A model generated the notes under the pieces. The model was given only the letters and a program-made list of their open reading frames with translations. It did not search any database and was not told the DNA's origin. DNA of 64,000 nt from Chiloscyllium plagiosum (Eukaryota): NCBI RefSeq assembly GCF_004010195.1, contig NC_057718.1, forward strand, positions 86,020,683 to 86,084,682, given 5' to 3'. Below are positions 1 to 64,000 of the stretch, piece after piece. Numbering within the stretch: position 1 is the first letter of the stretch; each line of letters begins with the position of its first letter. Both the position numbers and the translations under genes were made by a program.

Positions 1-234
1 CCTTCATCCCCTCCCCCACTCACCTATTGTACTTGATGCTACTTTCTCCCCATCTCCACCCTCCTCTCACTTATCTCTCCACCCTTCAGGCTCTCTGCCT
101 GTATTCCTGATGAAGGGCTTTTGCCCGAAATGTCGATTTTACTGCTCCTCTGATGCTGCCTGAACTACTGTGCTCTTCCAGCACCACTAATCCAGAATCT
201 GGTTTCCAGCATCTGCAGTCATTGCTTTTACCAC
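1..234 (+). mobile_element. Penelope-like element 3' terminal (pseudo-LTR) fragment with hammerhead motif
   Basis: Pyrimidine-rich tract, then ATTC-CTGATGA-A-GGGC-TTTT-GCCC-GAAA (107-130) and GATGCTGCCTGA...CCAGCATCTGCAG. The same terminus follows the GIY-YIG region of the Penelope copy at 13155-15140. Confidence 0.75.
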
Positions 235-326
235 CATGATGCAAACTATGCCAATTCTCAGTGATCCTTTGAAGATTAAACCCTTCAGTACATTTCAAGA
301 CTTTTCTTCCCATTTCCCTTTCCAAG

Positions 327-516
327 GAGATTAGCCGAGAGAGGAGCTCACAGGGGATTGGCAGAGAGAGGAGCCCACAGGAGATTGGCCGAGAGAGGAG
401 CTCACAGGGGATTGGCCGAGAGAGGAGCTCACAGGGGATTGGCAAAGAGAGAAGCTCACAGGGGATTGGCCGAGAGAGGAGCCCACAGGGAATTAGCTGA
501 GAGAGGAGCTCACAAG
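327..516. repeat. Minisatellite, about 27-nt unit (GGGATTGGCCGAGAGAGGAGCTCACAG) x7
   Basis: Head-to-tail repeats read directly; explains the PIPCELLSR repeat in ORF 86..445. Confidence 0.9.
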
Positions 517-739
517 GAAAGGTGAGGGAGAGTAGTGAGCTCTTGCTGGAGCAAGAAATCTGAGCTAACTGAAGTGAAGGAATGGTAAGGCCAGCTTAAC
601 CATTTTGGCTGCCTCAGATACATGGCTTTAAAGTGTGTCGCATTCACCATTTTGAATTCCAGGTAAATAAAGGTGAACTTTCATTCTGGACTTCTCATTT
701 TTCTCAGTTACTACAGCTATTTCAAAAGGAAAAGAGTCT

Positions 740-1250
740 GTGTGTGAGATGGTTTTGAGAGTGTGGGAATGGGGAGTTGGAAGTAGATAATAAGAAAAAG
801 GCAGATGAAATGCACAAATGCTTTGCTTTAGTCTTCACTGTCGAGGAGAAAAATACCTTCCAGTGATGGCTCGAAATCGGGAGGTGGAGGGGAGAGAGGA
901 ACTTGGCGAAATTACAATAATAAATGCTGTATTCTGAGCAAACTGTTGGAACTATGGGCTGACAAGTCTCTGGGTCCAGATGAACTTCATCATTGGGTTT
1001 TACAAGAGGTTGCTGAAGAGGGAGAGATGCATTGGGGTTAATTTTCCAAAATTCCTGCATTCAGAAATAGTCCATCAGACAGCAATAAAGTGAAAAGTAC
1101 TCGATATTGAAATGAGCAAATATAGTTTTATTCAAGAAGGGAGGGAGGCAGAAAACTGTGTGCCAGTTAGCTAGTCATGTGTCAGGAGTAAAGTGTTAGA
1201 ATCAATCACTGAAGAGATTCCAGCGGCACACACAGACAAACCTAAAGGAG
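740..1250 (+). mobile_element. Decayed CR1-type LINE ORF2 fragment
   Basis: Remnants such as EMHKCFALVFTVE and ADKSLGPDELH resemble other CR1 copies in the window (KSPGPDG motif). Confidence 0.6.
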
Positions 1251-1286
1251 TTTGGAAAAGCTAAATCAAGGGTTATTGAGGGATAA

Positions 1287-1555
1287 ACATAGAAACATAC
1301 GAGATAGGAGCAGGAAATGGCCATTCGGCTCCAACCTTTGATCTCATTTGGCCCAAGTGCTATATCTAGCTGCCTCTTGAACACATGCAATATTTAAGCA
1401 TTAACTACTTCCTGTGGTAATGAATTCCACAGGCTCACCACTTTTTAGGTGAAGAAATGTCTCCTTATCTCCATCCTAAACGGTCCACCCTGAAACCTCA
1501 GGTTGTGACCCCTGGTTCTGGATGTGCCCACCATTGGAAACATCCTCCCTGAATA
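1287..1555 (-). mobile_element. CR1-type LINE 3' end
   Basis: ACATAGAAACAT tail, GGCCATTCGGC hairpin and GAATTCCACAGG..CACCACT motif shared with 15145-15620. Confidence 0.65.
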
Positions 1556-3224
1556 TCCTGAGTGAAATGTTACTGAGAACTTACAGTAAACAGCGGAAGT
1601 GAAATCAGAGTTAAGAGAGAGAAATGAATTGGGAGAAAATAGTTCAAAAGAGAGAGAATAAAATGAGTTGGTAACAGAGTTACAGGAGGGAGATGTTGAC
1701 GGTGAGGGAGATAAAGGAACAGCAAGCTCAGAGAGAAACAGAAAAGGGTGGGGCTGGGATTAATATTTCCACAGAGCTCCTCCCACTGGGTCTGTAAGGT
1801 GGCTGGCAGAAGACAAACCTTTGAAAGATTTACTTCCTGAAGCTGACAGCTCCTGGCTCAGTCATTCCATGCTCAGTGAAGGATGGTCACATGATTGGGA
1901 AGGACAGCTCCTGATGTCCTGCTCAAACCAGAGTGAAAGACGGGCAGAAACCTTGTGTCTAACAGCTGCTTCTCACTGTCCTTTAGATGGCGCCACACAC
2001 TCAACTCCCCACATCAAATAAAAAGGAAACAAAGCCCATTTCTGATTGGCCAGAATAGAAGCTGATCCCTTGACAATTTCTTGACGGGATTGTCACTCTC
2101 TGAAGACAGGTGTTCACAGAATCAGCCACCTTCTCCCTTTAGTTCACTCATCACGAGACATTTTAGCTGCTCCTAGCTGGTGGGAGTGGAGGTTGTGAGG
2201 CTGGTAAAGTAAGAAGGCGCTGCATTGAGGTAGCACCTTATTGCTGTGTTGCCACCATTGAGGTTTCCTATTGACTGGGTTCCAGACCAGCTACCATCAC
2301 CAGGGAGACAGGCATCAATTTGTACAATGAAGGTAACAGTTACAGACCAGTGTAAGGACCATGATGCAATGGTGGGACAGACTCGATGGGCTGAATGGCC
2401 TAATTCTGTTACTATACCTGGTGGTCACATGACCAGTTGCCATTTTCTAGACTATGAGGCAACTCCTGACCATGTTCGGAGCTCTCCACAGCTTCAGGGA
2501 GATGGTTTCCTTGTGGTACCTTTAGGTGGGGAAGGGTGGGAGGGTATCAGTGCTGGCAGTGCCATGGTCCAAACAGGAGAGATCTCCAAGTAACCCTCCC
2601 AGAGGTGTTTCTGCTCCATCCCATGGAGCATACACCCCTCCTTAACCTTCTCAAGTCTAATGCTGTCTTAATGTCTGAGGGATACTCCAATTTGAGATAC
2701 CCTCAGGTTCTGCCACCCTCTCTTCTTGGGACAGTGCTGTGGGGTCAGAGCCATCAGCCCCTGGTACATTGGGTAGAATCAGGAAGCCATTAGCCCCATT
2801 TTGGGGGTGAAGAGCTTGCCGGCGGCTAATGAAGAGGCAGCCTGTGGTAAACCCAGCAGCCCCAGGGTCACTGCGGCAAGGCCGGGCTTCGAATTCACTC
2901 TTCGACCTGACACTGAGGGTCAGTGTAAAACATAGACCGCCATCTCCAAGCACAGACACTGCATTCCAAAAGGGGGAAATTGTTACAGAGGGAAAGGGAG
3001 ACAGGAAAGGAGAAGGGGGGAGAGAACATTTAGTGTTCTCCATGAGAGGCTGTAGCACTAAAAGGCAGATGTGAGTGAACTCAATACAAGCATTGAGAAA
3101 AAGTCACCAAGTGAATGTCACAAGAAATGAAGAAGACATTTATGTTTGTATTTTGCATTCTCAAACCAATCAGGAGAGTGACTGAGCCCGATCTGTACAT
3201 CCACAAATGGCCACAAGAGGGCAC

Positions 3225-5100
3225 TAAGAACATAAGAGCTCGGAGCAGGAGTAGACAATGCAGCCCCTTGAGCCTGCTCCGCCATTTAACACCATCATGG
3301 CTGCTCTCATCTCGGACTCAACTACACTTTCCTGCTCACTCCCCGTAACCCTTCACCCCATTACCAATTCAAAATGTGTCTGTCTCCTCCTTAAATCAGT
3401 GTCCAGCCGTCCATAGCATTTCACAGATACACGACCCTTTGAGAGGAGTAATTTATGATTATCTCTGATTTAAATCTGCTATCCCTTATCCAAATGCTCT
3501 TGTACTAGATTGCCCCACAAGGTGAAATGTCTACACCTGCTTTGTCAATCCTCTTTAGGATCTTATCTCCCTTAATTAGATCTCCTCTCCTCCTTCCAAA
3601 CTCCAGAGCATGTCGGCCTAAGTTGTTCAATCTCTCTTCATAAGAAAACTCCCTCATCTTTGGAATCAATCTGATTAATCTGCTCTGAACTGTCTCCAAT
3701 ACAACTACATCCCTCCTCAAGTAAGAGGACCGAAATTCACACAATACTCCAGGTGCAGTCTCAGCAATGACATGTATAGTTACAGCAATACTTCCCCACT
3801 TTTATACTCTATACCTTTAGCAATAAATGCCAAAATTCCACTTGCCTTCCTTATTACCTGCTGGACCTCATATTTATGCACAAGGACACCCGATCCCTCT
3901 GCACTGAAACACTTTGAAGTTTCTTTCTCTTTAGATAGTAGGTTGACTTTCTATTCTTCTGATCAAATTGGTGAACTTCATATTTATTTACAATAAACTT
4001 CATCTGCCAAACTATGGCTGAATCAGTGAACCTATCCATATCCACTTTTAATTGTTTTATTCCTTTCTTGCAAATTACTTTCCCACTTATTTTAGTATCA
4101 TCTGAAAATTGAGCTAAAGTACTTTCTATCCCAACGTCCAAGTCATTAATATGGATTGTACACAGTTGGAGTCTGAGGACTGAATCCTGGGGCATCTCAC
4201 TCGTTATGTCCTGCCAACCAGAAAAAGACCCATTTATCTGGAGTCTCAGCTTTCTGTTGGTGAGCCGATCCTCTGTGTGAGCGAATAAATTACCCCAACC
4301 CCATGTGATCTTACCTTGTGTGTTAACCTTTTGTATGGTACTGTATCAAATTGCCTTCTGGAAGCCCAGATACCGACAGGATCCCCATTCTCCACTTTGC
4401 TTGTTACATCGTCAAAGATCATCTCGTAAATTAGTCAAACATAGTTTATTCTTCATAAAACCATGCCGACTGTAATAGATTGTACTTCGACTTTCCTAAT
4501 GTCCTGCTATTACTTCCTTTATAATAGATTCTAACAATTACCCAACAGCACATGTTAAACTAACTGCTCTATGCTTTCCTAATTTCTGCCTTCCTTCTGT
4601 TTTGAATAATAGTGTTACAATAACATTTTCCCAATCCATTGAAATCTTCCCTGTTTCCAGGGAATTTTGGAAAATTATACCCAGTGGATCCACGATCTCT
4701 GCTGCCACTTCCTTTCAGACCCAAGGAGGACCCCTTCAGGCCCTGGGGACTTGTCTGGCTTCAATCCCAATATTTTGTTCATTACTGTTTCCCTCGTGAT
4801 GGTGATTGTTCTAAGTCCCTCCCTGTCTATAACCTCTGCATTACCTGTTACTACTGAAATGGCTCTAGTGTCCTCCACAGTGGAAGGTGAAGCAAAATAT
4901 TAACTTAGTGTCTCTGCCATTTCTGTTTTCCCCAGGATTAACTCCCAAGCCTCACCCTCCAAGGGACCAACAATCACTTTAGCTACTCTCTTCCCTTTTC
5001 TATACTTACAGCAGTTTTTGCTATCTGCTTTTTAAAAAATATTTTGCATTTATTTCCTTAAATAATTACTTTTTAGTGATCCATTGTTGATTTTTAAGTC
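3225..5100 (-). mobile_element. CR1-type LINE, decayed ORF2 (RT) to 3' tail
   Basis: ORFs 3854..4195 (PQDSVL..INDLD..FSDDTK = RT motifs), 3505..3744 (LETVQSR..YEERL..RGDLI) and 4675..4878 (KPDKSPGP). Confidence 0.85.
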
Positions 5101-5869
5101 TTTGCCAAACTGTTCTACTGACCCTTACTTCATGAAAAAGTTGCAGAATGTTCAACATTCCTTTTCTTTCATAATTGCTTTTAGTAATCCTTTGTTGATC
5201 TTTAAAGTTTTCCAAAATATCACTCCATGAAAAAGTTGCAGAATGTTCAACATTCCGTTCAACACACAGACCTCTTTTGTTTATTCACAAATCTAACTGA
5301 ACCATGGGATTTCTGTTTCTAAGAGAATAATACCTTTCTTGAATCCAAACTTTCTGAATTAGGGGGGAGTTCCTTGGCCTAGATGAGCCTGATTCTGACA
5401 CGGTTTCTCCAACAACGATTGACTTGGCCTTGACTCTGTCCTGAAACTTCCACTTCATCAGATGTGACTGTCTGACTGACTCCAATCTGCTCCAAGCTCC
5501 GGGGCAACTTGCTGTTGGAGTAACGATGATCTAACAATCCAATTCAACACGTTAATTTGGTTCTGCTCAACTTCTTTCTATTTGTGAACTGATGGAAGGC
5601 AAACATGATCTATTTATAGAAACCTAACACTTCCATGCTAATATGAGTTAACCAAATACCTATGTAAACCACATATTTTTGTTCACCTTCCTGGTAGCCA
5701 CTTCAATCTCCTGTCCATCATTCTCCCCCTGTCATCACTGTCTCTCTGTTGCCTTGTTTTGTTGACTGACTGTGTAAATATGGGTACAGCAATCAAAACC
5801 TTATTCGAGTCGGTCAAGTAAACAATACAGCTGGCTTTCTGGAAATAGGTGTATGAAGTGCATGATGAT

Positions 5870-8640
5870 AAGACCATAAGACATAGGAGGATAAGTTAGG
5901 CCATTCAGCCCATCGAGTCAGCTCCTATTTTCAATCATGGCTGGAAAATTTCTCAACCCCATTCTCCAGCTTTCTCCCTGTAACCCTTGATCCCCTTGAT
6001 ACTTAAGAACCTATCTATCTCAGTCTTAAATATACCTGGCCTCCACAGCCTTCTATGGCAGTGAATTCCATAGATTTACCACTCTGTGACTGAAGAAGTT
6101 TCCCCTTATCTCCATTTAAAAGGTCTTCCCTGTACTCTTAGGCTGTGTCCTTAGGTCTTAGCTTCTCCTACCAATGGAAACATCTTCCCAGCATCTACTC
6201 TGTCCAGGCCATTCAGTATTCTGTAAGTTTCAATTAGGTCCCCTCTCATCCTTCTGAACTCCATCTCATATAGACCCAGAGTCCTCAAAGGTTCCTCAAA
6301 TGATAAGCTTTTTATTCCTGGGACCGTTCTTGTGAACCTTCTCTGAACATTCTCCAGGGCCAGTACATCCTTCCTCAGATATGGGACCCAAAGCTGCACA
6401 CAATACTCCAAATGTGGGTTGACCAGAGCCTTCTAGAGCCTCAGAAGTACATCCCTGCTTTTATATTTAGGTTCTCTCAAAATAAGTGCAATATTTGCAT
6501 TTGCTTTCCTAACTCAGCCTGCAAATTTACCTCAAGAGAATCCTGGAGATGAATTACCAAGTCTCTTTGCACTTCAGACTACTGAATTTTCTCTCCATTT
6601 AGAAAATAGCCCATGCCTCTATTCTTCCGACCAAAGTGTATCACCCTGTTGTACTCCATCTGCCACTTCTTTGCCCACTCTCCTAATCTGTCCAAATTCT
6701 CCTGCAGCCTCCCCACCTCCTCAATGCTGCCTGTCCCTCTACCTATCTTTGTATCATTTCAGTTCCTTCTTCTAGATTGTTAATGTACAAAGTGAAAAGT
6801 TGTGGTCCCAACACTGACCCTTGTGGAACATCACTTGTCACCATCTGCCATCCTGAGAAGGACTTTTTTATCCCCACTCTCTGTTTTCTGCCAGACAGCT
6901 AAGCTTTTATCCATGCTAGCACCTTCCCTCTACCATCATGGGCTCTTATCTTACTCAGTAGCCTCCTGTGCATCACCTTGTCAAAGACCTTCTTGAAGTC
7001 CAGACAGATAATGTCCATTAGTTTTCCTTGAACTAACCTGCTCATTACTTCCTCAAAGGATTCTCGCAGATTTGTCAGGCCTGAGCTCTGCCTGGATGAA
7101 ACCATATTGATTTTTCCCTACTTTACCGTGCATTTCCAAGTATTCAGCCATCTCATCCTTCACAATGGATTCCAGGAACTTACCCACAACTGAGTTTAGG
7201 CTAATCAGTCTGTAACATCTGTCTTTTGCCTGATTCCCTTTTAAACAGGGATGTCATGATAATTTTCCAGTCCTCTGGGAGCCTCTGTGATTCTCGTGAT
7301 TCCTGAATGATCACCACTGACACCTCCATTGTCTCTTCAGCTATCTCCGTTCACACTCTGGGGTGTCGTCCATCTAGTCCAGGTGATTTATTCACCTTCA
7401 GGCCATTCAGTTTTTCTAGCAACTTCTCCTTGGTGATGGCCATCATAGTCAGCTCTGCCCCCTCATTCTCTTGAATTTTTGGGATATTACTCATGTCTTC
7501 CACCATGATGATTGACATGAAGTAATTAGTCAGTTCCTCAGCCATTTCCTTGTTCCCCACTCCTATCTCTCCGGCATCATTTTCCAGTGATCTAATGTCC
7601 ACTTCTGCCTCTCTTTTGCCCTTTATATATCTAAAGAAACTCATACAATCTTCTTTTATATTACTGGCTAGTTTACCCTCATAGTTAATCTTCTCCTTCC
7701 GCGGTCCAACATCCACTTCTGCCTCTCTTTTGCACTTTATAAATTTATAGAAACTCTTACAGTCTTCCATTATAATATGGCCAGCTTACCCTCATAGTTA
7801 ATCTTCTCCTTCCTTATTTCTTTATTTGTCGCCCTCTATTGGTCTTTGTAAACTTCCCAATCCTCGGGTTTCCCACTGCCCTTCACCACATTATATACTT
7901 TCTCTTTTGCGTTGATGCTGTCCCTGACTCCCTGGTCAGCCAGGGTTACCTCATCCTCCCTGTACCTTGCTTCTTTTTCCTCAGGATGAATCTCTGTTGT
8001 GTCTCCTGAATTGCTCCCAGAAACCCCTGCCATTGCTGTTCTATAGTCTTTTCTGTTGGGCTCCTCTCTCAGTCAATTCCACCCAGCCCCTCCCTCATAC
8101 CTCTGTAGTTGCCTTTATTCAGCTATAATATCATTACCTCTGATTCTATCTTCTGCCTTTGCAATTGCAGGAGTAAATTCAATCATGTTATGATCACTGC
8201 CTCTGAAGGGTTCCATCACCTCAAGCTCCCTAATCAAGTCTGCCTCTTTGGTCAGCACTAATCCAATATTGCCTGTTCCCTGGTGGGCTCCACCACAAGG
8301 TGCTCACAAAAGCCATCTCATAGACATTCCACAAATGCCTTTCCTTCCAGTCCACTACCAACCTCATTTTCTCAGTCCACTTGCATATTGAAATCCCCCA
8401 TGATCACTGTAACTTTGCCTTTCCTACACATCGTTTCTATCTCTTGGTGTATCTTGCGCCCTAGCTCCTGATTACTGTTTGGCGGCCTGTACGTCACTCC
8501 AACTATGATATTTTTACCTTTGCGGTTCCTCAATTCTATCCACATGGATTCTCCACCATCTCACCCTAATTCATTTCTTACTATTGATTTAGTTTCATTT
8601 CTTACTAATAGGGTAACCCCACACCCTCTGCGCCTCCTTG
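5870..8640 (-). mobile_element. CR1-type LINE, endonuclease through RT to 3' tail
   Basis: ORFs 6151..6411 (EYCVQLWVP..ALENVQRRFTR), 6899..7105 (CLDFKKVFDKVMH) and 7351..7770; CATAAGAC-type tail near 5870. Confidence 0.9.
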
Positions 8641-8719
8641 AATATTCAGCTCCCAGTCCTGATCCCCTTGCATGTCTCCATGATGATAATTTTAAAAGTT
8701 GTGAGTTTGTGATTCAATA

Positions 8720-9660
8720 ACAGCAAAAAACTAAAGATGCTGAAAATCTGAAACAAGCACAGAATGCTGGAGAGACTCAGCAGGTCCGGCAGCATCTGGG
8801 GAGAGAGAAACAGAGTTAACATTTCAAGTCTGGTATGACTCTTCAGAATTGAAGCCACAGAACCACGATGGTGTTGTTCCTCTGCTTTTCTTATTGGCTG
8901 TTGTCAGGGCCTCGAGCTGACTCAGCTGCTGCTTGCTCCAACAGATGACGGGCATTTTGACTTTACAAGCTTTGTCCAAAGTTAACGTTAGCAATGTCAG
9001 CAACTTACTGCGAATGCATTCGCTTTGTAAACTGCACACCAACCTGTCTAAAGTTCCAATGAATAGACAGCTTTTGCAAAGGTATTGTAAGCTCTCCAGT
9101 AAAAACAGAGTGCTGAAGAAACTCAGCCTGCCTGGGAACAACTGTGAAGAGAGAAAGCAATTTAATGTTTCACGTCTGATATCGCTCTTCTTCAGAATGG
9201 AAAGCAGCTGGAAAATGCTGACAGAAAGGGAGGAGAAGCGTGTAGAACAGATTGTATTTGTCTTTTACTCGGACATTAATACAGTGATAACAGTGGCAAA
9301 GGAGAGCTAGAGATGTTAAATAGGTGTTAATGTTCGCTGTGCAAAAGAGAAAATTGATCTGTTCTGCTAAAAGCAAAGCCATCACGACACAGCTGGGGAA
9401 TGTTGTGAGATGTAAGAACAATTAAGATCAAAGGTTTTGACATTGGGGAACTCTGTATGGGGTTCTTGAGAGTGTAATTTGCCTCTGTGGAAAGTGAGAC
9501 GTTGTTCCTCCAACTTGCAATGAGCTTCATTAGAACACAATAGCAGGCTAAGGACAGAAATGCTAGTGTGGGAGCAAGGTAGTTTACTGAAATGGCAAGC
9601 AACTGGAAGCTTGAGGTCATTTGTATGGACAGAGGGGAGATTCTCACCAATACACAAGAA
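8720..9660 (-). mobile_element. Old Penelope-like fragments (terminal region and GIY-YIG C-terminus)
   Basis: ORF 9382..9657 LPVACHF..HTSISVLSLL..HCKLEEQRLTF..EF matches the Penelope GIY-YIG end seen at 13273..13758 and 40422..40859. Terminal-region copies lie at about 8720-8850 and 9095-9200. Confidence 0.6.
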
Positions 9661-9719
9661 GCTTCATTGTGAATAACAGGATTACCTGCAGCAATGTAAC
9701 CTTACAGTATCCTCACTGT

Positions 9720-10450
9720 GTAACTGATGCCTTAATTCAAACCAGTAGCTTTCAGCAATTTCTTCCCCAGTTTCCCACAATGTCATAGGAAACTCCTGAT
9801 CCAGTCTGGGAGATTTAATGACATTTATATTTTTAAGACCTCCAGCAGTTCCTCTTCTGTAATGTGAATGTTTTTCAACACATCAATGTTTATTCTCTCA
9901 AGTTCTCAAACTTCCATGTCTTTCTCCACAGTAAATACTGAAGCAAAATATTAATTTCGTATCTATCCCATCTCCTGTGATTGATCTTTAAAGGGCCCTA
10001 TTACCAAGCCATTTGCTGTTTTACCCTAACTATACTTATAGAAAATGGTTGGATCATCCTGAACCTTATCTGCCAAGGCTATCTCATATCCCCACTTTGC
10101 CCTCCTGATTTCCAGATGAAGAACGCCCCTGCACTCCTTTTACACTTCAAGAGATTCACTTGATCCCAGTTGTCTGGACCTGACATATGCTTCCTTCACG
10201 TTCTTGACCAGAGTCTCAATGACTCTATTCATCCTATGTTTCCCTACTCCCACCAGCCTTCCCCTTCACTCTAACAGGATCATACAGTTTCTGAACTCTC
10301 AGTATCTCACTTGTGAAAGTCTCCTACTTGCCAGTTGTCCCTGAGAAGAAATGTTTTCAATCAACATTTGAAGGTTCCTGTCATATACCCTCAAACTTGG
10401 TCTTACTCCAATTTTTATACAAGACCTATCTTTTTCCATAGCTATTTTAG
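9720..10450 (-). mobile_element. Decayed CR1-type LINE ORF2 fragment
   Basis: Nucleotide similarity to other CR1 copies (e.g. AAATACTGAAGCAAAATATT). Confidence 0.5.
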
Positions 10451-10934
10451 AACTATTAGAATTATGAGGAGCTACAGTTGTAATCAGAGCTACGATCTTA
10501 CTGTTATGTATTGCTAGATACCATCAGTCACTAGTTATGGAGCCAATGGTAGAGCCAGTTGTAGGTGATAACTCTGTTATTGTTATCCTTCTGAATCATG
10601 TGAATGGCATTCAAAAATACAATCTCCAATTCAATTGCTCTTATACAATTATACCTTAAGACAATGTGACATACACTGAGCCAGAAATATTGTCTTAAAA
10701 AATGATGGATTTAAAAATACATACCCCAAACAAAAATGGACCAAGTGTTAAGAACGAGATACTCATGGATCTTTATTGAGCAGGAGCAGATATCCTAAGA
10801 GCACACTTGTGTTAAATGGTTTGTTAACACAATTTGAGGAACAATCTGATTCTCATATTCAAACCTCTTTGCACGTGCTGCCTCAACAGCAGCTGAGCTG
10901 GAGATGAACAATAATATTCCTTTCCGGACCGTGC

Positions 10935-11529
10935 TTACATTGACCAGCTTTGTTCCCATCGTTTAATGGAATTCTGGATGGTGATGAAGGGAAATTTCAC
11001 AGAATTCAGCACCTCCTCTCTGAAATTCCTCTGTGTGATTGCATAAATAAATGTGTTGGTGCAGGAGCTGGATAGCTGAAGCATTATCGCCATGCGATCT
11101 CCCACCCAATAACTAACTGATGCTAAAGTATACCACCCAGTAATTCGCTGAACTGTGAGAATTCTGACATGAGTGATCCATTAAAGGATAAAACTGCCTG
11201 CTATGGCAAAGAGCAAAATGATGGATTCTCAGTGCAGAATTTTCTCTTCAGTTTCTGGAAACAAATAGCCACCATCCAGTCAAAGGTGAAGGTGACTGTG
11301 AGCCAGACTGAGCTACTTACAGCTGTGGAACCAATAACGTCTCTGATGCTACAACCAGGAGGGTAGTGGAGGAACACAATGTGAAGATATAAGTAATTCA
11401 TCTTGTCCAGTATGACTTGAATAATGACAATCAGTAGATCTGTTACAGCCGTTATGATCAGGTACCAAGTGACACCTTTAGAAAGACCACACTTCCCTTG
11501 TGCTAGAGTCACAATTGCAATTAGGTTAG
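10935..11529 (-). pseudogene. Divergent GPR139/GPR142-like GPCR pseudogene (exon 2 remnant with large internal deletion)
   Basis: Acceptor TTTTTTACATTTACAG|CT AAC at 11530/11529. TM1-TM3 read ANLIAIVTLAQGKCGLSKGVTWYL..TDLL..SVWLTVTFTFDW. At about 11228 it jumps to TM6 (SIILLFAIAGSFIL*W) and TM7 (MLQLSSSCTNTFIYAITQRNFREE), ending at TAA 10935-10937. Confidence 0.85.
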
Positions 11530-12238
11530 CTGTAAATGTAAAAAAGGATGTCATACCAAATTTAGAGTGAAAATGTGTAAGTCGTCTAAGCATTAAAAAT
11601 TTACAATTTTACAGCTTGTAAGAAATAAACAGACTGGAGACATTGTCCAAAGGTGTCAATAGGTAAGATTCTCAATGGACAATGAGAATATAATTTGCGC
11701 AGAAGCATAAAGCTTTTTTTTTTCAGGTAAGTGCAAGTTATATCAAGTGTTTTGCAGGAATTCTTACTGTTCATCCCCATGTCTCTTTCCTCCATATATT
11801 ACCAAATGCACCTCATTCATGACCCACTCCACTTGTAGGGTGTCACTCACATCCAATGTTATCCCTAACTTCCCATGTTCCATTCCCAGAATATCTCACT
11901 GGATATCCCTGGAATGATTGATATCCCTTGTGCTCGTGCCAACTTTAAAATCCCACAGTGCACCTGGGCAAGCACTGTGAGGCCTGAGCTGATCTGCATG
12001 GTGACTCAGAAAAGAAACCATTGGTTTGCCCCTGATGTGGCAGACATGGGGAAATGGACATTTCAGTTTGTGGGGAGGTAACTGGAGCTCCTGCTGGATG
12101 GGAGGATTCAGACACAGAATATCCTTGTCCCAATATTTGATCAGTTGTCATAATAAACCGTCTGTTTCACTGACATTCTTCAGGGAGAAATCGGCCATCT
12201 TTACCTAGTTTGGCCTCAATGAGACACTAGGTGCCCAA

Positions 12239-13050
12239 TAGAACATAGAACATAGAACAATACAGCACAGAACAGGCCCTTCGGCCCACGATGTTGTGCC
12301 AAGCATTTGTCCTAGCTTAAGCACCCATCCATGTACCTATCCAATTGCCGCTTAATGATTCTGACTCTGCCACTCCCACAGGCAGCGCATTCCATGCCCC
12401 CACCACTCTCTGGGTAAAGAACCAACCCCTGACATCCCCCCATACCTTCCACCCTTCACCTTAAATTTATGTCCCCTTGTAANNNNNNNNNNNNNNNNNN
12501 NNNNNNNNNNNNNNNNNNNNNNNNNNNNNNNNNNNNNNNNNNNNNNNNNNNNNNNNNNNNNNNNNNNNNNNNNNNNNNNNNNNNNNNNNNNNNNNNNNNN
12601 NNNNNNNNNNNNNNNNNNNNNNNNNNNNNNGACTCCAAGATCCCTCTGCTCCTCCACCTTACTAAGAACCCTACCGTTAACCCTGTATTCCGCATTCTTA
12701 TTTGTCCTTCCAAAATGGACAACCTCACACTTGACAGGGTTGAACTCCATCTGCCACTCCTCAGCCCAGCTCTGCATCATATCTAAGTCCCTTTGCAGCT
12801 GAAAACAGCCCTCCTCACTATCCACAACTCCACCAATCTTCGTATCATCTGCAGATTTACTGATCCACCCTTCGATTCCCTCTTCCAAGTCATTAATAAA
12901 AATTACAAACAGCAGAGGACCCAGAACTGATCCCTGCGGAACTCCACTTGTAACTGGGCTCCAGGCTGAATATTTACCATCTACCACCACTCTCTGACTT
13001 CGACCGGTTAGCCAGTTTTCTATCCAACTGGCCAAATTTCCCTCTATCCC
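12239..13050 (-). mobile_element. CR1-type LINE 3' portion (contains N-gap 12483-12630)
   Basis: ORF 12352..13116 [21 protein letters not shown]; (ATAGAAC)n tail at about 12239-12260. Confidence 0.9.
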
Positions 13051-13154
13051 ATCCCATCCCATGCCCAATAATTCAGTTGCCTCTTGTTTTTTACGTGGAC
13101 AAAGGACTAATCTCAAGAGGTGATGGGAGAGTGACTAGTCTTGACATCAAACAG

Positions 13155-15140
13155 AAAATGAGGACTACAGATGCTGGAGATCAGAGTCAAAAAGTGTGGT
13201 GCTGGAGAAGCACAGCCCATTAGGAAGCATCCAAAGAGCAGGAGAGTCAATGTTTTGGGCATAAGCCCTTCATCAGGAATGTGGGGTGGGGTGGGGGGAT
13301 GCCCAAGGGGTCTGAAAGATAAATAGTAGGGCTGTAGGGGAAGGTCGCTGGGAAGGTGATAGGTGGATGCAGGTGCGGGGTGATGGGGATAGGTTGTGGT
13401 GGAAGTTGGACCGGACAGGTGGGAAGAAAAATGGACCAGTGGGAGTGCTGTGCCACCTCGAGGGTTGGTTCTGGGATAAGTTGGGGGGAGGGGATATGAG
13501 GAAACTGGTGAAATCTACATTGATCCCGTGTGGTTTGAGGGTCCCAGGGCAGAAGATGAGGCATTCTTCCTCCAGACATCGTGTGGTTAGGATTTGGCGG
13601 CGGAGGAGGCCCAGGACTTGCATGTCTTTGTGGAGTGTCAGGGGATGTTGAAGTGGTCGGCCACAGAGCGGTGGGTTGTTACATGCGTGTGTACCAGAGA
13701 TATTCTCTGAAACATTTCGTAAGTTGGCATCCTGTCTCCCCAGTGTAGAGGAGACCACGTCAGGAGTAACAGATAAAGTAGATCACGTGTTTGGATGTGC
13801 AGGAAAATGTTTCCCAGATGTGTAAGAACCCTTTAGGTCCTTGGACAAAGGTACAGAGAGAGGTGTGGGTGCAGGTTTTACATCTCTTGCACTGGAAAGA
13901 GAAGGTGCCGGGAGTGGAGGGTTGGTTGGTGGAGGGTGTGGACTAAATGAGGGCATCGTGGAGGGAATAGTCTCTGCAGATTGCTGAAAGGGGTGAGGAG
14001 GGAAATTTATCTCTGGAGGTGGGGTCTGACTGTAGGTGGTAGAAATGGTGGAGGATGATGTGTCGTATCTAGAAGTTGGTGGGGTGGAAGGTGAGGACCT
14101 GGAGGTGGGTGGGGGGTGTTCTACCCCTGTTGCAGTTGGAGGGGTGGGGTTCAAGGGCGGAGGTGCAGGAAGTGGAGAAGATGCGCTGGAGGGCATTGTT
14201 GAACACGCGGGAGGGGAAATTGCAGTCCTTGAAGTAGGAGACCATCTGGGATGTTCTGGAGGGGAATTGCTCTTCCTAGGAGGTGGAGGAATTGGGAGCA
14301 GGGGGTAGCTGCAGGTCGCTGTGGGAGTTGATGGGTTTGAAGTAGATGTCTGTGTTGAGTCAGTCACTGCAAATGGAGATGGAGAGGCCCAGGAAAGGGA
14401 GGGAGGTGTCCGAGATGGTCCAGATTAACTTGAGGTCAGGGTGGAAGGTATTCATGAGGTTGATGAACAGTTCAACTTCCTCGTGGGAGCACGAGGTAAC
14501 ACCGATACAGTCATCAATGTAACGGAGGAAAAAATGTGGAATAGTGCCTGTGTAAGTACAGAACATAGACTGTTCCACGTATCTGATGAAGCGGCGGGCA
14601 TGGCTGGGGCCCATGTGGGAACCCATGGCTACCCCTTGGCTCTGAAGGAAGTGGGAGGATTCGAAGGAGAAGTTGTTGAGGATAAGGACCAATTTCACCA
14701 ATCGAATGAATGTGTTGGTGGAGGGGGGGTGGTTGGGTCGACAGGAGATGAAGAAACGGAGGACTTGGAGGCCTTGGTCATGGCAGATGGGAGTGTCAAG
14801 GGAATGGATGTCTATGGTGAAGATGAGGCATTCAGGGCTGAGGTATCAAAAGTAATAGAGGAGGTGGAGGGCTTGAGTGGTCTCCTGAATATTTGTGGGG
14901 AGCTCCTGGACCAAGGAGTCAGGATGGTGTCAAGGTATGAGGAGATAAGTTCGGTGGGGCAGGAGTAGACGGAGATGATGGGTCTACCGGGGCAGTTAGG
15001 TTGGTGAATTTTGGGTAAGAAGTAGAACTGGGTGGTGCGGGGCTCCTGGACTATGAGGTTGGAGGCTATGGGTGGGAGATCCCCTGAGGTGATGAGATTG
15101 TGGATGGTTTGGGAGATGATAGTTTGGTGATGAGAGGTGA
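13155..15140 (-). mobile_element. Penelope-like retroelement (RT + GIY-YIG + terminal repeat), frameshifted
   Basis: ORFs 14812..15216 (FYFLPKIH..PGRPIIS), 14360..14701 (NNFSFES..QGVAMGSHMGP..FLRYIDDC..LPFL) and 13273..13758 (MQVLGL..RCLEEE.LIF..L.PHGINVDF); degenerate hammerhead motif at about 13248-13280. Confidence 0.9.
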
Positions 15141-15144
15141 AGTC

Positions 15145-15616
15145 CATAAGACCATAAGACCATAAGACATAGGAGTGGAAGTAAGGCCATTCGGCCCATT
15201 GAGTCCACTCTGCCATTCAATCACTGCTGATGCGCATTTCAGCTCCACTTACCAGCGTTCTCCCCGTAGCCCTTAATTCCTCTAGACAACAAGAATCTAT
15301 CAATTTCGGCCTTGAAGACATTTAGCGTCCCGGCTTCCACTGCAATGAATTCCACAGGCCCACCACTCTCTGGCTGAAGAAATGTCTCCGCATTTCTGTT
15401 CTGAAATGACTCCCTCTAATTCTAAGGCTGTGTCCACGGGTCCTAGTCTCCTCGTTTAACTGAAACAATTTCCTAGCATCCACCTTTTCCAAGCCATGTA
15501 TTATTTTGTACGTCTCTATTAAGTCTCCCCTCAATCTTCTAAACTCCAATGAATACAATCCCAGTATCCTCAGCCGTTCCTCATATGTTAGACCTGTCAT
15601 TCCAGGGATCATCCGT
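15145..15616 (-). mobile_element. CR1-type LINE 3' end inserted into the Penelope element
   Basis: ORF 15322..15612 (YEERLRILGLYSLEFRRLRGDLIETYK); (CCATAAGA)n tail; flanked by direct repeat GTGAAGTC (15137-15144, 15617-15624). Confidence 0.9.
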
Positions 15617-15719
15617 GTGAAGTCGTGGTTAAGGTTGGAGGGGTGTCTTCAGCTGAGCATGCCATAAAGGAAGGAATTCTAGAAAAGTTAAAGTCAATGG
15701 GATCCTGAGGAAATAAGAT

Positions 15720-16720
15720 CTCCACTGGTTGGAATAATACTTAGAACAAAGGAGATAGGTTGGGCTTGTTGTAGGTCAATCAACTTGGTCCCAAGAGACA
15801 GCTGCAGGAGACCCTCAGAGTATTGTCCCACATCCAACCATCTTCAACTGTGTTATCAATGACCTCCTTTCCATTATCCGGTCAGGAGTGACAATAGTTG
15901 TTGCACAATTATCATTGTTCTGGTCAATCCATGGCTCCATTGGCTTTGAATCAGGTCATGTCTAAATGCGGCCAGACCCAGAAAACGTTCAGGCTTGGCC
16001 TCTAAGTGACAAGTTAAACTTGCAGCACAGAAGTGGGAGGCTGTGATCATCTCCAGTAAGAGAACATCAAAGTATTGCCCTTCACATTAACTGGCATCAG
16101 CATCACTGATTCCTCCATTATCAACATCCTGTGGATTACCATTGGCTACAAATTTCACTGGACCAGGTGGACAAATGCTGTGTGTTTGAGAGCAGGTCAA
16201 TGGTTGGAAATCCTGCTGTGAGTCGCTCACCTCATGGAATGTCCATTCACAACCTACTGGTACAATTCAGGAGTGTGATGGAACACTGTCCACTTGTCTG
16301 GATGAGGGCAGCTCCAGAAGCACTCAGGGCTAAGCAGCCCACATGATTGACAATCCATCCACCACGTTCAGCATTTACTCCCTTACAAATGCACTGCAGC
16401 AGCAGTGTGGACCATCTCCAAGATACATGGCAACAACTCACCAGAGCTCCTGAGAAAGCACTTTCCAAACTCATGACCTCCACCACTCAGAAGGACAGGA
16501 ACAGCACAACCTGTAGATTCCCCTCCAACCTATAACAAACTCGACTCAGACATAGACCACTGATCTTTCTCTGCGGTTGAGTCAAAATCCTGGAAATCCG
16601 TTCCTGCCTAAACCTGCATTGGCTGCCGCAGTTCAAGAAGGCAACTCCTCACCACGTTCTCATGAATGATTCGAGATGGGCAATAAATGCTCATCCAGAC
16701 ATCGAGCATTACATCCTCAT
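15720..16720 (+). mobile_element. Old CR1/L2-superfamily LINE (second family), RT to 3' end
   Basis: VQFRSVMEHCPLVW peptide and 3' end GCAGTTCAAGAAGGCA..GGGCAATAAATGCT shared with 41256-42245, 53220-53370 and 57950-59487. Confidence 0.6.
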
Positions 16721-17699
16721 GAAGAATAATGTTAAAATACTGTGGTTCTTCCCAGGGTGCAACGAGCTTTCGGATGTTCGAAAGTTGCAACAGGCTTTAC
16801 ATAATTTGTAGACGGAATGCCATTCATTGACCTGAGGAAGCTATCATTTCAACTGCAGTGAAAATGTGTCTTACCTCTTTGCTTCAAAGGTGAAAATTAC
16901 ACCCAAGTACAACGCGTCCTCACTGAAACTTGGAAATAATTGAAACAGTTTCTGGAAATCAATAAGTACTTACTTATCGAGGATTTAATTCCTGAAATAA
17001 ATTAAATGCAAAGTTATTGTTAGGAGCAGATAGATGCATGTTCAAATAGTGGAGAGACTGCAGCTAAAATAAGGAGAAATGTCGAGGGATGTGAAGGATC
17101 AACAGTCTCTGAAATAAAAATGTAAATGTATGAGGATGCAGCAAATACTACACCAACAAAGTAGTTAAACCAGCAACAGGTTACAATAACTCACACAGAA
17201 CTCCAGTGACTCCAAGGATGGGATAGAAAATGGGTTCAATATCAATGAGCAGAAACATTAGATCCACCAGATTCATGTTGAGTGGTGAATTCGAGTGCCC
17301 TTCAGCATCAAACAGGTTTCATTAACACTCTGAGCTCACTCAGTCAGTGAAGCCATTTATGAATCCAGGTGAGTGACACTCACTGAGCCCAGGAGGCTTA
17401 TGTAACCATTGTAATTAGTTCCAGCCACTGGAGCAAACAGATTACATCACTGAGTATAATGTATAGCGGTGAAGAAAAACAGAACTGATTTACTGACACT
17501 TGATAAACCACAGCCCAAGCAGTGGAGTAGAAACATGAAATTATGGAACTGGCAGCAGGAAAATGACCACTGAACTTCTCAGACCTGCCCTGGCTCCTGT
17601 CAGAATGATCCACTCACACCCATTTCTCTCACTCCTTTCCCTGTGAGAAACATTTCATGTATTCTGTTTCCTGTTGGATGCTGCAGAGTCTCACAACTA

Positions 17700-17925
17700 G
17701 TCCAAAGATGTGCAGGTTTGATGGATTGGCCTTGCTAAGTTGCCCATAATGTACAGGGATATGGAGGTTCAATGGATTAGCCATGGGAAATGCAAGGTTA
17801 CAGGGTGAGTGGGGGGGTGGGGGGCGGGGGGGTGTATGTTTGGATGGGATTCTTTTCAGACAGTCAGTGTGGATTTGATGGGCCAAATGGCCCGATTCCA
17901 CACTGTAGGGGTTTTATGATTCTGT
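17700..17925 (+). mobile_element. SINE body/3' part (same family as 52689-53020)
   Basis: TCCAAAGATGTGCAGGTT..TTGCCCATA..GGGCCAAATGGCC..TGTAGGG..TATGATTCT. Confidence 0.65.
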
Positions 17926-18712
17926 GAAGTCTTTCTGTGTGTGGTCATGTGTGTGCGTGGTTATAATGTTGCAGACTTAGACCTGCACAAGATTACTAAG
18001 TCCACATTTGTAATGNNNNNNNNNNNNNNNNNNNNNNNNNNNNNNNNNNNNNNNNNNNNNNNNNNNNNNNNNNNNNNNNNNNNNNNNNNNNNNNNNNNNN
18101 NNNNNNNNNNNNNNNNNNNNNNNNNNNNNNNNNNNNNNNNNNNNNNNNNNNNNNNNNNNNNNNNNNNNNNNNNNNNNNNNNNNNNNNNNNNNNNNNNNNN
18201 NNNNNNNNNNNNNNNNNNNNNNNNNNNNNNNNNNNNNNNNNNNNNNNNNNNNNNNNNNNNNNNNNNNNNNNNNNNNNNNNNNNNNNNNNNNNNNNNNNNN
18301 NNNNNNNNNNNNNNNNNNNNNNNNNNNNNNNNNNNNNNNNNNNNNNNNNNNNNNNNNNNNNNNNNNNNNNNNNNNNNNNNNNNNNNNNNNNNNNNNNNNN
18401 NNNNNNNNNNNNNNNNNNNNNNNNNNNNNNNNNNNNNNNNNNNNNNNNNNNNNNNNNNNNNNNNNNNNNNNNNNNNNNNNNNNNNNNNNNNNNNNNNNNN
18501 NNNNNNNNNNNNNNNAGTGGGAATATTCCGGATAACTACAAACCAGTGAGCCTGACGCCGGTGGTGGGGAAGTTGTTGGAGAGGGTACTGAGGGATAGGA
18601 TCTAATTATATTTAGAAAAGAATGGGCTTATCAGTGATAGGCAACATGATTTTGTGTGGGAGAGATCGTGCCTTACAAACTTAATAGAGTTCTTCGAGGG
18701 GAAGTATCTTCT

Positions 18713-18934
18713 AGGAGAAAGTGAGGACTGCAGATGCTGGAGATCAGAGCTGAAAACGTGTTGCTGGAAAAGCACAGCAGGTCAGGCAGCATCCAAGGAG
18801 CAGGAGAATAAACGTTTCGGGCATGAGCCCTTCTTCAGGAATCCTGAAGAAGGGCTCATGCCCGAAACATCGATTCTCCTGCTCCTTGGATGCTGCCTGA
18901 TTTGCTGCGCTTTTCCAGCAACACATTTTCAGCT
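18713..18934. mobile_element. Palindromic Penelope-derived short insertion (family A) inside CR1
   Basis: 93-nt inverted arms 18748-18840 and 18842-18934 around centre 18841; each arm is the Penelope terminal sequence. Confidence 0.85.
18838..18877 (+). ncRNA. Minimal type I hammerhead ribozyme-like motif
   Basis: Stem I GGAAUC/GAUUCU; core CUGAAGA (18844-18850) plus A; stem II GGGC-UCAU-GCCC; GAAA; CAUC (ACGUC palindromic in sister copies). A mirror motif lies on the - strand. Confidence 0.65.
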
Positions 18935-20294
18935 TCATCGAGGAAGGAACCAAGTTGATAGATGAAGGAAGGGCTGCTGATGTCATATACATAGACTTTA
19001 GTAAGGTGTTTGATAAGGCTCCTCATTGTAGACTAATGGAGAAAGTGAAGTCACATGGTGTGCAGGGTGTTCTAGCTAGGTGGATAAAGAACTGGTTGAG
19101 CAACAGGAGACAGAGACTAGTAGTTGAAGGGAGTTTCTCCAAATGTCAAAAGGTGACCAGTGGTGTTCCACAGGGGTCAGTATTTAGGCCACTGTTGTTT
19201 GTAATATACGTAAATGATTCGGAAGAGGGCACTGTTGGTTCGATCAGCAAGTTTGCAGATGACACACAGATTGCTGGAGTAGCAGAAAGCATAAGGGACT
19301 GTCGCAGAATACAGGAGGATATAGATAGACTGGAGAGTTGGGTGGAAAAGTGGCAGATGGTTTTCAATCCAGGCAAATGTGAGGTGATGCATTTAGGCAA
19401 GACTAATTCTAGAGCGAATTATACAATGAATGGAAGAGCCTTGGGAAAAATGGATGGACAAAGAGATGTGGGAGTGCAGGTCCATTGTACCCTGAAGGTT
19501 GCTGCACAGGTGGATAGAGGGTCAAGAGGGCATATAGTATGCTTGCCTTCATTGGACGGGGTATTGAGATTTAGAGCTGGCAAGTCATGTAAAAATTGTA
19601 CAAGACATTGGTTCGGCCGCATTTGGCATACTGTGTACAGTTCTGGGCGCCACATTACCAAAAGGATGTGGATGCTTTGGAGAGAGTGCAGAGAGTCTGG
19701 TATGGAAGGTGCTAGCTATGAAGAGAGGTTGAGTAGGTTAGGTTTATTTTCACTATAAAAAATGAGATTGAGGGGGGACCTGATTGAGGTTTACAAAATC
19801 ATGAAGGGTATAGATAGGGTGGACAGAGACAAGTTTTTTCCCAGGGTGAAGGATTCAATATCGAGAGGTCACGCTTTCAAGGTGAGAGGTGGAAAGTTCA
19901 AGGGGGATACATGCGGCAAGTACTTCACACAGAGGGTGGTGGGCGTTTGGAACGCGTTGCCAGCAGAGGTGGCAGAGGCAGGCACGGTAGATTCATTTAA
20001 GATGCGTCTGGACAGATGTATGAGTAGATGGGGAGCAGAGGGATACAGGTGCTTAGGAATTGACCGACAGGTTTAGACAGTACATTTGGATCGGCTCAGG
20101 CTTGGAGGGCCGAAGGGCTTGTTCCTGGGCTGTAGATTTTCTTTGTTCTTTAGGTTCATAAACTTGAACCAGGGAACAATTTCTTACACAGTTACACAGC
20201 TCACCCGAGACTGACCCAAAGCTCCCGCTCAAGGTCACCTGACACATTCACTAAAATGGTCGGCAAGCAACTCCGATTACATACATAACATGCC

Positions 20295-21380
20295 CAACCC
20301 TCATCAATCATTTTCATCACTTCCTCAAATAAATTTAACCAAGTTTGTGAGGCAAGAATTCCTCTGCAGAAAGCCATGTTGACTATCCTTAACAAGCCCT
20401 TTCCTTTCCAAATGCAAGTAAATGCTGTCCCTAAAGAATCTTCTCCAATAATTTCCCTATCACTGATCTAAGGTTGACCAGCCTATAGTTTTTCAGAAGA
20501 TCCCTGTAGCGCCTTCTTAAATCAAGGAACAACATTGACTATTCTCCAGTCTCCTGGGACTTTGCCTGTATTTAAAGAGGACACAAAGGTCTCTGTCCAG
20601 GCCCCAGCAATCTCCTGCCTTGCCTCCCTCAGTAACATGGGATAAATCCCATCTGGTTCTGGGGACTTAGCTACCTTAATTTTTTTTCAAGACACTTCTT
20701 CCTCCTTAATATCGACATGTCCTGGTGTTTTTCTGCCAGTTCTTCCTTTTGTTCCTTAACAAGCCTGCACCAATTTCTGATCCTTTTATAGACCCACTAT
20801 TTATTGTCCATGTGCAGTGTCTATCCCTCTGTTTACCTCCTGTTCATGTTTCTATCTAGATATACCTTAAACATTGCTAATGTGTCTGATTCCTAAACCT
20901 CCACTGGCCATTCCAGGCACCCACCAGCCTCTGTGTGAAAACCTTTCACTGCATTTCTCTGGTAAACTTTCCTCCTCTCACTTTGGACCTGTGCTTATTT
21001 CGAGTTGACCTTTCCAACCTGAAAATAAAGCCTATTCTCTCATCATTATGAAGCCCTCTCTCAGGTCACCCCTCAGCTTCTGCCTTTCCAGTGAAAACCT
21101 TTCAAGTTTATCTAACTTCTCCTCATAACCAAAACCCTCCAGACCAGGCAACATCCTGGGAAGCCTTCTCTGCACCCTCTCCATAGCAACCATGTCCTTC
21201 TGATAACATGGCAACCAGAACTGCATCACAAGATTCCAAATGTGTCCGAACTAAAGCTGTACCATAACTTGCCAACTTTTATATTTGATGCTGCGGCCAA
21301 TGAAGACAAGCGTGCTGTATTCCTCCTTGACCACCTGATCCACCTGTATTGCTGCTTACAGGGATCTGTGGACCTGCACG
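20295..21380 (-). mobile_element. CR1-type LINE fragments
   Basis: ORFs 20201..20395 (NLFEEVMKMIDEG) and 21032..21229 (QFWLP..MERVQRR..YEEKL..LRGDL). Confidence 0.75.
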
Positions 21381-21914
21381 TGACTTTCTATAACTTGGTT
21401 GGTTCCCTCTCAGGCAGGTCTCACTGAGATTAAAAATGTAATAGACTCATTGTGCTCACACACTGGGCTGTGCGTAACCTCTCCCTGACAGCTCTGCAGA
21501 CTGACTTCACCTTAACTCCCTGCTCCTTACGTGATTGCTGTTAGACCTGGTGTCTTTTTCTGAGCAAAATACTCTCTGTTTGTAGATTCAAAAGACATGT
21601 ACATGGGTTCACATAATCTTTAAAAAAGTGATGTTTGGGTTAGATCTCATTATAAAAATGTCATAGAGTCATAGAGAATGGAAACAGACCCTTCAGCCCA
21701 GCTTATTCATGCAAACCATGCACAATGGCTGGGTTATTACCGGTGAAAAGCCTCTGACTCTCACCAGCCTCTTACCTGGTCTCTAAAAACCTCCAGCTGA
21801 ACTCTAGACTGACAGCCAATGGCTTTCCAGTCCTGGGACTGTTCAACTGTGGAACCTCCCGCTCCATTGGAGTCAGGATTATCATCTTGGCCACCACTCC
21901 CCTGTCCTCACTGC

Positions 21915-22795
21915 CCATAGAGTCATAGAGTCATACAGCATGGAAACAGACCCTTCGGTCCAACTCATCCATGCTGACCAAGCATCCAAACATAAACTAG
22001 TCCCATTTGTCTGCAGCTGTTCCATATCCCTCTAAACCTTTCCCATTTCCGTATCTGTCCAAATATTTTTTTAAAGGAGTAGCTGTACCCGCATCCACCA
22101 ATTCCTTGGGCAGTTTGTTCCACATTTGAACCACACTGTATGAAAACATTGCCCCTCAGGTATCTCTCAAATCTTTCTCCTTGCATCTTAAACCTATGCC
22201 CTCTAGTTTTGAATTCCCCAACCCGAGGGAAAAGCCTTGCTGTTCACCTTTTCCATGCCCCTCACAATTTCATAAACTCCAATTGGGTCTCTCCTCAACC
22301 TCCTTCTGCTCCAGTGAAATAAGTCCCAGCTTATGCAGCCTCTTCTTATAACTTAAACCCTCCAGTCCCGAGAAGATCCTTATAAATGTTTACTGTACCC
22401 TCTCCACCTGAATAACATTCTTCCTACAGCAGGGCAACTTGAACAGTCCACATTACTTCAAGAATGGTCTCACCAATGTCCTAGACAACTACAACATGAC
22501 AGCCCAATTCCTTTGCATAACGGTCTGAGCAATGAAGACAAGTGTGCCAAGAGCCTTCTTTACCCCTCTGTCTACCTGTGACACAACTTTCAAAGAACTA
22601 CATACCTGAACCCCGAGGTCTCTCTGTTCTACACCAATCCCCAGGGCCCCACCATTCACTGTGTAAGTCCAGCTCTTGTCTGCCTTCCCAAAATGCAACA
22701 CCTTCCACTTATCTAAATTAAAGTTGATCTGCCGTTCCTTGTTCCACTGCCAGGTTGATCAAGTTCTGTTGTGCTCTTGGATAACCTGCTTCACT
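21915..22795 (-). mobile_element. CR1-type LINE 3' portion
   Basis: (CATAGAGT)n tail; ORF 22489..22701 (LHFGKA..EQRDLGVQV..SLKV). Confidence 0.8.
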
Positions 22796-22799
22796 GTTC

Positions 22800-23396
22800 A
22801 TTCTTGGAGTTTTTGGTTGGACTTCAGTTCCATGCTCCTGATCTTTGGGCACCTGGCATAGAGGGGGAGGGCAGGTCTGAGGGCCTCCTCGTGGGTCTGC
22901 TCCTGGGCCTGGCCAAACTGGCCATAAACAGGTCCAGGCAGCGGGCCGTGGAGGGGGTCGTTAGGGCCGACTGCCTGTCCCTCTTCCGCGATTACGTTAG
23001 AGCCCGGGTGTCTCTGGAGAGGGAGCACGCGGTGGCCACCAACACCCTGGAGTTGTTCAGGGAGAGGTGGACACCGCAGGGAGTGGAGTGCATTATTTCC
23101 CCCTCCAATTCCATTTTGATTTAATCCCTGCCCTCCCCTTCACTGTTTGATCACACAGCACTGCCCTTTGATGGGAAGGGCACTGCTTGTCACTGGCCAC
23201 CCTGGTGTTTCCTTTCTTCCTGGTGGTGGGAATTGAATAAAGATTTGTACACCTGTTGCCATTCACTGTGTCTCACACCTGCACACACACAACATGGGTG
23301 CAGGGGAAAATATAAGCAGTACCACAGTTTAAGCGACAGCGTGGGGGTAAAGGGGGAAAAAAACAAACAAAAAAAGACCCTTTGCCTGCCAACAAC
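22800..23396 (+). mobile_element. L1/Tx1-like LINE 3' end
   Basis: ORF 22771..23124 GLLLGLAKLAINRSRQ..LFRDYVRARVSLE..FRERW resembles a Tx1 ORF2 C-terminus; followed by AATAAA and an A-rich tail at about 23355-23375. GC-rich and little decayed. Confidence 0.7.
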
Positions 23397-23456
23397 AATG
23401 TGATTGGTTGTCAGGGAGCTGAGCAGCTTCAATTGTGGATAAAGCAGAGAGAAGCT

Positions 23457-23625
23457 TTGATTTAGAGGAGCCGGTGTTGGACTGGGATGAACAAAGTTAG
23501 AAATCACACAACACCAGGTTATCGTGCTGGTTGTCACAAGCACCTGATGAAGAAACAGTGCTTCGAAAACCAGTGCTTCCAGATAAATGTGTTGGACTTT
23601 AACCTGGTGCTGTGTGATTTTTAAC
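23457..23625. mobile_element. Penelope-type short inverted-repeat insertion (family B) with hammerhead motif
   Basis: GTTAGAAATCACACAACACCAGGTTA ... AACCTGGTGCTGTGTGATTTTTAAC inverted ends; CAC-CTGATGA-A-stem-GAAA..GTG at 23541-23575. Confidence 0.7.
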
Positions 23626-24659
23626 AGGGAGAAGCTTGTCAGACCAGAAGAGAAACAAATAGATCTGCAGCAGCCCAAAGCTCTCTCTCTCTCTCAGTTC
23701 TCAGGAACAGGAAGGTGGAGGAGAAACCTTCAGATCAACGTGAGCCAATCCAATGGGCCTTGGGAACGAAAACTACAGAACTGTTTTTTTTCCCGTTTTC
23801 CTTGTATCCGTATGATTCTTTCTCCCCGTTTATGATTGGCTGCCTGTCTATGTATAAGTTTCCAAGGGGTCCGAATTTAATTTGTAGAGTTTACTGAATT
23901 TAGTTGAATTATTCCCTTGCTGCGAGAAACTGATGACCTGTAATAAATAATGATTTCCTGCTCAGTAAAGTAACCTGGTCTGTGACTTCTGTCAACCTGT
24001 ATCTGAAAATCAGGTAGTTTTGGGAATTTGTGTATTTTGGTTTAAACCCTCATCTTTTGTGACAACCCCAGAATAGCAAAACTTGATTTCCAGTCCATTA
24101 CCATGGTGTGGCATGATAAAAGGCTTATTGACAAAGTGTGGCGTTATGGTCCATTGTCAAAGATGATTACATCTGGAACCCCACTCATGATTTTTAAAGT
24201 TAAAAATCACACAACACCAGGTTATAGTCCAACAATTTATTTGGCTATCACAGTCGGTGAGAATATTTGATTGTGTTTCTGTAGTTGAAAGCATCAGAAA
24301 TAATAGGAGATTGCAACAAGGAAGACCAGCCTCTGACCCTGAGAGAGATCAATGCCAAGACATTCCCAATGTTTGTCTGGAAAAGAGCAGGGTCAAAAAT
24401 GTTCTTTCCTCTCCTGTCCATGAATGGCACAGATGGAGATTACTGTCTTGCGGGACCAGGGCATTTCAGGTCATTATTCCTGTTGCTGTGCTCTCTCCCA
24501 GTACTTGGAAATACCCAGCTGTATTTGAGTACACTCTCTGTTGAATGTCCTGAAAGAGACACCAACCCCTTATTGTTCACCAAAAGGTCATTAGGAATAC
24601 TGATATGACTGTGCTGTTCAAAATACTCCTGTTGTATTAGGTTTTTAGGAATACACCCA

Positions 24660-25150
24660 CATATCTATATCCCTTTTTAGTCTCCCTCCATCCACTTCAT
24701 AAATTACTTTCCAGCCCATCTTTCTGCCATCAGCAAATGTCGATACTATATCCTCATTCACTTCATACATTTCAATACACTTCATATACTTTTTCATTTT
24801 CATACACTTCAAACACTTCATTTATTTGCAATTTAAACAGTTGAAGCATCAGTACTGATCCCTGTCGTACACCACTTATTTTATCTTGCCATCTAGAAAA
24901 TGATCCACTTCTGCCAACTGTCTGTTTCATGTTATCTTGCTAATCGTCTATCCATGTCAATATATTGCCTCTTTAAAGATGAAGCTTTGTTTTCCACAAT
25001 ACCCTTTGACATGGCAGTTTATCAAATGCTTTCTGAAAATCTAGACAGAGGATATCACCTTTTATCTATAGTACATGGTGCTTTTTCAAAGAACTGCAAT
25101 ATATTGGGGAAACACAATGTCCTTTACACAAAACCATGTTGACTCTGCCA
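24660..25150 (-). mobile_element. Decayed CR1-type RT fragment
   Basis: AGTACTGATCCCTG (GSVL), TTTATCAAATGCTTTCTGAAAATCTA (LDFQKAFDK) and ACAAAACCATGTTG (QHGF) on the reverse strand. Confidence 0.7.
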
Positions 25151-25199
25151 TACAGCCAATGTTCCAGTTTTAAGTTGCTTGCTCTAATGGCTTTGAGAG

Positions 25200-25970
25200 C
25201 AGACTGCTCGGTTCTCTGTCTCAACCTTTCTTCACAACAATAACAGGACAAAAGACAATTCTTAAAGCCATAGTATTACCATACTCCCCATTCCCCCCCC
25301 CCCCGCCACTTAAAGAGAAATGAACCATCAATATGCAATGATGGCTTCATGTTGTAATTCAGCTAATTTCTGCAAACTAAAAATATCCATTTTGTCCTCC
25401 AACTGCTCTTGTTTCTTTTCTCAACCATTTGATCAAACATAGTGCCTGATACTTAAACTTAAACTTCTTTATCTTTAATCCTTGATTTCTCCTCCTGCTT
25501 CAGCCAGTGACTTTGTCACCTTGTCACCACACAGTCAGGAAAAATCCCAGAATGTACTTCCTGTAACCCTCAGTTGTTTGATTTTCCACTGGCTTTTCAA
25601 CCACACTAGGCTTCACCCTACCTGTGATCCAGCTGTATCATTGCCAAAGATAAACTATATCTCTCTATTACTCCTACCACCACTTCACCATTTTTCACTG
25701 GTCTCTCCAACCTCACTTTATAGAACAAAACACTGTTTTCCCACCATGAATTTTGCATATTACCACTTCTTTTTTGGCAATACTCCTTCTGAATTACGTA
25801 TCTCCTCATCTCTCAACATCAAAGTTTAACTTGCTCCCATATCTTAATTCCTTTACCTGGTCCTCCTGGCATTCATGAGTGAACTTGAGCCACACAAGTG
25901 AATTCTTTAAAGCGATCTGGCACATTGGTCTCAATCAACTCCGAATCAGATTATCCGTTTTTTGCAACTT
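25200..25970 (-). mobile_element. Gypsy fragment (same family as 27880-32630)
   Basis: 25360-25830 is homologous to 29880-30360 and 47935-48380; purine/G-rich PPT-like tract at about 25285-25320 on -. Confidence 0.65.
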
Positions 25971-25974
25971 GTTG

Positions 25975-27876
25975 GGGTTGGAGGGTTTGAGCTGTAGACA
26001 GAGGCTGAATATGCTGGAGCTGTTTTCCCTGGAGCATTGGAGTCTGAGGGATGACCTTATAGAGGTTTATAAAATCATGAGGGGTATGGATAGGGTGAAT
26101 AGTCAAAGTCTTTTCTCCAGGGTAGGACAGTCCAAATCGAGAGGGCATAGGTTTAAGGTGTGAGGGGAAAGTTTTTAACGGGACCGAAGAGGCAGCTTTT
26201 TCATGCAGAGGGTGACGCATGTATGGAGTGAGCTGCCAGAGGAAGTAATGGAAGTTGTTACAATTACAACATTTAGCGGACACTTGGATGGATGCATGAA
26301 TAGGAAGAGTTTGGAAGGATGTGGGCCAAAGGCTGGGAAATAGAAATAAATGGAATTCCTCTCCATCCAAGTCCTGAACACTATGGCAGTCCCAGCTATG
26401 GTTGGAAAGTTAAAATCCCCTACCATTACCATCCTATTATTCCTACAGATAACTGAGGTCTCCTTACAAAATGGTTTCTCAATTTCCCGCTGACTATTGA
26501 GGAGTCTATAATACAATCCCAATAAGGTGATCATCCCTTTCTTATTTCTCAGTTCCACCCACATAACTTCTCTGAACATATTCCCAGGAATATCCTCCCT
26601 CAATACAACCGTGATGTTCTCCCTAATGAAAAACACCTCCTCCTCTTTTACCTGCCTTTCTTCTCTTCCTACAGCATCTCTACTCTGGAACATTAAGCTG
26701 CCTGTCTTGTCCTTCCTTAAGCCACATCTCTGTAATCATTATGAGCACATGGAGTACAGGGAGAGCTAGCCATTTAGGTATAAAATTGGCTCAAAGGTAG
26801 GAGACAGATGGGAGCCATGTGACCAGTGGTGTGCCACTAGAATCAGTGCTGGGTCCACCAGTTTTATCATTTATATAAAAGATTTTGGATGTGTACATTG
26901 GAAAAATGGTTAGTAAATTTGCAGATGACACCAAAATTGTTGGTGGACAGGGCAGAGGAGAGGTTTATCTCAGAGTAAAACAGGGCATTGATCAGTTGGG
27001 CCAATGGGCTGAAAGGTAGCAGGTGTAGTTTAATTTAGATTAATGTAAAGTGCTGCATTTTGGTAGGGCAAGTCAGGGCAGGACTTATACACTTAATGGA
27101 AAGCTCTTGGGTTGTGTTGCTGAGCAACGAGACCTATGGATGCGTTCCAGCAATAAAGTTTCAACTTTGATCTCCAGCATCTGCAGACCTCACTTTCTCC
27201 TCGAGGACTTATACACTTAATGGAAAGCTCTTGGGTTGTGTTGCTGAGCAACGAGACCTATGGATGCAAGTTCATAGTTCCTTGAAGGTGGAGTCACAGT
27301 AGACAGGGTAGTGAAGAAAGCAAATGGTACGCTTACCCTTATTGGTCAGTGCGTTGAGTGTAGGAGTTGGGATGTCATGTTGCAGCTGTGCAGGACATTG
27401 GTTTGGTCATGTTTCGAATACTGTAATCAATTCTGGTCTCCCTGCTATGGGAAAGATACTTGAGCTATAGTGAAAGTCAGGATTGGCTGAAGCTATTTTC
27501 TCTGCATTGTCAAAGGCTGAGGAGTGACCTTATAGAGGTTTGTAACATCATGAGGAGCATGGATAGAATGAAAAGCCAGCGTCTTATTCCTAGGCTTAGG
27601 GAGTCCAAAACTAGAGGGCATAGGTTTTAGGTGAGGGGAGGAAAATTTAAAAGGCACCGAAAGGGCAACATTTTCATGTGGTCAGTATATAAAAAGAGCA
27701 GCCAGAGGAAATGGTGGAGGCTGATACAATCACAACATTTAAAAGGCATATGAACTGGTACATGAATAGGAAGAGTTTAGAGGGAGATGATTGGAATAAT
27801 TTAGAATACCTGGTCGGCATGGATGAGTTAGACCAAAGGGTCTATTTCCACATGTACGTCTTTATGACTCTATGAC
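25975..27876. mobile_element. Mosaic of CR1 pieces (+ 25975-26345; - endonuclease 26345-26735; + RT-to-tail 26745-27876)
   Basis: ORF 26175..26693 (WVELRNKKG..LGLYYR..VGDFNFP); KFADDTK at about 26915; TATGACTC tail at about 27862-27876. Confidence 0.8.
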
Positions 27877-27879
27877 CTC

Positions 27880-30800
27880 ACTAGCTCTACCTACCAACTT
27901 TGTTTGGATCAACAATACCCACATGGTCATGAGCCTTTTCATTTGTTTAGCCACTTTCTGAAATGAAATGATCATTACATCCAATTGTCTCAGACACATT
28001 GCAGACAACATAAATGTTGAAATGTTGTGACACCAACACCAAATTCAAGGGTTCATTCTCAATTGTGGAATATCTCTGTTGATAAGGACTCAATTTTCTG
28101 GAAAAAAATGCCCATTAGGTCCGTCTATGTTCTCGTTGTCTTCTTGTAGCACCAACACCCACATCATTCGTATTGATAGCCATCTTGAATGACTTTGTGT
28201 AATTAGTTGTGGCTAACACTGGGGCAGTGGTTACTGCAGCTTTCAAGCTGTCAAATGTCTTCTGACAGTTCACTATCCACTGAGATTTTCTGCACCTCTT
28301 GAGTAAGTCAGTCAGTGGAGCAACCACACTGTGAAAATCCAGTACTGATGTGGAGGTGGCAGTGCTGGACTGGGGTAGACAAAGTTAAAAATCACACATC
28401 AGCAGGTTATAGTACAACAGGTTTATTTGGAAGCACTCGTTTTTGGAGCACTGCTCTTTTGACAGATAACTAGAAGGAGCAGCGCTCCAAAAGCTAGTAC
28501 TTCTAAATAATCCTGTTGAGCAAAATCCAGGACAAACTTCAGATAAAACCACTCAATTTCAGGAATTGTAGTACTGCCCTTTTCATCAATGGTTTGGGAA
28601 CATCCCCAATAACCTTAGTTTTCACATCCCATGTGGCCATCTATTCATGTCTTTTAACATGTTCCAGGAACATGACTTGGGCTTTTGCAAACTCAATCTT
28701 TGCTGAGTTCATCACCAAGCTTGCCTCCTGAAGTCGATTGAGCAATTCCAGTAAATGCTGCAAATGTTCCTTCCATGTCTGACTAAAAGTCATCAGGTTG
28801 TCAATGTATACCACACAATGAGATAATCCTGAATAGACTTTGAAATGTGACTGGTACATTTTTCATAACAAATGGCATGACTTTAAATTAGTACAGAATC
28901 GAAAAGTGTGTTCACGAAATCTGAAATGGTTTTCAGTCTTTCAGATTAAGGTACCTGCCATTATCCTTTAAGTAAGTCCAACTTAGAAATGTAATTTGTT
29001 TGTCCCACCATCTCAATGCATTCTTCCAAATGTTGAATAGGATATGAATCAGATTTTGTAACTGCATTGACTTTGCAATAGACCAGATAATCTTTGGGTT
29101 CTGTCTGGTTTTGGCACCATTACTATGGGTGAACTCCATTCACTGCAACTCACTTTGATTATGTTGTCTTTGAACATGTATTCAATCTTTTTTTGAACCT
29201 GTGCCAATTTTAGTGGATTAAGTCTATAAGGATATTGCTTAATTGGAACAGTATTTCCTTCAACTGCATTATGCGTAATTAGATTATTACTTTCCAGCTT
29301 ATTCCCACATATCTCTCCATGCAATGAGGTTAAATCTTTAAGTTCCTTTTGATTTTCCTCTGGAAGGTAACTCAGTAATTTATCCCAAGTTTTGAGAACT
29401 TCCTCATTGTCCAATTTAATTTGAAGAATGTTCAATTTAGAATCCTCTGAACCAGTAACACATTCTCCTTTTGCTTTCCTTCCTTATCAAAACACCTTCT
29501 GAGCATATTTACATGACACACTTTGTGAGACTTCTTTCTATCTGATGTTCTTATCAAATAATTCACCTCACTCAATCTCCCTTTGATTAAATATATCCAC
29601 TAAACCTTGCTTTTAATGGTTCACCTATCACTGGAAGTAACACTTGCACTTTATCTCCACAAGTAAAATTGTGAATTTGTGATTTCTTGTCTGTTTCCTG
29701 TTTCATCATATATTGTACTACTTTCAAAGTCTGGACAACTCACCCGCCTGAATATGTGATGGTCTCCATTTCCTGATCAAGGCGTTATTTTTAAGTTAAC
29801 AACATTCTGGAATAAACTCAGATTCTTCTTCTGTATATGTTTTTTGATACAAGTGCTTCAGTTTCTCATCATTCTGTTGTAAGTCAGCTAATTTCCCTGA
29901 AATAAAAATATCCATTTTCTCCTCCACCTGCGCTTGTTTCTTTTCTCAACCATTCAATCAGTCATGGTCTCGGATAATTGTATTTCAACTCCCTGGTCTT
30001 TATTCTTTGATTTTTCCTCCTGCTTCAACCCGTGGCTTTGTGACCTTGTTACCACACAGTCAGGATGTACTTCCTGTCAAACATCAGTTGTCTGATTTTC
30101 CACTGGCTTTTCCACCACAGTAGACAGCACTTCTACCTGTGAACCTGCTATGTCATTTCCAAGGATAAATTGTATTCCTGGAGCGGGGAATTTCTCCATT
30201 ACCCGCCACCCCCCACCACGTCTCTACTTTTAAATACTCCAATTTCACTTTACATAATGGAGCACTTCTTGTCTCACCATGAATTCCACATGTTACCACT
30301 TTTTCTATCATCAGTCCTTCCGAATTACACATCTCCTCATCTCTCAATATCAAAATGAATCTCTTGTTTCTATCTCTCTTATCCCTTAATATTGTAATGT
30401 GTTTCCCTGCTCATCCTGAGCACATGAGTAAACCTTACTCTCAGAAGTAAATGTTGTAAGAAGACCTGGTATTTACTTCTGAACCAGCCCCTGACCAGGT
30501 TGTACATTCTGCTGCAGCTTTTTAGCTTCCACTGTGCTTCCTTAATCATTTCAACAAAACTCACTGGCTTCTCCTGTTTTCCGACATCTGTCTTCCCAGC
30601 GATTTTTCTAAACCATCAACGCGGTGACTTCATGTGGCCCATCTCATTACAGTGAAAACACCTGAGCTTTTTCTCACCTCTCTTTCCCCCCTCAGGGGTT
30701 TCCTGTTTACCCTGTGGTGAATTATCTTTACTATCTCTTTCCTCAATTTCTATCACTCACAGATTGAAATTGATGCTGGATGCTACACATTGATTTATGA

Positions 30801-32630
30801 ACCAACACAAAATCATCAGCCATTTTCGCTGATAATCAGCTCTTCCACATGAGTTCTCATTGCTTCAGGAAGTGAGCTTTTGAACTTCTCCAAAATAATC
30901 GTCTTTCTAAGAGTGTAAGATGTTTGATGTATTTTCAATGCCTTATCCACCTATCAAATTACTTTGTGTGATCATTTCAAACTCAATGTATGTTGGACCA
31001 GGGTGCCTCTTTAAATTCCTGAAACATTGTCTGTCGGCTTCTGGTACTAGTACTTCAGATCGCTTTCTTCACCCCCTCATACTCCCCAGGGACTTCCTCT
31101 GATAGTTTTGCAAATAACTCACCAGCTCTACCTACCATCTTCGTTTGAATTCACAATACCCATATGGTCACTGGCCACTTCATTTATTTAGCCACTTCCT
31201 CAAATGAAATGAAGAAGCCTTCTGCATCTTTCTTGTTGAATTTAGGTAATGCTTAGGCATATTTAAAAAGATCCCCACCAGACCTTTGTCTACAATGAGT
31301 TTGCTCATCATCACTATCTTTGACACTGAACTTACCTTCTGCCTCCAACTCTGTCCTTTTACATCGACTTTCTTCCCTAATTACCAAGTTCTGAAGATCA
31401 AATGCTTTCTCTTTCTGCCTTTCTCATCTCTCTTTCTCTCTTTCTTCTGCTGGGATCTTCCTCTCCTTTTCTTTTTCCTCTGCTTTTAATCGTAATTCAA
31501 ACTGTTTCATTTCATTTTCTCTTTCTTTCTGTGCTGCCAATGCTATCCTTTCCTTATCTTTTGCCTCTGATTCAAACTGATTCATTAACAATTGAATTTT
31601 AGCCATTTCCAAAGATTCTGATGGTATTTTTGACGATTTTAAATGCTGTGCAATTGCCACAACTACCTCCCCTTTCCTTGCAGACCCAGACAACCCCAGC
31701 TCCAGCCTCTTCACCAATTCCAAAAGCTTTACTATGGTCACTTTTACTTGAACCCCTTGTTCCCAGCCCCTGAAGTTATTTCTTCCAGTCCCAGAAAACT
31801 CTTCATAACAGAACGATCCATTACTACACAAGGCACACCTGCTTAAACCAATCGGATCCAATACTCGAAATAAAAAGCACCAACAATTACCTCTCGCTGT
31901 CTTTGAGTTCAACGATCCTAAAGCTAACTTGGAATTACGGATTTCAGTTTTGACAAGAGCTGCAAGTTTATTGTGAACAAGACCAGTCACACAAAATATT
32001 TTAAGAGGGTAGACTAAACCCTAATCGTTTCTTATTTTTACAGTAACTGTGAAGTGCCGTGTTCCAGATGTAATGTGACTGGTCAAACAACTCGACATGA
32101 AACAAATCACAATTTATTTAAACATGAGACACATAATACACATAATACATTCAAAAAAAAGAAGAATTTAGAAAACCTCAACTGTTGGAAAACTTAACCA
32201 AATAATAGATACAGTAACTTTTATTATTTAACTGTTGCAATACAGCAACATCCCATCAACACAGCCCTTGGATAAAAGATAAATTCAGGCACAGACTCTC
32301 ACATGCTGTTCTCCAATCCAAGAGGAAAATTATCAAGAAAAAATTCAGGGAAAGTAGCATTTGAGAGACATTCACTGCAGCTCCCAACTCTTTTGAGACC
32401 CCAAATGTTTTTGATTAAAACTGAACCAAACAAGTGGAAAAAGACGAGAGAGCCTGGTGTGTGTGAGCTGGCCACATTCAGGCTGCTTCCATTGTTCCAA
32501 CCTTAAAACTAACGCCAAGGCCTCACAAATTGTTTACTTTCTGTGAGACACCTCTGCACCTCGGACTTACAAACTCTCTGCAAAAAAGAGAGGAGAAAAT
32601 AAGCTGTTAAAGTGACAGCATCGTCACCTT
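27880..32630 (-). mobile_element. Decayed Gypsy LTR retrotransposon, Gmr1-like order gag-PR-IN-RT-RH, with LTR-like 5' region at about 31970-32630
   Basis: Gag coiled coil (ORF 31424..31990); CFHCNEMGH knuckle at about 30635-30660; integrase C-terminus GDKVQVLLP..LKARFSG..CHVNML at about 29500-29690; RT WSSPIVMVPKPD (29049..29435) and VYIDN (28641..28859); linker/RNase H APLTDLLK..APVL (28115..28327). Confidence 0.85.
28347..28520. mobile_element. Family B Penelope-type palindromic insertion inside Gypsy RT
   Basis: CAACAGGTTTATTTGGAAGCACT...AGTACTTCTAAATAATCCTGTTG inverted arms; GGAGCAGCGCTCC hairpin followed by AAAAGCTAG. Confidence 0.7.
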
Positions 32631-33899
32631 GTTTTCGAGACCAGTACAGCAAGTGTTTTACTACCCAGCACCTGGGGGACAAGGAGAGGATCAGTTGATC
32701 AAACAATCTTGTTGATCAAGAAGTTCATACAACCAATATAAAAACACATTCAGTAATAGAAACATAATACAGGGGGGGGGGTACACATCTCTGTTATCCT
32801 TAATTTGCTGCAAAAATCAGTTTGATAATAATGTAATGTTGCCTTAAATAAAGCTTACTGACAGCGAGCCTTCTCACTCTCACTCTCAGGCATTGCAGAG
32901 ATTACAGGGATATTTCTGGTATTTCAGGGATATACTTGTTACTGGTTTATTGAGAGTTCCAGTTCACATGGTGCTGGTTAAACCAAAGTTTGCTGTGCAC
33001 AAAACAATATTTATACGTTTTGATATTTATAAAGACACGCATTGTCAGAGCTGACTCTATTGTGGATTATATTCAAGACAAAAAATGTGGAGATTTGGTT
33101 CAGTTTAAGGTGGATTAGAGATTGTTAGCTTTGAATTTGTTCCATGATGCCTCATATGGATTCTACCAAAAACATAGTCCGTTGAGCTTAAGCAAAGGAC
33201 TCAGTAAATGCAGATTTGCAAGCAGAAAATGCAAGGACTAGTAAAATAGGTGAGGCCTATTAGCTCTGTAAAGAGAGGAGAAATTTAGATTCAGAAGACT
33301 TGCCAAGGAAATGTCTGTGTGCGTCACATGGGTGGTGATGTGTGACTGTCAATGATACCGATAATCTGCCATTCATTTTACTCCTCTTTGGATAACAACA
33401 TTCACACAAACTGGACACTGTTGTCACATGGTGCGGGTGTAAGATCGATGTAGTGTGGTGCTCCACAGCAACATGTCCGCTCCCTTGGCTGATGATGGTT
33501 GGAAACCACGACAAACTGTCTGGCTTTGTGTCTGCACCAAAGTGAAGACATGACAGAAATATTGTGAGCCTTTAAGCTTTAGTTGGGGGGAAAGAATGAG
33601 AAAGGCCAGGCAAGGCATGGGAGAGACGCTTAGTGTAGAGAGCACTAAGAAAGTGAGCAAGGAGCCCTGAGATGGACCTGGCCCAATTGTTCTCCTTCAA
33701 TCTTCCAGTGTAGGTGAAGATTGTATTGTGTAATATCTGTTAAAATTAACTGTACCTGTTTGTTCAAACACCGCAAACTGATTTCACTGTCTCTGCATCT
33801 GCACAAAATCACAGGGGAGATTTAGTTGCTTTATATAACGGATGAATGTCTGATCATTCAGATCTGTCAACAACAATTGATATCGCCCTCTCTCTGAAA

Positions 33900-33969
33900 A
33901 TGGAATTACCAACAATTGAACAGATAGCTTTCACTTACTACCATTTCCTCACAATCTTCGGAGTTCCTG
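33900..33969 (+). CDS. GPR139/GPR142-like GPCR, coding exon 1 (copy a)
   Basis: ATG..MELPTIEQIAFTYYHFLTIFGVP+G, then donor GTAAGA at 33970. Phase 1 joins exon 2 to give FGVP-ANFLTIV, comparable to GPR139 LGLP-ANILTV. Confidence 0.85.
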
Positions 33970-34129
33970 GTAAGAAGCTGAAGCAGGTTGTGTTATCTTT
34001 TCAATCCCACTTTCACTCTGTTCTTTCCCCTGATATATCTCTCAGTGTATAAACCCTCCCTCTTTCTCTCCTCATGTTGGATCCAGTTTCAGGTGTTCCT
34101 ACAAGAAACAGGTCATGCTGTAAATTGTG

Positions 34130-36230
34130 AATTTTACTTCAGTTCCATGAGGACATGAGGAATCTGTGACCTGACGTGTGCTAAATGGTCCTTGTCTGGG
34201 AGGAACAGGTACTTTCAGATTTCTGGATCCCAAAGCTCTCTCCGACTGGGTTTTTATTGCCATGTGTCTGGGTCTGTTGCTGGGACATGGGCCTGGATTT
34301 GATATTGGTCAGTGGGATCAGGCAGGTTGATGGGATAGTACCTGGTCCACATGCTCACACACCTGAACGATCTTCACAGTGGAATCAAGAGCTGGTCACC
34401 CAAGTCACATGGTGCCAGGGCCCTCCTCAGTGAAGCACACGGTGAGGGCGGGTGTCCACTGGGAGAAGGGTCAGGCTGTGAACAGCAAGTCAGCTCCAGC
34501 CATCATTGTACAGGGTTGTGGGGATGAGCAGGCAGCTGAGGGGGAGTGGGATTGTTTAAATATCCTTCAGCTGTGGGGAGGCAGCATTGAGAGTTCTGAA
34601 CCTTTATTGTTGAGGGGAGCAGGTTAGACTGTGAACTTGTCTCCTGTGACAGGGCCATCTTTCACAAACCCCTTTGCCAAGGTGGAGATATCATCCACCC
34701 CATCCAGGGCAGGATCCAAAGCCACTGTGTCTCAGTTATCGGGCAAAGTTGGCAGAGGTGGGCAGTAGATGTTGGCGTGGCTGGTCAATGTGGTTGATGT
34801 ACTGCAAGAGGCTGAGTGAGAGAACAGGGATTAGTGGAGATGTGGCCAAATTGACTCGATGTGGGAGAACACGGGGAATAATTTACGATGTCTTTACAGG
34901 AATGGTATGGCTGATAACCTTCATTAAATACATGCACATGAGGATGGATGTGTAGTTATTGCTATTGTTCATTTGGCTGGTCTGATGAATGGATGTTGAC
35001 TTGAGAGTTTACTCACCAGAGCTTGTTGATAGTGTGTATCCCAGCATCCTTTTCAGTGCCTGCCCTATCTTTGCCATATACACAATGGTCCTGTCACTGG
35101 AGGTGACATTGTGGAGTTGAGCAGGATGTTAATCCTTTTGACAGATCACCTTGGTGTTTGTGTGAATCTTATTGCTATGCCACTCAACATCTGATCTCAT
35201 GTGTTGCATTGGGATCATGAGCCATCACTTCAATAGACAGCCCTTCCCTCCCAGAATCTATCTCTCCAATGGCTGTGGTACATTGCCCACTATGGAACCG
35301 AGGGCTGTTGAAGTTTGTATGATGCATGATTCCCAAGAAGGGCTTATGCCCGAAACGTCGATTCTCCTGTTCCCTGGATGCTGCCTGACCTGCTGCGCTT
35401 TTCCAGAAACACATTTCCAGCTCTGATCTCCAGCATCTGCAGACCTCACTTTCTCCTCCCTGGAATAGACACACGTACCTGGAGAAGCCTTTGTCGATAA
35501 TTGCTGACTAATTGGACACTCTGGGAGTTTGTCCCTTTAATATTTACAAATGCCCCTGGTTGTCTCACTGAAGCCTCAACAACAACATGCTTGTAATCAA
35601 TGACACCTTCCAGTTTTGAGAATCCAGCAAGATTCCTGAATCCTGTGGCCATCTTCCTGCCTGGTGAACGTTATCTGTGGTGAAAGTGATGTTGTTGCCA
35701 ATGTTCTCCCTTTCATACCGTGTTGTACAGGAGCTTACAGCCCACTGTAAACATCTCAATCTAATGCTTACAAAGAGCTGGAGGCACAAAGGCTCAGTGC
35801 CACGGGTGATCATTAAAACTCAGAACTCTGAATCCCCAGTCACACTGATGTGTCACAAAGAGACATCACTGACACCCTGGAGAGACACACTCTGTGCAGA
35901 CACTGGGGCTCCAGATGCTGCAGATAGTTTGCCCTCTGTCTGTAAATGCAAGGCACTGATTGTACATTCTCCTTTCAGGCTGCTGTTATTCTCAATGGTT
36001 TCCTTACACAGGACTAGGTCCATTATGTCCCTGTTATACAGAGCCCATCTACCCCTGGCTATCTGCCCTCTTGAACCTTCTGGTCTTGACCTCCTCCCAC
36101 TTTTACAACCCTCATGGGGACAGCTGCCTCTGAGCTCCTGTCTGAGTCTCAAAACTAACAACAGCCCTGTCCCGAGCCCTCAAGCCTTCTCTCTCCTCTG
36201 GTATGTTTCTTATTGTGCTGAATATTCCAC
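34130..36230 (-). mobile_element. PIF/Harbinger DNA transposon relic (HARBI1-like DDE transposase), intronic
   Basis: QRANYLQ..QCLHRVCLSR; LAGFSKLEGVIDYKHV..PGAFVNIKGTNSQSVQLV..PG (ORF 35446..35652); ILGGKGCLLK*WLMIP (compare LLGDxGYPLxxWLMTP). Confidence 0.8.
35334..35456 (+). mobile_element. Family A Penelope-derived short insertion, present only in duplication unit 1
   Basis: AAGAAGGGCTTATGCCCGAAACGTCGATT..CTCACTTTCTCC; empty site GATTCC|TCCCTGG at about 37990 in unit 2. Confidence 0.9.
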
Positions 36231-36547
36231 CTTCATGCAGAAAGTCACCAAATACATCCAACCACTCCACCTGCAAATGTTTTGATGGATTTTTATCTGT
36301 TTCAGTGTCTCTAACATAACACTGCTGGAAAATCCTTTGCCTGCGTAACTTCTGAATCCCATAAAATTGTGGTCAATTGTGCTCACATTGAGTTTCGGTG
36401 TATTTCAGTTCGTCAATGTTCAAAGGGGGCAGCCCCTCGCAATCCCACCCACCCTTCTGTTTAATTATAGACTGGCATAAGGCAATGTGATGGGGGGGTA
36501 CATTCACTCAATCCATCTCTACAATTGATATCGCCCTCTCTCTGAAA

Positions 36548-36617
36548 ATGGAATTACCAACAATTGAACAGATAGCTTTCACTTACTACCATTTCCTCAC
36601 AATCTTTGGAGTTCCTG
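36548..36617 (+). CDS. GPR139/GPR142-like GPCR, coding exon 1 (duplicate copy b)
   Basis: Same peptide as copy a with one synonymous TTC/TTT change; donor GTAAGA at 36618. Confidence 0.8.
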
Positions 36618-36779
36618 GTAAGAAGCTGAAGCAGGTTGTGTTATCTTTTCAATCCCACTTTGGCTCTGTTCTTTCCCCTGATATATCTCTCAGTGTATAA
36701 ACTCTCCCTCTTTCTCTCCTCATGCTGGATCCAGTTTCAGGTGTTCCTACAAGAAACAGGTCATGCTGTAAATTGTGAA

Positions 36780-38760
36780 TTTTACTCTAGTTCCATGAGG
36801 ACATGAGGAATCTGTGACCTGACGTGTGCTAAATGGTCCTTGTCTGGGAGGAACAGGTACTTTCAGATTTCTGGATCCCAAAGCTCTCTCCGACTGGGTT
36901 TTTATTGCCATGTGTCTGGGTCTGTTGCTGGGACATGGGCCTGGATTTGATGTTGGTCAGTGGGATCGGGCAGGTCGATGGGATAGTGCCCGGTCCATGT
37001 GCTCACACACCCGAACGATCTTCACAGTGGGACCAAGAGCTGGTCACCCAAGTCACATGGTGCCAGGGGCCTCCTCAGTGCAGCACATGGTGAGGGCGGG
37101 TGTTCCCTGGGAGAAGGGTCAGGCTGTGAACAGCAAGTCAGCTCTAGCCGTCATTGTACAGGGCTGTGGGGATGAGCAGGCAGCTGAGGGGAAATGGGAT
37201 TGTGTAAATCTCCTTCAGCTGTGGGGAGGCAGCATTGAGAGTTCCGAACCATTATTGTTGAGGGAGCAGGTTAGACCGTGAATTTGTCTCCTGTGACAGG
37301 GCCATCTTTCACAAACCCCTTTGCCAAGGTGGAGATATCATCCACCCCGTCCAGGGGAGGATCCAAAGCCACTGTGTCTCAGTTATCGGGCAGAGTTGGC
37401 AGAGGTGGGCACTAGATGTCGGCGTGGCTGGTCAATGTGGTTGATGTGCTGCAAGAGGCTGAGTGAGAGAACGGGGACTAGTGGAGATGTGGCCAAACTG
37501 ACTCAATGTGGGAGAACACGGGGAATAATTTACGATGTCTTTACAGGAATGGTATTGCTGATAACCTTCATTAAATACATCCACATGAGGATGGATGTGT
37601 AGGTATTGCTGTCGTTCATTTGGCTGGTCTTATGGATGGATGACGACTTGAGGGTTTACTCACTAGGGTTTGTTGATAGTGTGTATCCCAGCATCCTTTT
37701 CAGTGCCTGCCTTATCTTTGCCATATACACAATGGTCCTGTTATTGGTCAGAGCTTGAGGTGACATTGTGGAGTTGAACAGGATGTTAATCCTTTTGACA
37801 GATCACCTTGGTGTTTGTATGAATCTTATTGCAACGTCACTCAACATCTGATCTCATGTGTCGCATTGGGATCATGAGCCATCTCTTCAATAGACAGCCC
37901 TTCCCTTCCAGAATCTATCTCTCCAATGGCTGTGGTACATTGCCCACTATGGAACCGAGGCCTGTTGAAGGTTGTGTGATGCATGATTCCTCCCTGGAAT
38001 ACGCACCCATACCTGGAGAAGCCTTTGTCGATAATTGCTGACTAATTGGACACTCTGGGAGTTTGTCCCTTTAATATTTACAAATGCCCCTGGTTGTCTC
38101 ACTGAAACCTCAACAACAACATACTTGTAATCGATGACATCTTCCAGTTTTGAGAATCCAGCAAGATTCCTGAATCCTGTGGCCATCTTCCTGCCTGGTG
38201 AACGTTATCTGTGGTGAAAGTGATGTTGTTGCCAATGTTCTCCCCTTCATACAGTGTTGTACAGGAGCTTGCAGCCCACTGTAAACATCTCAATCTAATG
38301 CTTACAAAGAGCTAGAGGCACAAAGTCTCAGTGCCACAGGTGATCATTAAAACTCAGAACTCTGAATACCCAGTCACACTGATGTGTCACAAAGAGACAT
38401 CACTGACTCTCTGGAGAGACACACTCTGTGCAGACACTGGGACTCCAGATGCTGCAGATAGTTTGCCCTCTGTCTGGAAACGCAAGGCACTGATTGTACA
38501 TTCTCTTTCAGGCTGCTGTTATTCTCAATGGTTTCCTTACACAGGACTAGGTCCATTATGTCCCTGTTATACAGAGCCCATCTACCCGTGGCTATCTGCC
38601 CTCTTGAACCTTCTGGTCTTGACCTCCTCCCACTTTTACAACCCTCATGGGGACAGCTGCCTCTGAGCTCCTGTCTGAGTCTCAAAACTAACAACAGCCC
38701 TGTCCCGAGCCCTCAAGCCTTCTCTCTCCTCTGGTATGTTTCTTATTGTGCTGAATATTC
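36780..38760 (-). mobile_element. PIF/Harbinger relic, duplicated copy
   Basis: ORFs 37947..38186 (GFSKLEDVIDYKYV..NIKG..PGRNHAS) and 38374..38694. Confidence 0.8.
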
Positions 38761-39326
38761 CACCTTCATGCAGAAAGTCACCAAATACATCCAACCACTC
38801 CACCTGCAAATGTTTTGATGGATTTTTATCTGTTTCAGTGTCTCTAACATAACACTGCTGGAAAATCCTTTGCCTGCGTAACTTCTGAATCCCATAAAAT
38901 TGTGGTCAATTGTGCTCACATTGAGTTTCGGTGTATTTCAGTTCGTCAATGTTCAAAGGGGGCAGCCCCTCGCAATCCCACCCACCCTTCTGTTTAATTA
39001 TAGACTGGCATAAGGCAATGTGATGGGGGGGTACATTCACTCAATCCATCTCTGTAAAGGGTTTCTAGTTTGAGAAAGATTTTGCTTCCTTCCAATCTGT
39101 GCAATATTTCTACACATTTGTGAGGTTGCCTGATGGGAAATCTCAGTAAATAGACAAGGCTGAAAGAAATAATATCTCAATATTGTAACACAAAATTGGT
39201 GGGAGGAAACACGTGTGCAGTGTAAACCTCAGCGTAGACCTATTGGACCAAATGGCCTGGTTTTGTGTCATGATCTTTTATCAATGCTGTGTTATTAATC
39301 TGGAGATTCTGCTCTTTTCTCTGTAG

Positions 39327-40279
39327 CTAACTTCCTGACAATTGTCCTTCTAACTCGTGGAGGCTGTGGTCTATCCAAAGGGATCTCTCTTTATTTGGTG
39401 GGTATGACGACAGTTGATCTCCTGGTCATTATTTCCAATGTGATAATCTACTACATGCTTTACTACTATTTCCCATTTTCATTTCTACACTTCACCTCAA
39501 TAAGGAGCATCAATGTGGTGATCAACTACACAGCTGTTGACTGCTCTGTTTGGCTCACGGTCGCTTTCACTGTCGATCGTTTTGTCCTCATTTGTTGCCA
39601 GAGATTGAGAGCAAAGTATTGCAGGGAGGAAACTGCAGCTGTGGTTATAGTGACTGTGTGTGTTGTGTTCTCACTCAAAAATATTCCCTTGTATTTTGCT
39701 GTTGGGCCAATCTATATAATTAACAATGTGGAATGGGGTGCTTATTTCAAGCCAGACTACTTTATCTTACCAGGATGGATCAGTTTTGACTGGCTTGACA
39801 CAATTTTAAACCCATTATTGCCATATTTTCTCATTTTATTGCTCAATGCACTAACTGTTCGACACATTGTGATAGCGAATCGAACCCGCAGAGCACTGCA
39901 AGGTCAACGCAACACCCAGAACAGCGACGATCCAGAGATGCAGAGCCGAAGGAAATCCATCACGTTACTGCTCACCATTTCTGGCACTTTCATCGTGCTG
40001 TGGATGCCATATACTATGTTTTTCCTGATTTCTAGATTTACAGATACATTTTATGAGCCAGATCATTATACTGATCCCTTAGTAATCGCAGACTACACGG
40101 GAGATATGTTTCAACTGCTGAGTTCCTGTACAAACACATGCGTTTATGCATTGGCTCAGTCTAAATTCAGAAAAAAATTGATAAATGCCGTTATATATCC
40201 ATTTCTTGCACTTAAGAACTGTGTCAATTTTTTAAAAAACATGCTGACTGGAAACAAAATTGCAAAGCTTTCATATTAA
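39327..40279 (+). CDS. GPR139/GPR142-like class A GPCR, coding exon 2 (TM1 C-half to C-terminus); spliced product about 340 aa
   Basis: Acceptor CTCTTTTCTCTGTAG|CT at 39326/39327. Open frame with TM1 AN, TM2 VDLL, TM3 SVWLTVAFTVDRF, TM4 NIP, TM5 PLLP..LLNAL, TM6 RKSITLL..FIVLWMP and TM7 NTCVY plus helix 8 SKFR; stop TAA at 40277-40279. Confidence 0.92.
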
Positions 40280-40529
40280 TCTACTGAGTACAACAATTCT
40301 GTCCTCATAGGTCTATACTAACTACAAGTCTTGACTCTGCATCGCAGGGTCATGTGATCAAGCACATGACTGAGGCTGACAGAATTCCACTTCAGATGAG
40401 CTGGTAACACTACACCAGTCCATGCTCCTCATTGGATGTAACATTTCCCACAGCCCTCCTTTGAGGACAAGCAGTGAAGTCATCCATGGTCTTCTGACTA
40501 ATATTTATCCTCTAACCAACATCACTGAA

Positions 40530-41190
40530 ACACAGAGCAACTGCACTCTGAACGACTCAACCAACCCAACCTTCCAGTTGCCATCCATTTATATTCCTCC
40601 TCCCATTCCCACTGGTGACATGTCCATCCTTGGCCTCCTCCACTGTCAGATTGAGGCCAAACGTGAACGGGAGGAACAACACCTGATATTTTACCTGGGG
40701 AGCTCCCAGTCCAATGGCTTCAATATTGACTTCACCAGCTTCACAGTCCCTCCATGCCCATGGCCTTATGCCATTTCCATTCCTCCCCCTCCTCCACACC
40801 TCCCTGACCTGACCTACTCACCTATCCACTCCACCTTTCCCACCGACCAATCACAATAACCCCCTACCTGCTTCCACCTATTACCATCACACTTTCACTT
40901 CCCACAGCCCCACCCCCTTCATATTTACATCTGCACCTCTCTCCTCCTCCCCAATCCTGGAGAAGTGTTTTTGGCAGGAAACATTGACTCTCCTGATGCT
41001 CGGATGCTGCCTGAATGCTCTGCTTTTCCAGCTTCACATTTATTGACTCTGGCTTCCAGTATCTGCAGTCCTTGAGGAGAAAGTGAGGTCTGCAGATGCT
41101 GGAGATCAGAGATGGAAATGTGTTGCTGGAAAAGCGCAGCAGGTCAGGCAGCATCTAGGGAACAGGAGAATCGACGTTTCGGGCATTAGC
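40530..41190 (+). mobile_element. Penelope 3' fragment (GIY-YIG end + terminus) joined tail-to-tail to an inverted family A piece (41073-41190)
   Basis: ORF 40422..40859 DMSILGLLHC..REREEQHLIFYLGS.Q.NGFNIDF; absent from the paralogous flank at about 53480-53500. Confidence 0.8.
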
Positions 41191-41255
41191 TCTCCAAGTC
41201 AGTGAATCTAGATTGTATGATGATGTCTCAGACTGTGTACAATTTAACTGCTACA

Positions 41256-42245
41256 TTACAACACTGGCTCAATTTTAAGGAACTTTGTGGATTGTGCAGG
41301 TTTCTTCAGGATGGGTGTCTCTCTGGCTGGGCCAGGATTTATTGCCAATCTCCAGTTGGTGTTGAGAAGGTGATGGTGAGCTGCTTTCTTTACCCACTGC
41401 AGTCCATGTGCTGTAGGATGGCCCACAATGCCATTACAGGGGGTTACCCAGGATTTTCTCCCAGCAACAGTGAAGGATACAGTTTCAAGATTGGATGATG
41501 GTATTTCCATGTATGTTCTGCCTTTGTCCTTCTCGATGGAAGTGGTTTTGTGTTTGGAAGGTGTTGTTTGAGGATGTTTGGTGAATCTGTCCACTTTGCC
41601 GGAAATACACAGAACAGATACTGAGTGTCGCTGGTGGAGGGAGTGGATGCTGATGGATGCGGTGTTAGTCACGTGGACTGCTTTGTCCTGAATGGCGTCA
41701 AGCTTCTTGAGTGTTGTTGGAGCTGTACCCATCCAGGCAACTGGGGAGGAGGTCATCACATTTCTGTTTTGTGTCTTACTGATAGTGAGCATGCTTTGGG
41801 GAGTCAGGAGGTGAGTTACTCGCTGCAATATTCCTAGCCTCTGACCTGCTCTTGTAGCCATTGTGTTTGCATGGCAATTCCAGTTGAGTTTCTGGTCAAT
41901 AGTAACTCCAATAATATTGATAGTGGACTTTCAGTAATGGTAACATAATTGAATGTCAAGTGGCCATGGTTAGATTGTCTCTTATTGGAGTTGGTCATTG
42001 CCTGCCATTTGCGTGGCTTGAATGTTACTTTCCACTTATCAGCCTCAGCCTAGTTTGAAGATGAACTGCTTCAGTATCTGATAAGTGGTGCTGAAAGTTG
42101 GGAAATCATTGGTGAACATCCCCTGACATCTTCTGACCATATGATGGAGGGAAGGTCATTGAAGAAGCAGCTGAAGATTTTTGGGTCAAGAAAATTACCA
42201 TGAGGAACTCCTCCAGAGACGTCCAGGAGATGAGCTGGCTGAGCT
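41256..42245 (-). mobile_element. Old CR1/L2-superfamily LINE
   Basis: ORFs 41256..41861 (AGQRLGILQRV..KLDAIQDKA) and 42071..42256 (SGGVPHG..FNDLP). Confidence 0.75.
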
Positions 42246-42351
42246 CCAACAACCACATCTGAAGTAACTCCACAGAGATGGGGATCCCATCGCCAGCTGT
42301 TTGGAAAAAAGGATTAGTGTTTTCTCCTCAGAGATCACCATTTTAAACATG

Positions 42352-42565
42352 ATTTGGTGATGCCGGTGTTGGACTGGGGTGTACAAAGATTAAAATCAGA
42401 CAATTTCAGGTCACAGTCCAACAGGTTTAATTGGAGGCACTAGCTTTCGGAGCGTCGCTCCTTTATCAGGTGTCACAACCACCTAATGAAGGAGCGGCAC
42501 TCCGAAAGCTTGTGCTTCCAATTAAAGCTATTGGACTATAAACTGGTGTTGTGTGATTTTTAACC
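42352..42565. mobile_element. Family B palindromic Penelope-type insertion with hammerhead motifs on both strands
   Basis: Arms about 42390-42472 and 42480-42565. Plus strand CAC-CTAATGA-A-GGAGC..CTCC-GAAA-GCTT-GTG; minus strand CAC-CTGATAA-A-GGAGC-GAC-GCTCC-GAAA-GCTA-GTG. Confidence 0.8.
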
Positions 42566-43859
42566 ATTTTAAACAAAGCTTAAATGATTTATTTTTCTCT
42601 CAGAAAGTCACGAATCACACCCACAAATAAACACTATCCTTTCCTGATGCTCATATCTACACAACTAATTCTTCATCTTCAGAGCTAAAGTCATTACTCA
42701 CTCCTGCCCCAATAACATCCTTAATTAATAAAGCTGTCCCACCACCTTTTCCCAGCATCCTGACCTTTTGAAAACTGCTCACTCTGAGGGAGCTGGCTCG
42801 TGTCAAGGACTCTCCATGTGTCAGCAAGAGTGACTTGGTGATGGGATACTGGGCTCTGTGGAGTTATTTCAGGTGCAGTAGGAAAATTAGCTCTCGACAG
42901 TTTGATCATTCATCCCTTTTTTGTATATTCTATTGATTTCTGTGGTGGATGAATATCATGTTGGATGTTTTAAGTGTTGCTCAGGATTATTTTGCGAGCT
43001 AACATTAAGCCTTTAGTGAAGGGAGAAATATCAAAGATGAGTCTTACGTCCCATGTTCCTGACCACAAGCGATCGTTATTCAGAGCTCTATCACCACATC
43101 TGTGGGAAAGCCTAGAGACCACCCCAAATCTGACCTTCACACGGAGCAAAGCTGCCCCATTAAACTCAGCTCAGATTGGAGGTCAATGACGCTCTGAGTT
43201 CCCCAGTGAAATACAACATTTTCATACCCTTCGCATTACAATAATTACATGTAACATTGATGTAATGGTTAGCCACTTCCCCCTAATCTGTACATCCAAA
43301 CCAGTAAATCAATTGATGGGCAACTCTCTGGACAGCCCATAATCTCATGACGTTCACCAGATCCCTCCAACATCTGTCTTTGGAATCTTACATTGCTTCT
43401 GACAGTTTTATTCCTTCCCAAACATTTGCCAACTACACCACATTATTTACCAATAACCTACATTGTTGCTTATCATGAAGAATATTTACAAATTCTGTGC
43501 TAACTTTAGCATGGCAGATTAGCAAAGATATTAATGTTCTACCGATTGTTATAAAGTCTTTAAAGCCACACGAATATGAAACATTCCTGGCACAGCTGGT
43601 CACAGGCCTCCCATCTGAAAAGCAACCCCTCACTTGTTTAAATGAAAGGTATAAACAGAAAAAAGCTAAGACCCCCTGACGCTGCCCCCATCAGACACTC
43701 CCAGAACAAGGACAGCACCAGGAAAACATAGAGCAAAGCCCACTGTGTTCTTTCACAACAGAAAATAAAGCTACCCAGGCTTTGCTGAAACAAATAAAAA
43801 GACTCAATAACTCTGGGGGAAAAGAAAAACAATTAAACAAAGAAAAGGTGTCTCTCTCG

Positions 43860-44740
43860 AAAGTCCATTCCCACCAAACTCTATTGGGCAGGGACCATGG
43901 GGGGCTAAAGTTAAAACAAAGTCAAGGAAAAGTCAAAGGAAACAAATAAACAAACAATTAAATAAATAAGTTGCCTCTGCTCTGTCTCCATTGAACACTC
44001 CAGATGAAGTTCCACTGCTCATTTCAACTAAAAATAAAACTCCCCTCACACCAGTCCCCATCAATCCATCTCAGACAGGGGCAGTAAGGGGCTAAAATAG
44101 AAGCCCCCTTTGCCCTTCCAGGGGATCCAAAACCAGGACAAAGGCCAGGCCCAGGTACAAAGCCATGAGAAGGCTGGGAGATTTGTCTGCCTCTCCCCAC
44201 ACCGGGTGTCTGTAGATCAGGAGTGCGGAGCTGAAGTGTAACCAGAATTTTAACAGCAGCCCCCTCAAAAAACTAAAAAGGGCTGGAGAGGAAGGCACTC
44301 GACAAGTCAGTGGAAGACCATCACCTCCAGGCCACAGGCTCTGCCCGTGGTCTGGCATCTGGTGAACCTGCTGAGTCTCCTGTTACATGGGACCACCACA
44401 AACAGCACTCTCCACCCCAGATACCTAGTGTAAGAGGGGAGGAGCCCTTTGTAGAGGGCCCTCCACTGGGGATCTCCACCACTGGAGGGTAAACCGTTAC
44501 AGAGGAGAAAGTGAGGTCTGCAGATACTGGAGATCAGAGCTGAAAATGTGTTGCTGGAAAAGCGCAGCAGGTCAGGCAGCATCCAGGGAACAGGAGAAAC
44601 GACGTTTCGGGCATAAGCCCTTCTTCAAACCGTTACACCTGGGTGGTGGGTGAAGGCACAGCAGTGGAGAATCTGCAGCATCACTCCGTACAAATAACAC
44701 CTCCGTACCATTAGAAAGGACACCGGGAGAATATTGCTGA
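43860..44740 (-). mobile_element. L1/Tx1-like LINE 3' portion
   Basis: ORFs 44092..44358 (LLLKFWLHFSSALLIY.HPV) and 44307..44582 (PQWRALYKG..LGWRVL) are related to 22800-23396. Confidence 0.65.
44502..44626 (-). mobile_element. Family A Penelope-derived short insertion with 11-bp target duplication
   Basis: AAACCGTTACA at 44491-44501 and 44627-44637 flanks GAAGAAGGGCTTATGCCCGAAACGTCG.. (reverse strand). Confidence 0.9.
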
Positions 44741-44745
44741 AATGG

Positions 44746-45398
44746 TGTAACAATGCTGCTCCTTTAACAAGGCTAAGTTGTCTTTTGTTTTTCCCAAAAC
44801 GGCTTGTAAAAGGCAGAGGTTCCAATTTGTCTGGCTTAGGCCACTTTGATTCTGGCAAACAGATTCTGCCTAAAGTAGCAATCAGTGAAAAGGGCCCCTT
44901 GGTTTTGTTTTAAACACCTGTACAATGAAAGGGGAGTGGCCAGTTCTCCCAGTTCATGAATTTTCTCTGTTTTGGTTTTACTTTTAGCTGGGGACCCCAA
45001 GAGGCTGCTGGGAAAATTAAGGTTCCATGTTTCAGCCAATGCTCCCTGGCTGGTCCTCTCTGAAATCTCTCTCTCCTGTCAGAACCTGGGTTTGAATGCA
45101 CCGTTTTACCGAGGGCCGTGTTTATGGGATGTTGCAGGAACAGCTCTTTGTTACATTGCGGGAGATGACGTGTCAGTTGGGTTCTCAAATAGTTGTCATT
45201 CTAAACTCTGTTTTCTTTTGCTTGTGTTTCATTCAGTCATCTGTAAATAAATTCTGTTTTGTTTAAAACTGGGTGGTTTGACCAGCTGCATCTCTCCTGG
45301 AATATCCACCTTACACCTGCTTCAAACAACTAGAAATGTTAATGTCTGGGCTACGTTCTTGAAAGGTTTTGGGGGGGGGTCTGGCCTGGTCGATAACA
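44746..45398 (+). mobile_element. Probable solo LTR (Gypsy type)
   Basis: TGTAACAATGCTG start and TGGTCGATAACA end; internal GTAAATAAA; similar to the reverse of 31970-32630 and 49650-49820. No matching target duplication seen. Confidence 0.6.
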
Positions 45399-45896
45399 CA
45401 ATTGATCAAATATTCCAGATAATCAAGAGGTCCCCAAAATCAATGTAAACACACCCTCAGTAATTGAAATGTAATGCAGAGGGTATACACATCTCGTTAC
45501 CATTTATTTACACCACAAACCACTTCAATAAAAATGCAACTTTGTCTGAAATAAAACTTACCAACAGAGAACCTTCTCACCCACACCTTCAACTAATGAC
45601 TCAGGCACCATGGCGGTCGCCATATTTGAGGAGAAATTAACATCGAAATTGAATTAACTGTAATATTTTGTGTGCCCATTTGATTGAACAGTTACGTTGA
45701 GGTAAACAAATTTAAAAAGTATAAAAATTGGACAGAATAACAGATAAGTTTTACAGTATTTGAGGTAGTTTTTGCCGGTTTATTGCGACAGACAGTTAAA
45801 ACAATGTTAAAACAATACTTGGAATTCACTGGTTAATACCAGATAAGTGGAAATCAGATTGGAACCGATCTGAATGTTGTTCCTCAAAAAGAAACT

Positions 45897-46005
45897 GCAG
45901 AGCTGTTGTGGTACAGTGGTAGTGTCCCTACCTCTGAACCAGGATGCCCAGGTTCAGGTCCTACTTTGCTCCAGAGGCTGTGCCATACCATCTGAGAACA
46001 GGTTG
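45897..46005 (+). mobile_element. tRNA-headed SINE fragment
   Basis: A-box-like TGGTACAGTGG and B-box-like GGTTCAGGTCC; no full cloverleaf. Confidence 0.5.
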
Positions 46006-46589
46006 TTTCGGAGAGAAACTGCAATGTCAGGGATTGGACATTAACAGGCAATAAGCTGGAAGCTGCTGCTTGATTCGGTGGGAAGTGCTGAGAGTTTGTA
46101 GCTGGTTCAACACTCGGAACAGATTTGACCCTCAAAGACTCTCTACAACATCATTATTTCCAAGCTCTGCAATTTTACAGAATTGGGCGAGTTCTAATCA
46201 GAGTGGAAATGGAGAATTTGATGATCATTGGAATGTGCTGGTGAGGAGGAGAGATTCTCCACAATCAGCTCGAGGGAGGCGGAGAGCCACAGAATGAACA
46301 TTCCGGGCTCTCAATCCTCATTAACTAGCTTTGTAATATTTATCCCGAGAGAGATTTTCCACTTCAGTTGGATGGCAGGCCCAACTCCAAGCTGTAGCCT
46401 GAAACTCCTGCACTATGTGAGAGACCTTCAGGATGTTTCTGAATCCAAGGGGCCCTGGGTTTACAGGAAAAGCCTCCAGCTGCTAGAGCCCACGTTGAAA
46501 GGCAGCTGGATTCATTCAGGGCAGGCAGAGAGGGAAGGTCATAACAGCAACTGGGTGTTCTCTCTAATAGGGGCAAAAGGATGGAACAC

Positions 46590-47930
46590 TCTGTGAATAT
46601 TGCTGTCTAATTGTTATCCCACTCCTGCCAATCGGAATATTCAAGCTCCATCTGTGATTCCTGTCTATTACTCAAGCCTCTGTCAATTCTGAACATCCCC
46701 CCAACTCCATTAGCATTTAACTTGTTTATTAATCTTTTGTGTGGCACGTTATTTAATGTCTTTTGGAAATCCATTATTTTCCATCTACTGGTTCCCTTTG
46801 ATCTCCACAATAAATCACTTCCTCAATAAATTTTGGTTGAAAGAACATTGAAAGGCAATATAAAATCAGGGGTAAATTCTAAAGGGGCAGCAGGAGCAGA
46901 GGGAGGTGGATNNNNNNNNNNNNNNNNNNNNNNNNNNNNNNNNNNNNNNNNNNNNNNNNNNNNNNNNNNNNNNNNNNNNNNNNNNNNNNNNNNNNNNNNN
47001 NNNNNNNNNNNNNNNNNNNNNNNNNNNNNNNNNNNNNNNNNNNNNNNNNNNNNNNNNNNNNNNNNNNNNNNNNNNNNNNNNNNNNNNNNNNNNNNNNNNN
47101 NNNNNNNNNNNNNNNNNNNNNNNNNNNNNNNNNNNNNNNNNNNNNNNNNNNNNNNNNNNNNNNNNNNNNNNNNNNNNNNNNNNNNNNNNNNNNNNNNNNN
47201 NNNNNNNNNNNNNNNNNNNNNNNNNNNNNNNNNNNNNNNNNNNNNNNNNNNNNNNNNNNNNNNNNNNNNNNNNNNNNNNNNNNNNNNNNNNNNNNNNNNN
47301 NNNNNNNNNNNNNNNNNNNNNNNNNNNNNNNNNNNNNNNNNNNNNNNNNNNNNNNNNNNNNNNNNNNNNNNNNNNNNNNNNNNNNNNNNNNNNNNNNNNN
47401 NNNNNNNNNNNAAAGCTAGTATCAAATACAGTGGGTAATAGGAAAGGCAAATGGAATTTTTCTAATATTCATTGTGGGATGTGGGTGTTGCTGGCTGGCC
47501 TTAATTTCAAAAGGAATTGAATATAAAAGGGAGGCTTTGCTAAAATTGTATGAGGCAATCGTTAGAACATAGCTGGAGTACTATAAACCGTTTAGGGCCC
47601 ATTTTTAAGGAAAGATATATTGGCATTGGAGCAGTCCAGAGAAGGTTCACCAGGTTGATATCAGGTATGGAGGGACTATCTTATGAGGACAAGTTGAGTA
47701 TGTTAAGCCTAAACTTATTGGAATATGGAATATGGAAGAACGAGAGTTGACCTCACTGAAACATACAAGGTTCTTAGAAGAGATATATACAGCACATTTA
47801 AGACAAGATGAGGAGGAATTTCCTCTGTTGAGGTTGGTACATTAAGAATATTCAAGGCCGAGATAGATATTCCCCCAGTAAGGGAATGAAGGATTATGGG
47901 GAAAATGACAGGAAAGTGGGATAGAACATG
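46590..47930. mobile_element. CR1 fragments either side of N-gap 46912-47411
   Basis: ORF 46607..46810 (MDFQKTLNNVPHKRL, -) and 47550..47750 (AVQRRFTRLISGMEGLSYE, +). Confidence 0.7.
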
Positions 47931-47934
47931 ATCA

Positions 47935-49820
47935 GTCCTCCACCTGTTCTTGTTTTTTTCTCAACCATTTGATCAAACAAAATTTCTGATAAATTGAACT
48001 TAACTTCCTTATCTCTATTCTTGGTTTCTCCTCTTGCTTCAATCGGTGGCCTTGTGATCTTGTTATCACACAGTCAGGAAAAATCCCAGGATATACTTCC
48101 TGTTATACCTCAGTTGCTTGATTTCCACTGGCTTTTCAACCACAGTAGGCTTCACTCCCCTGTGATCCAGCTATATCATTACTAACGATAAATTGGTTTA
48201 CTGGAACTGAGAGTTCCTCCAGTACTCCTTCCACCATTTAGCTCCATTTCACCAGACTCTCCAACCTCACTTTATATCATGGCACACTGCTCCTCTCCAT
48301 GAATTCCACATATTACCACTTTACCTCACAACACTTCTTCTGAACTACACACCTTCTCATCTCTCACCATCAAAGATTGACTTGTATCTCTCAAAATTTT
48401 AATTTCTTTCCCTGCTCCACTTGGCGTACACACACACACAGGCTGTACCCTCACAAGGCAATTCTTTAAAGCGATCTGTCACTTTCTTCTCAACCAATCC
48501 CTGACCAGGCTGTACATTATGGTGCAGCTTTTTACCTTCCACTGTGCTTTCCTTTTCCATTTCAAGGAACCTCCCGGGCTCATCCCAGTGCTTTTTCTAA
48601 CCCACCAACACTATGGCCTCATGTGGCCCATCTCATTGCAATGAAAACAGCTGACCTTTTTTACTTCTCTCTGCCCATTGCAGGTTCCCTGTTTACCCTG
48701 TAATAAACTATCTTTACTATCATCAATGGGATCTCCCTTTCCCTTACCGCTTGAGAATTTCACTTTTCCCCATTTCTATGCCTCACAGATTGAAATTATT
48801 GTCGGAAGCCAAATTTTGATTTATGAACCAACTCATAATCATTTGGCATTTCCATTGCTAATCTTGCTGTTTTAACTCTCTGCTTTTCCACATGAATTCT
48901 TCTTACTTCAGGAAGTGAAGTCTTGAATGCCCTGTAAGTAATTGTCTCTCTAAGAGAGTCATATATTTGATCTATTTTCAATCCCTTTATCAAAAATACT
49001 TTGTTTGATCCTTTCAAACTCAATATGCATTTGACCAGTTTCTCTCCTTAAATTCCTGAAATGCTGTCTGTAGGTTTCTGGTGCTTTTATGTTGGCCTTT
49101 ATCATGTCATTATACTCCCCAGACAACTCATCTGATAGTGATACAAATCCCTCATGAGCCCTATGTCCAAATGTATTTTTGGATCAACAATAACCACACG
49201 ATCGCAGACCATTTCATTTGTTTCACCACTTTCTCAAATGTAATGAGAAGGGTTCCTGTATCCTTCTCATCGAACTTAGGCAACATTTGGGCCTATTTAA
49301 ACAGATCCCCATAGGCATTTGGCTACAGTGGGATTACTCTCTATCACTATCTTCATCCCCAGTTCTATTTTTCATTTCTACCTTTGCAATTTTAAGTCGA
49401 CTCTAGCCTCTCAGTTCCAAGTTCAAAACCTCTCTCTGTTTCTCTTTCTTCTCTCAATTTGTCTTTTTCTTCTTTCTCTTTCTGCTTTTCCTCTGTTTTC
49501 ATTGTAATTCAAACTGTTTTATTTCCATTTCACTTCCTCTTTGTTCAGCCAGGACTATTCTTTCCTTTCCTTTGCCATTGCCTCGACTTTAAGCTGCTTC
49601 ATGTACAATTGTATTTTAGACATTTCCCAAGATTCCAAATAGCATGATCCTCATTCTGTGGGAGTTTGACCACACCCATCCAGGCTGCTTCTATTGTTCC
49701 AAATTTAAACAAAAACACCCATGTCCTCACACGTTGTCTACTCTAGTGGTTCTGGTAGCCTGCTCAGAATCTCTGCCTTAAAACTGCTCTTCAAAAAAAA
49801 ACAGTATAAAATAACCTCTT
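47935..49820 (-). mobile_element. Gypsy (Gmr1-like family) gag-protease relic plus LTR part
   Basis: Collinear with 29920-31630; CFHCNEMGHM knuckle at about 48620-48650; ORF 48796..49023 (YDSLRE..FKTSLPEVR.HVE). Confidence 0.75.
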
Positions 49821-49859
49821 AAGGTCACAGTATCAGCACAGTTCACTTTTCACTGCCCA

Positions 49860-50960
49860 GTTCTCTTTCAAATATTTCCTGTGTATTGGTGGGAATGGTT
49901 GGTTAAACCCTGGACTCGCTTACACGTCAACTGTGCAGGTCCTTTCATGGGGTCAATGTTCTTAGTCATTATGAACATTGACTCAAAGTGGTTGGATGTG
50001 CATCGAGTTCATTCCTCAAACACACAGCTGCCAATTGAATAATGGTGCAAATTTGTTTGCAATACACTAAGTTCCGGAAGTGTTTGTCACAGATAATGGG
50101 CCATCGTTTCCCAGCAGGGAATCTGACAATTTCCTCAAATCAAATAGTCTTTAATAGATCAGGACAGTTCCATACAATGCACCATCCAATGGTCTGGCAG
50201 AAAGCACAGTCCAAACTGTGAAGGCAGGCTGAAAGAAACAGTCTACAGCCTCACTTGAGACCAAACTGTCGCAGTTCCTGTTTGATTATGGGACCACTCC
50301 TCATGCAATGACAGGGATGGCTCCAGCAGAATTACTGTTGGGGAGAGGACTCTGTATCAGGTTAAATCTAATCTTCCTGGACCCTGGGGGGATGAGTGAA
50401 ACCGCATCAAGAATGCGATTGTTGGACACAAGACCCTGATAAGTGAGACAGGATACTTCAGGGGTTTGGTGTAGGAACCATGGGAATGGCCCTGCATGGG
50501 TAAGAGGCATTGTCAGCGTGAGGTCAGGGTACAGTGATGTACAAAGTTCAGGGAGGTACAAAGTTCAGGGAAGTGGACAGTCCTGAATAACACGTGAACC
50601 GTATGAAAATTGCAAACTCACAAACTCTGCGGGAGCGAAACATGCTGACCCCTCGACAGCCTTTCTGAATGTTCCGGAACCCGTGGGTTCTCCCTCTCCA
50701 TCAAGGGTTGAAGGTTCCTCCGAATCTGAGATGCCGGATGTTGTTGCCTCAATGCCTTTGGCGTCTGAAAAGGAGAATGAATTTCTTCTGAAATCCTCTG
50801 GGAGCAAGAGGGGGCCACTGTGCATTACACGCTGCCTGTATCAGAGACGGAACTGGAGGAACCTGACCCAGTGCTAAAGTGCCCAGGAGGAGCTAGAAAA
50901 CAAAGATCCTGCCTCTGTCCTTGGAATCAGAGGGGTGGGAATGTCGTGATTGTAAGGAGG
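49860..50960 (+). mobile_element. Gypsy integrase relic (different family) ending in PPT/LTR start
   Basis: KPWTRLHV..AGPFMG..SKWLDV; PEVFVTDNGPSF; PYNAPSNGLAESTVQTVK; AGAGGGGTGGGA then ATGT at about 50929-50944. Confidence 0.75.
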
Positions 50961-50979
50961 TCAGCAGGTGGACCTCATA

Positions 50980-52680
50980 GAATGTTTAAAGACCTGGTGA
51001 TCAGAGTTCAGGACCGGTATGTTCCAATAAGGAGCAAGGGCAAGGATGGCAAGGTAAGGGATCCTTGGAAACGAGGGAGGTTGTGAATTCGGTCAAAAGA
51101 GAAAAAACAGGGTATGTAAGGTTTAGGAAGCTAAAATCAGACAAGGCCTGCAAGGAGTATAACGAAAGCAGGAAAGAACTCAAGCAGAGAATCAGGAGAG
51201 CAAGAAGGGGCCATGAAATGAGCTTGGTAAGTCAGGTTAAAGAGAATCCCAAGGCATTCCATAACTATACTAAAAACAAGAGGATAAACTGGGAGATGGT
51301 AGGATCACTCAAGGATAAAGGAATGAACTTGTGCTTGGAGGCAGAAGATGTGGGTGAGATCCTAAATGAGTGCTTTGTGTCAGTATTCACCCAGGAGAAG
51401 GATATGGAGGGTAATGAGATTTGTGTGGAGTACACTAACATGCTCGGGCACTTTGAGATTGAGAGAAAAGTGGTGTTGAGTTTCTTGAAATGCATTATGA
51501 TGGATAAGCCCCCAGGGTCCAATGGTATTGACCCGGTGGTAGTATTAGAGGTGAGAGAGGGGATTGCTGGGGCCACGACCAAGGATTTTTTTAATCTCGT
51601 TAGCCAATGGAGCAGTCCTGAGGTCAGAGGAGTAGCTAATGTTGTTCCTCTGTTCAAAAAGGGAAATAGGGATAATCCAGGAAACTACAGTTCAGTGGGT
51701 ATCCCATCGGTGTTTGGGAAGCGACAGGAGAGAATTCTTAGGGACAGATTTACCCGAATTTGGAAAAGCGTGGCCTAATTAGGGACAGTCAGCAAGGCTT
51801 TGTGCAGGGCAGATCATGTCTTACGAACTTGATTGAATTTTTAGAGAAGGTGACGAAGATGATTGATGAGAGTAGAGCAGTGGATGTTGTCCATATGGTT
51901 TTAGTGAGGCATTCGACAGGACCCTCATGGCAGGCTCATCCACAAGCGTAAGATGCATGGGATGCATCCTGACCTGGCCAGCTGGATTCAGAGTTGGCTT
52001 GCCCATTGAAGACAGAGGGTAGTGGTGGAAGGGTGTTTTTCTGGCTGGAGGTCCGTGACTAGTGCTGTTCCACAGGGATCCGTACTGAGACCTGTCCTGT
52101 TGGATATATTTATGACAGACTTGGATGAAAATGTAGATGATTGCGCTCGTATGTTCGCAGATGACACAATGATCAGTGAAATTGTGGACCGTGTAGAAAG
52201 TTGTCAAAGGATACAGTAGGATATATGTCAGTCACAGATACGGGCAGAGTATTGCATTCAATTCTGGTTGCCACATTACAGGAAAGATGTGGAGGCTTTG
52301 TAGAGGGTGCAGAAGAAGTTTATCAGGATGTCCACTGGATTAGAGGGTCTGAGCTGTAAGGAGAGGCTGGAAAAAACTCAGGGGATGTTCTCTGGAGGGG
52401 TGGAGGCTGGGGGGACACTTGACAGAAGCCTACAAAATTATGAGATGCAGAGATAGGGTTGTAGGTCACAATCATTTTCCGAGAGTAAAAATGTGTAATA
52501 ACAGGGGGCATGCACTTAAGGTGAGAGGGAGTAAGTTCAAGGGAGATATGAGGGGCACGTTTTTTTACACAGAGAGTGGTCGGAGGGCTGCCAGGGTTAG
52601 TGGTGGAGGCAGATATGACAGAGGAGTTAAAGGGACTTTTAGAGAAGGACATCAATATGTAAGGTATGGAGGGGCTGCAT
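50980..52680 (+). mobile_element. CR1-type LINE ORF2
   Basis: ORFs 51065..51778 (ANVVPLFKKG..PGNY), 51760..51951 (QQGFVQGRSCLTNL), 52022..52219 (PQGSVL..FADDT) and 52419..52766. Confidence 0.9.
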
Positions 52681-52688
52681 GTTGGCTG

Positions 52689-53020
52689 GGGCAGCATGGT
52701 GGCTCAGTGGTTAGCACAGCTGCCTTACAGCGCCAGGGATCCTGGTTCGATCCCAGCCTCGGGTGACTCTCTGTGTGGGGTTTGCACATTCTCTCCGCGT
52801 CTACATGGGTTTCCTCCAGGTGCTCTGGTTCCATCCTACAATCCAAAGGTCTGCAGTTCAGGTGAAACGACCATACTAAATTGCCCATAGTGCTCGGGGA
52901 TGAGTGGGTTAGGTGCATTAGGCAGGGGTAAACGTGGAGTAATAGGGTAGGGAATAGGTAAAGGTGGGATTTGTTGGGCCGAAGGGCCGGTCTCTGTCTG
53001 GTAGGGATTCTATGATTCTC
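52689..53020 (+). mobile_element. tRNA-derived SINE with CR1-like 3' tail (HE1-like)
   Basis: A-box TGGCTCAGTGG, B-box GGTTCGATCCC, body TTTGCACATTCTC..GGGTTTCCTCC, tail GGGATTCTATGATTCT. The host CR1 tail (TTCTATG)n resumes at about 53030-53160. Confidence 0.8.
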
Positions 53021-53797
53021 TGATCTGCACCAAGGGCAGGAAGAAGGGGTCAGTTTAATATCGCCTCATGTTCGGCACAACATAGTGCACTGAAGGGCCC
53101 AGTCCTGTCCAGCTCTGTGTTCTATGTTCTATGTTCTGTTTTCTATGTTCTATGTTGTGTGTTCCATGCCCTAAAATGAGTTTCCTGTTTAGGGCTATCA
53201 CCCGATCGAATCAGGGAGCTCACTGTTGCTGGGTCAAAATCCTGGAATTCTCACCCTTATAGTATTGTGGGTAAACCCTCAGCACATGGACTGCAGTGGG
53301 TCAAGACGGCAGCTCACCACCACTTTCTCAAGGGCAACAAGAGATAGGCATTAAATGCTGTGCCCGGCCAGCAGTAAAGGAAATCTGCACAACCCACAGA
53401 GTACTTTAAAAATGAGTCATTGTTGCAATGTAGCAGTGAATCTGTATACAGTGAATTCAGCAATAAGAGAAATGATCAAACAATCTGCTTTCACTGATGT
53501 TGGTTCGAGGATAAATATTAGCCAGAAGACCATGGATGACTTCACTGCTTGTCCTCAAAGGAGTGCTGTGGGAAATGTTACACCCAATGAGGAGCATGGA
53601 CTGGTGTAGTGTTACCAGCACATCTGAAGTGGAATTCTGTCAGCCTCAGTCATGTGCTTGATCACATGACCCTGTGATGCAGAGGTGAGAATATCACCAT
53701 AGAGCCAGGACTGTTACTTGTAGTTAGTGTTGACCGAGGAGGACAGACTTGTCGTGTTCAGTAGATTGATGTGCATGTTTTGTAACTTTGCTTCCAG

Positions 53798-54688
53798 TCA
53801 CTTTTTCAAAGAATATTTGACATATTGAATAATTACAAGAAATTTATACATTATTGCATTTTTCAACTTTTCTCTGAATTTGGACTGAGCCAATGCACAG
53901 GAGCTCAGCAGGTGAAACATATCTCCAGTATACTTTGTGAGAAGTAAGGGATCAGTATAATGGTCTGGCTCATAAAATGTATCTGTAATCCTCAAAATGA
54001 GGAAAAACATTCTATATGGCATCCACAGCACAATGAAAGTGCCAGAAATGGTGAACAATAAAGTGATGGATTTCCTTCGGCTCTGCATCTCTGGATCGTC
54101 ACTGTTCTGGGTGTTGCGTTGACCTTGCAGTGCTCTGCGGGTTCGATTAGCCATCACAATGTGTCGGACAGTCAGTGCATTGAGCAGTAAAATGAGAAAG
54201 AATGGCAATAGTGGGTTTAAAATTGTGTCAATTCAGTCAAACCTGATCAATCCTGACAAGATAAAGTAGTCTGGTTTGAAATGAGCACCCCATTCCACAT
54301 TGTTAATGATATAGATTGGCCCAACAGCAAAATACAAGGGAATATTTTTGAGTGAGAACACAGCACACACAGTCACTATAACCACAGCTGCAGTCTCCTC
54401 CCTGCAATATTTTGCTCTCAACCTCTGGCAACAAATGAGGACAAAGCGATCGACAGTGAAAGCGACCGTGAGCCAAACAGAGCAGTCAACAGCTGTGTAG
54501 TTGATCACCTCATTGATGCTCCTTATTGAGGTGAAGTGTAGAAATGAAAATGGGAAATAGTAGTAAAGCATGTAGTAGATTATCACATTGGAAATAATGA
54601 CCAGGAGATCAACTGTCGTCATACCCACCAAATAAAGGGAGATCCCTTTGGATAGACCACAGCCTCCATGAGTTAGAAGGACAATTGT
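53798..54688 (-). pseudogene. GPR139/GPR142-like GPCR pseudogene (close paralog of 39327-40279)
   Basis: ORFs 54233..54631 and 53798..54208 share a frame and are split by TGA (TGG in the intact copy) at 54233-54235. An 18-nt deletion removes TNTCVY in TM7; the acceptor and exon 1 are missing. Confidence 0.92.
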
Positions 54689-55030
54689 GTCCCATCTCGT
54701 CCCCCGACTAATTTAAATCCTCCCAAGTTGCTCCAGCAAATCTCCCCACAGGTTTGTTAGTCCCCCTCCAATTCAGGTGTAGCCCGTCCTCCTTAGACAG
54801 AACACCCCTACTCCAGAAGAGATTCCAATGATCCAAAATTATGAATCCTTCTCCCCTGCAACAGCTCTTTAACCTCACATTTATCTGCCCTATCCTCCTA
54901 GTCCTACTCTCACTGACACATGACAATGGGTGTCATCCAGACATTGCTACCCTCCAGGACCTATTTTTTAACCTCCTCCCTAATGTCCCATATTCTCTCC
55001 TCAGAACTTCATCCTCTTCTCTTCCTCTGC
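54689..55030 (-). mobile_element. CR1 ORF1 (SGNH esterase-like) fragment
   Basis: ORF 54708..54926 RIGQINVRLKSCCRGEGF..DHW..FW..DGLHLNWRGTN. Confidence 0.8.
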
Positions 55031-56049
55031 CATTAAAGGCTCACAATATTTCTGTTGTATCTTCCCTTTGGTGCAGACACAAAGCCAGACAGTTTGTTGT
55101 GGTCTCCAGCCGTCATCAGCCAAGGGAGCGGACATGTTGCTGTGCAGCACCGCACTACATCGATCTTGCACCCGCATCATGTGACAACAGTGTCCAGTTT
55201 GTATGAATTGTGTCATCCAAAATGGAATAAAATGAATGGAACAATATTGGTATCATTGACAGTCACGCATCACACTCCATGAGACACACATCGACACTTC
55301 CTTGGCAAGTCTTCCATATCTAGATTTATTCTCTCTTTAGAGAGCTAATCAACCCTCCCCAATTTACTCGACCTCACTCTTTCTCTGTCCAAACATAAAT
55401 TACCTGAGTCCTTTGGTTCAGCACAACACACCATGTTTTTCACAGATTTTGGCTTCACTGACTGCAGCCCAACAATGTCTCTTTCCCTGAACTCTAGTAC
55501 CATGGCCCCTTTCACCTTCCCATTGGTTTCAGACAGGACCCTTCCTCAGGATCTGTTGTGCCTTTTCCAGCTCCAAGCTTCATCAACTCTGATTTCTCCA
55601 GCATCAGCAGGTCCCCATTGTCTCCTTATTATTGAAGTGATTGATGCTGGAAATAAAGGAGATCAGTGATGTGTATATGCCCTGCATGACCTTTCTGTTA
55701 CTCAGTGTGTGTTGTTACATTGATGATGTGAACCTCCTGATCAACCGGAATATTAGATCTACTCGTTCCCTCCTGGTCCCGTCGGTGCAGGGTAATAAAC
55801 TGTTTGCTGTCCTGGTCTGGAATACACACACAAAGGAACCTTTAGAAAGTTTGGCAGGAAGTCAGGGTTGAAGTGGACACCAAGCAGGTTAATCAGTCTG
55901 GAGCCAGAGAAAAGGGATTTCAATTGTATGAAGAAACTAAAGAATTTGGGATTGTTCCCTTATTCAAAATTTTGAAAAGTTTTGATAGATTTGAGAGAGA
56001 CAAAATCCTTTGAGCAGAGAGTCAGTAACCAAAGGTTAGATAAAATCTC

Positions 56050-56791
56050 TTTGCCCATTCCATTCTTAATCTCTCTCCTGTACTTTGTGTATTCTGCTTG
56101 GATCGGGACTGAATGATGAAGCTGTCAGTGTGGAGCTGCCCTGCTCAGTTGCTGATATTTGCCCCAGGAATGGCAGACACGGGGAAATTAGTACCCCACA
56201 CTGCGGGCAGGCTCCTGCTCCTGACGCAGGCCTTTCTCCAGCTCCAGGGGCAGGAGAGGAGACCCCAACACCAGCCCATGCTAGCCCTGTCTGAGGTTCC
56301 CACCCGGGTCAGTGCAGTCTCAGCCGCCTGGAGGAATGCCCAGCGCTGTCCGAGGAAGGTCAAGTCCTTCTCCACTCTGCCAGGTTACGTTGCACCATCT
56401 TCTCTCCAATACCTCACACTCACTCTGTTTCTGCTCCTGTACCCACCACCCACTAAAGCTCATCCTTTCCCATTCTCACTATTGTCTGCAACATCTCCCC
56501 CACTGGCTGTTATCGAGCCCAACCCCCAACACCACTAACCCTGCATGCCCTCTGCACTGCCTACTCACTCAGTCAGGGTACCATGCCATCCGTACCAACA
56601 GTACCAGCTGTGCCGCCCACTTTCATCTTCCTTAATACCAGCCTCACTCTCTTTCCAGGAGGAGAACAGCCCAAACAGGACAGAAAGACTCAAGGTGGGA
56701 GGCAGGCTGCCTGCCATTCAATAGCTCTCCCATGATAAGGAGAGGATCCTGACTCTGACTGCCCCGAGCAGGCCCTGGACTGGTACCGGAG
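56050..56791 (+). mobile_element. Harbinger-type Myb/SANT-like accessory gene relic
   Basis: ORF 56113..56538 MADTGKLVP..RRPQHQPMLALSEVPTRVSAVSAAWRNAQRCPRKVKSF resembles the MSANTD/trihelix pattern AWxEVAxRVSAVS..RxxxQCRKKxND. Confidence 0.55.
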
Positions 56792-57949
56792 NNNNNNNNN
56801 NNNNNNNNNNNNNNNNNNNNNNNNNNNNNNNNNNNNNNNNNNNNNNNNNNNNNNNNNNNNNNNNNNNNNNNNNNNNNNNNNNNNNNNNNNNNNNNNNNNN
56901 NNNNNNNNNNNNNNNNNNNNNNNNNNNNNNNNNNNNNNNNNNNNNNNNNNNNNNNNNNNNNNNNNNNNNNNNNNNNNNNNNNNNNNNNNNNNNNNNNNNN
57001 NNNNNNNNNNNNNNNNNNNNNNNNNNNNNNNNNNNNNNNNNNNNNNNNNNNNNNNNNNNNNNNNNNNNNNNNNNNNNNNNNNNNNNNNNNNNNNNNNNNN
57101 NNNNNNNNNNNNNNNNNNNNNNNNNNNNNNNNNNNNNNNNNNNNNNNNNNNNNNNNNNNNNNNNNNNNNNNNNNNNNNNNNNNNNNNNNNNNNNNNNNNN
57201 NNNNNNNNNNNNNNNNNNNNNNNNNNNNNNNNNNNNNNNNNNNNNNNNNNNNNNNNNNNNNNNNNNNNNNNNNNNNNNNNNNNNNNNNNNNNNNNNNNNN
57301 NNNNNNNNNNNNNNNNNNNNNNNNNNNNNNNNNNNNNNNNNNNNNNNNNNNNNNNNNNNNNNNNNNNNNNNNNNNNNNNNNNNNNNNNNNNNNNNNNNNN
57401 NNNNNNNNNNNNNNNNNNNNNNNNNNNNNNNNNNNNNNNNNNNNNNNNNNNNNNNNNNCTTATCAAAAACATGAAAGGTGGAGCAAGACCATCTTGATGT
57501 TTAGACGGGCCTCGCTGCACGTGTCACCTGATTCTGTCACATGATTTGCCATTGTCCACGTCACAAAGACCCCGATAAGATTCCGCCCAAAATTTATTCC
57601 CACAACAATCTGAAATGTACAGGCATTGAAAAACACTCACTCCCTCATGAACGCACACGGACACACACAAAGGGAGAGAAACTCAGATGTACACACACAG
57701 ACTCAGACACCGACAACGACAGATACAATACAGACCAATTTTCATGAATTATTACTAACAGAAACAAAAGAAGTAAATCACATTTTACAATTTAGCTCTT
57801 TAAGTTGCAAGTACATTTAATTGATTGTCTACACTCTTGTGGTTTATTTGTTTAAAAGTAAATGAGAAATGTTTGGGTTTCTAAAAAATTTATGATGCTG
57901 TTTTGATGGAGATGTACTTTAATTAACAAGAGGGAAAAAGCTCCTTGAC

Positions 57950-59487
57950 CTCATCCTAATGAACCTCCCAGCTGCAGATGTATCTGTCCATGACATGACG
58001 GGGAAGAGTGACTCCCACACAGTCCTTGTGGAGGCCAGATCCTGCCTTCACATTGAGAATACTCTCCATTGTGTCGTGTGGCACTCTCACTGGGATAAAT
58101 GGGACTGATCTAACATCTCAAGACTTGGCTTCCATGAGGCACTGTGGACTATCAACACAATCTGTTTCCCCTCGCGTGGGGGATTTCAAGAGTGGAGGGA
58201 ATATTTTTAATGTGAAAAGAGAAAAATATTAACAAGACATGGGGGCAACTTTTGTTACACAGAGTGCATAGTGTGTGGTATGAACTCCCAGAGCAAGTGA
58301 TGGATGTGGGGTCATTTACAATATTTAGAAGCCATAAGAAAAAGTTTATGAAAAAGAAATGTTTAGAGGGATATGGGTGAAGCACAGGCAGTTGAAACTA
58401 GTTGAGTTTGGGATTCCATTCGGCATGGATTGGTTGGACTGTAGAGTCTGTTTCTGTGCTCCATGACTCCATGACTCTTTGACTCTTTGACTGTTTGACT
58501 TTACTCCAACACAATCTGCAACCTCATGGCCCTGTATATTCTCCACTCACCCATTGCCATCAAGCCAAGACATCAATCCTGGTACAATGGAGAGTGCAGG
58601 ACGACATGCCGGGAGCAGCACCAGGTATACCTAAAAATGAGATGACAGCCTGGTGAGGCTACCAAACAGGATTGTTTGCATGTCACACAGCATCAGAGCC
58701 AGTGATAGACAGAGCAAAGCAATCCCAAAACCAATGGATCAGACCTTTGTTCCATATTCCCACCACATCCAGTCATAAATGTTGGTGGTCAATTGAACAA
58801 CTCACTGGAGGAAGAATCTCCACAAATATCCCCATCCTCAATGACAGAAGAGTCCCACACATCTGTGTAAATGATAAATCTGAATCACTCACGTCAATAT
58901 TCAGACAGAAATGCCGAGTGGATGATCCAATTTGGGCACCTTCAGTGCTCCTCAGCATCACAGATACTGGTCTTCAGTGAATCCAATGCACTCCATGTGA
59001 TCTCAAGGAATGACTGGAAAAGCTGGATACTGGATGTGAGTCCCGACAATATTCTGGTCATAGTACTGAAAACTTGTGCTCCAGAACTTCCCACTCCCCT
59101 AGCCAATTTGTTCCTGTACATTTACAACATTCGGAATTCTGCAGCGAGCAATGTGACTCCCAAAGTCTGTCCACCATCTGTGAATAACAAGTCACGAATG
59201 CTATGGAATATTCCCCATTTGCCTGGATGTGTGAAGTTCCTGCAACCCTAAAGAAATGTTTCATCATTCAGGATAAGGCAGCCCGCTCGATTGGCACCAC
59301 ATCCACAAGCATTTACTCCCTCCACCAATGATGCTCAGTAGCAGCAGTGTGTATTGTCTTTAAGATGCATTGCAGAAATTCACCAAAGATCCCCAGACAG
59401 CACCTTCCAAACATACAACCACTTCCATCAAGAAGGACAAGGGCAGCACATGGATGGGATCGCAAACAGCTGAAAGTTCCCCTCCAT
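57950..59487 (+). mobile_element. Old CR1/L2-superfamily LINE, with a CR1 3' end inserted at about 58155-58495
   Basis: ORFs 58672..58980 and 58871..59251 (PDNI..VLKTCAPEL..PLA.LF); 59300-59480 matches the reverse of 41500-41700; (CTCCATGA) tail at about 58460. Confidence 0.7.
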
Positions 59488-60012
59488 NNNNNNNNNNNNN
59501 NNNNNNNNNNNNNNNNNNNNNNNNNNNNNNNNNNNNNNNNNNNNNNNNNNNNNNNNNNNNNNNNNNNNNNNNNNNNNNNNNNNNNNNNNNNNNNNNNNNN
59601 NNNNNNNNNNNNNNNNNNNNNNNNNNNNNNNNNNNNNNNNNNNNNNNNNNNNNNNNNNNNNNNNNNNNNNNNNNNNNNNNNNNNNNNNNNNNNNNNNNNN
59701 NNNNNNNNNNNNNNNNNNNNNNNNNNNNNNNNNNNNNNNNNNNNNNNNNNNNNNNNNNNNNNNNNNNNNNNNNNNNNNNNNNNGTGGGAAATGTTACACC
59801 CAATGAGGAGCATGGACTGGTGTTGTGTTACCAGCACATCTGAAGTGGAATTCTGTCAGCCCCAATCATGTGCTTGATCACATGACCCAGTGATGCAGAG
59901 ATGTGAATAGACCACAGAGCCAAGACTGTTACTTAGAGTTTGTATCAACCTCTGAAGACAGAATTGTAATAGTCAGTAGATTGATGGGAATGTGTTGTAA
60001 CTTTGTTTCCAG

Positions 60013-60927
60013 TCACTTTTTAAAACAATATTTTACATGTTGAAAAATTTCAAGAAATGGAAATATTATTGCATTTCTCAAATTATCCCTGAATTTAGAC
60101 TGAGCCAATGCATAAATCAACGTGTTTGTACAGGAGCTCAGCAGTTGAAACATATCTCCAGTATAGTTTGCAATAAATATGGGATTGGTATCATGATCCG
60201 GCTGATAAAATTTTTCTGTAATTCTAGAAATGAGGAAAAACATAATATATGACATCCACAGCACGATGAAAGTGCCAGAAGTAACGAGCAGCAAAGTGAT
60301 GGATTTACTTCGGCTCTGCATCTCTGGATTGTCACTGTTCTGGGTGTTGCGTTGACCTTGCAGTGCTCTGCGGGTTCGGTTAGCCATCACAATGTGTCGG
60401 ACAGTCAGTGTATTAAGGAGTAAAATTATAAAGAATGGCAATAGTGGGTTTGAAATTGTATCAAGCCAGTCAAAACTGATCCATCCTGGCAAGATAAAGT
60501 AGTCTGGTTTGAAATGAGAGCCCCACTCCACATTGTTAATTATATAGATTGGCTCAAATCCAAAACACAAGGGAATATTTTTGAGTGAGAACGCAACGCA
60601 CACAGTCAGTATCACCACAGCTGCAGTTTCCTCCCTGCAATACTTTGCTCTCAACCTCTGGCAACAAATGAGGACAAAGTGATCGACAGTGAAAGTGACC
60701 ATGAGCCAAACAGAGCAGTCAACAGCTGTGTAGTTGATCACCTCATTGATGCTCCTTATTGAGGTGGTGTAGAAATGAAAATGGGAAATAGTAGGAAAGC
60801 ATGTAGATTATCACATTGGAAATAATGACCAGGAGATCAACTGTCGTCATACCCACCAAATAAAGAGTGATCCCTTTAGATAGACCACAGCCTCCACGAA
60901 TTAGAAGGACAATTGTCAGGAAGTGCA
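60013..60927 (-). pseudogene. GPR139/GPR142-like GPCR exon 2, frameshifted paralog
   Basis: Acceptor CTTTTCTTTGTAG|TG at 60928/60927. ORFs 60743..60928 and 60013..60741 are split by a 2-nt deletion near 60767 (CACTTCACC to CACCACC); N1.50 to H and DRF to DHF. Confidence 0.85.
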
Positions 60928-61825
60928 CTACAAAGAAAAGAGCAGAATCCCCAGATTAATCACACAAAATTACTTGGAAATTATGATACAAAACCAGGTC
61001 ATTTTGTCCAATAAGTCTACGTTGAGGTTCACACTGCACAGGTGTTTCCTCCCACTGACTTTATCTTACAATATTGAGATATTATTCCTTTCAGCCTCAT
61101 GTAGTTACTGAGATTTCCCATCAGGTAAACTCACAAATGTGTAGAAATATTGCACAGATCGGAAGGAAGCAAAATCTTTCTCAAACCAGAATCCCTTTAC
61201 AGAGACGTGCAAGGCTATAATTAAACAGAAGGGTGGATGGGGGTGGGAGGGGCTGCCTCATTTGAACATTGACTAATTTACATACAATTTTATGAAGCTA
61301 ATTGTGAGCTCAATTGACCACAATTGTGTGGGATATATTTTATTAAAAAGGTTTCACAGGCAAAACAGTATGGGCAGAGTACGTTCCAGCAGTGTTACGT
61401 CAGGGACACTGAGACAGATAAAAATCCAGCCATATCTTTGTAAGTGGAGATGTCCTCAGTGGTGTTTCCCATGAAGGTGGTAGATTGAGCTCCAGTTGGT
61501 TTCAAGGACTTTGTGTTGTTCAGTCAGGACATTAAGAAACATACCAGAGGAAAGAGGGGGCTTAAAGCCTTAAGATAGGTGTGTTGTTAAGCCTGAGACT
61601 CAAACAGGAGACCACAGGCAGCTGTCCCCATGGGGATTGTAAACGTGGGAGGAGATCAAGACAAGAAGGTTCAAGAGGGCAGATAGCCAAGGGCAGGTGG
61701 GATCTGTATAACAGGGACATAATGGACATAGTCCTGTGTAAGGAAACCATTGAGAATAGCAGCAGCCTGAAAGGAGAATGTACGATCGTTGCCTTTAGTC
61801 TTTAAACAGTGTATAAACTATCTAC

Positions 61826-62097
61826 TGTTCCCATGACTTGTCCTACCTGCCTATCTCCTTTTCCACCTATCCACTCCACCCTCTCCTCCCTGACCTATCA
61901 CCATCATCCCCTCCCCCACTCACCTATTGTACTCTATGCTACTCTCTCCCCACCCCCACCCTCCCCTAGCTTATCTCTCCACACTTCAGGCTCTCTGCCT
62001 TTATTCCTGATGAAGGGCTTTTGCCAGAAACGTCAATTTCGCTGCTCCTTGGATGCTGCCTGAATTGCTGTGCTCTTCCAGCACCACTAATCCAGAA
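61826..62097 (+). mobile_element. Penelope terminal fragment with hammerhead motif and 14-bp target duplication
   Basis: Nearly identical to 1-200; CTGATGA at 62007-62013; TATAAACTATCTAC at 61812-61825 and 62098-62111. Confidence 0.85.
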
Positions 62098-62594
62098 TAT
62101 AAACTATCTACAGCATTGGAGCTCCAGTTACTGCACAGAGTGTGCCTTTCCAGGAAGTTAGTGATGTCTCTTTGTTACAAATCAGTTCCAATTGTGTCTC
62201 TGGGTATTCTGTGTCTGTAGCTTTAAAGATCACCTCAGGCTTTGAGCTCTCATACCTCCAGCTCTTTGTGAGCATTAGACCGAGACCTTTACAGTGGCCT
62301 GTAAGCTCCTGTACAACACTGTATGAAAACAGGGACATTTGCAAGGCTTTGGTGTGCTCACACCGACATCTTTTTCACCACAGATGAGGTTCACCAGTCA
62401 GAAAGATGGCCACAGGTTTCAGGAATCTNNNNNNNNNNNNNNNNNNNNNNNNNNNNNNNNNNNNNNNNNNNNNNNNNNNNNNNNNNNNNNNNNNNNNNNN
62501 NNNNNNNNNNNNNNNNNNNNNNNNNNNNNNNNNNNNNNNNNNNNNNNNNNNNNNNNNNNNNNNNNNNNNNNNNNNNNNNNNNNNNNNNNNNNNN

Positions 62595-63315
62595 ATCAAG
62601 AATTTATCAATCTCTGCCTTGAAGCCATTCAATGCCTCGGCCCCCACGGCACACCGTCACTATAAATTTCACAGGTCACCACTCTCTGGCTGAAGAAATA
62701 TCTCCTCATTTCCATTCTAAATTGACCCCCTTTAATTTTAAGGATATGCCCATGGGTCCTAAACTCCCCACCTAATGGAAACAACTACCCAGCGCCTACC
62801 CTTTCTAAGCCATGCATTGTCCTGTAAGTTGCTATTAGAATTCCTCTCAACCTTCTAAACTCTAATGGATACAATCCCAAGAGCATCAGCCGATCATTGC
62901 ATTTTAGGCCTACCATTCCAGGGATCATCTGTGTGAATCTCTGCTGGACACGCTCCGTGCCAGTATGTGCTTCCTGAGATGTGGGTCCCAAAATTGGACA
63001 CAGTACTCCAAATGGGGCCTAACTAGAGCTTTATAAAGTCTCAGTAACACATCACTGCTTTTACGTTACAACCCTCTTGAGATAAATTACAAAATTACAT
63101 TTGCTTTTTTAATCATGGATTCAACCTGCAAGTCAACTTTAGAGAATCCTGGACTAGCACTCCCAGATCCCTTTGTACTTTGGCTTTATAAATTTTCTCA
63201 CCGTTTAAAAACGAGTCTATGCCTGTATTCTTTCTCCCATAATTGCAAGACCTCACATTTGCTCACGTTGAATTTCATCAGCTATTTCCTGGGCCACTCT
63301 CCGAAACTGTCAAAA
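62595..63315 (-). mobile_element. CR1-type LINE 3' portion
   Basis: ORF 62785..62991 ([27 protein letters not shown]). Confidence 0.85.
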
Positions 63316-64000
63316 TGACCCCAGTGAGACACAGGAGATCAGGTGTTGAGTGACATTGCAATAACATTCAAACAAGCACCAAGTCGATCTGTCAAAGGGA
63401 TTAACGTCCTGCTCAACACCACAATGTCACCTCAAGCTATGACCAGTGACAGGACCGTTGTGTTTCTGGCAAAGGTAACGCACGTACTGAAAAGGATGCT
63501 GGGACACACACCATCAACAAGTCCTGGTTAGTAAACCCCCAAGTCAACATCCATCCCTAAGACCAGCCAAATGAATGACAGCAATAACTACACATCCATC
63601 CTCATGTGCATGTATTTAATGAAGGTTATCAGCCATACCATTCCTGTAAAGACATCATAAATTATTCCCCGTGTTCTCCCATATGGACTCAGTGTGATTT
63701 CTTACATTGTTCCTGCCTGCTGCACTGTAGCCTTCCCCATGTGCTGCCAGTAGTCCTGGAGGCAGGCGACTGACTCTAATATCCCTTTGTCTGGAATGGC
63801 CTTGGGGGTGGTCCTCTGTTTGGCTGAGTCTGTCTGGGCCCTGACATGGTGAGGCTCTCCTGCATAGTGTCAGGAATCTCCTTCATCACCATGGCTCTCA
63901 GAAGCACTGGTATCAGTGGCAGAGGGGAGAGGAGTAACTGTCCCCATCAGGAGTGCCCTGACAGGTACTCCCCGATGGTGACTGCTCCTCCACATGTCCC

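Follow-up and report, generated by a model that had tools for sequence, protein, structure and literature searches.

Four related class A GPCR loci (A to D), contained in the 64,000 nucleotides of Chiloscyllium plagiosum DNA analysed here (the window), appear to have arisen when an old vertebrate paralogue of GPR139/GPR142 expanded in cartilaginous fishes, and the family to which they belong is tentatively interpreted, as the most likely explanation of the data as a whole, as a repertoire of chemical sensors. Both tblastn and a family HMM identified exactly four two-exon loci of this class in the window, with scores of 65–663 bits, whereas 20 shuffled windows yielded at best 25 bits, and these searches, together with the mapping of the lesions, bear out the earlier note, which had described one intact gene and three independently pseudogenised relatives. 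The limits of the cluster are exact, 10935 being the stop of locus A and 60927 the first base of exon 2 of locus D. The features are the following:

10935–11529, minus strand: exon-2 remnant of locus A, a divergent subfamily member that keeps C3.25
33168–33575, plus strand: region upstream of locus B, 84% identical to 55033–55440 (minus strand) upstream of locus C
33873–39053, plus strand: tandem duplication (33873–36520 and 36521–39053; 2.6 kb) of exon 1 and most of intron 1 of locus B
33900–33969, plus strand: upstream copy of locus B exon 1, 70 nt from ATG to phase-1 donor, matching the family HMM
36548–36617, plus strand: second copy of locus B exon 1, encoding the same peptide with one silent difference
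39327–40279, plus strand: exon 2 of locus B, open through to the stop, yielding with exon 1 a 340-aa class A GPCR
53798–54688, minus strand: pseudogene of locus C, 87% amino acid identity to B
55033–55440, minus strand: region upstream of locus C, homologous to the region upstream of B
60013–60927, minus strand: exon-2 pseudogene of locus D, about 80% amino acid identity to B, with an intact acceptor
61208–63696, minus strand: pieces of intron 1 of locus D, homologous to the intron of B

Locus B is intact; its exon 1 encodes the N-terminus and most of TM1, and its GT-AG intron is inserted in phase 1 at the end of TM1, the position and phase also attributed to an intron of GPR139. The product is a class A (rhodopsin-like) GPCR, as indicated by its Pfam 7tm_1 match (E 2.5e-13, above cut-off), by an AlphaFold2 model (pLDDT 92) in which the seven helices form a helical bundle, by a DRx motif reading DRF and by the NxxxY signature of TM7. 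The NTxxY form of this signature and the lack of an N-terminal glycosylation sequon, two properties attributed earlier to this protein, are both confirmed, the only sequons being found at residues 90 (TM3) and 208 (ICL3). Furthermore, B lacks both C3.25 and the ECL2 cysteine and has an acidic pocket made up of D95, D181, D279 and D283. The doubling of its exon 1, which the earlier note does not mention, extends over two blocks of 94.5% (1471 nt) and 97.9% (1067 nt) identity and may be what is left of a fifth copy from which exon 2 has disappeared; the 94.5% identity and the presence of an insertion make an assembly artefact unlikely. The region 33168–33575 is a candidate promoter region.

The other three loci are broken in different ways. 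Locus A has suffered a deletion of ~100 codons (TM4 to ICL3), a frame change near 11230 and a later stop (11183–11181), its R3.50 is replaced by W, and its 33–47% identity to B places it in a different subfamily, the closest relative among the sequences searched being the epaulette-shark model P0178 (81% and 69% over its two pieces). Locus C is interrupted by a TGA (54235–54233) and, after 53898, has lost 18 nt of TM7 without a change of frame, with unrelated DNA in place of exon 1, intron and acceptor, and locus D carries a 3-nt deletion after 60807, a 2-nt frameshift after 60767 and the substitutions N1.50H, R3.50H and P6.50S. Searches of the window by blastn, tblastn and HMM found no exon 1 for A, upstream of which there are N gaps, nor for C or D; that of D would lie past the window end. 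The lost exon 1 of C, the substitutions of D and the separate subfamily of A had likewise gone unmentioned before.

Judged from their sequences, B, C and D are close paralogues forming a conserved subfamily that is characterised by an acidic pocket and by the lack of the TM3–ECL2 disulfide. The dN/dS values among them are 0.33–0.53, although two of the three are pseudogenes, and, being below 1, point to purifying selection. Since one conserved acidic pocket is common to all three, the cluster in the window reflects turnover of copy number rather than diversification of ligands.

Human GPR139 (PDB 7VUG, 9M42), whose TM7, like that of the family, lacks the proline of NPxxY, is the best PDB match of B (28 bits, E 8.8e-6), of each of three relatives tried and of the family profile (115 bits, E 2.9e-32, vs 87 bits, E 1.3e-23, for the next structure), which argues for the inclusion of B, C, D and A in the wider GPR139/142 group. 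To this extent the designation “GPR139/142-like” of the earlier note holds, but the close kinship that it implied is not supported; B scores 131 bits with an amphibian and 116 bits with a coelacanth paralogue, both bearing unrelated names, a comparison that is rough in that these scores come from a database other than that of GPR139. The weakness of the 28-bit match, the ~20% identity in the structural (Foldseek) alignment of B with GPR139 and the loss of the Trp/Phe pocket speak against the four loci being GPR139/GPR142 orthologues, and the family differs from GPR139 also by its many copies; human GPR139 is described as highly conserved (PMC6367278). In the fold search 7VUG takes sixth place, and GPR139 is not distinguished from other receptors of the peptide type.

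In a tree of 67 rows, true GPR139 and GPR142 sequences not being among them, computed with the IQ-TREE topology held fixed, the SH-aLRT support is 94.5 for the family, 94 for its union with an amphibian/sturgeon gene and 99.7 when a second single-gene vertebrate clade, containing the coelacanth, is added. The sister of the family is thus a bony-vertebrate gene with a single occurrence in each species (20 rows from amphibians and 1 from a sturgeon among 25 matches), which offers a tractable reference for the ancestral ligand. This gene probably falls among the “GPR210” subtypes of Rinne et al. (2019), i.e., GPR210A/B and a third subtype, non-mammalian orphans that flank GPR139/GPR142 and are present in coelacanth, gar and teleosts (PMC6504862). 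These subtypes match the two or three single-gene clades found here; no expansion is reported and no cartilaginous fish is sampled in that paper, whereas the present family has many copies precisely in cartilaginous fishes.

The size of the family is considerable, with 1,380 matches at E ≤ 1e-5 among 3,262 candidates, a count that rests on protein models of other species only. The best 120 of these 1,380 matches, with species labels transcribed by hand, are all named from cartilaginous fishes, and 58 of them are from Heterodontus francisci, so that at least 58 distinct proteins of one shark are hidden behind the automatic NCBI label “probable GPR139” borne by most models. These numbers and the pseudogenes substantiate the expansion and fast turnover previously proposed, and show in the family the numerous clustered paralogues with pseudogenes that are typical of receptor repertoires. 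The family is very large and, so it appears, undescribed, and its multiplication took place in sharks, rays and chimaeras; our literature searches found no description of the expanded family, and the whale-shark supplementary data contain only an orthogroup named GPR142. The subfamily of B has been retained in seven or more shark genera and in a chimaera. As to the character of the members, 63 of the 64 models of standard length are devoid of a sequon in the N-terminus (median position of N1.50, 25), and the C3.25–ECL2 disulfide is kept in 164 of 172 rows; the one shark subfamily from which the two cysteines have been lost as a pair represents a natural experiment in GPCR structure.

The pocket of the family, at positions which we take to be those of the generic numbering, is its most variable part: over 172 rows the entropy is 2.55 bits vs 1.91 for the other TM sites of the extracellular half and 0.97 for the intracellular half (p=0.0014, in a test treating as independent sites that are related by a tree), and the 58 proteins of H. 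francisci display 54 different 8-residue pocket signatures. In 24 orthologues from amphibians (0.03 vs 0.41), as also in 120 rows belonging to the second single-gene clade (0.69 vs 1.07), the relationship is reversed. The resemblance to receptor repertoires, suggested earlier, is thus upheld as far as the family pocket is concerned, this being hypervariable in the family and frozen in the single-gene relatives; within the subfamily of B, on the other hand, the excess is absent (0.60 vs 0.65 bits), so that a hypervariable pocket over a conserved intracellular face is a trait of the family and not of this subfamily.

It had also been surmised that these receptors sense aromatic amino acids, and a reading in which they are sensors like GPR139/GPR142, multiplied for nutrient or prey-odour sensing, draws support from the fact that GPR139 is the closest solved relative. 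As to the Trp/Phe-pocket residues of GPR139 (F3.33, H5x43, W6.48, R6.51 and N7x38; PMC5430874), 187 of the 193 family rows retain W6.48 and 93 an aromatic residue at 3.33; furthermore, a basic 6.51 is kept in amphioxus and in both single-gene clades, suggesting that the ancestral pocket was probably GPR139-like. However, the five residues are never found together (0/193), a basic 6.51 persists in only 13 rows, B has Y, D, W, Y and D at the five positions, and the pocket of its subfamily has a mean net acidic excess of 4.4 charges. The conjecture is thus not borne out, and this reading is now quite improbable; for B, C and D the acidic pocket favours a cationic ligand over Trp/Phe.

While gene anatomy, family size, tree position and pocket statistics are shown by the data, tissue, G protein and ligand are inferred, as follows. 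The receptors of the proposed chemical-sensor repertoire would act in epithelial sensory cells of the nose, of the taste buds or in solitary cells of skin or gill; each gene would present a near-constant intracellular face to a single G-protein pathway (Gq/Go, if GPR139 is a guide), and the pocket, varying from gene to gene, would make the members responsive to different small molecules or peptides carried in water, while the set would be renewed through tandem duplication and pseudogenisation. The B/C/D subfamily has kept one acidic pocket since the shark–chimaera split, its probable ligand being cationic (an amine or a basic peptide) and not Trp/Phe. OR, TAAR and V1R/ORA as well as V2R/OlfC receptors likewise form clusters subject to birth-and-death, with many pseudogenes and a variable pocket combined with a constant intracellular face, but have no sequence kinship to the family beyond class A; at E ≤ 0.001 the 111 aligned proteins match in Pfam only 7tm_1 and, weakly, Srx (13/111) and Srw (6/111), without any OR-, TAAR-, V1R- or T2R-specific profile. 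Clustering and variable pockets, it may be observed, fit immune or pain-sensing families too.

A bolder and on balance doubtful extension can be envisaged, namely that a fifth family of olfactory receptors has gone unrecognised in the present one, which would comprise from tens up to hundreds of genes in each shark, would be larger than OR, TAAR, V1R and V2R combined and would derive by recruitment from a receptor of the GPR139/GPR210 type, with B/C/D as an independent solution to amine detection parallel to the TAARs. Shark genomes are credited with 6–13 OR, 3–5 TAAR, 2–4 V1R and 8–43 V2R genes, and cartilaginous fishes are described as poor in olfactory receptors (PMC10116579) and in GPCRs generally (PMC8455134). 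If true, this proposal would explain the good sense of smell of sharks despite their apparently tiny repertoire; whether used for smell, taste or immune/pain sensing, the family may exceed all known shark chemoreceptor families together.

The statistics that speak for a repertoire also fit a cartilaginous-fish counterpart of the MRGPR and formyl-peptide receptors, expressed in leukocytes, mast-like cells or nociceptive neurons and responding to microbial, venom or host-defence peptides or to irritants. The MRGPR/MAS and formyl-peptide receptors are, like the family, class A receptors with a short N-terminus that occur in expanded clusters, and in some of them the pocket is acidic and accommodates cationic ligands; the short N-terminus, clustering and variable pocket of the family and, in the subfamily of B, the acidic pocket and lost disulfide would resemble those of MRGPRs. 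MAS1 and its relatives are reported absent from cartilaginous fishes (PMC8455134). The sequence kinship is nevertheless with the GPR139 group, no MRGPR or formyl-peptide receptor being among the top PDB matches of B or of the family profile, and the disulfide is retained in most members of the family, so that this explanation is held to be unlikely, if still a serious one.

Endogenous neuropeptide or hormone signalling in brain, gut or gonad is improbable. It is suggested by the protostome relatives, the deuterostome GPR139/142 group being sister to the protostome peptide receptors in a wider clade that comprises MIP/sex-peptide, proctolin and FMRFamide-type receptors and nematode Srw (PMC8557429), by the Srw and Srx matches and by the conserved pocket of B's subfamily, as a fixed ligand requires; neighbours in the ESM Atlas, whose names are automatic only, include Srw-bearing and arthropod clusters. 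The invertebrate-type outgroups used show only 22–26% identity, and the expansion of the protostome receptors is a separate one. Yet the frozen pocket predicted by this reading is found in the orthologue-like single genes and not in the family, and one endogenous ligand predicts neither hundreds of paralogues with divergent pockets nor frequent pseudogenes.

The transcripts seen so far bear on a last alternative. In one contig from a run on a related species, presumably of RNA, an exon-1-like piece is joined to the start of exon 2 as predicted, and the same contig skips 494 nt of exon 2, with consequent breakage of the frame. The only raw RNA reads found (135 from a paralogue; about 2% of one single-cell run) were considered as receptor expression and rejected, as they look like polyadenylated antisense RNA. 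Antisense or mis-spliced RNA, three dead loci out of four and a duplicated exon 1 in the fourth are what a mostly neutral expansion would leave, one in which repeat-driven tandem duplication in a repeat-rich genome produces copies that are for the most part silent or dying; the self-matching of the window, given below, fits as well. Such an origin has little probability, since the conservation of the intracellular half is strong, variation in the pocket exceeds that of the sites around it, dN/dS is below 1 and the subfamily has been retained from sharks to a chimaera. As regards the proposed chemical-sensor repertoire, the available list of the 50 top genes of catshark “brain and olfactory epithelium” includes no GPCR (PMC11979771), which is weak counter-evidence because receptors are usually low in bulk RNA.

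Finally, 40% of the length of the window matches elsewhere in itself, and Pfam analysis of its 17 other ORFs returned one SBP match, below cut-off and hence ascribed to chance, and two reverse-transcriptase pieces.

Searches of the window with the exon-2 protein (tblastn) and with the family HMM detected four class A GPCR loci, A (minus strand), B (plus strand), C and D (both minus strand), and no other signal above noise, the pieces of the loci scoring 65–663 bits as against ≤25 bits in 20 shuffled windows. The DNA in which they lie has a GC content of 42%, contains six N gaps and is repeat-rich, 40% of it matching itself elsewhere. Locus B is the intact one; its exon 1 (70 nt) and exon 2 (39327–40279), separated by a phase-1 GT–AG intron, yield a 340-aa protein that matches Pfam 7tm_1 and whose exon-2 part is predicted to form a confident helical bundle (pLDDT 92); as the earlier note had read, its TM7 carries NTxxY and its N-terminus has no sequon. 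The same note had counted one intact and three independently pseudogenised genes, and this count stands. Locus A, a member of another subfamily than B, displays a ~100-codon deletion with change of frame followed by a stop further on. Locus C is broken by a nonsense codon together with an 18-nt deletion in TM7, and locus D by a 2-nt frameshift and the loss of 3 nt; since these lesions differ, they are regarded as independent. Locus C is furthermore devoid of exon 1, intron and acceptor, the upstream block homologous to that of B being retained. These losses in C, the subfamily of A and the exon-1 duplication of B listed below go beyond the earlier note. Other features of the window are:

8921–9307, plus strand, 129-codon open frame with an SBP match below the cut-off (E 4e-4), probably due to chance
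14363–14845 and 18901–19755, reverse-transcriptase pieces
29920–31618 and 47936–49635, copies of a ~1.8-kb element, 69% identical to each other
33873–39053, tandem duplication of exon 1 of locus B together with 2.6 kb of intron
54689–55032, minus strand, unrelated DNA replacing exon 1 and intron of locus C

The last of these resembles a LINE ORF1 fragment, and the ORF remnants near the ~1.8-kb copies look gag/pol-like; Pfam gave no match in either case.

The DNA identity between B and C is 95–99% over TM1–TM4 (39327–39700 vs 54320–54688) and 71–95% further 3′, and dS is 0.06 over the former region as opposed to 0.2–0.4 beyond it, a mosaic pattern that suggests gene conversion. In a DNA run of a related organism, 485 contigs fall on 36500–40420, and as many as 17 variants coincide at a single position. 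The exon-1 region is represented there by a single contig of depth 166, compared with 6–17 for certain other pieces; although contig depth is not a copy number, this hints that near-identical exon-1 cassettes are numerous.

That the receptors belong to a lineage-expanded family, as had been proposed, is borne out by the protein search, in which 1,380 of 3,262 candidates matched at E ≤ 1e-5. The best 120 of these are all named from sharks, rays or a chimaera, and nearly all bear the automatic NCBI name "probable GPR139"; 13 of 14 further family-like representatives are chondrichthyan, the remaining one having no name. The nearest named relatives of the window's receptor genes, among the matches listed, are from carpet sharks (86–87% identity). 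Heterodontus francisci accounts for 58 of the best 120 proteins by manually transcribed species labels (median pairwise identity 75%). This is a lower bound for the family in that species, with the proviso that pseudogenes or isoforms may be among the models. In the open-access literature no paper was found describing a shark or cartilaginous-fish expansion of GPR139, GPR142 or GPR210 relatives.

The kinship with GPR139/142 suggested earlier holds in part. Human GPR139 is the best solved-structure match of B, but a weak one (28 bits; 20% identity and rank 6 in Foldseek); the family profile gives it 115 bits and the neurotensin receptor 87 bits. Two bony-vertebrate proteins come closer to B than GPR139 does, on scores from different databases: one from a salamander (131 bits), the other from a coelacanth (116 bits). 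The former retrieved 25 matches, namely 20 amphibian proteins, each from a different species, one from a sturgeon and four family members; teleosts and amniotes were missing, an absence that is soft in a word-filtered search. The coelacanth protein retrieved 145; among the 120 listed are three sharks as well as bony fishes, amphibians, turtles and squamates but no named mammal or bird, many rows lacking a name. This second clade is a second GPR139-like gene with one row per species; two of its models are labelled TMEM183A isoforms, which suggests that the gene adjoins TMEM183A.

Two trees were built without true GPR139 and GPR142 sequences: FastTree with 235 rows (227 of 304 proteins passing a length filter, five restored outgroups and B, C, D) and IQ-TREE with 67 rows, SH-aLRT being scored on a fixed topology. 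In both, the chondrichthyan family is a single clade (SH-aLRT 94.5), the amphibian/sturgeon gene its sister (94) and the second clade next outward (99.7), an anchovy protein and an amphioxus "GPR139" lying outside. Such non-mammalian subtypes are named GPR210A/B in the available text of Rinne et al., whose study includes no shark (PMC6504862); the bony-vertebrate relatives probably belong among them. In the amphibian sister the pocket hardly varies and is net basic; this receptor also has unusual S1.50 and N2.50 residues and is a good deorphanisation target.

The family is a genuine and very large variant, specific to its lineage, of a receptor kind already known, and its function is left to candidate readings. 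The GPR139 residues binding Trp/Phe are, in the accessible part of PMC5430874, F109, H187, W241, N271 and, by modelling, R244; at the equivalent aligned positions B has Y91, D181, W249, D283 and Y252, and none of 193 family rows holds all five GPR139 residues together, which speaks against the aromatic amino-acid sensing put forward earlier and leaves Trp/Phe sensing improbable. A basic residue at 6.51 occurs in 13/193 family rows vs 24/24 amphibian, 3/3 amphioxus and 119/120 second-clade rows. Over 21 pocket positions, fixed before entropies were viewed and drawn from generic numbering, the mean entropy of the family (172 rows) is 2.55 bits, compared with 1.91 for the other extracellular-half and 0.97 for the intracellular-half TM positions (p=0.0014 for the pocket excess, sites not being independent). 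The amphibian orthologues show the opposite order (pocket 0.03 vs 0.41), as does the second clade (0.69 vs 1.07). In H. francisci alone, 58 proteins carry 54 pocket signatures.

The leading, still tentative reading is a sensory repertoire in which many different pockets would feed one shared G-protein output and which would be renewed through tandem duplication and gene loss. Sharks are credited, in partial source texts, with 6–13 OR, 3–5 TAAR, 2–4 V1R and 8–43 V2R genes (PMC10116579), and a catshark top-50 olfactory list, as far as the text extends, contains no GPCR (PMC11979771). An MRGPR/FPR-like set for immune or pain sensing is rather unlikely, though the nearest competitor; sharks are described, in the portion available, as GPCR-poor and without MAS1 relatives (PMC8455134). 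Endogenous peptide signalling would be a long shot; the GPR139/142 group is placed as sister of protostome peptide receptors (PMC8557429, PMC12208981, both in part). Neutral proliferation deserves as little credence as Trp/Phe sensing; between B, C and D, dN/dS amounts to 0.33–0.53.

In the subfamily of B, which comprises 21 rows with one chimaera protein as well as B, C and D among them, the pocket is conserved (0.60 vs 0.65 bits) and acidic: D3.37 and D/E7.39 are found in 21/21 rows, D5x43 in 18/21 and E3.29 in 19/21, B itself having V at 3.29. This subfamily may therefore bind a cationic ligand, and acidic residues at such levels seem reminiscent of TAAR and MRGPR pockets. Both TM3–ECL2 disulfide cysteines are absent in 20/21 subfamily rows and present in the chimaera member and in 164/172 other family rows; the shark–chimaera split is dated to 420 million years in the accessible text of PMC6238376. 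This disulfide-less acidic subfamily, the single-gene amphibian/sturgeon sister, the probable GPR210 link and the failed Trp/Phe-pocket test are new here.

Four runs from related organisms were compared with 36500–40420 at 85% likeness. In one of them, presumably an RNA run, a contig connects an exon-1-like piece of 73 nt with the beginning of exon 2, which speaks for the predicted gene model; the same contig skips 494 nt inside exon 2 (39397–39890, GT..AG), breaking the frame, and this cryptic intron could represent unproductive splicing that tunes expression. A single-cell run placed 135 reads on 39767–40044; these derive from a paralogue, and its loose ends resemble a related protein (P0011). 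The first mates map to the plus strand, where a T run precedes them, and just inside it the minus strand carries a poly(A) signal; judging from library design, these reads are therefore apparently antisense polyadenylated RNA across the paralogue's exon 2. ECL2 codons make up this signal, which B, C and D lack.

Follow-up and report, generated by a model that had tools for sequence, protein, structure and literature searches.

A palindrome in the Chiloscyllium plagiosum genome that very probably consists of two head-to-head, hammerhead-bearing ends of a Penelope-like element

Insertions of Penelope-like elements (PLEs) show a characteristic architecture. According to the portion of Craig 2021 (PMC8557442) available to us, an inverted 5'-truncated copy lies adjacent to the element, and a tail of 30-40 bp is often present at one end only. 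Head-to-head palindromic junctions with target duplications were presented by Arkhipova 2013 (PMC3846280), in the sections at hand, and interpreted as self-priming. For a lizard PLE, the accessible text of Frangieh 2024 (PMC11167929) reports that the protein cuts and extends both strands in vitro, that two internal reverse transcription (RT) start sites bound the tail, that uncut RNA is the main template and that hammerhead cleavage needs the protein. In the available part of their paper, Cervera and De la Pena 2014 (PMC4209133) found no cleavage of a single minimal PLE hammerhead and low cleavage of dimers, and described motif pairs on opposite strands, about 100-700 bp apart, in metazoan PLEs. 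As to what the PLE hammerhead does in vivo, the consulted passages of PMC7761336 and PMC8557442 call its role unknown. For sharks, no description of PLE palindromes or hammerheads, and none of a transcription-start or twin-priming reading of such palindromes, was found in a literature search whose scope lay outside subscription journals, Repbase and supplements.

The window analyzed here is a stretch of 64,000 nucleotides of the shark Chiloscyllium plagiosum (contig NC_057718.1, positions 86,020,683 to 86,084,682), and all coordinates refer to it. It contains an inverted unit of 222 bases (18713-18934). We are confident that this palindrome represents two head-to-head, hammerhead-bearing 3' ends (pseudo-LTRs, pLTRs) of an abundant, likely Neptune-type PLE, which likely arrived by one insertion into an old LINE and are now likely inert. 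The palindrome is thus a PLE relic of an already described kind and not a separate element. Its features are as follows.

18516-19758, plus strand: remnant of a LINE reverse-transcriptase gene, interrupted by the insertion (Pfam RVT_1, flank translations)
18690-18706, plus strand: left copy of the target-site duplication, with a 10-bp core at 18690-18699, about 15 bp with a 2-nt G slip
18707-18712, no strand: filler of 6 nt separating the duplication from the end of the element; the family's 3' end maps to 18712-18714
18713-18747, minus strand: PLE "tail" of 35 nt, on the left arm only and unpaired (comparison with the copies in the window)
18748-18842, minus strand: left arm, a 5'-truncated pLTR end that starts at ATTCC directly before the hammerhead core
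18804-18842, minus strand: minimal hammerhead with core 18838-18832 and stem II 18830-18819
18841, no strand: symmetry centre (A), where both hammerheads have their 5' edge
18838-18877, plus strand: minimal hammerhead with stem I 18838-18843/18872-18877, core 18844-18850, stem II 18852-18863 and GAAA 18864-18867; ACAU instead of ACGU; position 17 is C18871
18842-18934, plus strand: right arm, a tail-less inverted copy of the pLTR end (self-comparison of the window)
18934-18948, plus strand: right copy of the target-site duplication, its first T shared with the element end

The 93-nt inverted arms around a 1-nt centre that a preliminary description of this DNA had stated are confirmed: 18748-18840 and 18842-18934 are identical at 86 of 93 positions around the single nucleotide A18841. 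Four of the seven differences fall on CpG sites; three are private to the plus arm and four to the minus arm. The two arms have three letters in common versus the three other hammerhead-bearing copies of the same family (here called family A) in the window; the left arm is 90-92% identical to other family A copies. The shared letters together with the arm-private differences fit a single event followed by neutral decay. The 35-nt tail recurs in the copies at 35335, 44503, 41075, 27145, 13151 and 110; it is missing, at the homologous boundary, from the plus arm and from the copy at 62010. The same boundary also divides a tailed copy (110) from a tail-less one (62010) in a sister subfamily.

The interrupted LINE, which we take to be CR1-like, is recognizable by a Pfam RVT_1 match of E 3.4e-18 for 18901-19758. 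A 10-bp repeat with one mismatch, found at 18690 and again at 18934, reaches about 15 bp in degenerate form and encloses the whole unit. Compared with uninterrupted paralogs at about 51805-51885 and 7040-7110, the LINE frame is duplicated across the insertion: the left flank translates as ...NLIEFFEGK and the right one as IEEGTKLIDEG, while ...NLIEFLEKVTKMIDES is found in the uninterrupted paralog near 51840. The PLE explanation has to accept a degenerate target duplication and leaves six nucleotides (18707-18712) unaccounted for.

The connection to an autonomous element is provided by a second locus in the window. The left arm matches 13153-13280 with 84% identity over 129 nt, and this segment is the 3' end of an element encoding RT and a GIY-YIG endonuclease. 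This match and the published insertion signature bear out the earlier proposal of a PLE link with minimal dimer-type hammerheads and inverted termini. The element and the single family A copies in the window are listed below.

13151-15144, minus strand: decayed, 5'-truncated PLE of a sister subfamily with RT (YIDD), CxxCxxC linker, GIY-YIG remnant and a hammerhead-plus-tail 3' end
35330-35458, plus strand: family A single copy, tailed, with its start in the hammerhead core; the tandem duplicate near 37990 has the site empty
44503-44627, minus strand: family A single copy, tailed, starting in the core; perfect 11-bp target duplication
41075-41193, minus strand: family A single copy, tailed, starting at stem II; tail-to-tail with an older PLE end at 40953-41072
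27145-27203, plus strand: family A stub of some 60 nt that lacks the hammerhead and lies within a perfect 64-bp duplication

Pieces of the element at 13151-15144 match RVT_1 (Pfam). With the RT piece as query, 18 proteins were obtained from 181 candidates; their identity reached 72%, and those with a name came mostly from sharks or rays. The homologs P0001-P0004 and P0006 match the element, and tblastn with P0003 and P0004 covers its positions 14815-13361. Of four homologs scanned, two also match GIY-YIG, one slightly over the curated cut-off, the other slightly under it. The linker preceding the endonuclease remnant reads CKRCKTC (CxxCxxC); in P0003 and P0004 it has the form C-X4-C-X2-C. In the part of Craig 2021 (PMC8557442) at our disposal, a CX2-5CxxC linker between RT and endonuclease is assigned to the Neptune and Nematis clades, and the accessible text of bioRxiv 10.64898/2026.07.22.740005 names Neptune and Poseidon as widespread vertebrate PLE groups. 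Because of this linker type and of the groups widespread in vertebrates, the parent PLE is likely of the Neptune type. The window holds no intact parent of family A, and the autonomous link is the sister subfamily. A reading frame starting with MLPDLL is open through the tail in all three translated family A arms and is shifted in two sister subfamilies.

The surroundings of these copies revealed further details. A tandem duplication of about 2.5-2.65 kb (33873-38804) contains both a filled and an empty site for the copy at 35330-35458; this copy was therefore either inserted after the duplication had taken place or removed from one of its units. The stub at 27145-27203 is surrounded by a perfect 64-bp duplication of LINE sequence (27080-27267), far longer than usual target duplications. 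At 40535-41193, an older PLE end, comprising a C-terminal GIY-YIG piece (40535-40826) and a pLTR end (40953-41072), is broken off in its tail, where a family A copy adjoins it tail-to-tail. Joints between opposite strands, in which tail ends meet tail-less ends, were encountered in the sequencing runs described below in up to 28 contigs per row among the matches listed; they may reflect insertion into the element's own ends.

The palindrome has the hallmarks of an insertion unit of endonuclease-positive PLEs as far as these are set out in the sources cited above: head-to-head inverted pLTR ends, a palindromic junction, a one-sided tail of 35 nt, a target duplication and a hammerhead in the pLTR. 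The pLTR end is that of an RT plus GIY-YIG element (by way of the sister subfamily), the inverted copy is truncated, the tail stands at one end, and the target duplication, present here, is optional in the literature. What separates the locus from the published units, within the same parts of those sources, is that the palindrome is reduced to a minimum, without an ORF or a direct pLTR pair, and that its centre coincides with the 5' edge of the hammerhead.

Both strands contain the core CUGAAGA-A-GGGC(UCAU)GCCC-GAAA, beginning at 18844 (plus) and 18838 (minus), in agreement with the preliminary description. They possess the CUGANGA and GAAA core, the extra base before stem II and the pair G10.1-C11.1. 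These traits, and the ACGU of the family majority, are shared with the minimal hammerhead of metazoan PLEs in the available text of PMC4209133. According to the same text the differences are a stem II of 4 bp, compared to 7-8 bp in Schistosoma families, mutations near the cut site in the local copies, and the spacing of the two motifs, which in the palindrome are just a few bases apart. A descriptor of the minimal hammerhead found four sites in the window, two of them the palindrome motifs, versus a mean of 0.07 and a maximum of one in 100 order-1 Markov simulations. Rfam covariance models, which had been suggested as a check, gave no match at gathering score in the window, and the 17 matches that 18600-19050 yielded up to E 10 included no hammerhead; these weak matches were hairpin-shaped miRNA-type models only, far below their own thresholds.

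Both motifs have decayed, though at different positions. In the plus motif, G16.2 is replaced by A at 18869, which breaks the dimer palindrome (ACAU); the palindromic 15.2-16.2 pair is present on the minus arm and in the family majority. The minus motif keeps ACGU and has the cut-site triplet GUU (U at 17), and its stem I is broken since U at 1.1 faces C. A helix I of 4-5 bp is accordingly missing on the minus arm, and on the plus arm it depends on where the RNA starts. The sequence of the plus-strand stem I GGAAUC/GAUUCU, said to be supplied by the junction, is present, and position 17 falls on C18871, which confirms the predicted cut after 18871 as a matter of numbering. This 6-bp stem is presumably a by-product of inverting ATTCCTG, which is similar to the sequence just after the cut site.

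Folding predictions favoured a different structure. The segment 18700-18945, taken as RNA, yielded -178.9 kcal/mol (z -21), and none of 200 shuffled sequences folded as well. The dsRNA hairpin of about 90 bp postulated before is thus retained as a predicted hairpin of 93 bp, on condition that the locus is transcribed. For the whole transcript, the computed pairing probability was about 1e-29 for the junction-made stem I and about 1e-16 for stem II, and forcing the hammerhead fold in a read-through RNA would cost 41.5 kcal/mol versus the 93-bp hairpin. The isolated plus motif folds as originally drawn (-14.6 kcal/mol), and 15 of 200 shuffles were as good. The plus stem I was predicted only for an RNA starting at 18836 or later (P 0.87-0.98), with 0.19 from 18834 and 0.000 from 18832. 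By these models the junction stem I is outcompeted by the long hairpin, and the self-cleaving transcripts that had been envisaged find no support, as both motifs have lost cut-site bases and stem I would hardly ever form in the whole transcript. Probably, both hammerheads are inert in their present place, and it appears that they were carried along as passengers of the PLE insertion.

For family-wide evidence, the contig sets X1, X6 and X12 (organisms A, B and C) and the RNA run X21, four of 24 listed runs, were compared to 18560-18862 at 85% likeness; the records numbered 102048, 80775, 88968 and 3616, respectively, and counts were taken from the best-supported rows. Loose ends with unrelated flanks peaked at 18712-18714, with at least 2820, 2977 and 2662 contigs in X1, X6 and X12. 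A second peak lay before 18758 (at least 1327, 1311 and 1162 contigs, and at least 640 RNA reads). Its last ten letters resemble the sister subfamilies at a consensus agreement of just 0.39-0.46, and we take this peak, from its letters, to mark ends near 18748 that lack the tail. At 18810 and 18811 the family majority deviates from the minus arm (89% and 81% of X1 depth); it reads GAAACGUC-GAU, which is an intact minimal motif including the ACGU palindrome. X21 contains 349 reads, where the depth is 545, that lead from 18842 into an upstream sequence common to them (agreement 0.54, among the matches listed), and hence the family is not a closed unit of 128 nt.

Past the centre, the mirror arm was reached at reduced depth: relative to 18841, and as rough shares because contig depth is not copy number, 11.6%, 8.9% and 9.0% remained at 18846-18856 in X1, X6 and X12, and 3.5%, 2.1% and 1.2% at 18857-18862. 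In X21 the corresponding values were about 3% and about 1%. A variant with an even centre and one extra T was detected in at least 17, 12 and 5 contigs (X1, X6, X12). Joints from 18840 to 18713 and from 18842 to 18712, leading back 128-131 bases, were seen in 2-9 contigs per run among the matches listed, the intervening sequence being mostly missing from the data; they may be direct tandems of a short unit, resembling retrozyme dimers. The whole of 18560-18862 was spanned by none of the contigs listed. X21, a poly(A) single-cell library of which about 2 in 100 of the run were covered and therefore a weak test, showed no pile-up of RNA starts or ends and a depth of fewer than two reads across the left junction (18692-18702). 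For 18516-22500 no RNA record was listed, which has no bearing on whether the locus is expressed. As regards A-to-I editing, changes from A to G occur in the DNA runs too, and thousands of paralogs matched at 85% likeness.

Within the window, self-comparison detected four inverted repeats with short spacers, one tail-to-tail (40978-41180) and three head-to-head hammerhead pairs. Besides the palindrome under study, the latter comprise 42392-42560 and 28415-28518, which belong to a second, sequence-unrelated hammerhead family with a GGAGC/GCTCC stem II and AGCU in place of ACGU. They have decayed to 78% and 77% self-match, respectively, and are centred at the 5' edge of the core; a single motif of this family is located at 23544 on the plus strand. 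The second family, too, is likely composed of PLE ends.

The window contains further traces of PLEs and of other sequences. Between two copies of CCCATTG, an old insertion (55519-55620) consists of an inverted hammerhead piece on the minus strand, ending just before the cut site, which is joined without overlap to a forward 3'-end piece and resembles the 5' inversions of twin priming. PLE ends that are older and divergent, whose stem II differs and whose cut site is of the GUU type, lie on the minus strand at 8750-8850 and 9090-9200, adjoined by a weak C-terminal GIY-YIG match at 9436-9651. Single-exon frames of rhodopsin-family GPCRs (7tm_1) in inverted duplicated blocks occupy 39299-40279 (plus), 53798-54712 (minus) and 60013-60807 (minus); one, with 326 aa between stops, looks intact, and another is divided between two frames. 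A 27-bp minisatellite forms a run of head-to-tail copies at 298-562.

How could two PLE ends have been joined head to head? In the mechanism that we propose, the PLE protein would nick both target strands and then prime two cDNAs from two internal start sites, one of 128 nt with the tail and one of 93 nt without it. Both cDNAs would stop where the uncut hammerhead has its 5' edge, no more than a few bases apart, and their ends would be joined via 1-2 bases of microhomology. Two cDNAs are favoured by the symmetry, which continues down to the 1-nt centre, and by the precision of the tail-less boundary. If the PLE origin is accepted, the chances of such both-strand priming are about even, while those of a fold-back are rather below that, so that on an overall view fold-back is somewhat unlikely. 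In a fold-back, the first cDNA or an antisense RNA of the same PLE would have primed itself, been copied to the tail boundary and been resolved by the endonuclease. This agrees with Arkhipova 2013 (PMC3846280), who in the sections at hand reads palindromic junctions as self-priming and not as two cDNAs, and with Craig 2021 (PMC8557442), where the available text puts the tail down to endonuclease resolution. The common end position of both arms and their three shared letters versus the other three copies are also what a fold-back would leave. However, it requires a loop of at least three bases, yet the symmetry reaches the 1-nt centre, and since the upstream sequence in the RNA loose ends does not supply the loop, non-templated bases would be needed. 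Moreover, the same tail-less boundary occurs in the single, non-palindromic copy at 62010.

Other origins are improbable to varying degrees. That the palindrome is an independent, non-autonomous retrozyme-like unit which is transcribed, cleaves itself and moves as a whole, as had been suggested before, seems to us quite improbable and is not supported by the data. Like the non-LTR retrozymes of metazoans in the accessible parts of PMC7761336 and Li et al. (bioRxiv 10.64898/2026.07.22.740005), it is non-coding, related to the pLTR and equipped with a type I hammerhead; near-identical centres recur, the depth past 18841 would also fit whole palindromes moving as units, and the back joints of 128-131 bases (2-9 contigs per run among the matches listed) are in line with this idea. 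By contrast, the retrozymes of these two sources are direct tandem repeats with at least two complete hammerheads and circular RNA, whereas the palindrome is an inverted pair of decayed motifs. The available text of 10.64898/2026.07.22.740005 asks for two or more consecutive direct repeats each with a complete hammerhead; at this locus only the inverted pair was found and no direct tandem. In addition, variants of the centre exist, the 349 RNA reads enter common upstream sequence, both mutated hammerheads are predicted to be buried in the full-length RNA, and X21, within its limits as a weak test (about 2 in 100 of a poly(A) single-cell run), revealed no pile-up of starts or ends. Two independent insertions landing back to back by chance are very improbable. 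PLE ends do cluster, as seen from the tail-to-tail pair of different subfamilies at 40953-41193 and from the opposite-strand tail joints in the runs, but a single duplication flanks both arms, the three diagnostic letters are shared and the starts lie within two bases. We give hardly any credence to an artefact of assembly or library, i.e. a chimeric inverted read. It might be suspected from the N gaps of the assembly, one of which ends at 18515, and from the lack of a listed contig spanning 18560-18862; against it stand the seven of 93 arm differences, mostly decay of the CpG type, the flanking duplication in the register of the LINE, and the same geometry in other contigs and in the second family of the window.

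Under the favoured PLE origin, the position of the centre deserves attention. In all three head-to-head PLE palindromes of the window, which represent two unrelated families, the centre lies within about 10 bases of the 5' edge of the core, and of the four other family A copies, three begin no more than about 15 bases from it, the fourth being shorter. This coincidence hints at a defined end of the template. Cleavage was considered as the cause of these 5' ends and rejected: a cut after position 17 would remove the core, yet the copies keep it, and so cleavage cannot explain them. It is conceivable, though rather doubtful, that the PLE transcript has its 5' end at the centre; with an initiator-like start located four bases ahead of the core, and with internal priming 93 or 128 bases downstream on both target strands, strong-stop stubs and head-to-head palindromes would arise in large numbers. 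In addition to the positions just mentioned, the recurrence of the centre in organisms A, B and C speaks for this idea. On the other hand, the initiator YYANWYY was found in just three of six copies extending upstream (background 1.1% per position, the copies being homologous and pyrimidine-rich), X21 as far as covered (about 2 in 100 of this poly(A) single-cell run) showed no pile-up of RNA starts, and a pause of the RT at a structure would give the same pattern.

If the centre does mark the transcript start, the shark genome would record both the start of PLE transcription and the priming on both strands in vivo, with an uncut hammerhead at the very 5' end of the template. Stubs of this kind, as a class, are natural end-products of a PLE transposition cycle that is still incompletely worked out. 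Junction positions collected genome-wide could separate both-strand priming from fold-back and show whether it is at the hammerhead's 5' edge that the template begins. Finally, many such palindromes could, if read through and folded as predicted, feed dsRNA pathways.
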